Source: Vitrella brassicaformis CCMP3155 | Taxonomy: Eukaryota > Protista > Chromerida | Assembly: GCA_001179505.1 (NCBI GenBank) | Contig: CDMY01000301.1 | Location: forward strand, 1-64,000 | DNA length: 64,000 nucleotides | Reading direction: 5' to 3' | The notes under the pieces: generated by a model | What the model was told of the DNA's origin: nothing | Databases searched by the model: none | Seen by the model: only the letters and a program-made list of their open reading frames with translations | Translations under genes and position numbers: made by a program | In this document: positions 1 through 64,000 of the stretch, piece after piece | Layout of the letters: each line of letters opens with the position of its first letter | How positions within the stretch are numbered: the first letter of the stretch is position 1

Positions 1-323
1 CTCGCGGGATGAGGGTAGGTGGAGGGGGTTGGGTGTAGTCCGATACACGCTCGCTCATCCGAAAAGGAGGAGAAACAGCCGAGAAATCACCAACTCAATC
101 ATGGGGGTAGCTGGCCTTTTTTTTTATGAATGCATTCACTAATGAATGACTCAATCATTCAATCAGCCATTGTCACTCTTTTAACCACAGCAGCAGTTGC
201 CGAGTCCTCCAACATCCGACGCCATCTTTCAGCGCATCCCGCCCTTTTTTTCATTCAAATCAGGCCAAAGCGACTCGGCCGACATTTCCTGGCCACTCGG
301 TCGCGGAGGAGATCTTCGTGTCG

Positions 324-2161
324 ATGGAGTGCGTTGTGGATGACGTGGAGCACCTTCAGAAGGTGTTGAGGGCGCTGCAGTGGAGGGGTTTCAAAAAGGA
401 CAAGAAAGTCCACCTCACCATTGTGCCCTCCCAGGGCCTCCGATTCACCCTCACCACCGACGCCAAGGACGCCAAGTGCACCCTCTCACTCAAAGCCGAC
501 GAGTTCTTCCGATCGTGGGACATCCATGAGGCGCTCCGCGGTCACGAGCAGCAGCAGAACGGCAACAACAATGGCGAGGGTGATGATGGCGATGAAGCTA
601 TGGGAGTTGGAGGTGGTGCTGATGCCACCGATGATGGTGATGAGGGCGGCGAGCGTCGTCTGGAGTTGGTGATAACGCTGTCGGCGCTGATCACGTCCGT
701 GGAGCTGTTTAATGAGGGCAAGGCCGTGACGCTGCGGTACAACCCTGAGGCCGGCGACGAAGACAGAGACCCATTCATCGTGTCGGTCGTCGATGGAGGT
801 GCGTACTTACTGACTGACTGACCACACTCACTCCTCAAGGCATACAGGCGTCAACCATACACACGCACTTGTGTGTGGGGTCTGGGGGGTTGACGGGACG
901 GCAGATGACACGTGTGATTCGAAGCTCAACACGTACTATCTGTTCGGCACGGAGGAGGCGGAGATCCCATTCGAGCCGCAAGGGGCGGACCTCTTCTCCA
1001 TGCTGGTAGGTACCGCAGGGAGGGAGGGAGGGAGGGACCGCACACAGCCACGATGGATGCATTGATGTATGTATATGTGCCGCCTTATCACACACATCCA
1101 TACCAGTGTGTGTGTGTGTGTGTGTGTGGTTCAGCCAAGCCTGTTGTATCAGGCGCTGGACGTCTTCTCCTCCAACACCGACAACAAAAACGCCAACGTA
1201 CGCACACAGACCTACCTGGATGAATATATGCAGCCGACCGCATACACACTGCAGCAGCGGCTGAACCCTCCCTGTGTGTGTGTGTGCTGTCAGGTTGTGG
1301 TTCGTGTGTGGCCTGCGGGCACTGCGGATTACGTCCTGTCGATGGTGAGTCGGTCAGCAACCGACAAAGGGCGACTCAGACAGATGTCACCCACCATACG
1401 CCCCCCTTTTGTGTGTGAGTTCTCTCTCTCTCTCTCTCTGTCTGTGTGTGTGTGTGTGTGTGTGTATGTGTGCAGGGTGTGGAGGGCGACAGCACGTCGT
1501 CCTGTGTGGACTACCCCAACGACAAGAAAATATTCAGCAGGTTCAACGTCAGACAGCACAGACGGTGCGCACTCAGGACGCATGGGGGGAGGTCAATCTG
1601 CGGGCGTACGTTTGTATCTGTGTGCATGTGTGTGTGCATGTGTGTGTGTGTGTGTTGGTATCACTCGATCAGTGTGGTGTACAGCCTCCGCAGCCTCCAG
1701 ATCTTGGGCAAAGGGCTGAGTGAGTTCACGAGCCAAGCAGCCAGCCAGCCGGCCGGCCGACGCACATGGAGCGTGCTGTCATGTGTCTGTTCCTTTCTGT
1801 GCTGTGTGTGTGCAGAGATAGGCCGTGACGCGACTGTGTACATTGACGTACACGGCATCATGCACGTCAAACTCATCGTCCCGTAAGTCAGTCCCCACAC
1901 ACCGACCCTTACACCCTCCCACTCGCCCCATACCATCTGCACATAAGCTCGTGTGTTGTTGTGTGTGTGTGCAGTCACCATGGTCGTGTGGATGGCCGGA
2001 TTTCGTTACTGGAGTACACCATCAACTCAGTCATCGACATGGACCACCAAGAGCAGCCGGAGGGAGAGGGGGAGGGATATGCCGACGGAGAGGGACAGGA
2101 CGCCCACATGCACGACGATGGCCAGGGGCACCAATGGACTGAGATGGATGGATGGATGTAG
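324..2161 (+). CDS. RAD1: Checkpoint clamp (9-1-1) subunit Rad1/Rec1 family protein, multi-exon
   Basis: Spliced protein MECVVDDVEHLQKVLRALQW..VHLTIVPSQGLRFTLTTDAKDAKCTLSLKADEFF..CDSKLNTYYL..VYSLRSLQILGKGL..ATVYIDVHGIMHVKLIV..LLEYTINSV has the PCNA-like Rad1 pattern, with an acidic insert in exon 1 and an acidic tail. GT-AG junctions checked for the first exons; the start could lie further upstream. Confidence 0.7.
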
Positions 2162-2473
2162 AATAGATGAGGAAGGAGGCCGGTTGGTTGATAGCATAGC
2201 TGGCTTAGTGTGTGTACAGCTGGAGGGCAGCGGGGCTTTCTTTGCATAGGCAGACAGATAGACAAGACAGACTGCGGTTGGTTGACATGACAACCATTTT
2301 CACACATGCGTGGCGTGCATTCGTGGATGGACTCCACTTTGCAATGGGATCGATATCGATCAACAAGTAGATAGACAGATACCCACTGACCTGACCCCAT
2401 GCAGGGAGGAAGCACATGCATTGCACCCTCCACTCACCCACCCACCCACCAACCCACCCACATATATATATAT

Positions 2474-5400
2474 CTACACACTGCCTTGCGGCCTCAAAGA
2501 CACCATGCCCGACCTCCTCCCCACCACCACCCAAGGCAGCGAGTGTCTCCCGTGGGGCCTGGTGTTGCCACTCTGCGACGAGGCGGCCCACTGCTGCGCC
2601 ACGAGTGCATCTTGCTCACCGCTGGGCTCACTTCCTTCGCGGCCGTCACTGTGGTTGGCGTCGTCATTTTCGTCGACCGATTGGGCCTGCCACACTGAGG
2701 AGCGAGAGAGGGGCCGGTCGCCAGGCTGCAGAGAGAAAGAAGACATATTATGGGGCGGATGGACCTCGATGTGTATGTCTTGTTGGGTGACCTGAGGTGA
2801 GACGAAAGATGCAGCGTGATGGCCTGGAGACACTCACACACACATACGAGCAATCGTACAAGAGACATACACAACCGCTCCCTTACGTTCTGAAGCATCG
2901 TTGAGTACAGACGGCACAGACGGTGAGGCAATATAGTGGGGCAGGTGCATCCTCGGCAGCGGCACGAGGGACGGTAGAACAGCAGCAGCAATGTCAGGGT
3001 CGCTCCTCTGCTCACCCTCTGGCCCAGAGCCAGACACCGACCGAGCGTGTGGGAGGGGCGAGAAGGCCTGCACGAAGGCCGCAAGTGCACTCGTGACGCT
3101 CGGCCGCCGAGACGGGATGAAGTCATCTCCTTCGTCATCAGAAGACACCCCTTGCTGCTGCTGGCCGTCAGGGCTGTCAATGGGCTGCTGACTGTTGTCG
3201 GCAATTTCTTCGGCGATTGTCGCGGCGGCGCCGCACCGGTGATGGGGAAGAACGGAGACACACAACACAACACAACACAACACAAGTGCGTGTGCGTGTG
3301 TGGATGGCTGGTGAGTGAGACACAGACAGGTTCACGTATGTATACCATTGGCACGTCTTGATTCTCGCCTTTCAGATTCTGAATCCACGACCGAATGCAC
3401 TCTGACAGACAGACAGACAGACCAAGAGAGGAACCAGATGGATGGCTCCCTCCAGACACAAAGAAAGGAGGAAACACTGACTGACTGACCTTTGTGGAAG
3501 ACTGCGGCACAAAGAAAAGAGACCGACAGCAACTGAGATGCGCGTGAATGGTTTGTGTGCTCTTATTACTCACGGTGGCCGCACGGCAGCCTCTTGCAGA
3601 GGTCACCCGCCTCAAAACTCTCAAGACATATCTGTTCAAACGACAGACACATGTGGAAGGAAGGGTGATCGATCGATTGACGGTGTCTGTCTCTCTTCCT
3701 TCCCTTTACTTCTTAATTAGTTACCACACATGCGTCTGAATGAATGAATACAAGCCATCCATACACACACACACCATATGATTGGCGCATACCATCCATC
3801 CATCGTCCTGCCTGCTCCTCCTTTCCGTGCTCCCCTACGGACCTTGGTGTGTGAGTTTGGCCCGCTGCTGCTGGTGTCTGTGTCCGATTCTGAGCCACTG
3901 CGGCACCAGGCTGCTCCGCGGCACCGTCACTGACATTATCGACTGTGCGGAGGGGCGACTCGACGGCAGGGGACTCAGCAAGATGGGCGAACACAAACCT
4001 GCATGACCCAGGAGGCCGTCCGTGTGCATTGGATACATTGACGGATACGGACAAGCTTTCCCACACACCGTCGTTCCATTCGATGGTTCTCATCGCGTCA
4101 AGCTGAGGACAACGGACGGAATCCGGCAGCGTGCAAGAGGGCGTGGCGTCGCTGGCGGCATACCTGTGCCAGGACGGCTTTCCTTCTGAGACTGTTTCGT
4201 CTGTTCCGCCGGCTGCGCTCACGCCTCCGTGCCTCGCGGGCCTCCTCGTCGGCAGCAGACTGCTCAGCATCCCTCTGCACACCCACAGGAAGAGAAAAGG
4301 GAGAGACATACATGCTGATAGCTCAACTCGCTCACTGTGTTGGATGTGGTAGAATTTATCTGGTCTGCGTCATTCTTGAGCAGCATGCTCCAGCTGCACA
4401 CACATATGAACTGAGGACGGCAATGGACATAAACACACACACACAGAGGAGCGGATGTGCTGATTGTGCGCGTTGCTGGTGCTCGCTCCTACCAGGTTGA
4501 CGCCTGCAGTCAGTGAGTGCAGCACAGAGAACATACAGACGTGTGTATGCCTGTGGTTTGCACTGTGTTGTGCAGTGTGTGCATGGCTGACCGACCTACC
4601 GAGCAGGCTGATAAAGATCAGAATGAGCGTCATGGAATACGAATACAAAATGTCTGTGGGCCACCCAGCCATCTCAACGCACCATCAACCAGTGGTCATT
4701 CATTTTGTGTCTGCTTACTGGCCGAGTCCCCGCAGGTTCTGGCGTCCAGTGCCCACTTGAAGCCCACAAAATACCTATACGCCGACGACACACTCACTGG
4801 ACCAGTGCATGTGATGATGATGAGCGCTTTGTGAGGGCTGCAAACCATGCAAAAAAGAACAATGTCAGCAGGCGATTCCCTGCAATACCGGCCGACAGAT
4901 AGACATACAAATGCGATAATGGACAACGAGACACTCGTGCATTGATGCAGGCAGGCAGGCAGCCACCGTAGAAGATAGGATGTCTCAGAAGTCGGTTGAC
5001 CTGCACCAGGGCCGATGCCTCCCTCCCACGATTCAGCCGAAGCCGTTCCTGGCTCTGACGAATCATCATCAACCTGAGCACACACAGAGAGAGAGAGACA
5101 CACACACACAGAGAAGACGTCACATGTCTTTTCTGTCATCCATTCCTGCCACCGCCCACGTGCGCAGACGTAGAGGGATCTTGATAGCATTCAAACCTGC
5201 ACCAGGACACATAATGAGCCAACACAAGCGGCACACGAGCAGAGGGCTCACCAGCCATTGTCCTGCATCACACAAACCAACACGGATGACAGGCTATGGG
5301 AGCGCGCCGCAGGTTTGCTTACATGAGCCACCAATAGAGAGGCACGTCACATTCGCTCCTTTGCTCCACAACCAGCACTGCCAACCAAACACACATTCGT

Positions 5401-6827
5401 GTACATACGATGTATGTGTGTGTGTGGTTTCCATCCCCCATGCATACCGTAGGCCTGTGAGCTAAGGAGGAATGTGGCGACGCCCAGCTCAATCCGTGTG
5501 AGTGTCTGCAGGTTGGAGAGCACGCCTTCGGAGGGTTCCGAGATCTGACCTGCCGTGGCACGCTGCCGGCCACGCGCCCTTCTCCTTCGCGGCCGCCGTC
5601 GGTTGGGTGGAGGAGCAAGTGCGTCATCCACTGGAGTGGGCTCGGTTGCTGTGTCTGAACCAGGAAGCATTGTGTGCGTTGTATGCGCCTTCTACTCGGG
5701 GCCAGGGGAGAATTTCCAGATCGGTGGAGCTCTGGCCCCAACGGGCTAACGCGCACCGACATGAATGGCGTGCTGTCCGCAAACGCATGGAACACACCGC
5801 AAAAAGGCTTCATTCTCGTGCCGTCCTATAGCGCATACATCGCACCACAAGGACAGCAACAACGCCGATGACCGAAACAGGAGCAGTAGAATACCAGCCA
5901 CGAGGGAATGACAGCTGCTGATACCTCACTGCACGAGCTGGTTCATCAGCACTGTTGCTACCGATACACACCCACTAGCATCGCATCCATCACTCAACTC
6001 ACCAACGCCCTCTCTAAGTCAGCCAAGCACCCACCACTCATCGAGCCGTACATGCATCCCTCCATTCACATGCGTCCGTCCGTCCGTCCGTCACACCTGG
6101 TTGTTGAGTATCCTCTTGATGGCACTCCGCCTCTTGATCTGATAGAAGACGCCCCCATCAGGGTCCTCGCACTGATACAGCCGCACCACCCTCCTGTCAG
6201 CCAGCCACTTGAGCACCCTTTCCACATCAGGCTGCACCAGCCGCATGACGAATGGCGGCTTGCCGCCACGCCACAGTGAGGGGAATGAGGGCCGCCGCCT
6301 GGTGTACCATGTGCAGCCCTCCAGAGGGTCAGTAGGGTCAGTCACCGCTACAAACTGACAGATGGATGATACATCGGTAGACACACATGCAAACATCAAG
6401 GACGGGCGGATGGCAGGAGGGAGAGCACCGTCTTGCCTGATGTGTGGCGGCCTGCTGTTTGGTCCAGCAGACCAGCTGATTACCTGGTGTTTGATTTTCC
6501 GCTTTGCTCGCGGCCATGACGGCGTGTCGTACCCACCCCACTCCAGCACCTGCAATCACACAGAGGAAGAACATCCCATCCATCCATCTGGCCGACTGAG
6601 TGTTCGTGCTGCATGCTTGTGTGCTTTTCTATTCTCTCCCACACCTCACTCCCTGACCCTACCTGCACAGGTTTCTTCTGCACCAGCGGAGGAGTGGCGG
6701 CAAACACGCCAAGATGCTTGGCAGCTTCCATCATCAGTTCAGCCGCCAGGAGGCACCCCACACACACAGCCATCCATCGCAGGCCACTCAACATCGCCTG
6801 GTTCACCCTCTCCACCGGGAGCATCAT
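2474..6827 (-). CDS. Hypothetical multi-exon protein with a hydrophobic N-terminal segment
   Basis: Coding-like exons bounded by GT/AG: MMLPVERVNQAMLSGLRWMAVCVGCLLAAELMM.., VLEWGGYDTPSW.., FVMRLVQPDVERVLKWLADRRVVRLYQCEDPDGGVFYQIK.., AEEIADNSQQPIDSPDG.., last exon PGDRPLSR..RPQGSV*. Internal exons only partly resolved; no domain recognised. Confidence 0.5.
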
Positions 6828-7043
6828 ATGAAACGCCGAATGCGAGCGCCCTCGCGGCACGATTGCACGCGGATGAGCCTTCTACACGGCTTCACGTGTG
6901 CCTCCGTTGGTCAAATTCACAGATCCACATGCCCCGACTGCGAGCTTAGCTGCGAGCTTAAAAAAGATCTGTGAAGCAAGCGGCTGAATGAGTCATTATT
7001 GATGACGGCAACGGACCGGAAAGGCTGAGGCGTGAGCCACTTC

Positions 7044-10000
7044 ATGCCGTCCGCAACGCGACAGCCACGCATGATGGAGAAGGAGAGTGAAGCCATCCCG
7101 GTGCAGAGATCCCATGAGCCGCCGCCCTCGAGAGAAGCAGCAATGGTCCATCGCAGAAGTCCCCGCGACTTCAAGTCACGGCGGCGGCCATTGAGGTGGC
7201 AGCAGTGTGTGAGCCTGGCGTGGTGTGTTTTGCTGCTGCATCCAGCGTCCACTGGCCCGGCGTGGGCGAGGAGGCCGCCGGCATTCGCATCTAGCCCTCT
7301 CAACCCATCATCAGCAAGGTACGTACACATCTGACACTCACGGCTGTTTGTGCTGTGCTCGAAGCGGCAGTGCGTCAAGGTGCGTGCTGTGTTCTTGTCT
7401 GCAGATCGACCCATGGTCCATCAACGTTCTGGCGTTTCCCGCCTTCCTCCTCCCCCTCCTCATATCTCTCACCCCTCCTCTCCAGCACTGACCAGTTCTC
7501 TCTCTGCCACCCCCGCCCCTCCCGTCGACATTCTGCCGGTCGTCAGCTCATCACTGCACAGATGCGGCGGGGGGGATTCAGAGGTGGAGGGGGCGTACCC
7601 GTTGATCCTGCGTAAGTCAAGCCACTGACAGGAGCCACACAGACAGACAGACAGACAGACAGACACAGACATCGGCGTTCACACTGTGTGTGTCCTCCCT
7701 CAGTCGGTCTGCGCGTGAGGCTGCGACGACGTCCTTCTTCTGGACTCGTGTGGTGCCTATTGGTTTGTTGGTGTCGGGCAGCATCGCCGGCTACTACGTC
7801 ATCCGCAACTGGGTCGCTGAGACGAGGCTACTGCAGTGCAGGGTGAGAAGAAACCATATGACACACGAGCAGACAGACAGACAGACTGACTGATTGACCG
7901 ACAGACAGACGCATCATATATTGTGTGGTATTGTCAGCTGTACGTCACCCGCACCCTGCGAGTTCTGCACGACACAGCCATGCTCGACGAAGCTTTCAAA
8001 GCGGCACGGTCAGCACATAAGAACAACTCAATGCACCGCACCGCAGCACAGCAGACACACAGTGGTCCCATGGATGGATGGATGCTGTCGTGTGTCTTCT
8101 CTCCCTCCCTCCCCTTGCCTCTTTCTCACCCCAATCAAACAGGTCCCGCATTCCGTTTTTTCGTTTCTACAAGCGGCAGCTCTTCACCCGCCTGATGGAT
8201 GCGGCGCTGGGCGGCAAGGAGGCCGTCACCATGTCGGTCGAGACACTCCGCGGACTGGCCTACATCACATTCGACCTCTTCAAACTCACAGAAAAAGAAG
8301 TCAGTCAGTCAGTCAGTCATCGAGAGAGACGAACCACATGGCAAACACAACCGGCTTATCTCTCTTTGTTTCTTGCGTGTGTCGGTCTGTCTGTCTGTTG
8401 GGGTCGGTGCTGTCAATTGTGGATGGATCGACCAGGCGGCCTTGTTGCTGCGTCGTGTGATGGACCAGGGCCAGATGGAGAAGTACCGAGTGGAGAACAT
8501 CCTGCTAATCGCCGAGCTCTTCATCAGAACAGACGAACAGGCCAAGCAGGTAGTGCAGGTCACCCACACACACTCACACGGACAGACAGCTGACATGAGC
8601 ACGCCCCTGCCCGCCTGCATGTGTGGTGTGGTGTGGTGTGTGCACTGACTGCAGTTGTTGCGTCCCCGCTATGCGTTGAGTGCCATCGGCCAGACGACAG
8701 AGGGCGGCCTCAGGCTCCACCTGCAGAACAAGAGAGGTACGAACCGACGGGAAACAAACGCCCACGAGAGATCGAATGAACACTTGCAGTCTTCTCAATG
8801 TTGTGTGTGGCCGCCCACGTACGTACGTGCAGCCGATCTGTACAATGAAGAGATCGCAAAGTTCGTCAAGGTCAGTCAGTCGGGCCGTACAAGAAGACAG
8901 GCAGTACATCATAATGGTCATGCGTGTGTGTGTGTGTGTGTGATTTGGTCGGTCAGCCGTTGGTGAATCGTGGTTCGTTTGATTCGGAGGAGATCATAGC
9001 CGACTACGAGAAACTCTACGACCTCCCTCCACCACCTGGTGCGGAATGACTGCACTGCATACTTGTGCTGTGGATCCATCCATCCATCCATGTGTGTGTG
9101 TGTGTGTGTGTGTGCCTTGTTCAGGCGCTGACGTGCTCAACCTAAGCCAAGAAGATTGCCACAAGGTCTACAGGTAAACAGTGAAGGAGCGAGGAGACTC
9201 ATCTGCAGTGCACCCACTCATCCCTGTGCACACTGACCTGTCTGTCTGTCTGTCTGCTGCACCTACTACCTCAAGGAAGTACATCGATTTCGACATCAAG
9301 GAGGTCAAGCGACAAAAGGCCATGGGACTCTTCGACTACGATGTGCGTATGCGCACACCACACCCAGAACACACACATCCTGTGATATGCAGGCTCACAC
9401 AAACAAATGCCTTGTCTTGTTCGTGTGCATCTACATGTGTCATGTAGAGCACCTACGCGCGTCGAGCCACCGGCGACAGTGATCGCGAGAAGGAGATAGT
9501 GCAACGCGACAAGGACATCAAGATGGGCCGCATCGGGTGGAACGCCCCCTTCATGGAGGGCGCCAGCACCCCGTTCTACCCGCCCATGAAGGACACCGAA
9601 CAACAGGAACTCGAGGACGCCGCCAAGAAATCGTAAGAACGATCGACCGATTGATTGATGCCTGTATGCACCCATTCATTTCACGTGTGTGTGTCTGCAG
9701 TGTGTTGGATGCGTTTCTGGAGAAGGAGCTTCGCTCCAAGGACCGTGTGACCAAGGAGCAGCTCGATCGTGAGGTGCAGCAGGCCAGCAGCGCCGACAAG
9801 GAGGGATGGATGCAGAAACAACGTACGTACCTGCTTGCACACAACACCACACCCCCACACAACGCCATACTTGGTGATGCGTGTGTGTCCATGTGTGTGT
9901 GTGGGTACGTGTGTGTATCAGTTGACTGGGAGCCGACCTTCACGTCGATCAATCAGCGTGGGTTGGACCAGGTGGATATGGTCAACAGGGGCGAGAGGGT

Positions 10001-11060
10001 CGAGGGTGCCGACGACGCCCTACACGGCATGGCTAAAGTCGTCAGGGACTACTTCGTCAGACAAACGGTCAGCCACCATCTCCTCTCAGTCAGGCGGGAC
10101 GAGGGGCCAGTCAGTCAATGAAGCATGACTGACGGATGCACCCCTGCATGTGTATGTGTATGTGTGTGTTTGATGTGTGTGGTGTGGTGTGTGCAGCAAG
10201 AGAGTGAATGGAATCGTCTGCAGGCCGAGCTGCGTGCCCCGGTGGAGAGGGGCACCAAGATCGCCGTCGACACAGAGGGAGACAGCATGAACGCACGACT
10301 GGCCAGAGGTGGGTAGGTGTGTGCATACGATACGTGGCTGGGTGTCCACACAGTGAGGGCAGACAGACATGACGGACGGGTGAGCCTGTGCGTGTGCGTG
10401 TGCGTGTGTCTGTCTGCGTGGTTGTGTTGTGTGCAGGTGAGACCTTTTCCCTCCGCCTTGGCGGTGGTGGGGGTCTTGAGAAGGTCGGCGAGGAGGCTGC
10501 AGAAGTGGAGCCAGAGGAACAAAAGGAGGAGACGCCTGCCCCTGCTGCCGCTGCTGGTGCATCCATGTCGGCAGGCGAGTTCGCCAAAGTTGGTACGTGT
10601 GGATGGATGGATGGATGGATCGATGGACGGGCCACACACACGCACACACACTCCCGCACACATGTGAAGCAGTCAGCCCATCAATCTAGATACGTCTGTG
10701 TCCGTCAGGTGAGGTAAAGAGCTACGAGTGCACCGAGTGCGGCTATGTAATCTTCCCAGCCGGTACATTAACACACAGTCTCCCCCTCCCCCAAATGACA
10801 CACACCTACACACAACCTTCCGCTCCTCTCTCTCTCTTCTGTGTGCGTGTTCCTCAGCTGGTCGAGAGGACAAGTTCTTCGGCGAGGGCTTCAAGTGCCC
10901 CCAGTGCGGCGCGCCCAAGAGCGCATTCAAGGAGAGGGGCACTGAGGCAGCACCAGCCCCAGCAGCACCGGGGACGGCCCTCATTCAGGGTGTCGTCGAG
11001 GATGACTTCGACTACTCGGAGTTCGACGACATACCCACTGCCACCACATCAAGGGCATAG
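7044..11060 (+). CDS. Putative plastid-targeted membrane protein: helical body plus C-terminal rubredoxin-like domain
   Basis: Exon chain with consistent phases at the junctions checked. Signal-like CVSLAWCVLLL..PPAF, then a S/P/R-rich transit-like stretch, a TM helix (VVPIGLLVSGSIAGYYVI), helical exons, and YECTECGYVIFPAAGREDKFFGEGFKCPQCGAPKSAF (CxxC..CPxC). The start may be ATG 7044 or 7143. Confidence 0.7.
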
Positions 11061-11692
11061 AGTCTGTCATGCACGGCCGCACTCGCCCGGCTGGCCGGCC
11101 TGTTGGTGCAGTGCATTGCTTGCATCATATACCCTGTGTGGTCGATGAGGCTGTGGATACCTCTCCATGTGATTTTTAGGACCGATCTGTGTGAGTGAGG
11201 CTGTCTGTGTGTGCGCGGCACCAAAATTGATTGCCTTTGAGAGGGTGATGCATGGATTGGACGCCGTGCACGTGCCCGACGAGAAGAGCGACAGCCGGCA
11301 CATGCCCGGGCCCGAGCGTGCGCATGACGGACAAATGACTGACTGATGAGGAGAGAGAGGCTGACTTGCATCAGGTGCACAGTGCAGATTGGCAAGATCT
11401 CTGTTCCTGCCTATCCAGCCGCCATGTGCAGATGTGTCATGGTCAGCGGGGAAGCCCCTTGCGACAAAACGTCACGTCTAAGCTCGCAGGTGCAGCAGAG
11501 TGCAGCGATGGCATGCTGAAGAGCCTCACGCTGCTGGTGTGCGCGTCCAACTACCTCCACCGGAGATCTCCCACGCAGCTGCTCACATCGCTGTCATCGC
11601 GTCACCGCCCCTCCCTCACCCTCGCCCTCACCAAGACCACCAACACGTGGCTCACATCCCCCTGTTGGTGGTGCTGCTTCAGTCGACAGAAG

Positions 11693-14670
11693 ATGTCATC
11701 CTCTGCCAGCGCATCCAACGGCGCAGCCGGCGGCGATCAGCAGGGCGACCCTCCTCCTCCCCAGGAGCACACAGAGGAGGAGGGCGGTGCTGGGTCCAAG
11801 AAGGGTGCCAAGAAGGCCGATAAGAAGGCCGCCAAGGAGGCCAGGAAGGCCGAGCGTGAGCAGCAGCAGGCGGCCGCTCATGCGGCCAGCAGCGTGCCGG
11901 ACGACATCTTCGTGGAGGGCAAGTTTGGCCTGCTGCCGGTCATCAGGAGCACCGTCCTGGACAAGCGTCTGTGGAGTGCCGTCAAGGATATCGACAAGCC
12001 CAACGAGGGGCAGTGTGTGTGGATCAGGGCCAGGCTGCAGACCATCAGAAAAAAGAGCAGTGAGTTAGTTGGTTGGACACACAAATCGCCCATGCATATG
12101 CTGGCAGATCTGTCGTGTGGTGTGTATGTGGTGTGCTTATTTGTGCAGACAAGATGGCGTTCATGGTGTTTCGGCAGCAGCTGTGGACCATCCAGGGTGT
12201 CCTGTGTGAAAGCGACGAGGCCCCTGAGATTCCAAAGGACATGATCAAATGGGCTGGCAGGTACGCAGGCAACCTATCGACCTACAACACACAACACACG
12301 GGGTGCCAATCCCATCTGTCTGGCTGTCTGTCGTGTGTGTCTGTGTGTGTGTGACACCACCCGCACCGATCAGCCTGACCCCTGAGTCTGTTGTGGATGT
12401 GTATGGTGCGGTGACGGTTCCGCAGGAGCCTGTCAAGTCCACCACACAGCATTCGGTTGAGCTCAAGGTGCTGCAGCTGTTTTGTGTGAGCAAGGCGGCT
12501 CCCATACTGCCCTTCCAGCTCGAGGACGCCAGCAGATCGGAAATCGAATTCGAAAAGGTGAGGGCGGCAGAGCGGTTTGTATGAGCCGATGTGTGCCCAC
12601 GACTCACTCACTCTCTGTGTGTGTGTGTGTGTGTGTGAGGATCCTGAGTTGGTGCATGTCAACCAGGATGTCCGATTGGATAACCGCATACTCGACCTCA
12701 GGGTATGTGTGCACGAAATCGAAAGGAAGACGCCCACACACTATGCGGTTCATTTCTCTGTCCGTTCACTCGTGTGTGTGTGTGTCTGTTCGCTGCAGAC
12801 GCGGGCCAACCAGGCGATATTCCGTATTGAGTCTATGGTTTGCCAGCTATTCCGCGAGTACCTATACAAGGAGGACTTTGTCGAGATACACACACCCAAA
12901 ATGCTCGGCGGCGCCTCCGAGGGCGGCGCTCAGTGCTTCAGGTTCCAGTACTTCAACCGTAAGTAGCCCACACACAGACACACGTGTGCGCGTGTGCAGC
13001 ATACAAAGAGGTGTATGTGTGTGTGTGTGTGTGTGTCAGAGCCCGCGTGTTTGGCACAGTCCCCCCAGCTGTTTAAGCAGATGGTGCTCTCGGGCGACAT
13101 GAACAGGGTCTTCGAAATCGGTGGGTACCTTTTGCACACCCACCCACACACACCCACACATGCATGCACCTGTGTGTGTGTGTGTGTGTGTGCGTGGTGT
13201 TGCTCTATGGGCCGCAGGTCCCGTGTTCCGCGCCGAGAACTCCTTCACGTATCGTCACTTGTGTGAGTTCACGGGGCTCGACATGGAAATGACCTTCAAC
13301 TTCCACTACTACGAGGTCACCCACTCACACAGACAGACAGACACCGGCCCCTCTCATGTGATGTGATGTGATGTGTGTGGTGTCATGGATGGCTGCAGGT
13401 GTTGGATGTGCTGGAGAAGATGTTCCTCTACATCTTCAAGGGGCTCAACGAACGATGCGCCAACGTACGTGTGGCCCGCCCTCTCTCCGTGTCTTTGTTG
13501 GTGTACACACACGTGTTGTGTGTGTGCAGGAGATAGCTGTGGTGCACGAGCAGTTCCCCGCCGCGCCATTCCAGATCCCCCAGCCACAGGAGGGCGACGA
13601 GGGCGTCCCCAAGGTCCCAAGAATTGAATTCCAGGAGGTCAGTGGGCGGACAGAGGCAGGCGGAGGGGGGGGAGGGATGACCGACAGACACGTGTGGACG
13701 TGGCTGTTCGTGTGGGTGTGATGGATCAGGGTGTGAGGATGTTGCGTGAGGCTGGTACCGAGGGGGTCCCTGACGACATATCGGAATTCGACCTCAGGTA
13801 CCACAGACAGACAGACAGACAACACGGCTCACTATGTCCATCCATCCATCCATCCATCAGCACGACTCAGGAGAAGGCTCTGGGCAAGCTGGTCAAGGAC
13901 AAGTACAACACCGACTTCTACATGCTCGTCAGGTCAGCTCACACACACATTTCACGCATCTGACCGGCTGGTGGGTGCATCTGTTCTGTGCATCCCTCTC
14001 TCTGTGCGTGTATACTGCGTGTAGGTATCCGCTGAAGGTGCGGCCCTTCTACTCGATGCCAGACCCAAATGACGAGGTAGGCCGGCCATGCACACCGCAC
14101 ACGAACCTTGGTAGCTAGGCCTTCTTCTGATCTGATGCACACAGAATTAATGCCGTGCTGTTATCCTGTGTGTGTGTAGACCTTTTCCAATTCGTACGAC
14201 TTCTTCATGCGCGGAGAGGAGATCGTCAGCGGCGCACAGCGGATACACTGCCCTGGTCAGTGAGACAGACAGCACGCCCACCGGCCCAGCCCCTCCACAC
14301 ACGCGCTTGGACATACACCTATGTGTGTGTGTGGTGACTGCAGATCTGCTGGTTGAGCGTGCCCGTGCGTGGGGCATGGAAGTGGACACCATCAAGTCCT
14401 ACATCGACTCGTTCAAGCTGGGGGCATACCCACACGCAGGCTGCGGGGTCGGCCTGGAGAGAGTTGTCATGCTCTTCCTCGGTCGGAAAACACACACACA
14501 CACACACATACACACACACAGCCATCCTGCCATTCGAACAACCAGCCCGGCTGATCGACACGCACGTGTGACGGTTGTTGTCATGTTGTGTGTGTGTAAT
14601 GTGTGCAGGTTTGAACAACGTCCGCAAGACGTCGCTCTTCCCCCGCGACCCCAAGAGGCTCGCACCATGA
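11693..14670 (+). CDS. DARS: Aspartyl-tRNA synthetase, eukaryotic cytosolic type
   Basis: [24 protein letters not shown] (OB fold); [10 protein letters not shown]; [12 protein letters not shown]; [22 protein letters not shown]; [11 protein letters not shown]; [39 protein letters not shown] possible in-frame upstream start lies at 11513. Confidence 0.97.
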
Positions 14671-15100
14671 CTCATCCACACCAACGAGTGGATGGATGGA
14701 TGGATGGTGGCCTGGCCACCTGTGGTGTGGGTGCGGTGTGTGAGCGTGGGAAGGTGTGGGTGGGTGGCGGGGTGCTTGCTCTCTCACTCACATGCACTGC
14801 ACATCTACGTGTGCATGTTTTGATGAAGTGACTACGTGTGCTTCTGTGTCTTGTCCCTGCTGCCATCTGGCTGTCTGTCTGGTGTCTGAGTGAGTCCGTG
14901 ACTGCGGGACTGCGTGAATGTGTGCGTGTGCGTGTAATTCATGGTCAGACGGCAATTCGTGACATTCACGCGTACGGGCGAATCTTGTTTCTGTCAAAAC
15001 GAAACAGTAGTGTCACTCACTGTCCGCCGTACACCACAAAGGAACCAGCCCTCCATGCACCCACTTGCCCTTGTCGAATCTTGACGTGAGTGAGGTGAGG

Positions 15101-17393
15101 TTAGATCTTCTTGGATATGATGGAGTCCTGTTCGATGCCGGCGGTGGTGAGGACGTACGTGTCGAGCTGGTGGGTGGCCGGGAAGTAGTCTATGACGCGG
15201 CAGCCCCGTCAGCGGCCCGCGAAGGGCAGGTGCACCTTGCCCTCCCACTCCTACAGGCACACACGCACACACGAGAGACACAGACATACACAGACATAAA
15301 CATGTTTATGTGTGTTGGTATATTGATGTTTATGTGTGTGTGTGTCTGACGGACCGACGGGGGTGTAAATGCGCCGACTCGGTTGTAGCAGAGCCATATG
15401 TTGGCGGTAGTCTTCTCGTCGCCACGCACCATGCAAGCATCCGAACTGCAGTGCATACACGGCCACCGAGATGGGTACGTTTGCGTGTGTGTGCGCATTG
15501 TACTTACTGGTGGTCATTTCCGCAGAATACGCCGTCGAATTGGTGTTTCTGGAGCTTCTCGTACAGCCCCGTGTCGACGCCATTCAACTTGCGGGCCTTG
15601 CTCAGTATCCCACTCAGCAACTTGCCCTGATATCACTCACAGCCATCCACACATGTGTGTACACACACGCAGAGGGGTGTCGGTGCAGGCGGGCAGCGAT
15701 TCCCTTGCCTCGTTGTTCTCGACTGTGGGCGGGAACTGGCGCAGCGGAATGTGCAGAAACGCCTTCATTGCATATAATACGCACACACAAGCGTGTGTGT
15801 GTCGTCCAGGTGAGTGATTGATTGCGTGCTTACCAGTCTGAGTGCGTCTTTTTCGACCTGTTTGCCTGGGGCGGTGGCGTTCTCTGTCTTGGTGCAGTCG
15901 AAGTGGTCGTCCATGTACTTATCGAACTGAATGCAGGCAAGGAAGGAAGGAGACACAGAGAAGAGCATCCATCCATCCATCCATTTAGCCATCAACAGAC
16001 TAGTCGTTCTTTCCGTGTGTGTGTCTATCAGCGTACGGCAGCCACGACGGCGGGTTCGACCTCGTCTTTCAAACCGTCCTTATTGGCCGGCTTGTCTGCA
16101 CACACACATACATACCATGCAGCGATTGGCGAGGTGCGTGCTGTGGTGTGTTGTCAAGGTACGGACCTCCGTGTGAGTCGAACATGGCCATGAGTATGGT
16201 GCCCTTGACGATGTTAAGCACGTGGTTGAACGACTTCTGCCCGACACTCAAACAGTACTTGGGGTACGCCTACATGCAGAGACGCACAGACATGCACACA
16301 TGGGCGGAAAAATGGATGCGGGCGGCATTAATGTCGTGGCGCCCACCGCGTATATCTCGATCAGCTTGCATCGCTCCCAGTACTCCTCCTTCACGTCATT
16401 CTCGTGGTTGCCTGCGCACAAGCGGGCACGCACTGGTGTCGCTTCCCCGCATCTGTTCGTGTGTGCGGTTTGCGTGCCTGGCACGAAAGTCCAGAGAACT
16501 CCGTATTTCTCGACGTACGAGATGAGCTGCGTCCAGCACTCCATCAGCTGATTCCACTCCGTGCGACCCCTGACACCACAAACACCACACACCACACACA
16601 CGCCCATGCACAAATCGTCCGTGTCCGTGCATATGTCCGCAGGAAGCGCCGAGCTTGCCTTTCGTCGCAGATGTCACCTGCAGGCAGATGCACGGACACA
16701 ACCACAGCCAAGTGTCGGTTGGTCTTCGGCCCCGAGCGTGTTTGTGCACACACCGTCGAATACGACAATCTGCACCCACCCACCCGGCCATAAGACACAC
16801 GCAGAGCAAAGAGAGAAGAAACGTGATGAGAAGTGCGTGTGTCCATGGATTGGATGCACTGCGCGCGTACATCAGGCTTGGCGGTTCGGAGCATGTCCTC
16901 GACGTGCGCCATGGTCCGGTCGTAGGCCTTCATGCCACGGGCATGCTCCTCTCCTACGAAGGTCGTCTTATCCCAATAGTGGCCCTGCATGACAGCTTAG
17001 ACACAGTGGACAATACATTGCATGTGCACACGACGCATGGAGGTGCAGATTTATCTCATCTGCCAACTGTCCTTCGGAAAGGCATCCTCCGGGCTGCATC
17101 AACACACACAATGACAGCAACATCCATCCAGCCATTCATCCAGCCATTAGTTCATCTTCCTGCGCTGACTGGAGTAGGTGCAGGTCGGAAAGAACCATGA
17201 TGCGGATGGTCTTGGCCGTCGCTAGGTGGTCCGTGGACGGCGGGGGCGGCAGCACCACGCGCTTGGTACTCTTGTTTTTGTGGTGGGCGATGAGGGCATC
17301 GGCGTGCACCGTGCCGTCATCAGCCTTGTCGGCCACGCTATCGGCGATGGTCAACACACCCCCAAAAGCAAACAGCAACAAAAAAGCCCTCAT
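15101..17393 (-). CDS. Secreted calcineurin-like metallophosphoesterase (DCR2/PAP29-like) with one in-frame TGA at 15211-15209
   Basis: Signal peptide MRAFLLLFAFGGVLTIA. Motifs IRIMVLSDLH, PDIVVFDGD, WTFVPGNHE, MFDSHG, AFLHIPL, FCGNDHHSDAC..IWLCYNRVG and R*RGCRVIDY. Includes a 16-nt exon (16754-16769) and two GC donors (16658, 16477). Confidence 0.85.
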
Positions 17394-17438
17394 CGTTTTC
17401 CCGGAGCTCCCAGGCTGAATTTACAGCTCGGCTTGCTT

Positions 17439-17829
17439 GGGCATCCTCCTTTCCCCACCCTTCGGGCAGAGATCATGTCCATCCTTCTCCCTCCAGCACC
17501 GCCACAGGAGCTCTCCCCCGAGCCAACCGGGCCAACAGCGCCAGAGAGCAGTACAGAGGCACAAGTCCCGCCCGAAACGAGCGAGCCCACGGCATCTGAA
17601 GCAGCCGCAAATGAGGGCGAAAAGGGTCCGCACAATGGCGTACCACCGCCCCCTCCCCCCCCACCGCCGCCCCCACCCCCTCCCCCACCCGCAGTCGTCA
17701 CTGACTACACCGGTGGGCAGCAGATAGACAGACATGAAACATGTGGCCTGATGGGGGCTTGGGTGGGTATCATGCATGTAAGTGGCGTGTGTGTATGTGT
17801 TTCATTCAGGAATGACCTATGCCATGTGA
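17439..17829 (+). pseudogene. Orphan 3' fragment of the GBF1-type gene (Pro-rich tail, last intron and terminal exon)
   Basis: FPTLRAEIMSILLPPAPPQE..PPPPPP..AVVTDYT|GMTYAM* matches the C-terminus encoded at 47354-47760, but the upstream part of the gene is absent. Confidence 0.85.
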
Positions 17830-18321
17830 TCGATGGATCGATCGAGGCAGCGAGTAGATGAAGCGGCAGGGCCTTGGCAGATAGACAGCCGTAGCTAGCC
17901 TGTTTGAGCACAAGACGCTGCGTTGTCTTAGTGTGGAAGAGGCATGGCATGCGCTTGTGTGCCCTTAGTGCACCCACTCGTGTAGGCCGACAGACAGACA
18001 ATTGACAGTAGATGAAAGAGTGAGTGACTCGATCCTGAGTGGGAGGGGCATGGGGTGGGGTGGGTGGGGTGGGTAATTAGCACTCGCATTCATGCACATC
18101 GCACTTGGCATTGTCACTGTCATTGAACCACGCACGCATGAACACGCGACCATTATGGGCGTCTGTCTATCTATCCGTCACATCCATCCACCCCTCATCA
18201 ATGTATGGATCCACCGAGCCCTCCCTGTCAGCGATCTTGAATGCCTGTACAGGAAGGAAAGCACACATCAAGAAATCACACATGGTTGAGGAGGGCAACG
18301 AGTATGGTCGCTTCCACACCG

Positions 18322-18652
18322 TCATATGTCGATCTTTATCGTGTTGTCTGGTGTTTCGAGGTGCGCCGGGAGGTAGGATGCCATCTCCTGCACGCAGCTG
18401 GATATGTCAGACGCAGTGAGGCGGGTCAGATGCACCAACTCATCCGTCTGAAGGCCACAAATGCATACACCCACACAGGGGCCTCCACAACCAGACTGTG
18501 TCGTCTAGTCGTTGCATCGGAGTGTCTTGTCTGTCTGCCTATTTGGCCCCTCCCACCCACCCATTCAGCGCCCTTGGCGTGCAACTCGAGATGACGGGCC
18601 ACACACAGGGCCGCCGCCTGGGGGCATTTGAGCAACACATGTGTGTGAGTTG

Positions 18653-18684
<32 letters not shown>

Positions 18685-20378
18685 TGTGACTGCGGGCCGA
18701 CGTACTGCGATGATGCGGGGCGTGTACTTGACGAAGGTGAAGGACAACATGGCCAGTTCCTTAAAACAAACGAGACACACGATTCTTCCTTGTTGCGCAT
18801 TCATTCTTCCTGTCTTCCTACCTACCGTGATGCGGTGGGCCAGCTCCAGAGCCTTGGAGCCGGTAGCGAGCCCCGCCGTCTCACTCATGACCTCAACGTA
18901 CGTGTACTCGTTGCCGGTCGCCAAGTTGAAGCCCAAGGCCCTGCCGAGACAGACACAGACAGACAAGATGAAATGGGGTGGTGGCCGTGGACAGTGTATG
19001 TACATCAGTCGACTTTCTGTCTGTCTGTCTATCTGTCTGTCTCATTCCCCTCTCCCTCCCTCCCTCCGTGTCTCCAGTGGTGGCTCCCTCCGCTCACTCG
19101 AAGATGCACCACTCCATATTCTCCAAACACATCTCCGTGTACTTCTTGGGGTTAGCCTTGTTGAGGACCTTGATGTGCTTGGCAGCCACCTGCACCTCGG
19201 CCTCCATCAACTTGGCCCCCAGCCACAGACATCCGTGGGCCACCTGCACTCCATCCATCCGGTGCAGCCAGCCAGCCAGACCAATCAACACAACACAACC
19301 ATTGGGTGGGTGGCGGGGTGGGTGCGGCGAATGTCATGCACACACGATGAATGAGTGCGTGTCAGCCAAGCGAGGCAATGGCCTTTCCTTCCTCTAGCTA
19401 CCGACCTACCAGGTATGTGTTGCTGATGAGTTTGACGCTGTACTTGGTGTTCGCCAGTTTGATGCCGAAGTTGAGATCTTCCCAGCGCAAAACGCTCACT
19501 GTACACAGAACAACAGAGCAGACCAAGCAAGACACAGCGGACAGACAGCACACCATGTACACGCACACACACACGTGTATCTATGAGTGGCTTCACTGCG
19601 TCCCTTCGGTCCCTCCCTCCGTACCTTTGTACCAGAACCTGTCGAACAGACGCATGGCGAAGAAGACGGTGCTAGGGCGCATGTTGAGGCCCGTCACACA
19701 CCCCAGCAGATGCTTAGCAATCCTGACGCGGATCTCGTCCCACGTCGGATCGTCCGGCTCGTAGCGGGTCCAGTCTGCGGGGATGCGAAACAACTCCTGC
19801 ATGGATACAGACAGAGATTGATTGCCACACAAACAAGGCCACACCAGGCAACCGACGAACACCAGTTCAATGCATTCTCGTCTCTCTGCCCTTCTATTTC
19901 TCCGGCTCCCCGCTAGCTGACCTCGTTTTGGGCGTTGCAGAGCATTTGCTGTATCTTTGGGTTCTTGAGGTCCTCCTCCGTGAGCTGTGGACGGACAGAC
20001 TTGCCCGCTGCCTTGCTCTGCCCCGCACTGCCACCCACACTTGGCCCTGCTGTGGTCCTGCGTCTGGCGGCGGCAGAGCTGCTCTTGACCACCTGCATTA
20101 ATTACATGCATGTACACCAGCCAGCAATTGCACCATGCATGCATCTGAATGCATCTGCAGACATGAGGAACCTGAAGCGGCGTGCGCACCTTCTGGCCGG
20201 CCCATTTGTTTTTGGTGGTGGTCTTCTTGGTGCGGACAGGCGCGTCACAGCCCTTTTCGCGCCCCTGATGCAACAATCGCCACACAAACCAAACAGAATC
20301 CATAGAGTGTGAATCCCCCAGGAGTCTGACGCAACATTGCACTGTCGAGGAATAAAACGCCTTGAGGACTGCATCCAT
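18322..20378 (-). CDS. Cyclin-family protein, copy A (reading frame intact in the exons read)
   Basis: Cyclin box NMRPSTVFFAMRLFDRFW..VAHGCLWLGAKLME..CLENMEWCIFEALGFNL; C-terminal fold ELAMLSFTFVKYTPRIIAAAA..W..DELVHLTRLTASDISSCVQEM. Start inferred as MDAVLKAFYSST; an alternative start is MQVVKSS at 20098. Confidence 0.85.
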
Positions 20379-20883
20379 GGTTGTGCGTTCCTTTCTGCAT
20401 TCCCGTTCGTCAGTATGTGCAATGCCATGCATTCACTATGCATTCCTCCCTCACGCACTGACTGCAGCGGTGCATACTCACCTTCCGAACCATGACTGAC
20501 GGACGGTGCACGCAAATTGCTCGCCCAGCTGGAACCCGTCCGCTTTCGACAACCGACACGACGACGATAGTTTGGTTCCAACAACAGAGCAAAGCTTTCT
20601 CCCTTTTCTCACGACCCCAGCTCGCTTCCGCGACGATCGCCTAGCCTGGCCAGTTTGGCCTGGAAGATCTTTTTCTCAGCGACTGGTCTTGAGCTTTCAC
20701 GAAGCAACTGAATAAGCTCAGCGGGACGTTGAAAAAGCCAACCTGCCCTGACTGACTGCGTGTATAACATAAAGGTGTCAACCAAGCAAAGCATCCAACA
20801 TACTGCCCCACTCACGACAGAACAACAGGCCAACACCCCCTTCAGTGGCACCCCCTAATCGATCGTTGTGCAGGACATCATCG

Positions 20884-22559
20884 CTAAGGATACTTAACGC
20901 CAGTCAGCTGCTCCATCTGCGCCCAAAAGGCCGCGCGCACCGACCCGTCCCCACTGAACAGGCGCATGCATGCACGCACACACGGCATCGTACGCAGCCG
21001 TCAAGCTGCTCACATACATCTGTGTACAAATGTGGGTCGGGTGAAAGGCTTACGCAGGCCCTGAAGGCGTGCTAAGGCGTCGACTCACGAAATAGTTGCC
21101 CGTCTCCTTGACGACCTGAGTCGATTCAACCAACCAACCAACCAGACTTGGCGGGCGACGAGCACTGAGTTTACGGATTCATCAATCGCCGCGGGCGGGT
21201 CTATATATAGGATGCTTACGTGGGGGTCGTTGCTGGTTGCCAGCCAGAAGGTGTTGTCGGCCACAGACACGTCGATGCCTACACGCACACGCCAGTCAAC
21301 ATACGGCACAGAAAGAGCTGTTGGTTGCTGCTATCTTTGCTTACCACAAGGGCCCCATCCAGCCAGCAACATTTTGGTGTTCTGGAAGCAGGCAATAAAT
21401 CCACACATGCGTCAATGCGGGGAGGCCTGTACGCACACTGTCATACGCCTCACCACAGTGCCGGGGTCCTGTGTGTGGCACACGATGCCTCTTGACTTGA
21501 GGCGGTCGGCTATCTCCACCGTCAGCAGCACGTCACACAGCTTCGACAACGAATAGGCGGCGTGGTCTGAGTAACCTAACCCACACACGCATACATACAG
21601 GGGTACATGCATCAAGGCTCCAGGGTGGGTGGGTGGTGGGTGTGCCTGACTGCCTGCCCGCCTGCATGTCTGCCGACTGACCTGTGTTGAGTTGGAGGTT
21701 ATTGAGGTCGATTCTGCTGCCCTGCGATATTGATGATGTGATGATGATGCGGCCGGTGTTATCGGGGATGCAGTCGAGCAGATGGCGTGTCAACACGTAC
21801 GGGGCAGCCACGTTCACTGCAAAGGTCTGTCTGGTACATTCATCTATCCATCCCCGCTCATGTTCACGAATGCATTCACGAGTGCCGTGCTGCTGTGCTG
21901 TGAGTGAGTGTACCAATTCCATTGCGTCAGGCGTTTCTTGCCTCCTTTCCTCGAACACCCCGGCATCTACACAGACGCATAAACAGGCGACAGGCGAACA
22001 CCCAAGGGAAAGGTGGTCTGCGCTGCCCGCCCGACTCACTGTTGATGAGCACGTCTATGCGTGGATGATGCTTCTTGATCTCACTCGCAAGTGCCTCCAC
22101 GTTACGCATCACAGACAGATCTGACACCACGCACACAGCACACAGACAAGGCAGGTGTGTCAGCTGCACACGAGTTGCACGGAGCACCCACCAGCGAGAT
22201 AGGCGAAGATGTTGATGTTCTTGGTGGCCCTCACGAGCTCGGCCTTGGCAGCCTCCAGACGCTCGGGGCTTCTGCCTATCAGCCAAGCACACACCGACAC
22301 CAATCACCAACACGGTTAATGTAAGAAGGGCATTACCATGTATGATGACCGTATTGTCTTTGTTTGCGGCGGCCAGCCTGTGTGCTGTGTGTCTGCCGAT
22401 GCCGTCGGTGCTTCCTGTGATGAGGTAGATCTTGCCTTGCTCCGCATTTGCTGCTGCAGCACTCATGGTCAGCGGCGATGAGTAGAGGCGGAAGGCACTC
22501 ACTGGAAGGCGATGCGATGAAAGCGATGCGACAGATAATAGGCGCAACACCAGATGCAT
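20884..22559 (-). CDS. Short-chain dehydrogenase/reductase (retinol dehydrogenase-like) with an organelle-targeting-like N-terminal extension
   Basis: YLITGSTDGIG (TGxxxGxG), RIDVLINNAG, TFAVNVAAPY, YSLSK (YxxxK), DPGTV, ETGNYF, and AAFWAQMEQLTGVKYP*. Leader MHLVLRLLSVASLSSHRLPVSAFRLYSS lacks acidic residues. Confidence 0.9.
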
Positions 22560-25448
22560 CAGAATTCTTTTGAGATGGAATTTTGAGCTCGCAGATTCCT
22601 GGCCACGATGCACTCCCAAGTGCCTTTGTGTCTTGTTGTGTCTGTCTGGATGCATGGCTGTTGCAGGCATGAATGCGCAGCGCCCAACGTAAAACACCGC
22701 TGGGCTCTGCACTGCTCAGACCAATCAGAGGCATGCCTGTCCGTCTATCTGTCTCATCTATCTATCTCTCTCCTTCCCTCCCTCCCCCTCGCCATGCAGC
22801 CGCCTGTCTGCCTCGCTGCCTCGGTGTCCGTGTCTGTGCGTGCATCTGTCCAGTGACACACGAACACAGACAGACCGCATGAGTCAGAATAAAGAAAAAA
22901 ATGCAGACAGGCACATCGCATCGCTGTGTGGACATGTGGGTGACGGTGACGTAGCTGTCCTTTCTGCCGCCATGCATCCATCCATCCATCCATCCACTCA
23001 TCCCCCGCCCACCCCACCCAACTACACACTAGCTAACATAACATAACAAGAAACCAACCAACCGACGGTAATACATGACGTACCAAAACAACGTACACAC
23101 TAGTCCACCATCAGGCCGAGAATGTGAGTGTCGCGATCGACAGGTATGACACCAACACGAACGAACACCACCTGTGCATCTCCATCCATCTGTGTGTGTG
23201 TGGTCATCATCCATGCATATCGCTGTGCGTGCAGGTCACTAAAGTGTTGACTCATCGATTCATGCACACCGCACCGCCCCCCCCTCTCCCACCCTCTCGT
23301 TCTCCCTCCCTGTGCATGCATACACACAGGCATGCAAGAAAAATCAGGGGAAGGTGAGGAGCCGCACGCACGTGGCCATCCCGCCATACAGTGAGTGAGT
23401 GAGTGAGTGGAGTGGAGTGGCATCATCGAGTGGCAAAAAGAACAAGGGGACACACACATAATAGAAGTACCGGTGGGTCTGTCCACTTCACAATATGTGT
23501 GGGTCATCCCGAAAAAAGACACCCTGGCACACACAAACAAATACATGTTCGTTCAAGTGGTCAGTCAGTGAAGCTCCCTTGTTAGTCAGTCAATCAATCA
23601 ATCAGGTCGTCTGCAGTCTGCCTTGACTACAAGTGAGTGAGAGAGCGAGTGCAGTGATTCAATCAGTGGCGTCAGTCAGTCGTCAAGCGATCGGGTCAGT
23701 CAGGTTGCCTACCTGTCTGTTTGTCTCTGTCTGTCTGTCTGTCTGTCTCTCGGCCTTCCTGCAAGTGTCGGTCGACAGCGTCTGGAAGGCGGTGAAGGGC
23801 AGCTATGCACGTGTGCAAAGTGTCACGTGTGGTCACCGACTGTGTTTCTGGTGACCGCTCACAGGGTCATCAGAAACGCAGCAGGTGCCGGCATGCCACA
23901 CTTGCACACGTACATCCCTGCCACTTACCATCGTGTACTTTTACATGGTCCCTGACGTTGACGCGAGGCAGTCGATATTATTCATGAGCTTGTGTCCCCC
24001 ACCGTTCAGTGAGCGATCTGTGTACATGGAATCAGTCAGTCAGTCAGTTAGTGAATGTCTGTGTACATCCCTCTGTCCCAGTGCGTCCAGCCCATATACA
24101 CATACACACATACACACATGTGCTCGCGCACAGCCATGGTTTGTGGATGAATGAATGCACCGGGAGTCAGTAGTAAGTGAGTTAGTCACCAGTGCAACTG
24201 AGTGAGGGTGAGTGAGTGGCCATCGCCTCGTCCTGATTGGTTGGTGGTGGTTCGCTCTTCTCTTTCCGTAAAAAACACATCCAATCGATCTACATACATA
24301 CATACATCGATACATACGTACATACGTAATGCAACCAATGCACGTACAAGGAAGGCAGACATAACAGACAAACACGCAATCCACCCAACCAGCCAGCCAT
24401 CCATGGAGGCAGCCACCCAGCTGTCCAGCCAGCCCAGCCCACAACTAAGTGACGTTATAAACCACTGTAGCTATCCACCTACCCATGTACCTACCTAATC
24501 GATCAATCACACATACGCACATCCATCCACAGCCAGTCTGTCGGGCAGCCAGACCACACACACACACACACGCACGCACACACGAGACGGAGGTAGGGAC
24601 GGAAGGTCAAACACATCCACCAGATTCAGTCAGTGCCACCACGCATGGCACATGTGCAGTCAGTCGAGCCAGTCAGTCAGTCAAACATCGATCGACGGGC
24701 AGACACACACTGTATGTATGTATGTGTGTATGTATGTATGTGGTGCCAGCAGACAGTCAGCCGTGGGTCAGCCCATGCACTCATACGATGGATGCACAGG
24801 CCGACCAGACACACACGGACGGACGGACAAAAGATGGATGCATTCCTCTACCTTACATTATACTGCAGCCCACACATTACATTGCGCACACAACACTCTC
24901 CACACACACGAATGCACAGCGGACGGACACACACGCCACACACACATCACCCACAGCAGCAGCAGCACCAGACGAACACTTCTCGATCGGTCGATCAGTC
25001 CGTCAGTCAGTCAGCCAGCCCATGCACACAGCATACAGTCACACAGGAGCTCAAGCATGCATGCATATTACAGAGCGCATCCATGCCACTTGAATTGACA
25101 CGAACAGCTGTTTTCGCTTTTCGCTTGGATACACGCCACGCAGACCACACAATACGCCACATGCCATCACATCACATCACAACACACACGCATCAGACAT
25201 ACTGGCGGACAGACTGAGACAGTAAGCACGGTCATTTTTATGTGTCGGGAGGAAGGGAGGCATGCAGCAGGCTGGCTGGCTGGCTGGCTGGCTCGCTGGC
25301 TGGTCACCCGCTAGCAAAAGAAACATTCAGCTATCATCCATCGTATGCTATCCTAACAGTAATATCCAATGTGTTGCGGTCCAGCATCCATCCATCCATC
25401 CATCCCCGCACCACACGGCGCCCTCCCTGATGCCGCGCGCGTCTTGTC

Positions 25449-26330
25449 TTATGCACCGGCCGATGGGTCGTCCGCCACACCCCCGTTGGCTGCCATGAGC
25501 AGCGTCATGGGGGGCTCCGCCTGAGCACCCGTGGCGGCCTTGCACGAGGGAGAGCCGCCCGACGAGGCCGTGGATGTGATAGCCGTGGAGGCGCTCATCG
25601 ACCGCTCCCCCTTGGTGAGGAGCCCTGGGATGGATAGCCCCTCGGGATCCACCATGGACATGCCCTTGGCCCCGGTGTTGGCGTTGCAGGCCAGCAGGGC
25701 CATACGACGCTGGTACAGAGACGACGCACTCGGGTGCTCCAGACGGATGCTGCAATGGGAATACACACAGCGACGAGGGGCGTGTGAGACGGTGGTGGCA
25801 CACGGCCTTGTCTGTTTCATCGCACTTGGTGAGCCGTCTCGGGTTGAGTGATGAGAAGCCCGGTATGAGGGGCGTGGGCGGTTCGGCATCCGGCAGCTCA
25901 CCGCGCGACAGCAAGAAGCTCTCCTCACTGTAGGAATGATGCAACCATACAAACACACACACACCGGTCACACACACAAGCCAGTGAGGTGTCTTGCCGT
26001 GTACCTGGACTGGGAGGATGGCAGGCGTTGCAGAGACAGCATGCCTCCACACTCTCACAGGCACAAGCATACACCTATCAAAGTCGTAGGCCCGGGGGAT
26101 CTGATCGTGGTGGGGAGACAGACAGCCCACCGCCTTCACAGCTCGACCTGGTTCACACGCATGCCACCACACAGCACAGCACTGCTGCTGCTCATCCCAC
26201 ATCCCCATGCGCCGGCTTGCCGTGAGCAGTGACTGGCCCTCCTCACCTGCAGCTTGGGAGTAGGCGGATATTGCGGGAAAGTTGTAATAGCAGCTGGTAT
26301 GGTCGCTGCAAGTCGTCCTTCAACCCTGCT
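25449..26330 (-). CDS. Hypothetical protein; 5' end unresolved
   Basis: Coding-like exons ..YYNFPAISAYSQAAG|RAVKAVGCLSPHHDQIPRAYDFD, ..SEESFLLSRGELPDAEPPTPLIPG.., and IRLEHPSASSLYQRRMALLAC..DDPSAGA*. Only one junction phase was verified. Confidence 0.35.
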
Positions 26331-26549
26331 GCGACGCCGTAGCGCCACAACAAGCCCAACCTGTGCGGATTCACTCGGAGAGAAGCGAGCTCAAACGCAA
26401 GCTCAGACGCAACGGCGATGGGAATGAGTACGGTAGCTCCCCCCTCAGGCGGGCGTGGTGCGCAGGACGGCAGGTGCAAGTGAGATGTCCAGCGGTTCCC
26501 CCTTGAATCCTCGTTGGCTGTCGATATCTTAGTATAGAACGAGTCGGGG

Positions 26550-27904
26550 ATGGACGCCCATTCAGTATTGGATCCGTCGGATGAGTTGCTGCGGCATGAG
26601 CTGATGGAAACCAATGCGGCCAACGAGGGCGGACGAGTAGAGGAGGAGGACGATGCCGATGAGGGGTCAGGCCCTGCTGGCGAGAGGCATGACTACCGGC
26701 CGCCCGCCAGGAGGGGAGGCAAGGGCGTAGACGAGGAAGATCTTGGGTACGTCATCTCGCGGGTGGCGGCATCGTCGTCCGGGTACGCTGATGATACACA
26801 GGACAGGACGTGACACTCGAGCCACACTGGTCTGTCTGCGTGTGTGTGTGTGTGTGTGTTGTTTGCAGTGTTGAGACTGCGACGATTCGTAAGTGCACGA
26901 GGAATTCCAAGACGCCGTCACTCGACGCCAGCCCAGCGTACGACCCAGGTGCGAATTCAGCCACCCACGCACGCACAGATCGCATGAATGATCCACATCC
27001 CACGTGTATCTATCTACCTGTGTGGTGTGTGTCGGGCATCCATTCATCCATCTGCTCTGCTCTGCTGCTTGCAGGTGGTTTCAGCGACGGTTCGGACTGC
27101 TGGAGCGTGGTAGTAACTGATCTGATGAATCGCCTGCAGGAGAAGCGGTACAGCTGTGCCGTGCACGGATCCATCGGCGCATACCAGCTCGCCTACCTCG
27201 CCTCACAGCAGACCATACTCACAAACCCTACACAGGAGGTACGTACTGCCACCCCACCCCCAGTCATCCATATATCCTCCCACAGCGCACAGGCAGATGG
27301 ATGGATTCAGTCAGCATCATGTCATGCGTTCGTTTATCCATGCACCTACCGCACCCTGCAGGATATCGAGAAGGCTGCGCAGTCTGTGTCAGACGACTTA
27401 GATGTTGACGACCACTTTTCGGTTCTCAGGGCATCGCTCAGCATGCCAAAGGTGAGCCAATCGGGGAGCTTTTGGAGGGACGAACGCTGAGTGTACGACA
27501 CCACGATGAACCGCTGTGTGCTGTCTTCATCTCTGTCGTGTGTGCAGATCAGTGACGTGCACTTCAACCATAGGAAGAACAGCTGGACATGCCAGGTGCG
27601 GGCGAATACAAACATATCCGGTAGCTTCGGTACGCACACAGACCGGCCGTATAACACACACGGCTGGCCACAGCCCCACACACACCAAAACCAATCCCAT
27701 GGCTGCCGTGTCTTTGTTCATTCAGGCTGCACACGCAACTTTGCGCTCAGGCAGTTTGGCTTCCGTACGGCGTGGTTGAGTGCGGTCGAGACGAGGGCGA
27801 AGATGCGTGCTGAGCGGCCGGCCAAGGGACGCACCACCATGAGCCCCTCACCTTCGCGAGAGGAGACCATCCAGGACTCGCCCTTCTCACCATCCGATTC
27901 GTGA
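26550..27904 (+). CDS. ApiAP2 transcription factor with a single C-terminal AP2 domain
   Basis: Spliced ISDVHFNHRKNSWTCQVRANTNISGCTRNFALRQFGFRTAWLSAVETRAKM fits the apicomplexan AP2 pattern (V.F.....W.....F....FG...A...A...R). The N-terminus is acidic. Confidence 0.8.
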
Positions 27905-28174
27905 ATCAATGTATGTCAGCCACACAGCCACACCACACCATGAGGTGATATCAGTAGACAAAGACGGTAGATCAGATGGGCGGTACTTGCGCGGCGGTCT
28001 TACGTTGATGGCGTGTTGAGTGCAAGTGATGCCGGGAGGGAAGGGGTGCCAGGCTGTACATAGTGGGTGTGTGACAGGGAGCGGTTCATATATTGACGGC
28101 AGAAGACCTTGTGTGTACATACATATGTGTAATCTGCTATCGCGCGCCGGGAAGCCCCGGCGAGAATTTACCAT

Positions 28175-28993
28175 ATGGGAGACAGTCTCGTAAGTAGAAG
28201 TCCGTCATCCTCCCGCCGCCTCCCCTTCTTCTGGACAGCGCCGCCGCTGACGGGACAGACCCTTGCCCGTCAACGTGCCCCAAAACGTCCATCCGGCAGG
28301 CATCCCATGGGTGGACGCCAGAGGCCGACCACTGGTACTTCGACAGAGTCGTGGAATACGTGGATGCAAGTTATCATTATTTATGTCTTTCAGACGGAGA
28401 TTGAGCGGCTTCGACGGGACCTCAACCTCACACGCCAAGAGAGGGACGTCTAGAGAAGGTGCGAACCCTGCATCCGCACTCAAATGGATGCGATGCACAG
28501 GGTCTGCGTCCCTATGTTTTACCTCTGGTTCAGGGATGTCGACATTGTGCGTCGAGAGAGGGGCAGGAGACCCGCGAGAGGCTGCAGGCGGAGGAGGCCC
28601 GTCGCATCGAATGCGACCACGTGGGCACACTCACCACCCCGGAGAGGCAAGCCCTCATCGTTCGATGCCAGGAGGAGCAAGCCCGCCTGATGCAGCTGGT
28701 GGTGAGAGCCAGTACGGGCCTCGATGAGCACGAGGAGCGGGAGAGGGAGCTCGAAGAGCTGTGCCCCGTCTGCTTTGCAAACCCAAGAGAGGCGCCGTGC
28801 CGTAGGCCACCGACAGGGGACAAATGGGATGGTGGTGTGGGGATGTTTCTTTGCTGTTTCCTATCGTTCAGGCTGTGAGCCGCACCAACGGGCGTTGTGC
28901 GATGAGTGCTTGGCCCACGTCCTGCAGGACGCCCAGGAGCACCAGAGGGCTCCCCGCTGCCCTTTTTGCCAGGCTGAGTACGATGCAGCGTAG
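28175..28993 (+). pseudogene. Coiled-coil plus RING-finger gene, apparently disrupted
   Basis: CPVCFANPRE..GCEPH..LCDECL..CPFC RING-like motif. In-frame TAG at 28451-28453 (RQERDV*RR) and a 1-nt shift near 28560 (DVDIVRRE / GQETRERLQAEE). Confidence 0.6.
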
Positions 28994-29356
28994 GCCTGCA
29001 GGTGGTGTGGTCTCGGCCGGCCGGATACCGACACGTATAGGTATTTCCTTATCTGGCCTTCCTAGTCGCCAGTCGAATACACCGATCTATCCATCCATCC
29101 ATCCAGGACATGCAAGCGCTGTCTTTTTCTGCCCTCCCTGCCTCCCTCCCTCCTGCTGAGGAGCGACTGGCGGGTAAAGACGCAGATAGGTAAATGGATA
29201 GATAGATAGATAGACACCAGTGGGATAGAGAGACAGATACAGAGGGCAGGGACAGACGGCCACGTCCATCTATTGATCCGTCTGTCCATCCTTTTGTGTG
29301 TGTCTGCGTGTGCGTGTGCGTGCGACTGTGTCTGTGTGTCCGTGTGCGTCGTGCAG

Positions 29357-31184
29357 GCAGAGAGGAGAGCCCCTGAATCAGATTGGATTTCCGCGGAGCT
29401 GAAGAGGGCGAATGTTACAGTGGTGAGTGCTTCAGCCAGTCAAAGAGAGCCGAGCAAGACACCTCTGGACGTCGCCGTCCTGAACACAAACATCTGCTCT
29501 GTCTGTCTGTCTGTCTGTAGGATTGGTTGGAGAGGGAGGCCGGCCTGTCGCTGGACGGCAGCGCGGGGGCGCGTTTCGGCCGCTTTGGTGTGGTCGTGGC
29601 GATACGCGACGGAGGGGGACGCCGCTGGGCTGTGAAGATTCTGCGTGAGTAGCACGACTCGGGCGCACAGGTGCGTGAGTGATTGGGTGGGTGGGTGTGG
29701 CGAGAGATGGTGTGGTGGGTGCGCACCGATTGGTTCTTGTGTGTTCTTGTGTTGGTTGCACGTGTCGGCATGTCGACACACAGGATGGCGAGTACTTGCG
29801 GACCGGCAACGACCTATGGCTGACATTGTGCCGGCGGCGGCGCGGTAACTTAAAGCCGCGGTGCGCCAACGTGGTCAGCGTCGAAGAGGTCTATCACATC
29901 GCGGTTCCCACGGCGAGCGCCTGACGGCCTACAAGATGGAATGGATCGAAGGTACGTAAGCAGGGAGCAGCCTGCATCAGACAGACAGACAGACAGATGT
30001 ATGGATGGATGGATGGATGAGTCACTCATGACCATCTCTCTCTCTCTCTTTCTCTCTCTTCTCTGTCTGTCTGTCTGTCTGTCGGTGTCTGCAGGAGTTC
30101 TGATTGACCTGGACCTGTCGGCGGTGTCCACACTGGAGGCCACGCGCACCGTCGGGACTGTCGCTGACGGTCTCTTTGCGGCCATTCAAGAGCTACAACT
30201 CCACCGACTGGTGCATGGCGACATCCGTGTACGTGCGTCGCGTCAAGTGCACCCACCCATCCCGTCATCCACCCATGTCTCATGTATGTATTTGTTTGTC
30301 GACAGGCGGCGAATGTTGGTTTGCGTGAGTCGGTTGGCGGCGGCTGCGAGGCGGTGCTCATCGACCTCGACCGGCTCAGGAAGGACCACTCGATGACGTA
30401 CGTACCCATTCGCGCACTAACTCACAAAATCGACCGACGCCAGACAGCCAGCCAGACAGGAAGAGAAAGACGCGTGACTGTTCGTGTGTGTGGATGTGTC
30501 TTTGGATGTCTCTCTGTCTGTGTGCGTGTGTGTGTCTTCTCTCTGTCTGTGTGTGTGTGTGTGTGTGTGTGCAGGGTCCGCGTGCGTTAGACATGGGCCG
30601 AGATGTGTGGTGTGCGACCAGGTCCCTGCTGCAGCGTTGCAAGGAGATCCGCGTGCACTGGCGTCTTGTGGAGATCATCGAGCGTGCTAATGCCGATGCC
30701 GTGAGGCGTCCTCGCGACGCCACCACAGGGGCCCACGGCCGCCCCTCCCTCTCTCATTGTCTGATTGTCTCTGTGAATGCATGGATTGATTGATGCAGGT
30801 GCGATCCGCCCTTCGCCGTTTTCTGTCGACAGAGCTGCCGAATTTCATTCCAGACGACAGCTGGTCCGAGTTGAGCCGAGAGGACGACCATGAGAGTGCG
30901 GGGGTGTGTAACGATGGCGACGGTGAGGTCGAAGAGACGCGAACAAGACCGCAGCATGGCGAGACGCCTCCTCCTGGCGCCCCCCTCCCGCCACCAGCAG
31001 TGACATTCGTGCCAGTGGCGCCACCAAGTCACCCACCCGCACTTACGCATCACATCACGGTCCCCCCGCTCGCCCCGCCACTCCACACCGGCTGCTGGGG
31101 GCCTCCTGCGGCCGCAAGTGGCGCCCGCTTCGCTCACCGACCTGCACCCCCGCCCACACATCATGTCACGATGCCCACAGCCGC
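29357..31184 (+). pseudogene. Degenerate protein-kinase-like gene with a Pro-rich tail running into the assembly gap
   Basis: GARFGRFGVV (subdomain I), WAVKIL (II), NVVSVEEVY..YKMEWIEG (IV-V), LVHGDIRAAN (VIb), VLIDLD (VII), GRDVW (IX). Frameshift near 29910 and a phase mismatch at the 29645/29783 junction; no start codon found. Confidence 0.6.
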
Positions 31185-31484
31185 NNNNNNNNNNNNNNNN
31201 NNNNNNNNNNNNNNNNNNNNNNNNNNNNNNNNNNNNNNNNNNNNNNNNNNNNNNNNNNNNNNNNNNNNNNNNNNNNNNNNNNNNNNNNNNNNNNNNNNNN
31301 NNNNNNNNNNNNNNNNNNNNNNNNNNNNNNNNNNNNNNNNNNNNNNNNNNNNNNNNNNNNNNNNNNNNNNNNNNNNNNNNNNNNNNNNNNNNNNNNNNNN
31401 NNNNNNNNNNNNNNNNNNNNNNNNNNNNNNNNNNNNNNNNNNNNNNNNNNNNNNNNNNNNNNNNNNNNNNNNNNNNNNNNNNNN
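31185..31484. other. Assembly gap (300 N)
   Basis: Run of n from 31185 to 31484; the round size suggests an estimated gap length. Confidence 1.
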
Positions 31485-32157
31485 CGGAGGCCGACACGAC
31501 CACCCGACGCCAGCAGAGGAGGCCAGCAGCTGTGTGCCGCCCCCGCCCCGGCCACAACGGCAGTCGCCCCACCTCTCCTCGCCCCAGCGGCACTCGCAAG
31601 GCCATCGGCAGCCACACACAGCTGCGCTGGTCCACTGGTGGGCGGCGTCGCTGCGATGGTGGGCGGCATGGCCAACTGGACCGTCACACGTCGTTGTTGG
31701 ATTACTGCAGTGGCGACAAGTGTGTGTCAACGAAGCATGATTGCTATCTGCATTTTATATTTGATGTCTCATGGATCTCCAGCACCACCGTCGGCACTCG
31801 TGGCTTTGTTTTTTAGAGAGTTCGAAAGGCCTCAACGCATCCATGTTTGTTTGCATCATGAGATGGAAGATCGCAGTGAATTAAAGCATAGTGAGGAGGG
31901 CTGCGCGGCCAGGTGGACTCACTCGGTGCTCAGTTGCACGAGAGAAGATTCACCTCCTTCATCCTCTTCGACCGTCGCCCACGCACTCAAGATATTCGCT
32001 GCGAAGTAGCTTGGTCAGTCGGCTCGGCCAGCCTGATGGCCAGGGAGAGAATCCTGTCGCAGTAGATCGTGCGAACAACCTCTCGCTTCGTCTTCTGACC
32101 GGCGTCGTCGTCTGTGACATTTTGTTGTCGTTGGGTGCTCTGGGTGGCTGCCACACG

Positions 32158-32999
32158 ATGTCGAAACCCATCGATTATTCAAAATGGGACAATCTCGATT
32201 ACAGCAGCGATGAAGATGACAGCCTGCCTCCAGCTGCCATCGGCATGACGGCGTTAGCTGCAAGCGAGAAGACCCAGAAGGAGCTGCTGGAGCAGGTTCG
32301 TCGCGACCTGCAGAAGGCCAAGCGCGAGAACGAGCCTGACACCATCGGCCTTGACGGCATACTGGGACTGCTGAGCGAGGAGGGCTGGTGGAGCGACTCA
32401 GACGAGCAGTGCGTCGACCCTGGCAAGGTGCTGTATCCCTTCGAGAGCCTCATCATCTTCAACTCATTCGCCCAGTTCCCTGTTGGGTTCATGGCGAGAG
32501 ATCGAGCCACGGGCAAGCTGCCGACACGCCTGCCGAAGGGAACGACGAACCCCTTCTATATGTCACTCGATGACTACGGCAAATGTGAACATTGTTCGCC
32601 AGGGAGGACGTGTCTGTGTGTAGCTGTTCATTCGTGTGTTGCTTCAGATAAGGTGGAAATTGCTATCCAGGCGTCTGATCCGGTGGGTCTGCACTCACTA
32701 GTATGCACAATACGGACAGGCATACTTGTTTGCACCTGCGCAGGCCAAGGGCGTGACGATGGGCGATGCCGCCAAGGCCATCAACGAGCTGAGCAAGGCC
32801 AAGCGAGATGCTCTCATGTACAACTCGTTCCACGGCCAATGGCCTCACCACCAGTGAGTGAACAAGGCAACGGCGGTGGCCGTGACGTGCGTGACCATGT
32901 GAGTGTGGGTGTGTGTGGGTGTCGGTGTGTGTGTGCAGCTTCCTGGAGGGTGCGTTCCGCGATAGTACCGGCCGATACTATCCTATGTTTGGCAGCTAA
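32158..32999 (+). CDS. Small hypothetical protein with a Cdc37-N-type IDYSKWD motif
   Basis: MSKPIDYSKWDNLDYSSDEDD resembles the Cdc37 N-terminal motif, but the rest is not Cdc37-like. Ends ..HFLEGAFRDSTGRYYPMFGS*. Middle junctions need GC donors, so the model is tentative. Confidence 0.55.
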
Positions 33000-33156
33000 A
33001 TGGCTGGCCAAGACGACGCCAAAAACACATCACGTGAGTTGCACACGAGTTGCGATGAAGAAGGCGGCACGGATGGAGGCCTCTGTGGTGTGTGTGTGTG
33101 TGTGTGTGTTGCAGTGAGCTCTTGTGTTAGTAGTTTTTTGGCGTGTATGTATTACT

Positions 33157-33174
33157 CCGATTGCCCATCCGTGC

Positions 33175-33217
<43 letters not shown>

Positions 33218-33854
33218 GCGCAGTGAGTGCGGGCGTGTGGCTCTGAAGCGCACTTCTCGGTTTTTGACCCCGGGGCGAGAGAGAGAGGGGGTGCCTTAGC
33301 TAGCTGTGTATGAGCATAAATGCCACGTCGACAGAGCGACAGACCCAGTTTATTTGTGTGTATTCCGTGATCATGTGTGTGCCGTGTCTGTGCATTTAGG
33401 GCTTTTTGACATGCAGGGCATTGCCGGCACACAGGTTGGTTCCGCACCGCACGGCCCTTTGCCCTTCGTCTCAAACGTTACCTTGACACAAACGCACACG
33501 TCAGGCAGGCAGGCAGGCAGGACACTCATCCTCCCTAGCCAATCCAAGCCATCCATCCGCTGCGCTGTATGCCTGCGCGTGTACGAAGACAGGTGAGTGT
33601 AGGCCGATTGGCCATCCGTGCGTGTGTGAGAGAGAGCGGCGTAGTGAGAGAGGGCGTGTGGCTCTGAAGCGCAGTGCTCGGTTTTTAACACCCAACAAGC
33701 GAGAGAGAGAAGGAGAGGGGGTGGGGGGTGCCTTAGCCAGCTCCGTCTGCGGATACACACCACGTGGACAGAGCGACAGACTCAGTGTATTTGTGTGTAT
33801 TGCGTGATCATGTGTGCGCCGTGTCTGTGCATTTAATGGCTTTTTGACGTGCAG
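33157..33854. repeat. Imperfect tandem direct duplication (~260-nt core at 33157-33416 and 33604-33854)
   Basis: Shared blocks in both copies, including ccgattg.ccatccgtgcgtgtgt, gggcgtgtggctctgaagcgca, gggggtgccttagc.agct, gacagagcgacagac and gtgatcatgtgtg.gccgtgtctgtgcattta. Confidence 0.85.
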
Positions 33855-34013
33855 AGAAGGACATTCATCCATCCTCCCAACGACCAATCCAATCCAATCC
33901 ATCCATCCATCTGCATGTATGTGTTGTACGCGTTGTGCTCATGCACGCAGCAACAATCGCTCCACAGCGAGTTGGGGGCGCCACGAAGATCGCGCCCCCA
34001 GACGGACAGCATC

Positions 34014-34592
34014 ATGACGACTTCAGCGGGTGATGGTGGCCCTCAAGAAGAGTACAAGACGCTCATGGGTGACGACATCCCAGAGCTTGTCCTGCACGCA
34101 TCGTATATCGCATTGCATCTCTTTTTGTAGGGGCTCGGGTTCTTTACCCGCCTGACGTGCCCGACGACATTCTCGAGGACGTCATCCAGAAAGCGTACAG
34201 ACTTAAGGCTCACAGCATGGCACGGCACGCCCTTCTGTGTGCATGCAATGAGTGAGGTTGACGCATGGGACCTTTTGTCTCCTCCCTCTCTATGCACCTC
34301 CTTACTCCTGCAGGCAGCGGTTGACGGAGGAGCACAATCCCGATAGAGAGGGGCAGAGGATAGCTGAGGCCATGAAGCATGAACTCGACCAAAAATGGGG
34401 ACCCTACTGGCACGTGGTCTGCGAGACAAGACGCGGCGCAGAGCCCACACTCAGGTCGTTATCTTGTGTATTCGTGTCTGTGTGCATCCATTGCAGATCG
34501 TTGGGCGGCATTTCGGGACCTACGTGATATCGTCCACTCAGCGCTTCGTCTACTTCTACCTTGGGCCCCACGCATTTTGTGTGTACAAGTGA
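34014..34592 (+). CDS. Dynein light chain, LC8/type 1 family
   Basis: Four exons: MTTSAGDGGPQEEYKTLMG|ARVLYPPDVPDDILEDVIQKA|QRLTEEH..IAEAMKHELDQKWGPYWHV|IVGRHFGTYVISSTQRFVYFYLGPHAFCVYK*. Confidence 0.92.
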
Positions 34593-35080
34593 ATGACCCG
34601 TGTTCTCACACATGACGGATGAATCCGTGCATGTGATTGTTCGACCATTTCGGTGCCGCCTGAATGAGTCGACGAACGACGCATACAATGCAATCGATTG
34701 ACAGCCATTCACGGTGTAGGTCGGTAGATAGATAGGAACGTTCGGTCCATTAGAGGCCCACTTCGTTATCAGACGACAGATTGCCATCCAGCCAGCCAGC
34801 CAGCCAGCAACACCCACCAGCAACACTCACTCCTCACTCTCTGTCTGTTCATTAGGTGTATATTCCGCCCACCCTCCCTCCCTCCCTCCCTCCCTCTCTC
34901 TCCCTCCACAGGCCGATCAACGCGGACAGTGAATGACGTACCAGGAAAGCAGCAATTCAACACGGCCCCCCTCCTCGCCAACATACATACATACACCCCA
35001 CGTCACTCGCACCAGACGACCAACCTGCATATAGGATGATGAAGGACTCTTGACCGACCGGCAGACACCCCAGTCAGCCG

Positions 35081-35114
35081 TCACTCCCACCAGTCGGGCT
35101 GCACGCGTCACACA

Positions 35115-35150
<36 letters not shown>

Positions 35151-37388
35151 CAGACGGAGAGATGGAAAGGTGCTGCGTGTCCCCCGCTCCCTCATACGAT
35201 GTGTGTGGATACCTCCTCTTGTTGCGATGCGGTGGTAATGCCTGGGTAGGCCGGCATCATGAAACCGCTCGCCCCGCCCATCCCTGGGTATCCAACGCCC
35301 ACGCCCCCTGAACAAACACACACACACACACACACCCACACACCCACGCACACACACACACACACGTGGGTCGCATGAGCAGGAGAGCAGCCGTTGTGTG
35401 TGGGTGCATCTATCTGTCTTTGTCTGTCCCATCTCACTTTGCACAGGTGTGGACGGTGTAGCGAAGGGGTTGGACCGGTCGACAGCAGCCGGAGTCGCCC
35501 CTCCCACGGCCATCGGTCGGCTCTGCATCCCCATAGCTGACGCGTAGATGCCCCCGGGCATCCCCATGGCCCCCATCCCACCCACCCCTGCTGTGGCCAT
35601 GCGAGGGGTGGATGCGAAGTAGCTGGGGTTCTGCAGCCCACCAACACCATAACCCAACTGCGCTCGCTGACCGGCGTAGTAGCCCGGCGTGCTGGCGTAC
35701 AGGCCGCCCTGCGCCATGCCGGTGGGGTCATGGGGCATCTGCGGCTGCTGCGGCTGTTGCTGCATCTGAGACAGCAGCAGCATGGGGTTCTGCGGACTCA
35801 TTGAAGAAACGTTGGGCTGAGACGCAAAGGGCCCGGCTGGCGACGGCTGCGGCATGCCGTTGTGCATCCCCTGCATGCCCATCCCACCCATCATGCCCCC
35901 CTGCATGCCTCCCGGCTGCTGCTGCTGTTGCTGGAAGCCGCCGTAGCCGCCCATGGGGTTCATCATACCTTGCTGGCCGGCCATCCCCATCCCCTGCTGA
36001 CCTGGCATGCCCATGCCTTGCTGACCTGCCATGCCCATGCCCTGCTGCCCCATCATACCAGGCATACCCATCTGCCCGCCGCCCATGCCGCCCATGCCGC
36101 CCATTCCACCCATGGCACCCATACCTGGGCCCTGCTGCATGCCGCCGAAGCCTGACTGTTGCTGCGGCTGTCCCATCTGCTGCTGCTGTTGCTGCTGCTG
36201 CGGCATGTTCTGCTGACCAAACATGCCCATCATCCCCGGCATGCTCGGCGAAGGCGTCGCTCCACCACCTGAGCAAACACAACACAGCCATGAGCTGCCT
36301 TTTGTCCGGCTGTGTCTGTATGTGCCTACCTCCGAATGCGAATGCGTCACTGGCTGCGGTGAGATTGAGGTCTGGAGCCCTCCCACCTCCACCACCACCA
36401 CCACCCCCACCCCCACCACCTCGGCCCTTCTTGCTGCGGGATCGGGCGGGGGGCGTCTCCTCCTCCTCCTCAGTCCTACAAGTACACCACACACGACGGG
36501 CGAGGGATGTGAGGGTGGATGGGATGCGTCTGAGTGCGCATCACCCACTCTTCGTCTTCGGAGGGCGTGGGCGATCGGCGCCTCTGATGAACCACACATA
36601 CAGAAAAGCAAGTGTGAGGCTTTCTCTGCCCCCCGTGTGTCATTGCCCTCAGTCGCGCACCTCTTCTTTCTTTGTCTTCCTTGCGGTCCCGCTCTTGGGT
36701 GGCTTCACTGCACACATACAGACACACACACACACAGAGAGAGGGGCAGCAATGCGATGCGCTTGTACAATGGAAGCCGCACACCTTTCGACGCTTTTGT
36801 TTCCTTCTTTTCACTCCCACGCCTCTTTTTGCTGCGGCAGAAACAAACAGTCCGTCAAGGGGCGCGTGATTTTCTCCGGGCGGCCGGGAGGGAGGTAAGG
36901 TACCTAACGGTCGTACCTGCCGTATTTGTCTTCGAGTCTTGTCATTTCGTATTGGTCGAACCGGTCGTCGCCCACCTTTTTGGCCCCCTTGCCCTTCGCA
37001 CAAGTCGAACACAGGAACTCGTACTTGGTCGTGTCAACGTGAGTCACCGGCTATGCGCACACATTCGCACATGCAGGATGCACAACGCAACACACGCAAT
37101 GAATGCACTGTAATGCCGCCCTCCATCTCGTGAACTGTGACCGCCCCAACGACTGACTGACTGCTTGTCGGTTGTAACTTACCGATTTTTTGCATTTGGC
37201 GCATTTGTCGTTTTCTTTCATCCACTTGTAGAGCTTCTCCAGGTTCATGGCCTCCTCCAACTCCTGACGCACCCACCCCACCACCACACAGCACAGCACC
37301 CCAACAAACACGTGTGCATGATTCAATCGTCGGTCCTCCTGGCCTTTGTGCGGACCTCCTTGGATATCCCCAGGTCCCCGAGCGACAT
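35081..37388 (-). CDS. ArfGAP-like zinc-finger protein with a Q/M/G-rich low-complexity C-terminus and an NPF motif (AGFG-like architecture)
   Basis: After splicing, CAKC-x16-CSTC, then FDQYEMTRLEDKYG, a basic/acidic linker, a poly-G run, long QQQ/MGGMGG repeats, DRSNPFA, and the terminal exon PDWWE*. Confidence 0.7.
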
Positions 37389-37711
37389 GGTGATGGGAGA
37401 GGGTACGAGGGGAGCTGCCGCGACTGCCTCTGGTCAAATGACGTTGATGGCGAGGGCTCTTGTCGCCGCCTGGGCACAAATAGCAGGAGAAGCCTTTCAA
37501 TCGCACGAGGGCCTCTTCATGGCCATGTCCTTACCTGTTTCAAATCAGCCTTGCTTGCCAGAACCGACGTCTGCTCACCGCTCCCCTTTGGCACGCAGCT
37601 CGCAAAAGGGGGAGAGAAAGAGGAGGGAAAGGGACTGAGCGGCCACCCGGGAAAAGTAGTACGTACGATTCTCCTTCGAGTTGGTGCCTCCCTCGTCAGT
37701 CAGGTGAGGCA

Positions 37712-39822
37712 ATGGATGATGAACGCGAAAGGCCGAGGTTCACGCTGACCTGGATGATCTGCAGAATGGTCCATCTGTGCGTCAGGTGGCGGCAGGAGAT
37801 GTTGATGGTGCTGTTTGCATGGGCCATGGTGGCCCTGATGTGTGTGGTGTCGAGAGGTGACAAGGCGGTGCTGCTGGGAGCGCACAGCCCACACGGCATC
37901 AGCCCGTCATACCCCAATCAGCAAGACGCATCTGCTGCCGGCGGTGCACTGGACGCGCTTACGACCCATAACACTATGACCGTCCCATCACTTGCTTGGT
38001 CCAGTCAGAGGTGAGGTCCCCGCCCACAAAACCAAAGACTGACTGACTGACTGACTGACGGGACTGTTGCCTGTCGTGTGTGTGTGTGATCAGGTTGTTT
38101 AAGGATTCGTTTGTTGAGCTGCCCGCTGCGGTGGACTTCTCGTACGTCACCAGCCTCATCGATGCCCTCCTGCAACGACACGCGGTATCACACACACACA
38201 CACACACACACAACTGCTCAGTAGAGCTGACGGCGACGGCAATAATTGTGAGTGTTATGTGTGAATCGAAACCGTGACTCATTCATACAGCATGAGGCCC
38301 TTGTCTCCAACACGGGCCGCAAGCCGCCTGTCGTGGTTCTCTTTGTTCAGCCGGAGGTGAGCTAACACGCTGACTGACAGTTTGGCACGACTGTGTGTCG
38401 TCCGTCATGGTGCATTCATGTGTGTGTGTATCTGTGCCATGCCATCCATGAGTGCAGCTGGGCACTCCAAGTTTTGTGCAGCAGCTGAGTGGGGGTCAGA
38501 GTGCCTTCGTCTCGCTCAAGGTGGGCTGGTGGGGTGGGGTGGGCAAGGGAAATGAAACCGAGAGAGAAACTTTCAAGGCAGGCGTGGCGTGGCTGCTGCA
38601 CGTGACGTGCATCATGCATGGATCAAATGTTGATCTTTGGTCAGGGTTTGGTGGCCTCGTCGGCGTGTGCCTTGTCAGTGCCCTACACACTGCCGCCCGC
38701 ACGCCGCGTGTCGGACCTGCTCGCACACTACAAGCAACACGCATACTACCTCACCAGTCAGTCAGCTACTCACCCAGCCAGCCAGCCAGCCAGCCGGGCA
38801 CTCACTGATGCTGTCTACGGCATGCATGGGTCAGCAATGAATGTGACGTGGTGTGATGCCATGCGGTGTGCAGGTGATCCCGACTCGGCCCCGTCAGGCT
38901 ATGAGGTGGAGTCCATCGGCCAGGACCCTGAGCTGCTGCTCGCGGCCGAACCCAAACTCATTATTGTCGACCTCAAGGGCATCAAACAACCTGGTCTGTC
39001 CGCACAGCGGGACGGCGAGAGAATCAACAAGTCAGTCGATCCCGTGTCTTCTGTTCTGCCTGTTTCAGGATCGTTTGTGTCGGAGTTCAGCAGCCGTGTG
39101 TCGGAGCTGACACACAAGAACTACGTGGGAATACTCACCGCCCAGGTCACTCAACCAACAGCCACAACACAGACAGACAGGCTGCCAACGTACCTGTTTG
39201 TCTGTCACCGATTGTGCGTGTCTCATTCAGGCCCCTGAGCACGGTGCGGTGTCAGGTTTTGTGCAGTCGAGGGCACTGCAGGAGGACAGACAAAACGCGA
39301 GACTAATCGGTAAGCACAGCAAACAAACACCATGGGAGGGACGGAGGGGAGGGGAGGAATGCACATGAGGTTCCATGTAATATATCGTTGGGCCGTTTCA
39401 GAGGCACCCGACCGGGGCGCGAGTAATGCGACGGCGGCCAAGGCCGCGGCCACCAATCTCCCTGGCGTCTCCGGCCAACAGGCGGCCGCAGACCAACCTG
39501 CCTTCAGAATACACCCGGTATGGATCGATCATATATGGCACCGTGTTGACATCCAGTGTTTCAGCCAGCCAGGGGGGTGTGTTGTGTTCTTGTTTGTTAC
39601 CGTCCCTGCAGATGGGACTGTCGGCTCTGCTGATGAGTGCCATGTTTGTGTTCACTCTCCTCGCCGCCCTCACCTGCATGATGTCAGTCGACGTCCCCAC
39701 AGGTACCGTACACATGCTGCCTGGTGGCTCAAGCACCACGTAATCAAGTCTCTCTCTCTCTCTGTGTGTGTGTCGTGTCAGTGTACGAGGATAAGTGCCT
39801 GTCCATAGCTAAGGAGTACTGA
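37712..39822 (+). CDS. Putative V-ATPase accessory subunit S1 (Ac45/VOA1)-like type I membrane protein
   Basis: N-terminal hydrophobic signal (MLMVLFAWAMVALMCVVS), lumenal exons, and C-terminal RIHPMGLSALLMSAMFVFTLLAALTCMMSVDVPTVYEDKCLSIAKEY*, which resembles the Ac45-VOA1 TM/tail pattern (..P..LMGL....C...TP..FED). Confidence 0.55.
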
Positions 39823-40307
39823 GGTCCGGCTGGCGAAGAGAGGGATTTCAGCAGCCAGCGGCAGTTGACGACGACAGCACTTTTTGTCATGCACACGTGT
39901 GGCGGGGCGGCCGTCGTTTTTCTGTGTAGTCTGCGTATGCCTTCCTGCCTGCCTGCCCGGTGTGTGTCTTAAGGAGACGAGCTTGTACATATCCTTACTG
40001 ACTCGTGTGACTGACTGACTGACTGAATGGTGGATGAGACGTTACACACATACATACATCCCTACATACAAATTTGTAAGGCTACTTGCTCAGTGCTGGC
40101 AGGCACCACCCCGGCGCCACCCATTCACTCGTTCACCCCCCATGCACACTCATGGACGCACCGCACCCATCAGTCCATTCACAGAGATGGTGAGCGACAC
40201 TCACGCACTCACCCACTCACTCACTGTCCGTATCTGTCTGTCTGTCTGTCTATGTACAAGCCCGCCAGCCCGCATATTGGAGGCGTGCGGTGTGTCTGGA
40301 GTGTCAG

Positions 40308-41527
40308 TCAGGATACGTTGTGCTCTACAAACTTTGGTACGGCCTTCTCGACCAACACATCCACCAACTCATCCTCGTACACTGGCTTGGGCACCTGAAC
40401 ACAACACACACAACGCACAACAAGCAACATGTGCACCCTCGTCGGCTGTGCATGGCTGCCTGGCTGTCCCCTGACCTGCACGATTTGGCTGAGTTCGTGT
40501 AGGTAGACCTTTGGCACCTCAACGACGTTCTCAACAATCTTGGTCTCCACCTGACACACACCAGACAGACAGACAGACGACATGCATGCAGCTGTGACTT
40601 ATATCCCAGGTCCTTGGTATCTCCCTCTCTGTGGTCATTCCTCTCCTGTCAGTCACCTTTGGCACCGTGACTATCTTCTGAATGGGTTTCTCGATGACCA
40701 GCGTGTGAGGCACCTCCACAATCTTCTCCACATACTGCACACACCACACACCCACGCCAGCAACAATGCAGGCCCCGCCACCTAGGGCCCCGTCTATGTG
40801 TGCCGCACCTTGGTCTCACGCACCGGCACCAACTTGACTTTCTGTCGGAGACAATCCCAGGCAGACAGGCAGGCAGGCAGGCAGGCAAGCATGTTGTCCT
40901 GCGTACCTCGACGGGGACTTCGACGACTTCAATTTTGGGCACCGACTTGACGACCTCCTCCACCTGGGGCACCACGACGGGCCGGTCCACGGTCACCACC
41001 TCCTTGACATACTCGTACCTAAGACACACGACAACATACACACAACATCGACACGAATGGATGTCTTGTCCTTCCCTCCTGACTGCGGCCCACCCCACCT
41101 GGGGACGACTTTGAGAGTCGGTTTGGGTATGATCTTTGTTTCGTATTGTATGTCGAGCTTGGGTACCTCCTTGATGACCTCCTCGTCAACGTGGCGCTCT
41201 ATGATGCGGTCCACAGTCTGCACTATCGGCACCTCCACCACACGCTCAACATACTCTGATGGAAACAACCACCCGCCAACACACCACAGCACCTAGGGGT
41301 ACAGAGCTGCAACCATTCATTTGTCATGTGTGTTGGATGCCTATAGCCTCCACTCACCGTATACGGGCTTGCGGACCTCACGCACAACGTACTTCCGCTG
41401 GCAACGAAAAGAACACCACAACACATGGACACGGACGTGTGATGGCTGGGATGTTGTCGGATCTGCAGCAAGGTACCTCCACCCTCAGGTTATGGACCTC
41501 ATCCCGCGCAGGGGCATCTGACGCCAT
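40308..41527 (-). CDS. Alveolin / IMC1-like cortical cytoskeleton protein
   Basis: Repeats EYVERVVEVP, YVEKIVEVP, ETKIVENVVEVP, VREVRKPVY and KIEVVEVPVE. Gene ends are approximate. Confidence 0.9.
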
Positions 41528-41625
41528 CGCACACCGCCCCAAATCCAAAAAAAACAAAATATTTGGATCGCGACCGTTGTTGGCCGTGTTCCTTCCCTCC
41601 CCTCCCCCATCGTCCATCTCAAAAG

Positions 41626-43950
41626 ATGGTGGTTTCCCTTCTTCATGTTGTTGTCTTGGCTATTCTGATAGCGAGGCATATCTCCCAAGCCCCCCCGCTC
41701 TCATCCATCGATGTCCTCGAGCAGCAGGAGACGCACGTCGTCAAGGTCCTCTGTACACACACGGATTGACCACCTCGTGCGAGACTGTGTGTTTTCTGGT
41801 CGTGTGTGTATGGTTGCGTGTGTGCGTGTGCAGGACATGCTATGCGCTTTGTTCCCCGCCACGTGCTATCTTCCGCGGTCTCCCTCCCCCTTCCTCAAGG
41901 CGCCCTATTTGAGGTACGAGCCTGACCTGAGTGACGAATTTGAGTACACCAACGGGAGGCACACATCATCCCACCGACCCCTAAAGGGATTGAACGAGTC
42001 CAAGTGGGATGTCCGTGCTGACGACTGTGGTATTGGCGAGGACACCATGTGCTCGGCTGACAATGTCAAGGTGGAGGGCGGCCTCCTGAAGCTCAGGGGG
42101 CGGCTGGAGGGCCCCCTCGCGCTCGGTGCGGGCATCGTCGCCAAGAGGCCCATGACGGACGGTGCCTGTGAGGTCAAACTGCGCTTTGAAGACAGGTATA
42201 CGCCGACCGAGTGGGGGTGAATGCAGACACCAACAGACATACCATGCTTTGTCTGTCTTTGTGTCCTTGTCGTCTCCCGTGGCTGACATCTGCAGGTTTG
42301 GGTGGCACGAGGTAGGCAGTCTCACTTCAGTGTCGGTGTGGGTGCATCTCTTTTCCCTGCCTGCCCGCCTGGCTGCCTGCCTGTAAACCTCCAGGCAGCG
42401 TGGGCGAGGGGCATGCCTGCGATGGTATCACGGGGGCAGTACGATTGGGGGATATTCAATCGCCTGGAGATCGATATGTAAGTGAGCACAACAAATAGAT
42501 GCTCGCTCCAGCCATGCCGCATCGATATGTATGTATGTATGTATGTATGTGTGCATGATCGGCATGTTCGGTGTGACTTCAACAGGTTTGAGGTATGCAT
42601 CCATCGATCATACGTGACTGACGCTCATACGTGGCTGACATCCGTCTCTCTACCTGTCTGGCTGTCTGTCTGTCTGTCTGTCTCTTGTGTGTGTGGGTAT
42701 GTGGGTATGTCCATCTATCATCCATCAGAATTGGTTCAATGGGCACATGACCCAGGGCGGCTACATGTGGCTGGGCCGACAAGAGACATCGCGAGCAAAG
42801 CGGAAGCCTTTCTTCCGTGCAGACGGCAAGACATTCATCGGACACGTCCCCTTCAGCGGCCAAGAGACGTAAGTAAGGCAGGGCTTTCTGCTGGTGGCCC
42901 TCGGGGCGGGCCAGCCATCAAGAGCATGCCGATACATACACCTTGTTCAACCTACTCAGCTTTTCCTATCGTGTTCAGGTACCCGTTTAAAGGGCCCCTG
43001 TCAGCCATCCCTGACCCACACAAGTGGCACATCTACGGGTACGAAGCCAACGATCAGTACTGGGCTTTCTATCTCGATGGCGAGCTCATGTACGGCGGCA
43101 AGAGGCAAATCATCGACGTCCGTGACATACACGCGCTGCCAAACTTCCACTGCCAAGTAAGTGAGGCAGTGCGGCAGTCAGGTCGATCGAGGGCCCGACA
43201 GACAGACAGACAGACAGACAGACACCCACACGTATTTGTGTATGTGTGGATGCACCCATCCGTCCGTCCGTCCGTCCGTCCTCGAATCAGCACTTCCTGA
43301 TGCTAAATGTGCTGGCCACCAAGGGGCCGTCTTTGCGTGACGGCATCGAGCCTAGCGGTCGCATGGACGTGGACTGGGTCAGGTGCTACTCGTACAATGA
43401 CGAAGTGGGGGCGGCCTCGTCGCACATCTGGCGGCTCTGGCAGACCTACCCTCGAGTGCTGCCCGACTGCGTCACCGGTGCGGACATCGGCATACACAGA
43501 CCCATTGTCTCGGAACAACACACATGTCGTCTCGTTGCCATGTGTGTCTGATGCTCGCAGACCCCATGCGTGAGAGTGACCGGTGGAGGAAATGGCCCAA
43601 CGGCAGCTGCAGGTAAGTCGGACACACAGGAGCCAGCCAGCCTGCCATGCCCCTGGCATACAGTCACTCGTATTATCCATGTATGTATGTATGGGGGTGT
43701 GTGTGCGTGTAGGTGGCACGACGTGGTCATCAATGGGGGCGGCAGCGGTGCTGGCGAGACAGACGAGGGGAGCCAGCTGACGGCTGCTGCCGCGATGCGA
43801 CATTTGTGGACGGAGACCGGCCTTATGGCCGAAGATATTGCACCCATTTGCCTTGCGCTGCGGGACAGGGAGGCCGGCGAGCGGCCTGCGAATTTGGGCA
43901 ACGCGTCGTGGGTGCCTCTGGCTTATGCCGCCTGTGCTAGTATGGCATGA
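41626..43950 (+). CDS. Secreted glycoside hydrolase family 16 (beta-glucanase/galactanase-like)
   Basis: Signal peptide MVVSLLHVVVLAILIA. DLSDEF..SKWD..DNVKVEGGLLKL; FGWHEAAW; catalytic EIDMFE, completed by micro-exon 42586-42592; WHIYGYE..FYLDG; FLMLN; MDVDWVRCY. Confidence 0.88.
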
Positions 43951-44391
43951 TCCATTCGTGTGTGTGTGTGTGTGTGCATCCACGACGCCACGCGTGGTAA
44001 TACTATTATATCAGGCAGTGTGCCATTAGAGACGAGACGAGCCGCGGCCGAATCGCCCTGGACTAGAGAGATAATGCCCACACCTGTGTACGTAACGCAT
44101 CTATTTATAAGTCGCGGCTGTATGCATGCATGAAGGCTCATGGCGATTGACTGGTGTTTTTACCGGCCTCGTCCAGGTGCGACGTGCTGTGCTGCACGAC
44201 AGACTGACTGACTTCGTGACGCATTTCTTCTCAATTCCCCTCCCCCGCGCACCCGCCATGTTTCGGTACGCATGGCATTTAGGCAGTCTGTGTGCGGTTC
44301 GTGTGTGCATGGTGAAGCAGCGAGACGGCGGTCAGACCGCCTTCGAATAGCTGACATGCACATTGCAATTGAGATCTGTAGCTGCCACACT

Positions 44392-47300
44392 GTCAGTCAG
44401 GGCAGGGCCATTTGGCTTTTTCAACATCCCGCTGAGCTTATTCAGTGGCTTCGTGAAAGCTTAAGACCACGTCCTGGGTCTGGCTCTGCTGAGAAAAGAT
44501 CTTCCAGGCCAAACTGGCCGAGCCTCGGCGATCGTCGTGGAAGCGAGCTGTGGATATTATCTGAAGAAAGGAAAGCTTTGCTCTGTTGTTGGTACCAAAC
44601 TATCGTTGTCGGTTGTCGAAAGCGAACCGGGCTCAGCACGGCGAGCAATTTCCGAGCAGTGCGGGCACCGTCCGTCAGTCATGGTTCGGAAGGTGAGTGT
44701 GCACCGATGCAGTCAGTGCATGAGGCGAGGAATGCATGGCATTGCACATACTGACGAACGGGAAGGCAGAAAGGAACGCACAACCATGCATGCAGTCCTC
44801 AGGGCGTTTTATTCCTCGACAGTGCAATGTTGCGTCGACTCCTGGGGGATTCACACTCTATGGATTCTGTTTGGTTTGTGTGGCCATTGTTGCATCAGGG
44901 AGGCGAGAAGGGCTATGACGCGCCGGTCCGCACCAAGAAGACCACCACCAAAACAAATGGGCCGGCCAGAAGGTGCGCACGCCGCTTCAGGTTCCTCATG
45001 TCTGCAGATGCATTCAGATGCATGCATGGTGCAATTGCTGGCTGGTGTACATGTATGTAATCAATGCAGGTGGTCAAGAGCAGCTCTGCCGCCGCCAGAC
45101 GCAGGACCACAGCAGGGCCCAGCGTGGGGGGCAGTGCGGGGCAGAGCAAGGCAGCGGGCAAGTCTGTCCGTCCACAGCTCACGGAGGAGGACCTCAAAAA
45201 CCCAAAGATACAGCAAATGCTCTGCAACGCCCAAAACGAGGTCAGCTAGCGGGGAGCCGGAGAAATAGAAGGGCAGAGAGACGAGAATGCATTGAACTGG
45301 TGTTCGTCGGTTGTCTGGTGTGCCCTTGTTTGTGTGGCAATCAATCTCTGTATACAATACATGCAGGAGTTGTTTCGCATCCCCGCAGACTGGACCCGCT
45401 ACGAGCCGGACGATCCGACGTGGGACGAGATCCGTGTCAAGATCGCTAAGCGTCTGCTGGGGTGTGTGACGGGCCTCAACATGCGCCCTAGCACCGTCTT
45501 CTTCGCCATGCGTCTCTTCGACAGGTTCTGGTACAAAGGTACGGAGGGAGGGACCGAAGGGACGCAGTCAAACCACTCATAGATACACGTGTTTGTGTGC
45601 GTGTACATGGTGTGCTGTCCGCTGTGTCTTGCTTGGTCTGCTCTGTTGTTCTGTGTACAGTGAGCATGTTGCGCTGGGAGGATCTCAACTTCGGCATCAA
45701 ACTGGCGAACACCAACTACAGCGTCAAACTCATCAGCAACACATACCTGGTAGGTCGGTAGCTTGAGGAAAGAAAGGCCATTGTCTCGGTTGGCTGACAC
45801 GCACTCATTCATCGTGTGTGCATGACATTCGCCGCACCCACCCACCCACCCACCCAATGGTTGTGTTGTGTTGATTGGTCTGGCTGGCTGGCTGCACCGG
45901 ATGGATGGAGTGCAGGTGGCCCACGGATGTCTGTGGCTGGGGGCCAAGTTGATGGAGGCCGAGGTGCAGGTGGCTGCCAAGCACATCAAGGTCCTCAACA
46001 AGGCTAGCCCCAAGAAATACACGGAGCAGTGTTTGGAGAATATGGAGTGGTGCATCTTCGAGTGAGCGGAGGGAGCCACCACTGGAGACACGGACGGAGG
46101 GAGGGAGGGAGGGAGGGAGGGAGGGAGGGAGAGGGGAATGAGACAGACAGACAGATAGACAGACAGAAAGTCGACTGATGTATGTACACTGTCCACGGCC
46201 ACCACCCCATTCCATTTTGTCTGTGTCTGTCTCGGCAGGGCCTTGGACTTCAACTTGGCGAGCGGCAATGAGTACACGTACGTTGAGGTCATGAGTAAGA
46301 CGGCGGGGCTCGCTACCGGCTCCAAGGCCCTCGAGTTGGCCCACCGCATCACGGTAGCAAGATAGGAAGAATGAATGCGCAACAAGGAAAAATCGTGTGT
46401 CTCTTTGTTTTAAGGAACTGGCCCTGTTGTCCTTCAACTTCGTCAAGTACACGCCCCGCATCATCGCAGTACGTCGGCCCGCAGTCACACACACACACAC
46501 ACACACACAGAGAGAGAGACAGAGAGAGACAACTCACACACATGTCTGTGTTGCTCAAATGCCCCCAGGCGGCGGCCGTGTGTGTGGCCCGTCATCTCGA
46601 GTTACACGCCAAGGGCGCTGAATGGGTGGGTGGGAGGGGCCAAATAGGCAGGCAGACAGACAAGACACTCCGATGCAACGACTAGACGACACAGTCTGGT
46701 TGTGGAGGCCTCTGTGTGGGTGTATGCATTTGTGGCCTTCAGACGGACGAGTTGGTGCATCTGACCCGCCTCACTGCGTCTGACATATCCGGCTGCGTGC
46801 AGGAGATGGCATCCTACCTCCCGGCGCACCTCGAAACACCAGACAACACGATAAAGATCGACATATGACGGTGTGGAAGCAACCATACTCGTTGGCCTCC
46901 TCAACCATGTGTGATTTCTTGATGTGTGCTTTCCTTCCTGTACAGGCATTCAAGATCGCTGACAGGGAGGGCTTGGCTCCATACATGGATGAGGGGTGGA
47001 TGGATGTGACGGATAGATAGACAGACGCCCATAATGGTCGCGTGTTCATGTGTGGTTCAATGACAGTGACAATGCCAAGTGCGATGTGCATGAATGCGAG
47101 TGCTAATTAATTACCCACCCCATCCCCATGCCCCTCCCACCCACTCAGCCACGGGTCACCCACTCGCTCATCTACTGTCAATTGTCTGTCTGTCGGCCTA
47201 CACGAGTGAGTGCACTAAGGGCACACAAGCGCATGCCATGCCTCTTCCACACTAAGACAACGCAGCGTCTTGTGCTCAAACAGGCTAGCTACGGCTGTCT

Positions 47301-47761
47301 ATCTGCCAAGGCCCTGCCGCTTTATCTACTCGCTGCCTCGATCGATCCATCGATCACATGGCATAGGTCATTCCTGAATGAAACACATACACACACGCCA
47401 CTTACATGCATGATACCCACCCAAGCCCCCATCAGGCCACATGTTTCATGTCTGTCTATCTGCTGCCCACCGGTGTAGTCAGTGACGACTGCGGGTGGGG
47501 GAGGGGGTGGGGGCGGCGGTGGGGGGGGAGGGGGCGGTGGTACGCCATGGGGGGCTTGCTGCGGACCCTTTTCGCCCTCATTCGCGGCTGCTTCAGATGC
47601 CGTGGGCTCGCTCGTTTCGGGCGGGACTTGTGCCTCTGTGCTGCTCTCTGGCGCTGTTGGCCCGGTTGGCTCGGGGGTGGGCTCCTGTGGCGGTGCTGGA
47701 GGGAGAAGGATGGACATGATCTCTGCCCGAAGGGTGGGGAAAGCCGGTGTGAGGATGCCCC
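44392..47761. repeat. Inverted segmental duplication, copy B (source locus, contiguous with the full GBF1 gene)
   Basis: Reverse complement of 17439-20757; begins near gtcagtcagggcagg and ends near gaggatgccc inside a GBF1 coding exon. Confidence 0.95.
44786..46868 (+). CDS. Cyclin-family protein, copy B (possible 1-nt deletion in the second predicted exon; alternative start at 45064)
   Basis: Same exon chain as copy A from VVKSS to ..TIKIDI*. The A4 run at 44950-44953 corresponds to A5 in copy A. Confidence 0.8.
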
Positions 47762-50700
47762 ACACAATGTTAAGCAGCGGCGAGGATGGGTCGATGCGGC
47801 CATCCTGATCCTGAGCGACCAGGACAAAGTGACACAACGTGCGAAAACATGCATGAGCGCCGTTCAACAGGTGCACTGCAGTGTGCGTGTGCATAATTGT
47901 GGGGTGCCCACCATGGAGGTGGATGTGGCCACGACAAGGATGAGGTTCTTGAGGTTCTCCAAATATGAGTCGAGCAAAAGCGCAGGCGCCACCTAGACAC
48001 ACAACAGGTGACCATCGCGGTCGATCTTGGTCTGGTGGTCTATTTGCTTGTTGGTCCTATGTGGGCTGTGTTGGCTGGCTGACCTGTGCCTGTTCGACCA
48101 GCACCGTGACGATGACCTGTGTGACCTCTATAAAGTCCTGTGGCGGAGTGGTCCTCAGCTCACCGCCGCCCCCCGCTGTCGCCAGGAGAAAGTCCATACG
48201 GGTAAGCACTATGCGACATAGCAGCCCTGCAGCAGACGCCTTCCGCTGACACAACTGGATGAATGGATGGAAGAGAGACATCAAGGGAGGCGCATAAACA
48301 CACACATGTACATGTATGTGCCTTCGTTGTGGGACGGGTAGTGGCAGCTGCTGCACACTGACCTCTTCGTTGCCCATAGCTGTGTATGCCTCGGTAGCGA
48401 CAGCATTGAGAGCCCTGCCACCGTCGCCCGATGGCATGAGTGGTGTGAAGGAGTAGGTGATGAGGGGCACGAGGGCCTCGCTGAGGCCCTGCTTCCACAG
48501 CCCTCGATCATCGATGGCGGGGCACTCCAACTCGGCCTCGCCCCCAGACTCCTGCACCAGGAACAGCTTCTGCAGCAGCTGCAGCGCCATCGAACGGGTC
48601 GGCTTCGGAGCGAACGCCGCAACCACTGCCAGAGACTGACAGAATGCGAAACAAAATACACACACACACATACATACATACAGAGGAGCGACACGATATC
48701 CTTCCTATATTGTTCTATACACGCATATCCATGGCGGCTGACCTTGACGGTAGGCACCCACAGGTCCTCCCATCTCCGGCGTGACCCAGGTTGGGTCATG
48801 CCGCTGTCGGCAGTGCTGACGAGCCTCGGCAAGAGTGACCCCAGGCTCTGGAGGGCCCGAGAGCCAGTGTTGGCCTGGCCGGCTTTCCCCGCCCCCCCGC
48901 CACTCGCATCGCTCGTCTCGCTGCCGCCCGATGCAGCGAGCGTCTGCTGCTGGGGAGAGGGAGTGGTGGCTGGGGGTGCGATGGCGAGGGCGATGAGTGT
49001 GGAGAGGAGGATGGGGTACTGACCCGCCTCGACCAGCATCCAGAGGCTGGGCTGCGCCTCCAGCCACTGAGATAGGCAGTCGTAGGTCGTCGACAGCATC
49101 GAGGGACGCTCGCGGCCGTGGGGCAGGGTGGCGATGCGGTGCAGGATGGCCAGAATGGTCTTGAGGCCAGACGTGTTGGCGGGGTTGGTCAGATGAGACT
49201 GGTCGATCAGAAGCCACAACGCACAAGCGATGCGCTCTGAGAGGAAGGAAACACCACAACGATTGATTCCACACAAACTGCACACACTCGCATGGCTCTC
49301 TCGCAAGGGCGGACTAATATCCACCCGACCTGTTTGTGTGTGGGGTCGGCTGGCTGGCTGACCTGACCTGCATGTTGGTGGAAGTGTCTGCCGGGTAACT
49401 GTGCGACCAGCTGCAGGAGGTGCAGTAGCGATGCCGCCAGGTCATCCACGTGCATCAGCCGCAGACACAACCGCAGTGTGTTGACCACCAGCCGCTCCAC
49501 AAAACGCTCCTCTATCGACGCGCTGCGCCGCCCCCCGCCGCCCCCGCCGTCCTCCACTGAGGTGCCCTGGCTGATGTACCGCAGCAAGGCGTCAAAGTGC
49601 CCCACGACGAGAGCAAAGGCTTGCTGCTGCTGATCCCGCCCCGCGTCGGCCGATGTGGGAGATGCGGGGATCGTTGTGATGGTGCCCCCGCTGGTCTGGC
49701 TCAGCAGAGAGGGGGAGTGCTCACGCGCACAAGTCACATTGGTCAGCAGCTCGAGGCAGAAGACAGCGTCGGCAAGGTCTCTGAACTTGTCAATCTCGGG
49801 CACGTCGGGTCGCAGGACGGCTCCCCAGTCGGTGTTCACGGGCTTGGTGCACTGCCTGCGGGGTGCATCCGTGGCTGAGGGAGGGGGGACTGCAGCTGCT
49901 GGAGCAGCAGGGGCCTCGGTGGCTGAGGGCCCGCTGGGTGGTGGCACCCTGGGGCGGATGTCAGACAGCTGAATGAGCACCTGAGTGAGGGCCACACACG
50001 ACTCCTGCGGCAAGTGACGCAGCCGCCTGCACACCACACAACAGCACAGCCCACAACACAAGAGACAGCGAGGGACAGTCAGTGCAGTGAGGGGTGGTAT
50101 GGTGGCTGCGGTCCACGCTTGCCTTCCCCTGCCTCTCTCTGCTCACTCTGAGAGGAACTCCTCCAGCTTGCACGACTGGATGAAGCCCTTGATCTGTGTG
50201 TAGGGCGTCTGCTCGTCCGCCGTCGTGCCCTTGTCTGCATCCATCCCGTGCATTGCTGCCGCTGCGGCGGTATCCGAATGGCCTGAGCTAGCCGTGGCGG
50301 CCGAGGTGGCCAGGCTCGAGCGACCCATGGCGTGGGAAGCAGGTGGATTAGCGGGCATGGCGCCAGTGCAAGTCAGCGACGAATTGAGGAGGTACAGGTG
50401 GGTTGACGGTGAAGTGCCGATCTGCAGCATACATATCCTCAATGAATGCAGCCAGCCAGCACTCGAATGGAACGGAATGAAAGGACGGATGAGCTAGCTG
50501 GTGCCGGCACGCTATTCATCGTCATGTGTCCTGTCCTGTCGTGTCCTGTCTGTCCACCCCTCCCGTCACGAGCTATATACTGACCGCATAGATATCATCC
50601 TCGTCGTCGTCGCTGTCCTCCCCCGACGCCAGCCATGCGGTGAGTGATTCGAAGAACCCCCCGCCACCCCTCGCCGCCTCGCCCTCTGTCAGCTTCTTGG

Positions 50701-53700
50701 CCAAACGCGGGGGAGGGGGACTCCACACGCATAGCCTCGTCAGGGGCTTACCCGTCGGGTCGCTGAAGTCATCCAGCTCCACTAGAGACGACGGCAGCAG
50801 ATCGAGGGCTGCCAGCCGAAGAAGGAACTCCACCACAGATGCCCACCCTTCCCTGACGTGACGGACGACGCAACGCATTAACGTACGTACGTACGGGGTG
50901 GGTGGGTGTATTCACGTCGCATCAATGGATCGATGCATATCATATGCATACACATGAGCGGTGCTGTCTGTGACGTACACACATCCTCACTCACCTGAGT
51001 AGGTTGGCAGACTGTGAGACTGTTTGGATGACCGCTGGAAGCGCCATCTGACTTCGCACCGTCATCCAGTAATTCACATACCCACACTGGACCTGATCAA
51101 TTCAATGGAGGGAGGGAGGGAGGGAGGGAGCAACGACACACCTCACTCTTTTCACCATCGCAGACGTCTCCTAGCAGTGCCCTGGTCGAGCGCACGTACG
51201 TCTACGAGAGTATTGAGGGCCTCCGCGTGTGTGAAGTAGGTGGCTACGCGCCCGATGTCCATGAATCCTGTGATGCACTGCAATAATACGGCCTGGCCGG
51301 CATCCAACAGACAGACAGACGGAAGGCATACATACATACATACAAGGGAGGAAGGCTGCCGACAGGCTCTCTATCCCCCACCCCATGGCTGCATTCACTG
51401 ATTGGGTGGGCGCGCCGTGGCGTGTGGCCGTACGTACCTGGTCGTGGGTGGTTTCGAATGCCTTCTTGAGCGTGGCCACAGGTTGTGTCTCCCACATGAC
51501 GCCAAACATGTCTCGCTCGTGCGCGCCGGCACGCTGGACGGGGCTAAAGGTGGAGAACTCATCCATCGCCTCTTGACGACGCATTATGCGGTCCTGAGCC
51601 ACAAACAGCAATTCAATTGGCGAGCCAGTTAGTTGGGTGGGGTGTGTGGGTGGTGCAGGCAGGCAGGCGGCCATAATATGGCGAATGAGAACCACAGCCA
51701 CCCATCGACCGCCTCACTGACCCACTGACCCCCTCACTCACCCAGTATGCAGTGTCGTCCTGCAGTTCCCCTTCATGAAGGCGGATGGGTTCCTCTCGTA
51801 TTGACTCGTACACCTCCTCCAGAAAGTGGGGCGGCAAATCCTCACTCGCATTCAACCCGCGATTGTTGCGAATGAACTCCTGTACAGACAAACACACATG
51901 CACATGCACATGCACATGCACATGCACACGCACACAAACATGTTCTGACGACGTGTGGGTGGATTGATTGGATTGCCGCCTCGACTATCTGCCTCCCCCG
52001 CCCCCTTCACTCACCTGGAGGGTCATTTTGTTCTTGACGCCCGGGTTATGGAGGTCTGTGTTGAGCATGATGATGGAGTAAGAGAGGATGAAGGGCACGT
52101 CCGCATTGTTGAAGACCACCCAGCCCAGCGGCATACCACCACCACCACCACCAGCAGCGGTCAGAGCATCCTCGGCTGACGTGGGCGTGGCGCCGTCGGC
52201 CCGCGGACTGCCCCGCTTGCGTCGCACCGCTTTCTTGCGGCTTCGGACGCTGCCGTCTTCCGACCCCTCTTCTTTGGCCGGTGAGCCGTCCACGGAGCCC
52301 TCCTCAGCCTCGGCCCTAGTGCTGTGACTGGCCAGCGAGTGGGAGTCGGCGTCGGGGGCGGGTGGCTGTGGATGTGGAGTGACACCCTCACCACCTTCGT
52401 CAGCCAGCTGCCCCTCCTCCTCGTCGTAGAACTCCATCCGAACCAGACGGGGCACCTTGAGCTCAGCCGGCGACGTGACCGCCACGCCGTCCTTCGTGAC
52501 GTCCACCGAGTTGCCATTGCCCTGATCGATGGATGGATGGAATTAAGGCAGTTAAAGACCAACCGTCTGCTTGCCTGCCTGCCTGCCACGTCGCAGCGTT
52601 CACTCACCTCTGAGATATCGCCATTGTTCTGCTCTACGCGGGTCGTCGGCTCTTGAGCGGGCGGAAGCGCCGCACCAGGAGCCTGTCAGTCACAGGGTCA
52701 CAGGTGTAGAGGTAGGCAGTCATGCTGGTGGTGGCTGGTCCCACCAGACTTACGAGGGGTTGCATGACATAGTAGGCCTGGGAGAAGCTCTCCATGATCC
52801 GCTCGATCTCTTGTGCCTCCCCCGGCAGCCTAAAGGTGGCCAACATGGCCCTTAGCGCCACCACTAGAGGCATGCCACGGAAGTCAAATGACCGCACAAA
52901 CGACTCCCTGATGATTGACAGATGGACGCACACACACAAGAACAAGAGACACAATCGCCGGGGTGACTGACTGACAAGCAGATGGATGGATGGAGGGATG
53001 GTGCAGCCTCCAGGTGTGTGCGTGTCACTCCCTCCCTCCCTCCCGCCCTCACCTGACGGACGAGTTCCACTCTTTCCGCTTGGCCAAGTACTCACCGACA
53101 ACCCTGTGTGGAAGGGACACCAGGAGACATAGACAGATGCCAACCATCTTTGAAACGATGGCCACCGATGCCCCTTCCTACCTACCTAAGGTCTAGTCCC
53201 GGTGTGTCTTTGAGGAAACTGCACATGGCCTCAGGGGTGATGGGAATGGGCAACAGACCTGCCACAAACGAGCAACAGGTAGGTTGCTCTAGGCATACAC
53301 GCCTATCATTACCCAGGTTCTGCAGAGGACCGATGCACTTGGACGGCTCAGAGTTGAACACCTACACACATGACACACACAGGGATCTATCGCACAACCG
53401 TCGCCGCTATCTATCTATCTGTCCATCGACCAAACCGTACCCACCCACCTGTGCACCGAGAGCCAGTCGCTTCTTCTTTTCCTTGCGCACCCGCAGGTCG
53501 TCTGCATCGGTGGGGGTGTCCTTCTTCTTGCGTGCCGCGGCCTCCACGGGCTGAGCCTCCTCCTCCTCCACTGCAGGGGAGGGGGGAGCCGCAAACCGGG
53601 GACTGTGGAGCCGGGCAGCTGATGACACGTCAAAGTGACATCTAACAGACAAACAGAACAAATACCAACCAACCAACCACAGACAGGCAGGCAGACACAA

Positions 53701-56598
53701 GAAACAGTCAGTGCACCAACCAATGTGCACCCATCCATCCCCGCAGGTAGATGACCTGTGGTGCACGAGCAACTGACCTGGTTGCGATTGAGTGGACGAT
53801 GCTGAGTAGCCCCGACAGAGCAAGTCGGTTGAGTGTGTTGAATGCCCCGGTGGATGAGGTGACTGTGCCGAGCTGCACAGAGGAGCCGCCCTCCACCACA
53901 GTGTCGACACGTGGGGGCGAGCTCTGCTCCGTGAGGAACTTGACCAGCGTCTCAAACAGGTTGGTGCACCGAACGTCACAGTCGTAATTCTGAGTCAAGA
54001 ACGAGGGGCGGACGAATCAATCAATGAAGCAATCCGACACACGGATTGCGCTTGGCCACTCACTGACCTCGTATAGCTCGATCATCAGTTCTGCAGGCAG
54101 GAGACGGACACAAATAAATACACACACGTACATTCGCGATCCAGTGAGGGAGGGGTAGGTGGCACTGATACCTACCTGGTTCTCGGCAGAACTCTAGAAG
54201 GGATTCGAGTGCCAGCTCCCTCTGCTCAAAGCCAGTAGGGGAATCAGAGTCCGTTGAACGCGCTATCCTGCACAGGGAGACACAGACACACCGACAGACA
54301 GGGAGAAAACAGACGAGAACAAGTGTCTGGTCACTGTTTGCGGCTGGCGTTTCATCACCCCGGTGATAGGCGTGATGTGTTATGTTTGCAGGTGTGTGGC
54401 TGTGACCTGAGGTGTATGGAGTTGAAGAAGACCTCCAGCTGCACCTTCAGGTGCCTCTTGAAGTACTGGAACAGCAGAAACACCGACCGGAGAGTCACCG
54501 AGAGAAGGAACAACGACTCGGTCCGCGAATTCTGCAGCAAACTCTTGCATATATCGTCCTGAACGACACACACCACATCACACCACACGGACACACCACA
54601 GAGTATACCCACATACCTGTCTGCCTGCCTGCCTGCCTGCCTGCGTGCTTCCCTCCCTCCCTCCCTCCCTCCATCCATCCATCCATCCGTACACTATTGC
54701 TTGGTGGGTGGGTGGGTGGCTAACCTGTATAACAGCGACGAGCAGGTCCGACTTGGCGACCTCCTCCCCTCCCGTTTCGAGCGCCACATTCAGCAGCGAC
54801 AGGCCCAGGGACCGCATCTCCTGGCAGAACTCCTCATCCTCATTCGGGCTCGGCGAAAACCCAAAACCCGAAGCCTGCCCCACACACCAAACCACACCAC
54901 ACAGACACAGCCACCGTTGAATTGAGTGCACAAGGTAGGTGATGGCCGTATCAAGTGGTCCCCACTCCCATGTCGCTAGGCTCCCTGCCTAGGCTCCCTG
55001 CCTTGTCCCCTCTCCTCTGCCCCTGTCTTGTCTGTCTGTCTGTCTGTCTGACCCAATCGTCGTGGAACTGTCCGTCCGGTCCAGGTGACCGCTCCCTGGT
55101 GCGAGGCGACTGCGTGGGCGTGATGGTGGGGCTATTGGAACGTGCACCGCGCACTCGAGGGGGTGTGCGAGAGCGGCTGTGCTGGTGGTGGTGCACCTGG
55201 CCCGACCCTCCTCCGTCGCCCAGCCGGTTGCTGGACGGCCGGGGGGCCGCCTGCTGGGGAGCGGACGTCGCTGCTGACGAAGACGAGACGGCGGCCGATT
55301 GCTGGTGGCCGTAGGACGTGAGGAAGGCCAGGAACTTGAGCGTCTGATACATGCACTCGACACCATACGGCCGAACAACCTGTCAGATGGATCGATGGAT
55401 TACCCGACCGACGTACACAACCACCCCAACCAGAGGACGCCAGTGCATGCCATGCTCGCCACAGCTCATCTGTCCATCCATGCATTCACCGACCTGCCTC
55501 TGTTTGGGGTGCACCTTGACCCGATGTGCCCTGGACTTGTGGCAGCCGAAAATCGTGAGAATCATCTGCAGGAGGATGTTCTCAGAGCTGCTGCGCAGCA
55601 GATACGACGCACGCGGCTGGCGGCTGACACACAGACAGAAAGATAAAGAGAAACAAGAAGGAGAGAACACCATGAGCCGGCCGAACAGACAGTCTGACGA
55701 AGCCACTCACGTACCTGATTTGGTAGGCCTTTTTGACCATGAGCCAGACGGTCTCATCAGTCAGATACTCACCCGCAGGGCAACGCAAGGTGTCGATCAG
55801 CACGCCCAGAATCTTCAGCAGCACAACCTGCGTGCACATTGTTGACCTGCCTGCCCTCACGCCAGCTCCTCTAGCGCAACCACAACCTTGCTTCTTACTT
55901 CGTCTGAAGGTGTTGCGGATCCTGTGAATCGGCATCCAAGGACGCCCTTAGCGATGGCATTGATGGCGGTAGCGCATCCCGGGCTGTCGGGGTGGATGAG
56001 GCCATATGCAACAAATTTGTTGACTGCGGCCAGGGCCACTGCGGTGATCGGGCCATTGGTTGCCTCGCTCTGGATGACGTTCAGGAAGGGCTCCAGGTGC
56101 GTTACATCCACATGGAACTCGTTGACATACGTCAGCGAGTCAAACAAGTGCTGAAACGACCTCACTATGGGGCTCTCAGCCTCCCGGGTGATCTGCAGTG
56201 CACCGTAGCAACCAACACACAGCCACACCAAACGATGACAGTGACTCTGGAAAAGAAGAATCACCCTCTTTCTCTTTCTTTCTTTCTTGACCTCAGAGAT
56301 AAACCTAGCGGCGCTCGTGAACTGCTTGGTCAGTCGCAGAACCTGCACACGTCAGGAAATGGCCCACACGGTGCTAGATCTATGGGCTGTCCCGTGCACA
56401 GCGTACCGTGAGGATGTTGTGAATCTCCTGACAGACAGGCAGGGAGGCAAAAGAGGAAACACGTAGTGACAGTCAGCCAGTCGGTATGTATTGTTTGTTT
56501 GCCTCTTTCGAGATGCTTACATTCTTGACGCACTTCACAGGGGACACAACCGAAGGGGACGCCTGGAAGGCCTGAAACTCTCCGTGGCTGCTGTGCAT
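47354..56598 (-). CDS. GBF1: Large ARF guanine-nucleotide exchange factor of the GBF1/Gea/GNOM class (DCB-HUS-Sec7-HDS1-3, Pro-rich tail)
   Basis: VKNEIHNILTVLR; LEPFLNVIQSEATNGPITAVAL; LKVQLEVFF; YENYDCDVRCTNLFE (HUS box); FRLPGEAQEIERIMESF and FILSYSIIMLNTDLHN (Sec7); DAVFCLELL; LLDSYLENLKNLILV; WGILTPAFPTLRAEI. Confidence 0.93.
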
Positions 56599-57071
56599 GA
56601 TTCACCTCTACGCGTGACCGAGAAGCACAAAGAGCAGCTGCATCGGGAGGGGAAAAAAAGGGAGATCAGCGAAGGGCTCTCGCGAGCTTGAGCTCGCAAG
56701 GGAGGAGGAAGGATCGAATTCATCCTTCCATCCGTCATAGCGGTCTCGGTCAGCTCACTCTGTCACTCTGTCTCCGCGAAGAAGATGCTACCGCGGAACC
56801 CACATGAATGGAGAGAGCGGCGTGAATGCGACCCGATGATGCAAGCATTTCGGAGCTCCTGCCCTTGATCCGGTCGGTCATCCTAAGCCAGTCAAGAGCG
56901 ATGTATCGGGATACATGTCCCCGAGTAGATGTCCGCTACTTCCTAGAACGGCGGGTTACTTCTTCGGTCGACTCGGTTGTCTTAGGGCAACTTTCTGCAC
57001 TAAACCTTCCTGTCATGCTGTCCGCTCACAAGCTCTCTCGGTAACACGCGGCACACAACGATGGATCCTAG

Positions 57072-58449
57072 CTAATGTGACTTGGTCGAGCCTCTGCGAA
57101 GGAAAGCGCCTGAAGGCCTTCTCTCTTGAGTGACGGTCGAAATGAGCCACTTGACTCCCTCCACCGCATTTGTAGGGCTCTTCAGTGCACTGCAGGGGTG
57201 AATGCGAAGGTGTGTTGCCCTCGGCCGACACCTCGAGCCGTCCTCAATGCTGTCCGATGACCCAATCTTGCGCTCGGTGAAGCCGTCATCTTTCGTACAT
57301 GACTTGTCCACCGCCGGCGAAGGCTCCTTGGCATCACTGGAACCCAGTAACAGGCCGCCGTTTCCCTCGTGGGTTGCATCGCCAGCTTTTGAGCTGCCGG
57401 GAGATGCGGCAAGGTCTCCATCATCGGCCACAAGCTCCTTGCGGGGCACGGCAGGCTCGGAGCGCATGGGCACTGGAGGCCTCTCAATAGGGATCTGAGG
57501 GGAGGGGTTGGCCACCTCGACAGTCTTGAGCTCAAGGCGCCGTGCAATCTCGTCGACGTGGGCGGCCTGTGGGAGGTCTTGCTTGTTGGCCAGCAGCAGG
57601 ACAGGCACTGTGCCGAGATCAGGATGCGAAAGGACTCCATGCAGGCACTTCCTCGCCTCACCTAAGGCGACAAACACGAGCCAGGTCGGAGCACTCAATT
57701 GCTCTTCATTCACTTCACTGTTTACCAAATCTGTCTGCGTCGCTGGAGTCAACAAGAAACAGGACTCCATCAGTCTAAGGCACACAGAAGGAAGCAGAGG
57801 GCACGGCATCGGATGGATGTCTGTACAGATGGGACATGTTCAAGCATCCGGTCACCTCGCTGTAGTACTTCTGCCAAACAGACCGGAACGCCAGCTGACC
57901 CCCCAAGTCCCAGAATATTGCTGATCTGCACAACCAGGAGGTGCATGAGCTCATTCACTCCTCTTTCCACTGATTGGGACGAAACTGCTGTGTCCGAGGG
58001 CCTTACACGCTGCCGATCTTGACCTTTGCGAGGTTGAAGCCTATGGTGGGAATCGCTGGAAACACAATCATCGAAACACGCCTACTGCCCGTCCACTCCC
58101 TCGTCCGAAAGCATACTTACTGTCCAGCTGCGAACGTCCCTTCAGGTGGTTGAGAAGTGTCGTCTTTCCCGCTCCGTCGAGCTGTGCAGCAGCAGGGAAG
58201 GGAAACAATGGGGGGGATGTCCTTCTTTTCCCTCTCTTCCCTCTGCACGGCTGACCCCGAGAATGGCTATCTTCACTTCCGATGTCGACCACTGATCGGA
58301 AGAGAGCACACATGAGCACGCGAATCAAGCAATCAGCCTCCACTGACCAGCCACCGCAGAAAGCCACTGAGGAGGGAGAACTGACACGGAGGACAATCAA
58401 GCGATAATGAGCGCAGCATGTGATGAATCGGCTTCTTTCGCCTCACCAT
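57072..58449 (-). CDS. ARFRP1: ARF-related GTPase ARFRP1 (yeast Arl3-like)
   Basis: ATG-only first exon, then FSLLSGFLRWL|WSTSEVKIAILG|LDGAGKTT, IPTIGFN, FWDLGGQ..WQKYY, LLLANKQD and PCSAL. The MF start without Gly2 is typical of ARFRP1. Confidence 0.8.
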
Positions 58450-58664
58450 GGGGGACCGCAGGTGTCGATGCCCGCAGCTACATGGGTTCCATGGGAAGGG
58501 CAGATAGGCCTTGTGCATGCATTCTGCGTATGCCTGTTGCCTGTTTGGTGTGTGCTGTGGACAGAGAAGATGCCTGCGCCGGTAGCGCCGGGCTTAGGGA
58601 CAGGTATCTCGTCAAACCCTTTACCGACCGACCGACCGCCGAGGAGAGATCTGCGAAAGGCTGA

Positions 58665-61600
58665 ATGCCAGACTGTCTCGCACCGCTGTCACGGCGGCTA
58701 TGGCAAGCAGGCCTTAGCGGCTCCTGCAGGCTCAAGGCCGCCAGATCCTGTCGCTATGGATTCTCGCGATTCTGCAGCTCCGCTGCCCCAGCTCAAGAGA
58801 AGCCAAAGCCAGAGCCTTGGAACATTGTAAGGCGTACAGGAAGGGTTGCTTTGCAAAAGGACGTGTTGCACTGACGTGTGTTTCAGAAAACGATCGGATG
58901 CCCCAAGGAGACCTTCCCGAACGAGAAGCGAGTGGCACAGTCCCCCGATACAGTGCAGCAGCTGACAAAGAAGGGTTTCAAGGTACCACATCATTCGCAG
59001 ACAAAAGTGGAGACGCGCGGCCTTTGCTTCCCATGCACGCTGTTTCCTCGCAGGTGATTGTCGAATCAGGTGCGGGCGTCGATGCCAGCTTCAGTGACGA
59101 AAAATACAAGGCAGCCGGTGCTACCGTCAGCAGTGCGAAGAAGGAAGTCTTTGGGGCGGATCTCCTGGTCAAAGGTATGCAGGAGATGAGATTTGTTTGT
59201 TTCACAAACTCGCTGCTGCTGTCAGTTCGCGCACCGCAGCAGGATGAGTTCGATCTCCTTAAGGAGGTCAGGGACCGTATCATTTGTCTGACACAATCAC
59301 GTTCCGCATGATTGGTTGTCGGTACGCCCGTTGTTGCAGGGGGGATCCCTTATTTCGTTCATTTATCCTGGCCAGAACAAGGATCTGCTCGACAGCCTTG
59401 CGAAAAAGAAGATGACCGTAATGGGGATGGATTGCGTGCCGAGGATCACAAGGGCTCAAGTTTTCGACGCGCTCAGCAGCATGTCGAACATTGCAGGTCC
59501 AAATGGCGCTTTTTCACTGCCTCGATTCGGGACGGCCTTCTTTCCTGTTTCTCATTCGTTACTCATCAGGCTACAAGGCAGTTGTCGAAGCAGCCCACCA
59601 TTTTGGCCGGTTTTTTGCTGGGCAGGTAGGATGAGGAAGGCTAGTGTCATGCCTGAGCGCCTTGTTTCACTGTTAGATGACAGCAGCCGGCCGGCTTCCA
59701 CCTGCGAAGGTCCTTATCATCGGTGGAGGTACGCATAGCAGCGCAAATGTAGTACGATGGATAGTTGTGGATGTCTGGGTGTCTGGGTTTGTTTGACAGG
59801 TGTGGCAGGACTGTCTGCAATCGCCACAGTGCGTGAGCGGGCCATGTACACTAGAGAAAAGGGAAAAACACATCTCTTGCCTGCTGAACCAGGCTCGCAA
59901 TCTGGGCGCGATTGTTCGATGCTTCGACACTCGGTGGGTCACTGAGTCCCGAGAACGCTGAATGACGGTAGCAGAAAGCGTTTTTCTCGCAGACCCGCGG
60001 TAAAAGAGCAAGTGGAGTCGCTTGGTGGCGAGTTTCTCGAGCTAGGGCCTCCATTCAAACTCGTAAGGAAAGTACTTCGATGTGCATGTTGGGTTGCGAG
60101 TGACATCCGCTCAACAGGAGGAGGGGGCAGGCGGATACGCCAAGGAGATGACGAAAGAGTTCATTGAGGCAGAACACAACCTCTTCGCTCAACAATGCAA
60201 GGAAGTCGACATCGTCGTCACGACCGCGCTGATTCCAGGTGCCAGATCAGTTGTTTGGAGAGAATAACGACAGAACATGCTTGGCCACCCGTTGCGATGT
60301 CAAGGCAAACCTGCTCCCAAGCTCATCCTCAAGGAGCACGTCGATGGCATGAAGGAAGGCTCTGTCATTGTTGATCTCGCTGCGGAAGCTGGTAAATCGC
60401 TGAGCACATTCCGTGCGCGTCAGCTTACGGAACGGTTCTTTTCGTGGTTCGCATGACAGGCGGAAACGTGGAGACTACGAAACCGAACGAGATTTACTCT
60501 TATCGGGGGATTGTTCACATCGTAAGAAACTCGACTTGAGGTCTGTCTGAAGCAGCTTGAGCATGTGCACTGATTGGTCTTTTCAGGGCGTTGCGGACCT
60601 TCCCAGCCGCTTGTCTCAGCAGTCCTCTTCCTTATATGCCAACAACGTAACTAAATTACTCATGTCAATGATCAACAAGGTGAGAACCAAACGTCAAGCA
60701 ACACAAACGTGCGACAGGAAGTCTGGGTGCTGCACGGTCTTATGCCTCAGGAGGGGCAACTACAATACGACTTGGGAGATGACGTCGTCAGGTGCGAGAA
60801 AGACAAGACGTAGTGCCTACATTGGAAACAGGTGTTTTCAAATGTGTCAGGGGCACAACAATTCTGAGAGACGGCAAGTGAGGCTAAACAGCGAGGTCGA
60901 AGATTACTCGAATTCTATTGGCTCTTTGTTCCATCTCGTATCTCAATGGGGATTCACACAGCCTTCTCTGGCCCCCGCCGAAGCCACCAGGTACCACTTT
61001 GAGCCGCGCATAATCACCTGAAGGAAGCCTTTTGCTGTCAATACCAGGGCCGCCGCCTCAAGCTACGAAACCCAAGGTTGCTGCCGTCGAAAAGGCACCA
61101 GAGGACCCGTATCAAACCACTCTGAGCACTGCGCTCCTCACTACTGGAGGTCATGGGAAAACTGAGAAACAAGCCCATCTCAAGACAGCGAACGTCTCTT
61201 TGCTCCTGTGATTTCGCAGGCACCGGGTCCATGGTCGCGTTGGGCATGTTGTCGTCTGACCCTGCATTTTCTACGATGATGTCGACGTTCGCCCTCGCTG
61301 GAGCTGCAGGGTGAGACCATCATCGACATGGGGACGCATCATCGATCCATTGCTATCCGTAGATATCAAGTCGTCTGGGGCGTTGTCCCTGCTTTGCACA
61401 CTCCTTTGATGTCCGTAACAAACGCAATCAGGTCAGCTGGTAACCAAAGACAGTCAAAGAAGTTTGTTACAGGTTTGTTTCGTTTCCTCCTTGTTTTTCC
61501 TCCAATGTTGTCAGTGGCATGACTGCGGTGGAAAAGCACAATCAAGAGAGAAATTCGCCTGTCACGCATGCGTGAGATCCGTTTCCTCGGTCAGGTGGGT

Positions 61601-64000
61601 GGACTGATGCTTCTCGGGCAAGGAGGAGGAGCCATTGCACAGCTGCTCGCAGCGACAGCAATCCTGGCGTCAACTATAAATATCGCCGGCGGCTTTCTCG
61701 TAACCCAACGAAGTATCGGCTTGCCTGCCGCACGCCCTCAGCCTCAGACACTTTGTCCACCTGTTGTACCTATCTTCAGTGCTGGACATGTTCAAGAGAC
61801 CAACCGACCCACCAGAATACAACTACCTGTATGCGGTACGCAAAACACAAACTGGCGGGACGGCACCTTCATGCTGTACATTTTTTTCTCAAAACTGCGA
61901 AGGCCCCCGGGCTTGCCCTTGCTGGTGGTTACTTGCTGGCGAATGCAGCCGGCTTCCCCTCAATGGAGCAAATGACATACCTAGCAGCATCCCTATGCTG
62001 CATCGGATCCATTGGCGGCCTGGCTTCGCAGAAATCAGCACGTTATGGAAACGCGCTTGGCATTATGGGTGTCAGCGGTGGAGTGTTGGCAACGCTTGGC
62101 ATGATGAACTTTCCAGCTGCTACACTCGCGACCGCAGCTGGACTGATGGGAGTCGGGGGAGCAGCCGGCGTCGCAGTCGGTTCGTGTAGCTTTAAATATA
62201 CCAGGCTTTTCGAACAATGTCTTTTCTGCTTGTTCAGGTCAACGTGTCCAGGTAACGGAGCTGCCTCAAACTGTCGCAGCGTTCCATTCACTGGTATGTA
62301 TATAGAGAATAATAATAATAAATAGTGTCATGCATTCCCAGGAGACATCTGCCTGCTTCAGGTTGGGTTCGCAGCCATGACGACGTCAATCGCCTCGTTC
62401 ATCATCCACCCTGACGGCACTGCAGTTCACAAGATTGGGAGCATCCTCGGTGATTTCATCGGCGGTGTGACCCTGACGGGTGAGGTATTAATGGCAACTG
62501 CACACCATTACACTCAATTTCACTGGTGTTGCATCCCTCGCTGTTCGCGTAGGCTCGCTAGTTGCCTTTGCGAAGCTGCACGGGATTATGCCATCAAAGC
62601 CACTCGCCCTTCCTAACAAAAACCTGATCAATATCGCTGCTGCAGCCGCACAAGCTGGAGGCATCGCGGCATTTATGGCAAGTGCAAGCTTTCCGCTCAA
62701 TGTCTCGTTGCTTACTGCTACTGCTGCGCTCTCGATGGTGAGTGAACGGAATTGCGACCCTGTCATCTGTAAAGTGTACTCCTCCTTGATTCAGGGCCTC
62801 GGCTACCATCTTGTTGCGTCGGTCGGTGGTGCTGACATGCCAGTTTGTATAACGGTGCTCAATTCCTACTCTGGCTGGGCTCTTGTTGCCGAGGGCTTCA
62901 TGCTCAACAATCCCTTACTGACAGTAAGAACAGCGAAGAAGAACTGGATTCATGCTTCACGGCTGCCCTGTGTGCTCCAAAGATCGTCGGATCGCTCATT
63001 GGATTCAGCGGTGGCATCCTCAGCTACATCATGTTCGTTATCATCATGAATCAGACTGACTCCTGAACTTTGCTGCTTGATTTATTGTTAAAATGTCGTA
63101 TGTCTGTACAGGTGCAAGGCAATGAATAGATCTTTGCCGGTAGGATGGTACACGCTCTGTCAGTTCCGGATTCGCAATTTGTCCTTCTGGTGACCTGTTG
63201 CAGAATGTGCTATTCGGAGGCTACCAAATAGCTGCGCCTGCGGCCGACGGCCCAAAAGTTGAGAAAGGAGAGACTCAAGAGATTAAAGTCGATTTTGCAG
63301 CAGGTGGGCTGCACTCGCACACCTCATCGGACGAATGGTCACAGGTACTGTTTTTTTTTTCTTCTTTTCTTTTGATTCGGTGAAGACCTTCTCGCCAACG
63401 CTAAGTCTGTCATCGTTGTTCCCGGTACTCTTCGGGCAGAAATCCCTTCAATCAGGCACATGTCATAGACTAAGTCGCTTGCCGACGTACGTCTTGCAGG
63501 ATACGGGATGGCCGTTGCGCGAGCGCAATATGCTTTGGCAGAACTCGCGAAGACCCTGCGGTAATTTGATGTAGACGCTCTTCGGACCGAATTTTTTACT
63601 TCTTCTGTCATTGCGGTTCCAGCGCGAATAACATTCAGGTCCGCTTTGGCATCCATCCTGTTGCTGGTCGAATGCCAGGCCAGATGAATGTTCTGCTCGC
63701 GGAGGCGGGCGTTCCATATGACTGGGTCTATGAGATGGACGAAATCAACGAAGACTTCAAAACAACAGGTGACGGCGCGATTCTTGGCGTAGGATTTGCA
63801 GAAAAGGCCTGGTGTTCTTGGCTGGAATGTTTGCATTTGACTTTATACAGACTTGGCTCTTGTTATCGGCGCAAACGGTAAGAGACATCGGGGTTTTTCT
63901 GAACCTCGGAAGACCCTGTCCCGAATGACTGGTGTCTTCTTCTTTTTCCCCCAGACATTACCAACAGCGCTGCGCAGGAAGTTCCTGGTTGTCCAATTGA
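58665..64000 (+). CDS. NNT: Proton-translocating NAD(P) transhydrogenase, single-chain alpha-beta order, with a mitochondrial-type presequence; truncated by the window end
   Basis: [20 protein letters not shown]; [19 protein letters not shown]; [12 protein letters not shown]; GGYAKEM; TTALIPG; [17 protein letters not shown]; [11 protein letters not shown]; [18 protein letters not shown]; [19 protein letters not shown]. The start may instead be an upstream exon near 58570. Confidence 0.97.

Follow-up and report, generated by a model that had tools for sequence, protein, structure and literature searches.

At metazoan and plant 3' splice sites, the acceptor lies behind a canonical polypyrimidine tract with an AG exclusion zone, and to our knowledge splice-site recognition is poorly known outside animals, fungi and plants. 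Intronic CA-repeat or CA-rich splicing enhancers bound by hnRNP L were reportedly described by Hui et al. in 2003 and 2005, and yeast zipper stems, which lie between 5' splice site and branch point, are said to have been described by Rogic in 2008. (AC)m-(GT)n structured introns have been identified in teleosts and lamprey (Lin et al. 2016, Genome Res, PMC4691745). In fish they account for 0.09-2.29% of introns, with co-occurrence of the AC and GT repeats above expectation (PMC4691745). This agrees with the precedent cited in an earlier note on the present DNA, namely that zebrafish introns with AC and GT repeats at opposite ends base-pair and splice with reduced dependence on U2AF2 (PMC4691745). 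The note proposed that a large share of the introns here, with a CA-rich 5' arm and a complementary GU-rich 3' arm, may be defined by pairing in the same way.

The window, that is, the whole stretch of 64,000 nucleotides that was analysed, yielded a main set of 147 predicted introns in 16 genes, with a median length of 96 nt. The gene finder that was kept used a position-blind intron-composition term and a length prior; when codon scores were combined with full splice-site matrices the finder overpredicted, calling 539 introns, and heavy penalties gave too few. For gene prediction the window was split at an assembly gap (31185..31484), which is crossed by no counted gene or intron, and predicted intron 10110-10223 was excluded from all statistics. 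Junctions were checked against homologues for 14 of the 147 introns, and the other 133 are ab initio models alone. The checked reference set consists of the 14 introns of an aspartyl-tRNA synthetase (AspRS) gene with 15 exons (11513..14670, plus strand), whose predicted protein matches homologues over its full length (P0098: 540 aa, 50% identity) and whose 14 junctions are all gap-free in a MAFFT alignment. Its best homologues come from an orchid, a diatom, a foraminiferan and amoebae; of two loci retrieved, one proved to be a transcript and the other is probably of fungal origin, given the SUR7-family gene next to it. When metagenomes were scanned with exon 1 of AspRS, no relative turned up. 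Other gene models include a 17-exon gene (7562..11060, plus strand), which contains the excluded intron and has a rubredoxin-like C-terminal end (weak Pfam match RUBY_RBDX), and a 32-exon Sec7-domain gene (47354..56598, minus strand; Pfam Sec7, E 3.5e-11), which is the largest source of minus-strand introns. In addition, an inverted 3.4-kb duplication is present, with copy A at 17449..20762 on the minus strand (a 10-exon gene, 18322-20378, with 9 introns) and copy B at 44386..47743 on the plus strand (gene 44681-46868). The copies are 92.9% identical over 3402 bp by self-megablast and offer a natural comparison for change in the intron arms. An alveolin gene also lies in the window, which fits an alveolate source; no U2AF gene was found within the window, and a Pfam search with its ten longest ORFs gave nothing informative.

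The proposed layout, CA-rich at the 5' end and GU-rich at the 3' end, is clearly present. A+C is higher in the 5' half of 133 of the 147 introns (binomial p 1.7e-25), with 69 of 76 introns polarised on the plus strand and 64 of 71 on the minus strand. The seven introns given as examples in the earlier note all coincide exactly with predicted introns, which were found independently. Three of them belong to the AspRS gene (12959-13039, 13121-13217, 14482-14608) and two to the gene with the rubredoxin-like end (7612-7703, 9823-9921); the other two (29952..30094, plus strand, and 15251..15354, minus strand) are discussed below. The observation that the repeats follow the sense strand in genes on both strands holds but is automatic, because the CA...TG layout is its own reverse complement; the informative part is that CA precedes TG between GT and AG. 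Runs of at least 8 nt made of CA only number 52 in 5' halves and 16 in 3' halves, whereas GT-only runs of this length number 15 and 88, respectively, and the reverse layout with GT at the 5' end and CA at the 3' end was seen once. The median distance from the donor to the start of the CA run is 20 nt, and that from the end of the GT run to the AG is 12 nt. Of the two signals, the 3' one is found twice as often: (TG)3 occurs in the 3' half of 65% of introns, and (CA)3 in the 5' half of 29%.

The main axis of this polarity runs from A to T. Along the intron, AT skew by decile falls from +0.40 to -0.62, whereas GC skew rises only from 0 to +0.2. The repeat families behave in the same manner: (CA)3 (43 in 5' halves/14 in 3' halves), (GA)3 (10/3), (GACA)2 (20/4) and (GGGA)2 (8/1), all with A and without T, are located at the 5' side, (TG)3 (16/95), (TC)3 (5/14) and (TGTC)2 (2/20), all with T and without A, at the 3' side, and the A/T-neutral motifs (GGAT)2 (8/10) and (GCAT)2 (5/4) have no polarity. 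Repeat orientation thus tracks A versus T and not A/C versus G/T.

In the last 30 nt of the introns, the base frequencies are T 0.38, G 0.31, C 0.20 and A 0.11, giving a pyrimidine content of 0.58 and a G+T content of 0.69. As had been claimed, the GT and CTGT runs stand where a polypyrimidine tract is expected, and the tract found there is UG-rich: only 24 of 147 introns reach 70% pyrimidine in this stretch, and 70 reach 70% G+T. T makes up at least 30% of the tract in 126 of 147 introns, while G and C trade off against each other (rho -0.75); 96 introns are of a GU type and 51 (35%) of a CU type. The dinucleotide AG occurs in the 3' part at 0.37 of expectation, and the nearest upstream AG lies a median 52 nt from the acceptor; the region therefore has the AG exclusion zone of a canonical 3' splice-site region, and it lacks the C+U-rich tract. 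A rule that requires a minimum distance of 40 nt from the donor and a preceding stretch of 25 AG-free nt with T no less than A, and then takes the first AG, finds the acceptor in 114 of 147 introns; the naive first AG does so in 66 of 147. The branch-point consensus forms CTRAY and TNAY showed no positional peak in the intron set. Two candidate explanations were rejected, namely avoidance of GT decoys in the 5' zone (GT observed/expected 0.98, with T depleted in all contexts) and pUG-fold quadruplexes as a general cause, as only three introns have (TG) repeats of at least 12 units.

The proposal that pairing of the arms defines the introns is not supported: folding barely beats shuffles, an intron's own partner gives no advantage, and the arms do not robustly co-occur. 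The mean minimum free energy (MFE) is -29.5 kcal for real introns and -28.4 kcal for dinucleotide shuffles (mean z -0.36), with 15% of introns at z < -2; composition-matched shuffles were the check set by the earlier note, and the result comes near to what it regarded as counting against pairing. A generic form of pairing, in which the CA-rich 5' zone would zip onto the UG-rich 3' zone, join the splice sites and lower the need for U2AF2 as in fish, could dispense with a specific partner because each 5' arm meets its own 3' arm first during transcription. It gains from the fact that the arms are generically complementary: 5'-3' duplexes reach -20.9 kcal, approximately 5 kcal more stable than 5'-5' (-15.8) or 3'-3' (-15.6) duplexes, and pairs across the two halves are more numerous in real introns (19.3) than in whole-intron shuffles (14.5). 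However, chimeras with another intron's 3' half fold equally well (-29.8 kcal; real versus chimera, p 0.42), and by duplex energy the own 3' arm ranks 0.48 among all partners. The example introns that were picked out do form end-to-end folds (z between +0.74 and -3.94). Intron 13121..13217 (plus strand), with a 26-nt CA-only run at its 5' side and a 22-nt GT-only run at its 3' side, forms one end-to-end hairpin (MFE -48.9 kcal, z -2.35); intron 29952..30094, with the nested repeats (GACA)5...(GGAT)4...(CT)n...(CTGT)5, has a 20-bp outer stem (MFE -61 kcal, z -3.94; equally good folding in 0 of 200 shuffles); and minus-strand intron 15251..15354, with a central palindrome, has an MFE of -32.5 kcal (z -2.81). 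When the fish definition is applied (ACACAC no more than 50 nt from the 5' splice site and GTGTGT no more than 50 nt from the 3' splice site, two search intervals that nearly cover a 96-nt intron), 22 of 147 introns (15%) qualify, and none qualifies in the reverse layout; however, independence predicts 18.4 (OR 1.7, p 0.18). Run lengths in the two arms are not correlated (Spearman -0.07), and co-occurrence of runs of at least 8 nt has an OR of 0.53. The motif-matched pair (GACA)2 and (TGTC)2 is associated within introns (OR 3.5, p 0.033 uncorrected, 6 introns) and not across exons, but the association of (CA)3 with (TG)3 within introns (OR 2.5, p 0.035) is about as strong across exons (OR 2.0). 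Tracts of at least four CA/TG units are some 6 times denser in introns (6.06 per kb) than elsewhere (1.04; CDS 0.28), and both zones scale with intron length, the skew switching at a point that shifts with length (slope 0.38), which is at least as compatible with a two-arm design as with a tract of fixed length. Against a generic zipper stand the excess of 3' over 5' arms, the negative co-variation of complementary classes (C5~G3, rho -0.13) and the CU-type introns, which retain CA-type 5' arms unable to pair with their tracts: 5' arm composition is identical in the two types, and CU-type duplexes are weaker (-18.9 versus -23.0 kcal). In general, the arms vary independently, and we consider a generic zipper doubtful. 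Rather unlikely is its genome-wide form in Vitrella, in which nearly all short introns would be defined co-transcriptionally by an A/C-rich start and the first following U/G-rich stretch, replacing the pyrimidine tract and U2AF2 recognition; if true, the fish mechanism would have a convergent and much more widespread counterpart in a relative of apicomplexan parasites.

The independence of the arms also bears on a neutral or mobile origin, in which the arms would go back to the terminal inverted repeats of intron-creating transposons (introners), or to fold-back repair that left footprints, and would play no part in splicing, as arms of joint origin should co-occur. The inverted-repeat layout does resemble introners with terminal repeats, which have reportedly been described in other alveolates; but an all-against-all BLAST of the 147 introns revealed no sequence families beyond 9 paralogous pairs and low-complexity matches, a palindromic insertion would not predict CA before TG relative to GT..AG, and a transcription-coupled mutation bias, being uniform, could not change direction halfway along an intron. 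In intron alignments, the 9 introns of the copy A gene pair with introns of copy B, and the indels between them all lie inside repeats, which is consistent with the fast mutation of microsatellites. On the other hand, substitutions per site are 0.033 in the introns, 0.069 at synonymous sites and 0.063 in the flanks. The introns have thus changed half as fast as synonymous sites and flanks and may be under constraint, in what is one gene pair with gene conversion possible. Such an origin is improbable. Still more so, to the point of being very hard to credit, is a polarity produced by the gene finder or by chance in a repeat-rich genome. The intron-content term was trained on repeat-rich introns and may favour them, and the 133 introns outside the AspRS gene were called by the gene finder alone, but a position-blind term cannot create order. 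Moreover, the AspRS introns are polarised in 14 of 14 cases, a set predicted by codon scores alone, with no intron-composition term, is still polarised at 75%, GT..AG pseudo-introns on the antisense strand reach 35% as a control, and the same seven intervals were marked independently by an earlier reader.

Based on the polarity, the A-to-T axis, the arm independence and the AG-free zone, all directly observed, our preferred reading is that two independent signals at the RNA level, one for each end of the intron, orient the microsatellites, and that complementarity is a by-product. To this reading, which includes the view that these are ordinary GT-AG spliceosomal introns of an alveolate alga, we assign a probability of roughly 0.55. 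Since CA and TG tracts are one and the same DNA duplex, a sense-strand polarity that reverses within the intron cannot reside in duplex DNA, and its cause lies at the RNA level. The RNA of the 5' zone would be constrained to be A-rich and U-poor, and that of the 3' zone to be U-rich, A-poor and AG-free, replacing the pyrimidine tract with a stretch whose second base is usually G over C. Microsatellites would be kept only in the orientation fitting each zone, which leaves CA, GA and GACA on the donor side and UG, UC and UGUC on the acceptor side; the halves would be complementary because both zones use the same duplex repeat families in opposite orientation. These constraints are probably splicing signals. 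The 3' tract may serve as the equivalent of a pyrimidine tract for first-AG selection, and the 5' zone may be kept free of decoy 3' signals or act as a CA-type enhancer.

A literature search found no paper describing polarised CA/UG introns in this alga, and its genome paper (PMC4501334) is silent on intron polarity. Approximately 90% of the introns flip from A-rich to U-rich in mid-intron, and a UG-rich tract usually occupies the textbook place of the pyrimidine tract. Should this tract be the functional 3' signal, UG-rich RNA must be read in this lineage by the U2AF2 orthologue or another factor; should pairing matter, structure-assisted intron definition would have its first case outside vertebrates and its first at whole-genome scale. 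Either way, the intron code is simple and testable and should improve gene prediction in chromerids.

Compared with known systems, the introns share with yeast zipper stems the idea of intramolecular pairing proposed to shorten the effective distance between splicing signals. The yeast stems, however, are formed by unique sequence in long introns, some with covariation support, whereas here the introns are short, the repeats are of low complexity, and no covariation was seen. With the hnRNP L enhancers they share CA-rich sequence shortly downstream of the 5' splice site, but the mammalian element regulates single genes, and here the feature belongs to many introns, with GA and GACA serving equally. 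The fish introns likewise have AC after the 5' splice site, GT before the 3' splice site at the place of the pyrimidine tract, and a predicted bridging hairpin. They differ in that their repeats co-occur above expectation, whereas here 15% of introns qualify and co-occurrence matches independence, with a whole-intron A-to-U gradient in approximately 90% of very short introns; the host here is an alveolate, not a vertebrate, and independence from U2AF2 is here a hypothesis. As in the canonical polypyrimidine tract with its AG exclusion zone, the sequence ahead of the acceptor is rich in U, poor in A and free of AG, and in most introns the first AG that follows serves as acceptor; unlike in the canonical tract, its second base is usually G and not C, and the zone spans about half of the intron and scales with intron length.

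The introns analysed here are predictions of a self-trained gene finder built for the window, which scored coding potential with a 3-periodic Markov model and splice sites with narrow donor and acceptor matrices, and added a position-blind score for intron composition as well as a prior on length. The window has a GC content of about 56% and contains many genes, each with numerous short introns. Gene prediction was run on the window cut at the assembly gap (31185-31484); none of the gene models reaches this gap, and its flanks (30940-31184 and 31485-31640) are very GC-rich and C-rich, with runs resembling proline codons. The main set comprises 147 predicted introns in 16 genes (median length 96 nt), and one predicted intron touching 10154-10193 is left out of the statistics. 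The set is supported by the 15-exon aspartyl-tRNA synthetase model (11513-14670), which aligns end to end with its homologues in an exhaustive phmmer search and has all 14 junctions gap-free in the alignment; by the exact coincidence of all seven example intervals of the earlier note with predicted introns; and by Pfam matches to Rad1, alveolin (IMCp) and a Sec7 protein in further gene models. The alveolin (inner membrane complex protein) match (E 5.6e-05) is one exon of an 8-exon gene on the minus strand at 40308-41527, and it supports an alveolate origin of the window. On the minus strand, at 15101-15250, the last exon ends at 15209 in the stricter gene model and at 15101 in the looser one.

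The claimed order of CA before GT repeats within introns is borne out: A+C is higher in the 5' (donor-side) half than in the 3' (acceptor-side) half of 133 of the 147 introns (p 1.7e-25), and the strands are alike. The same polarity is found in 14/14 homology-checked introns of aspartyl-tRNA synthetase and in 75% of an intron set predicted without a composition term, compared to merely 35% of antisense GT..AG pseudo-introns used as a control, which makes it very unlikely that the polarity is an artefact. The 3' half holds a GT-only run of at least 8 nt in 88 introns, against 15 with such a run in the 5' half, and GT runs end a median of 12 nt before the AG; for CA-only runs of at least 8 nt the figures are 16 (3' half) and 52 (5' half). 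CA/TG tracts of at least 4 units reach a density of 6.06 per kb in introns, compared with 0.28 in CDS and 1.04 in the remainder. It had also been claimed that the repeats follow the sense strand of genes on both strands. This is automatic, because reverse-complementing a CA...TG layout gives CA...TG again; what carries information is the order of the repeats relative to GT and AG.

Along intron deciles, the share of A drops from 0.29-0.32 to about 0.10 and that of T climbs from 0.13 to 0.38; G holds at about 0.27-0.31 throughout, and C declines only slightly. Consequently, the AT skew runs from +0.40 to -0.62, and the GC skew from 0 to +0.2. The longer the intron, the further in the skew flips (slope 0.38), on average at 0.42 of the intron length (sd 0.20). 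The placement of repeat families follows A versus T rather than A/C versus G/T: counts in the 5' and 3' halves are 43/14 for (CA)3, 10/3 for (GA)3, 20/4 for (GACA)2 and 8/1 for the G-rich (GGGA)2, versus 16/95 for (TG)3, 5/14 for (TC)3 and 2/20 for (TGTC)2, and the A/T-neutral families (GGAT)2 (8/10) and (GCAT)2 (5/4) are unpolarised within introns. Tetranucleotide (GGAT)n/(ATCC)n repeats, such as those at 10600-10625, 13840-13860, 14690-14710 and 15975-15990, are frequent in introns and just 3' of the aspartyl-tRNA synthetase stop codon. In the window as a whole, introns have a CpG observed/expected of 0.60, versus 0.84 in CDS and 0.81 elsewhere, and TG+CA is over-represented in introns (1.80). 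As a speculation, CpG decay could be the seed of sense-strand TG in the 3' zone and of CA in the 5' zone.

The last 30 nt of the introns consist of T 0.38, G 0.31, C 0.20 and A 0.11, with T making up at least 30% in 126 of 147. Here, G and C are inversely related (rho -0.75), giving 96 tracts in which G accompanies U (GU-type) and 51 in which C does (CU-type). AG is depleted three-fold in the 3' part (observed/expected 0.37), and the median distance from the acceptor to the nearest AG upstream is 52 nt, roughly half the intron. GT avoidance in the 5' part is not specific (observed/expected 0.98), T being generally scarce there. A rule that skips 40 nt after the donor and then takes the first AG preceded by 25 AG-free nt in which T is no rarer than A finds 114 of 147 acceptors; the naive first AG finds 66. 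A positional peak of a branch-point consensus was sought, and none was found. In the 3' halves, between -45 and -10 relative to the acceptor, the top A-containing 5-mers (ATGTG, TGTAT, CATGT and GTATG) are lone A residues inside UG runs, and these could be branch adenosines.

Five kinds of test for partnership between the two arms were negative or did not detect it. Runs of at least 8 nt do not co-occur (OR 0.53, p 0.08), and their lengths are uncorrelated (-0.07). Weakly positive co-occurrence was seen for (CA)3/(TG)3 (OR 2.5, uncorrected p 0.035), which also holds across exons (OR 2.0), and for (GACA)2/(TGTC)2 (OR 3.5, uncorrected p 0.033, 6 introns), which is absent across exons. The earlier note proposed that the arms pair, and real introns do fold slightly better than whole-intron dinucleotide shuffles (-29.5 versus -28.4 kcal; mean z -0.36, p 0.015) or introns with halves shuffled separately (-28.5), but the 3' halves of other introns serve equally well (chimeras with the own 5' half, -29.8; p 0.42). 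Folding z is below -2 in 15% of introns; the example introns of the earlier note form end-to-end folds, their z ranging from +0.74 to -3.94. Arm-arm duplex energy is -21.6 with the own partner versus -20.9 with others (mean rank of the own partner 0.48), with no same-gene effect. If the arms paired, 5' C should rise with 3' G; the covariation seen is negative (rho -0.13; gene-centred -0.19), and that of 5' G with 3' C is also -0.13. CU-type and GU-type introns have the same 5' arm composition, and their duplex energies are -18.9 and -23.0 kcal, respectively.

A 3.4 kb inverted duplication (17449-20762 versus 47743-44386; 92.9% identity, about 24 kb apart) carries paralogous 10-exon genes (18322-20378 and 44681-46868) with nine intron pairs. 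The product is roughly 330-350 aa (dN/dS 0.35); for two of its exons Pfam returned no match, and its 'LFDRFW' stretch may resemble a cyclin box. All indels between paralogous introns lie within repeats, and no indel in one arm is matched in the other. The introns differ by 0.033 substitutions per site, half the level at synonymous (0.069, p 0.027) and flanking (0.063, p 0.001) sites. In this one gene pair, the slow divergence suggests that the intron sequence is under constraint, or else it may reflect gene conversion confined to the transcribed part.

The mid-intron flip of sense-strand polarity is not a property of duplex DNA, because CA and TG tracts are one and the same duplex, and it rules out a uniform transcription-coupled mutation bias as the source; it points to selection on RNA. 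The best-supported reading, with a probability of roughly 0.55, is that of two independent end zones. The 5' zone would be U-poor and A-rich, and the 3' zone U-rich, A-poor and devoid of AG, as the organism's equivalent of a pyrimidine tract; abundant microsatellites would be kept solely in the orientation that each zone permits. Since both zones draw on the same repeat families in opposite orientation, complementarity comes free.

Alternatively, partner-blind pairing of the arms may aid splice-site juxtaposition during transcription. Generically, 5'x3' duplexes gain about 5 kcal over 5'x5' or 3'x3' ones, and polarity lifts cross-half pairs from 14.5 to 19.3; however, the CU-type introns and the negative covariation of 5' C with 3' G weaken this explanation, which we consider improbable, and its strong, genome-wide form slightly more so. 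An origin of the arms from introners or inverted repeats is unlikely, given that the introns form no sequence families and the arms lack co-occurrence.

A literature search found no published description of such introns in protists, chromerids included. Among known systems, the nearest are the (AC)m-(GT)n introns of fish, with ACACAC within 50 nt of the 5' splice site and GTGTGT within 50 nt of the 3' splice site in 0.09-2.29% of introns across fish genomes (Lin et al. 2016, PMC4691745). In the window, 22 of 147 introns (15%) have this layout and none has the reverse. However, the AC/GT co-occurrence that defines the fish introns is not seen, as these 22 introns compare with 18.4 expected. The 3' zone is comparable in behaviour to a pyrimidine tract that has an AG exclusion zone, except that it is rich in G+U.
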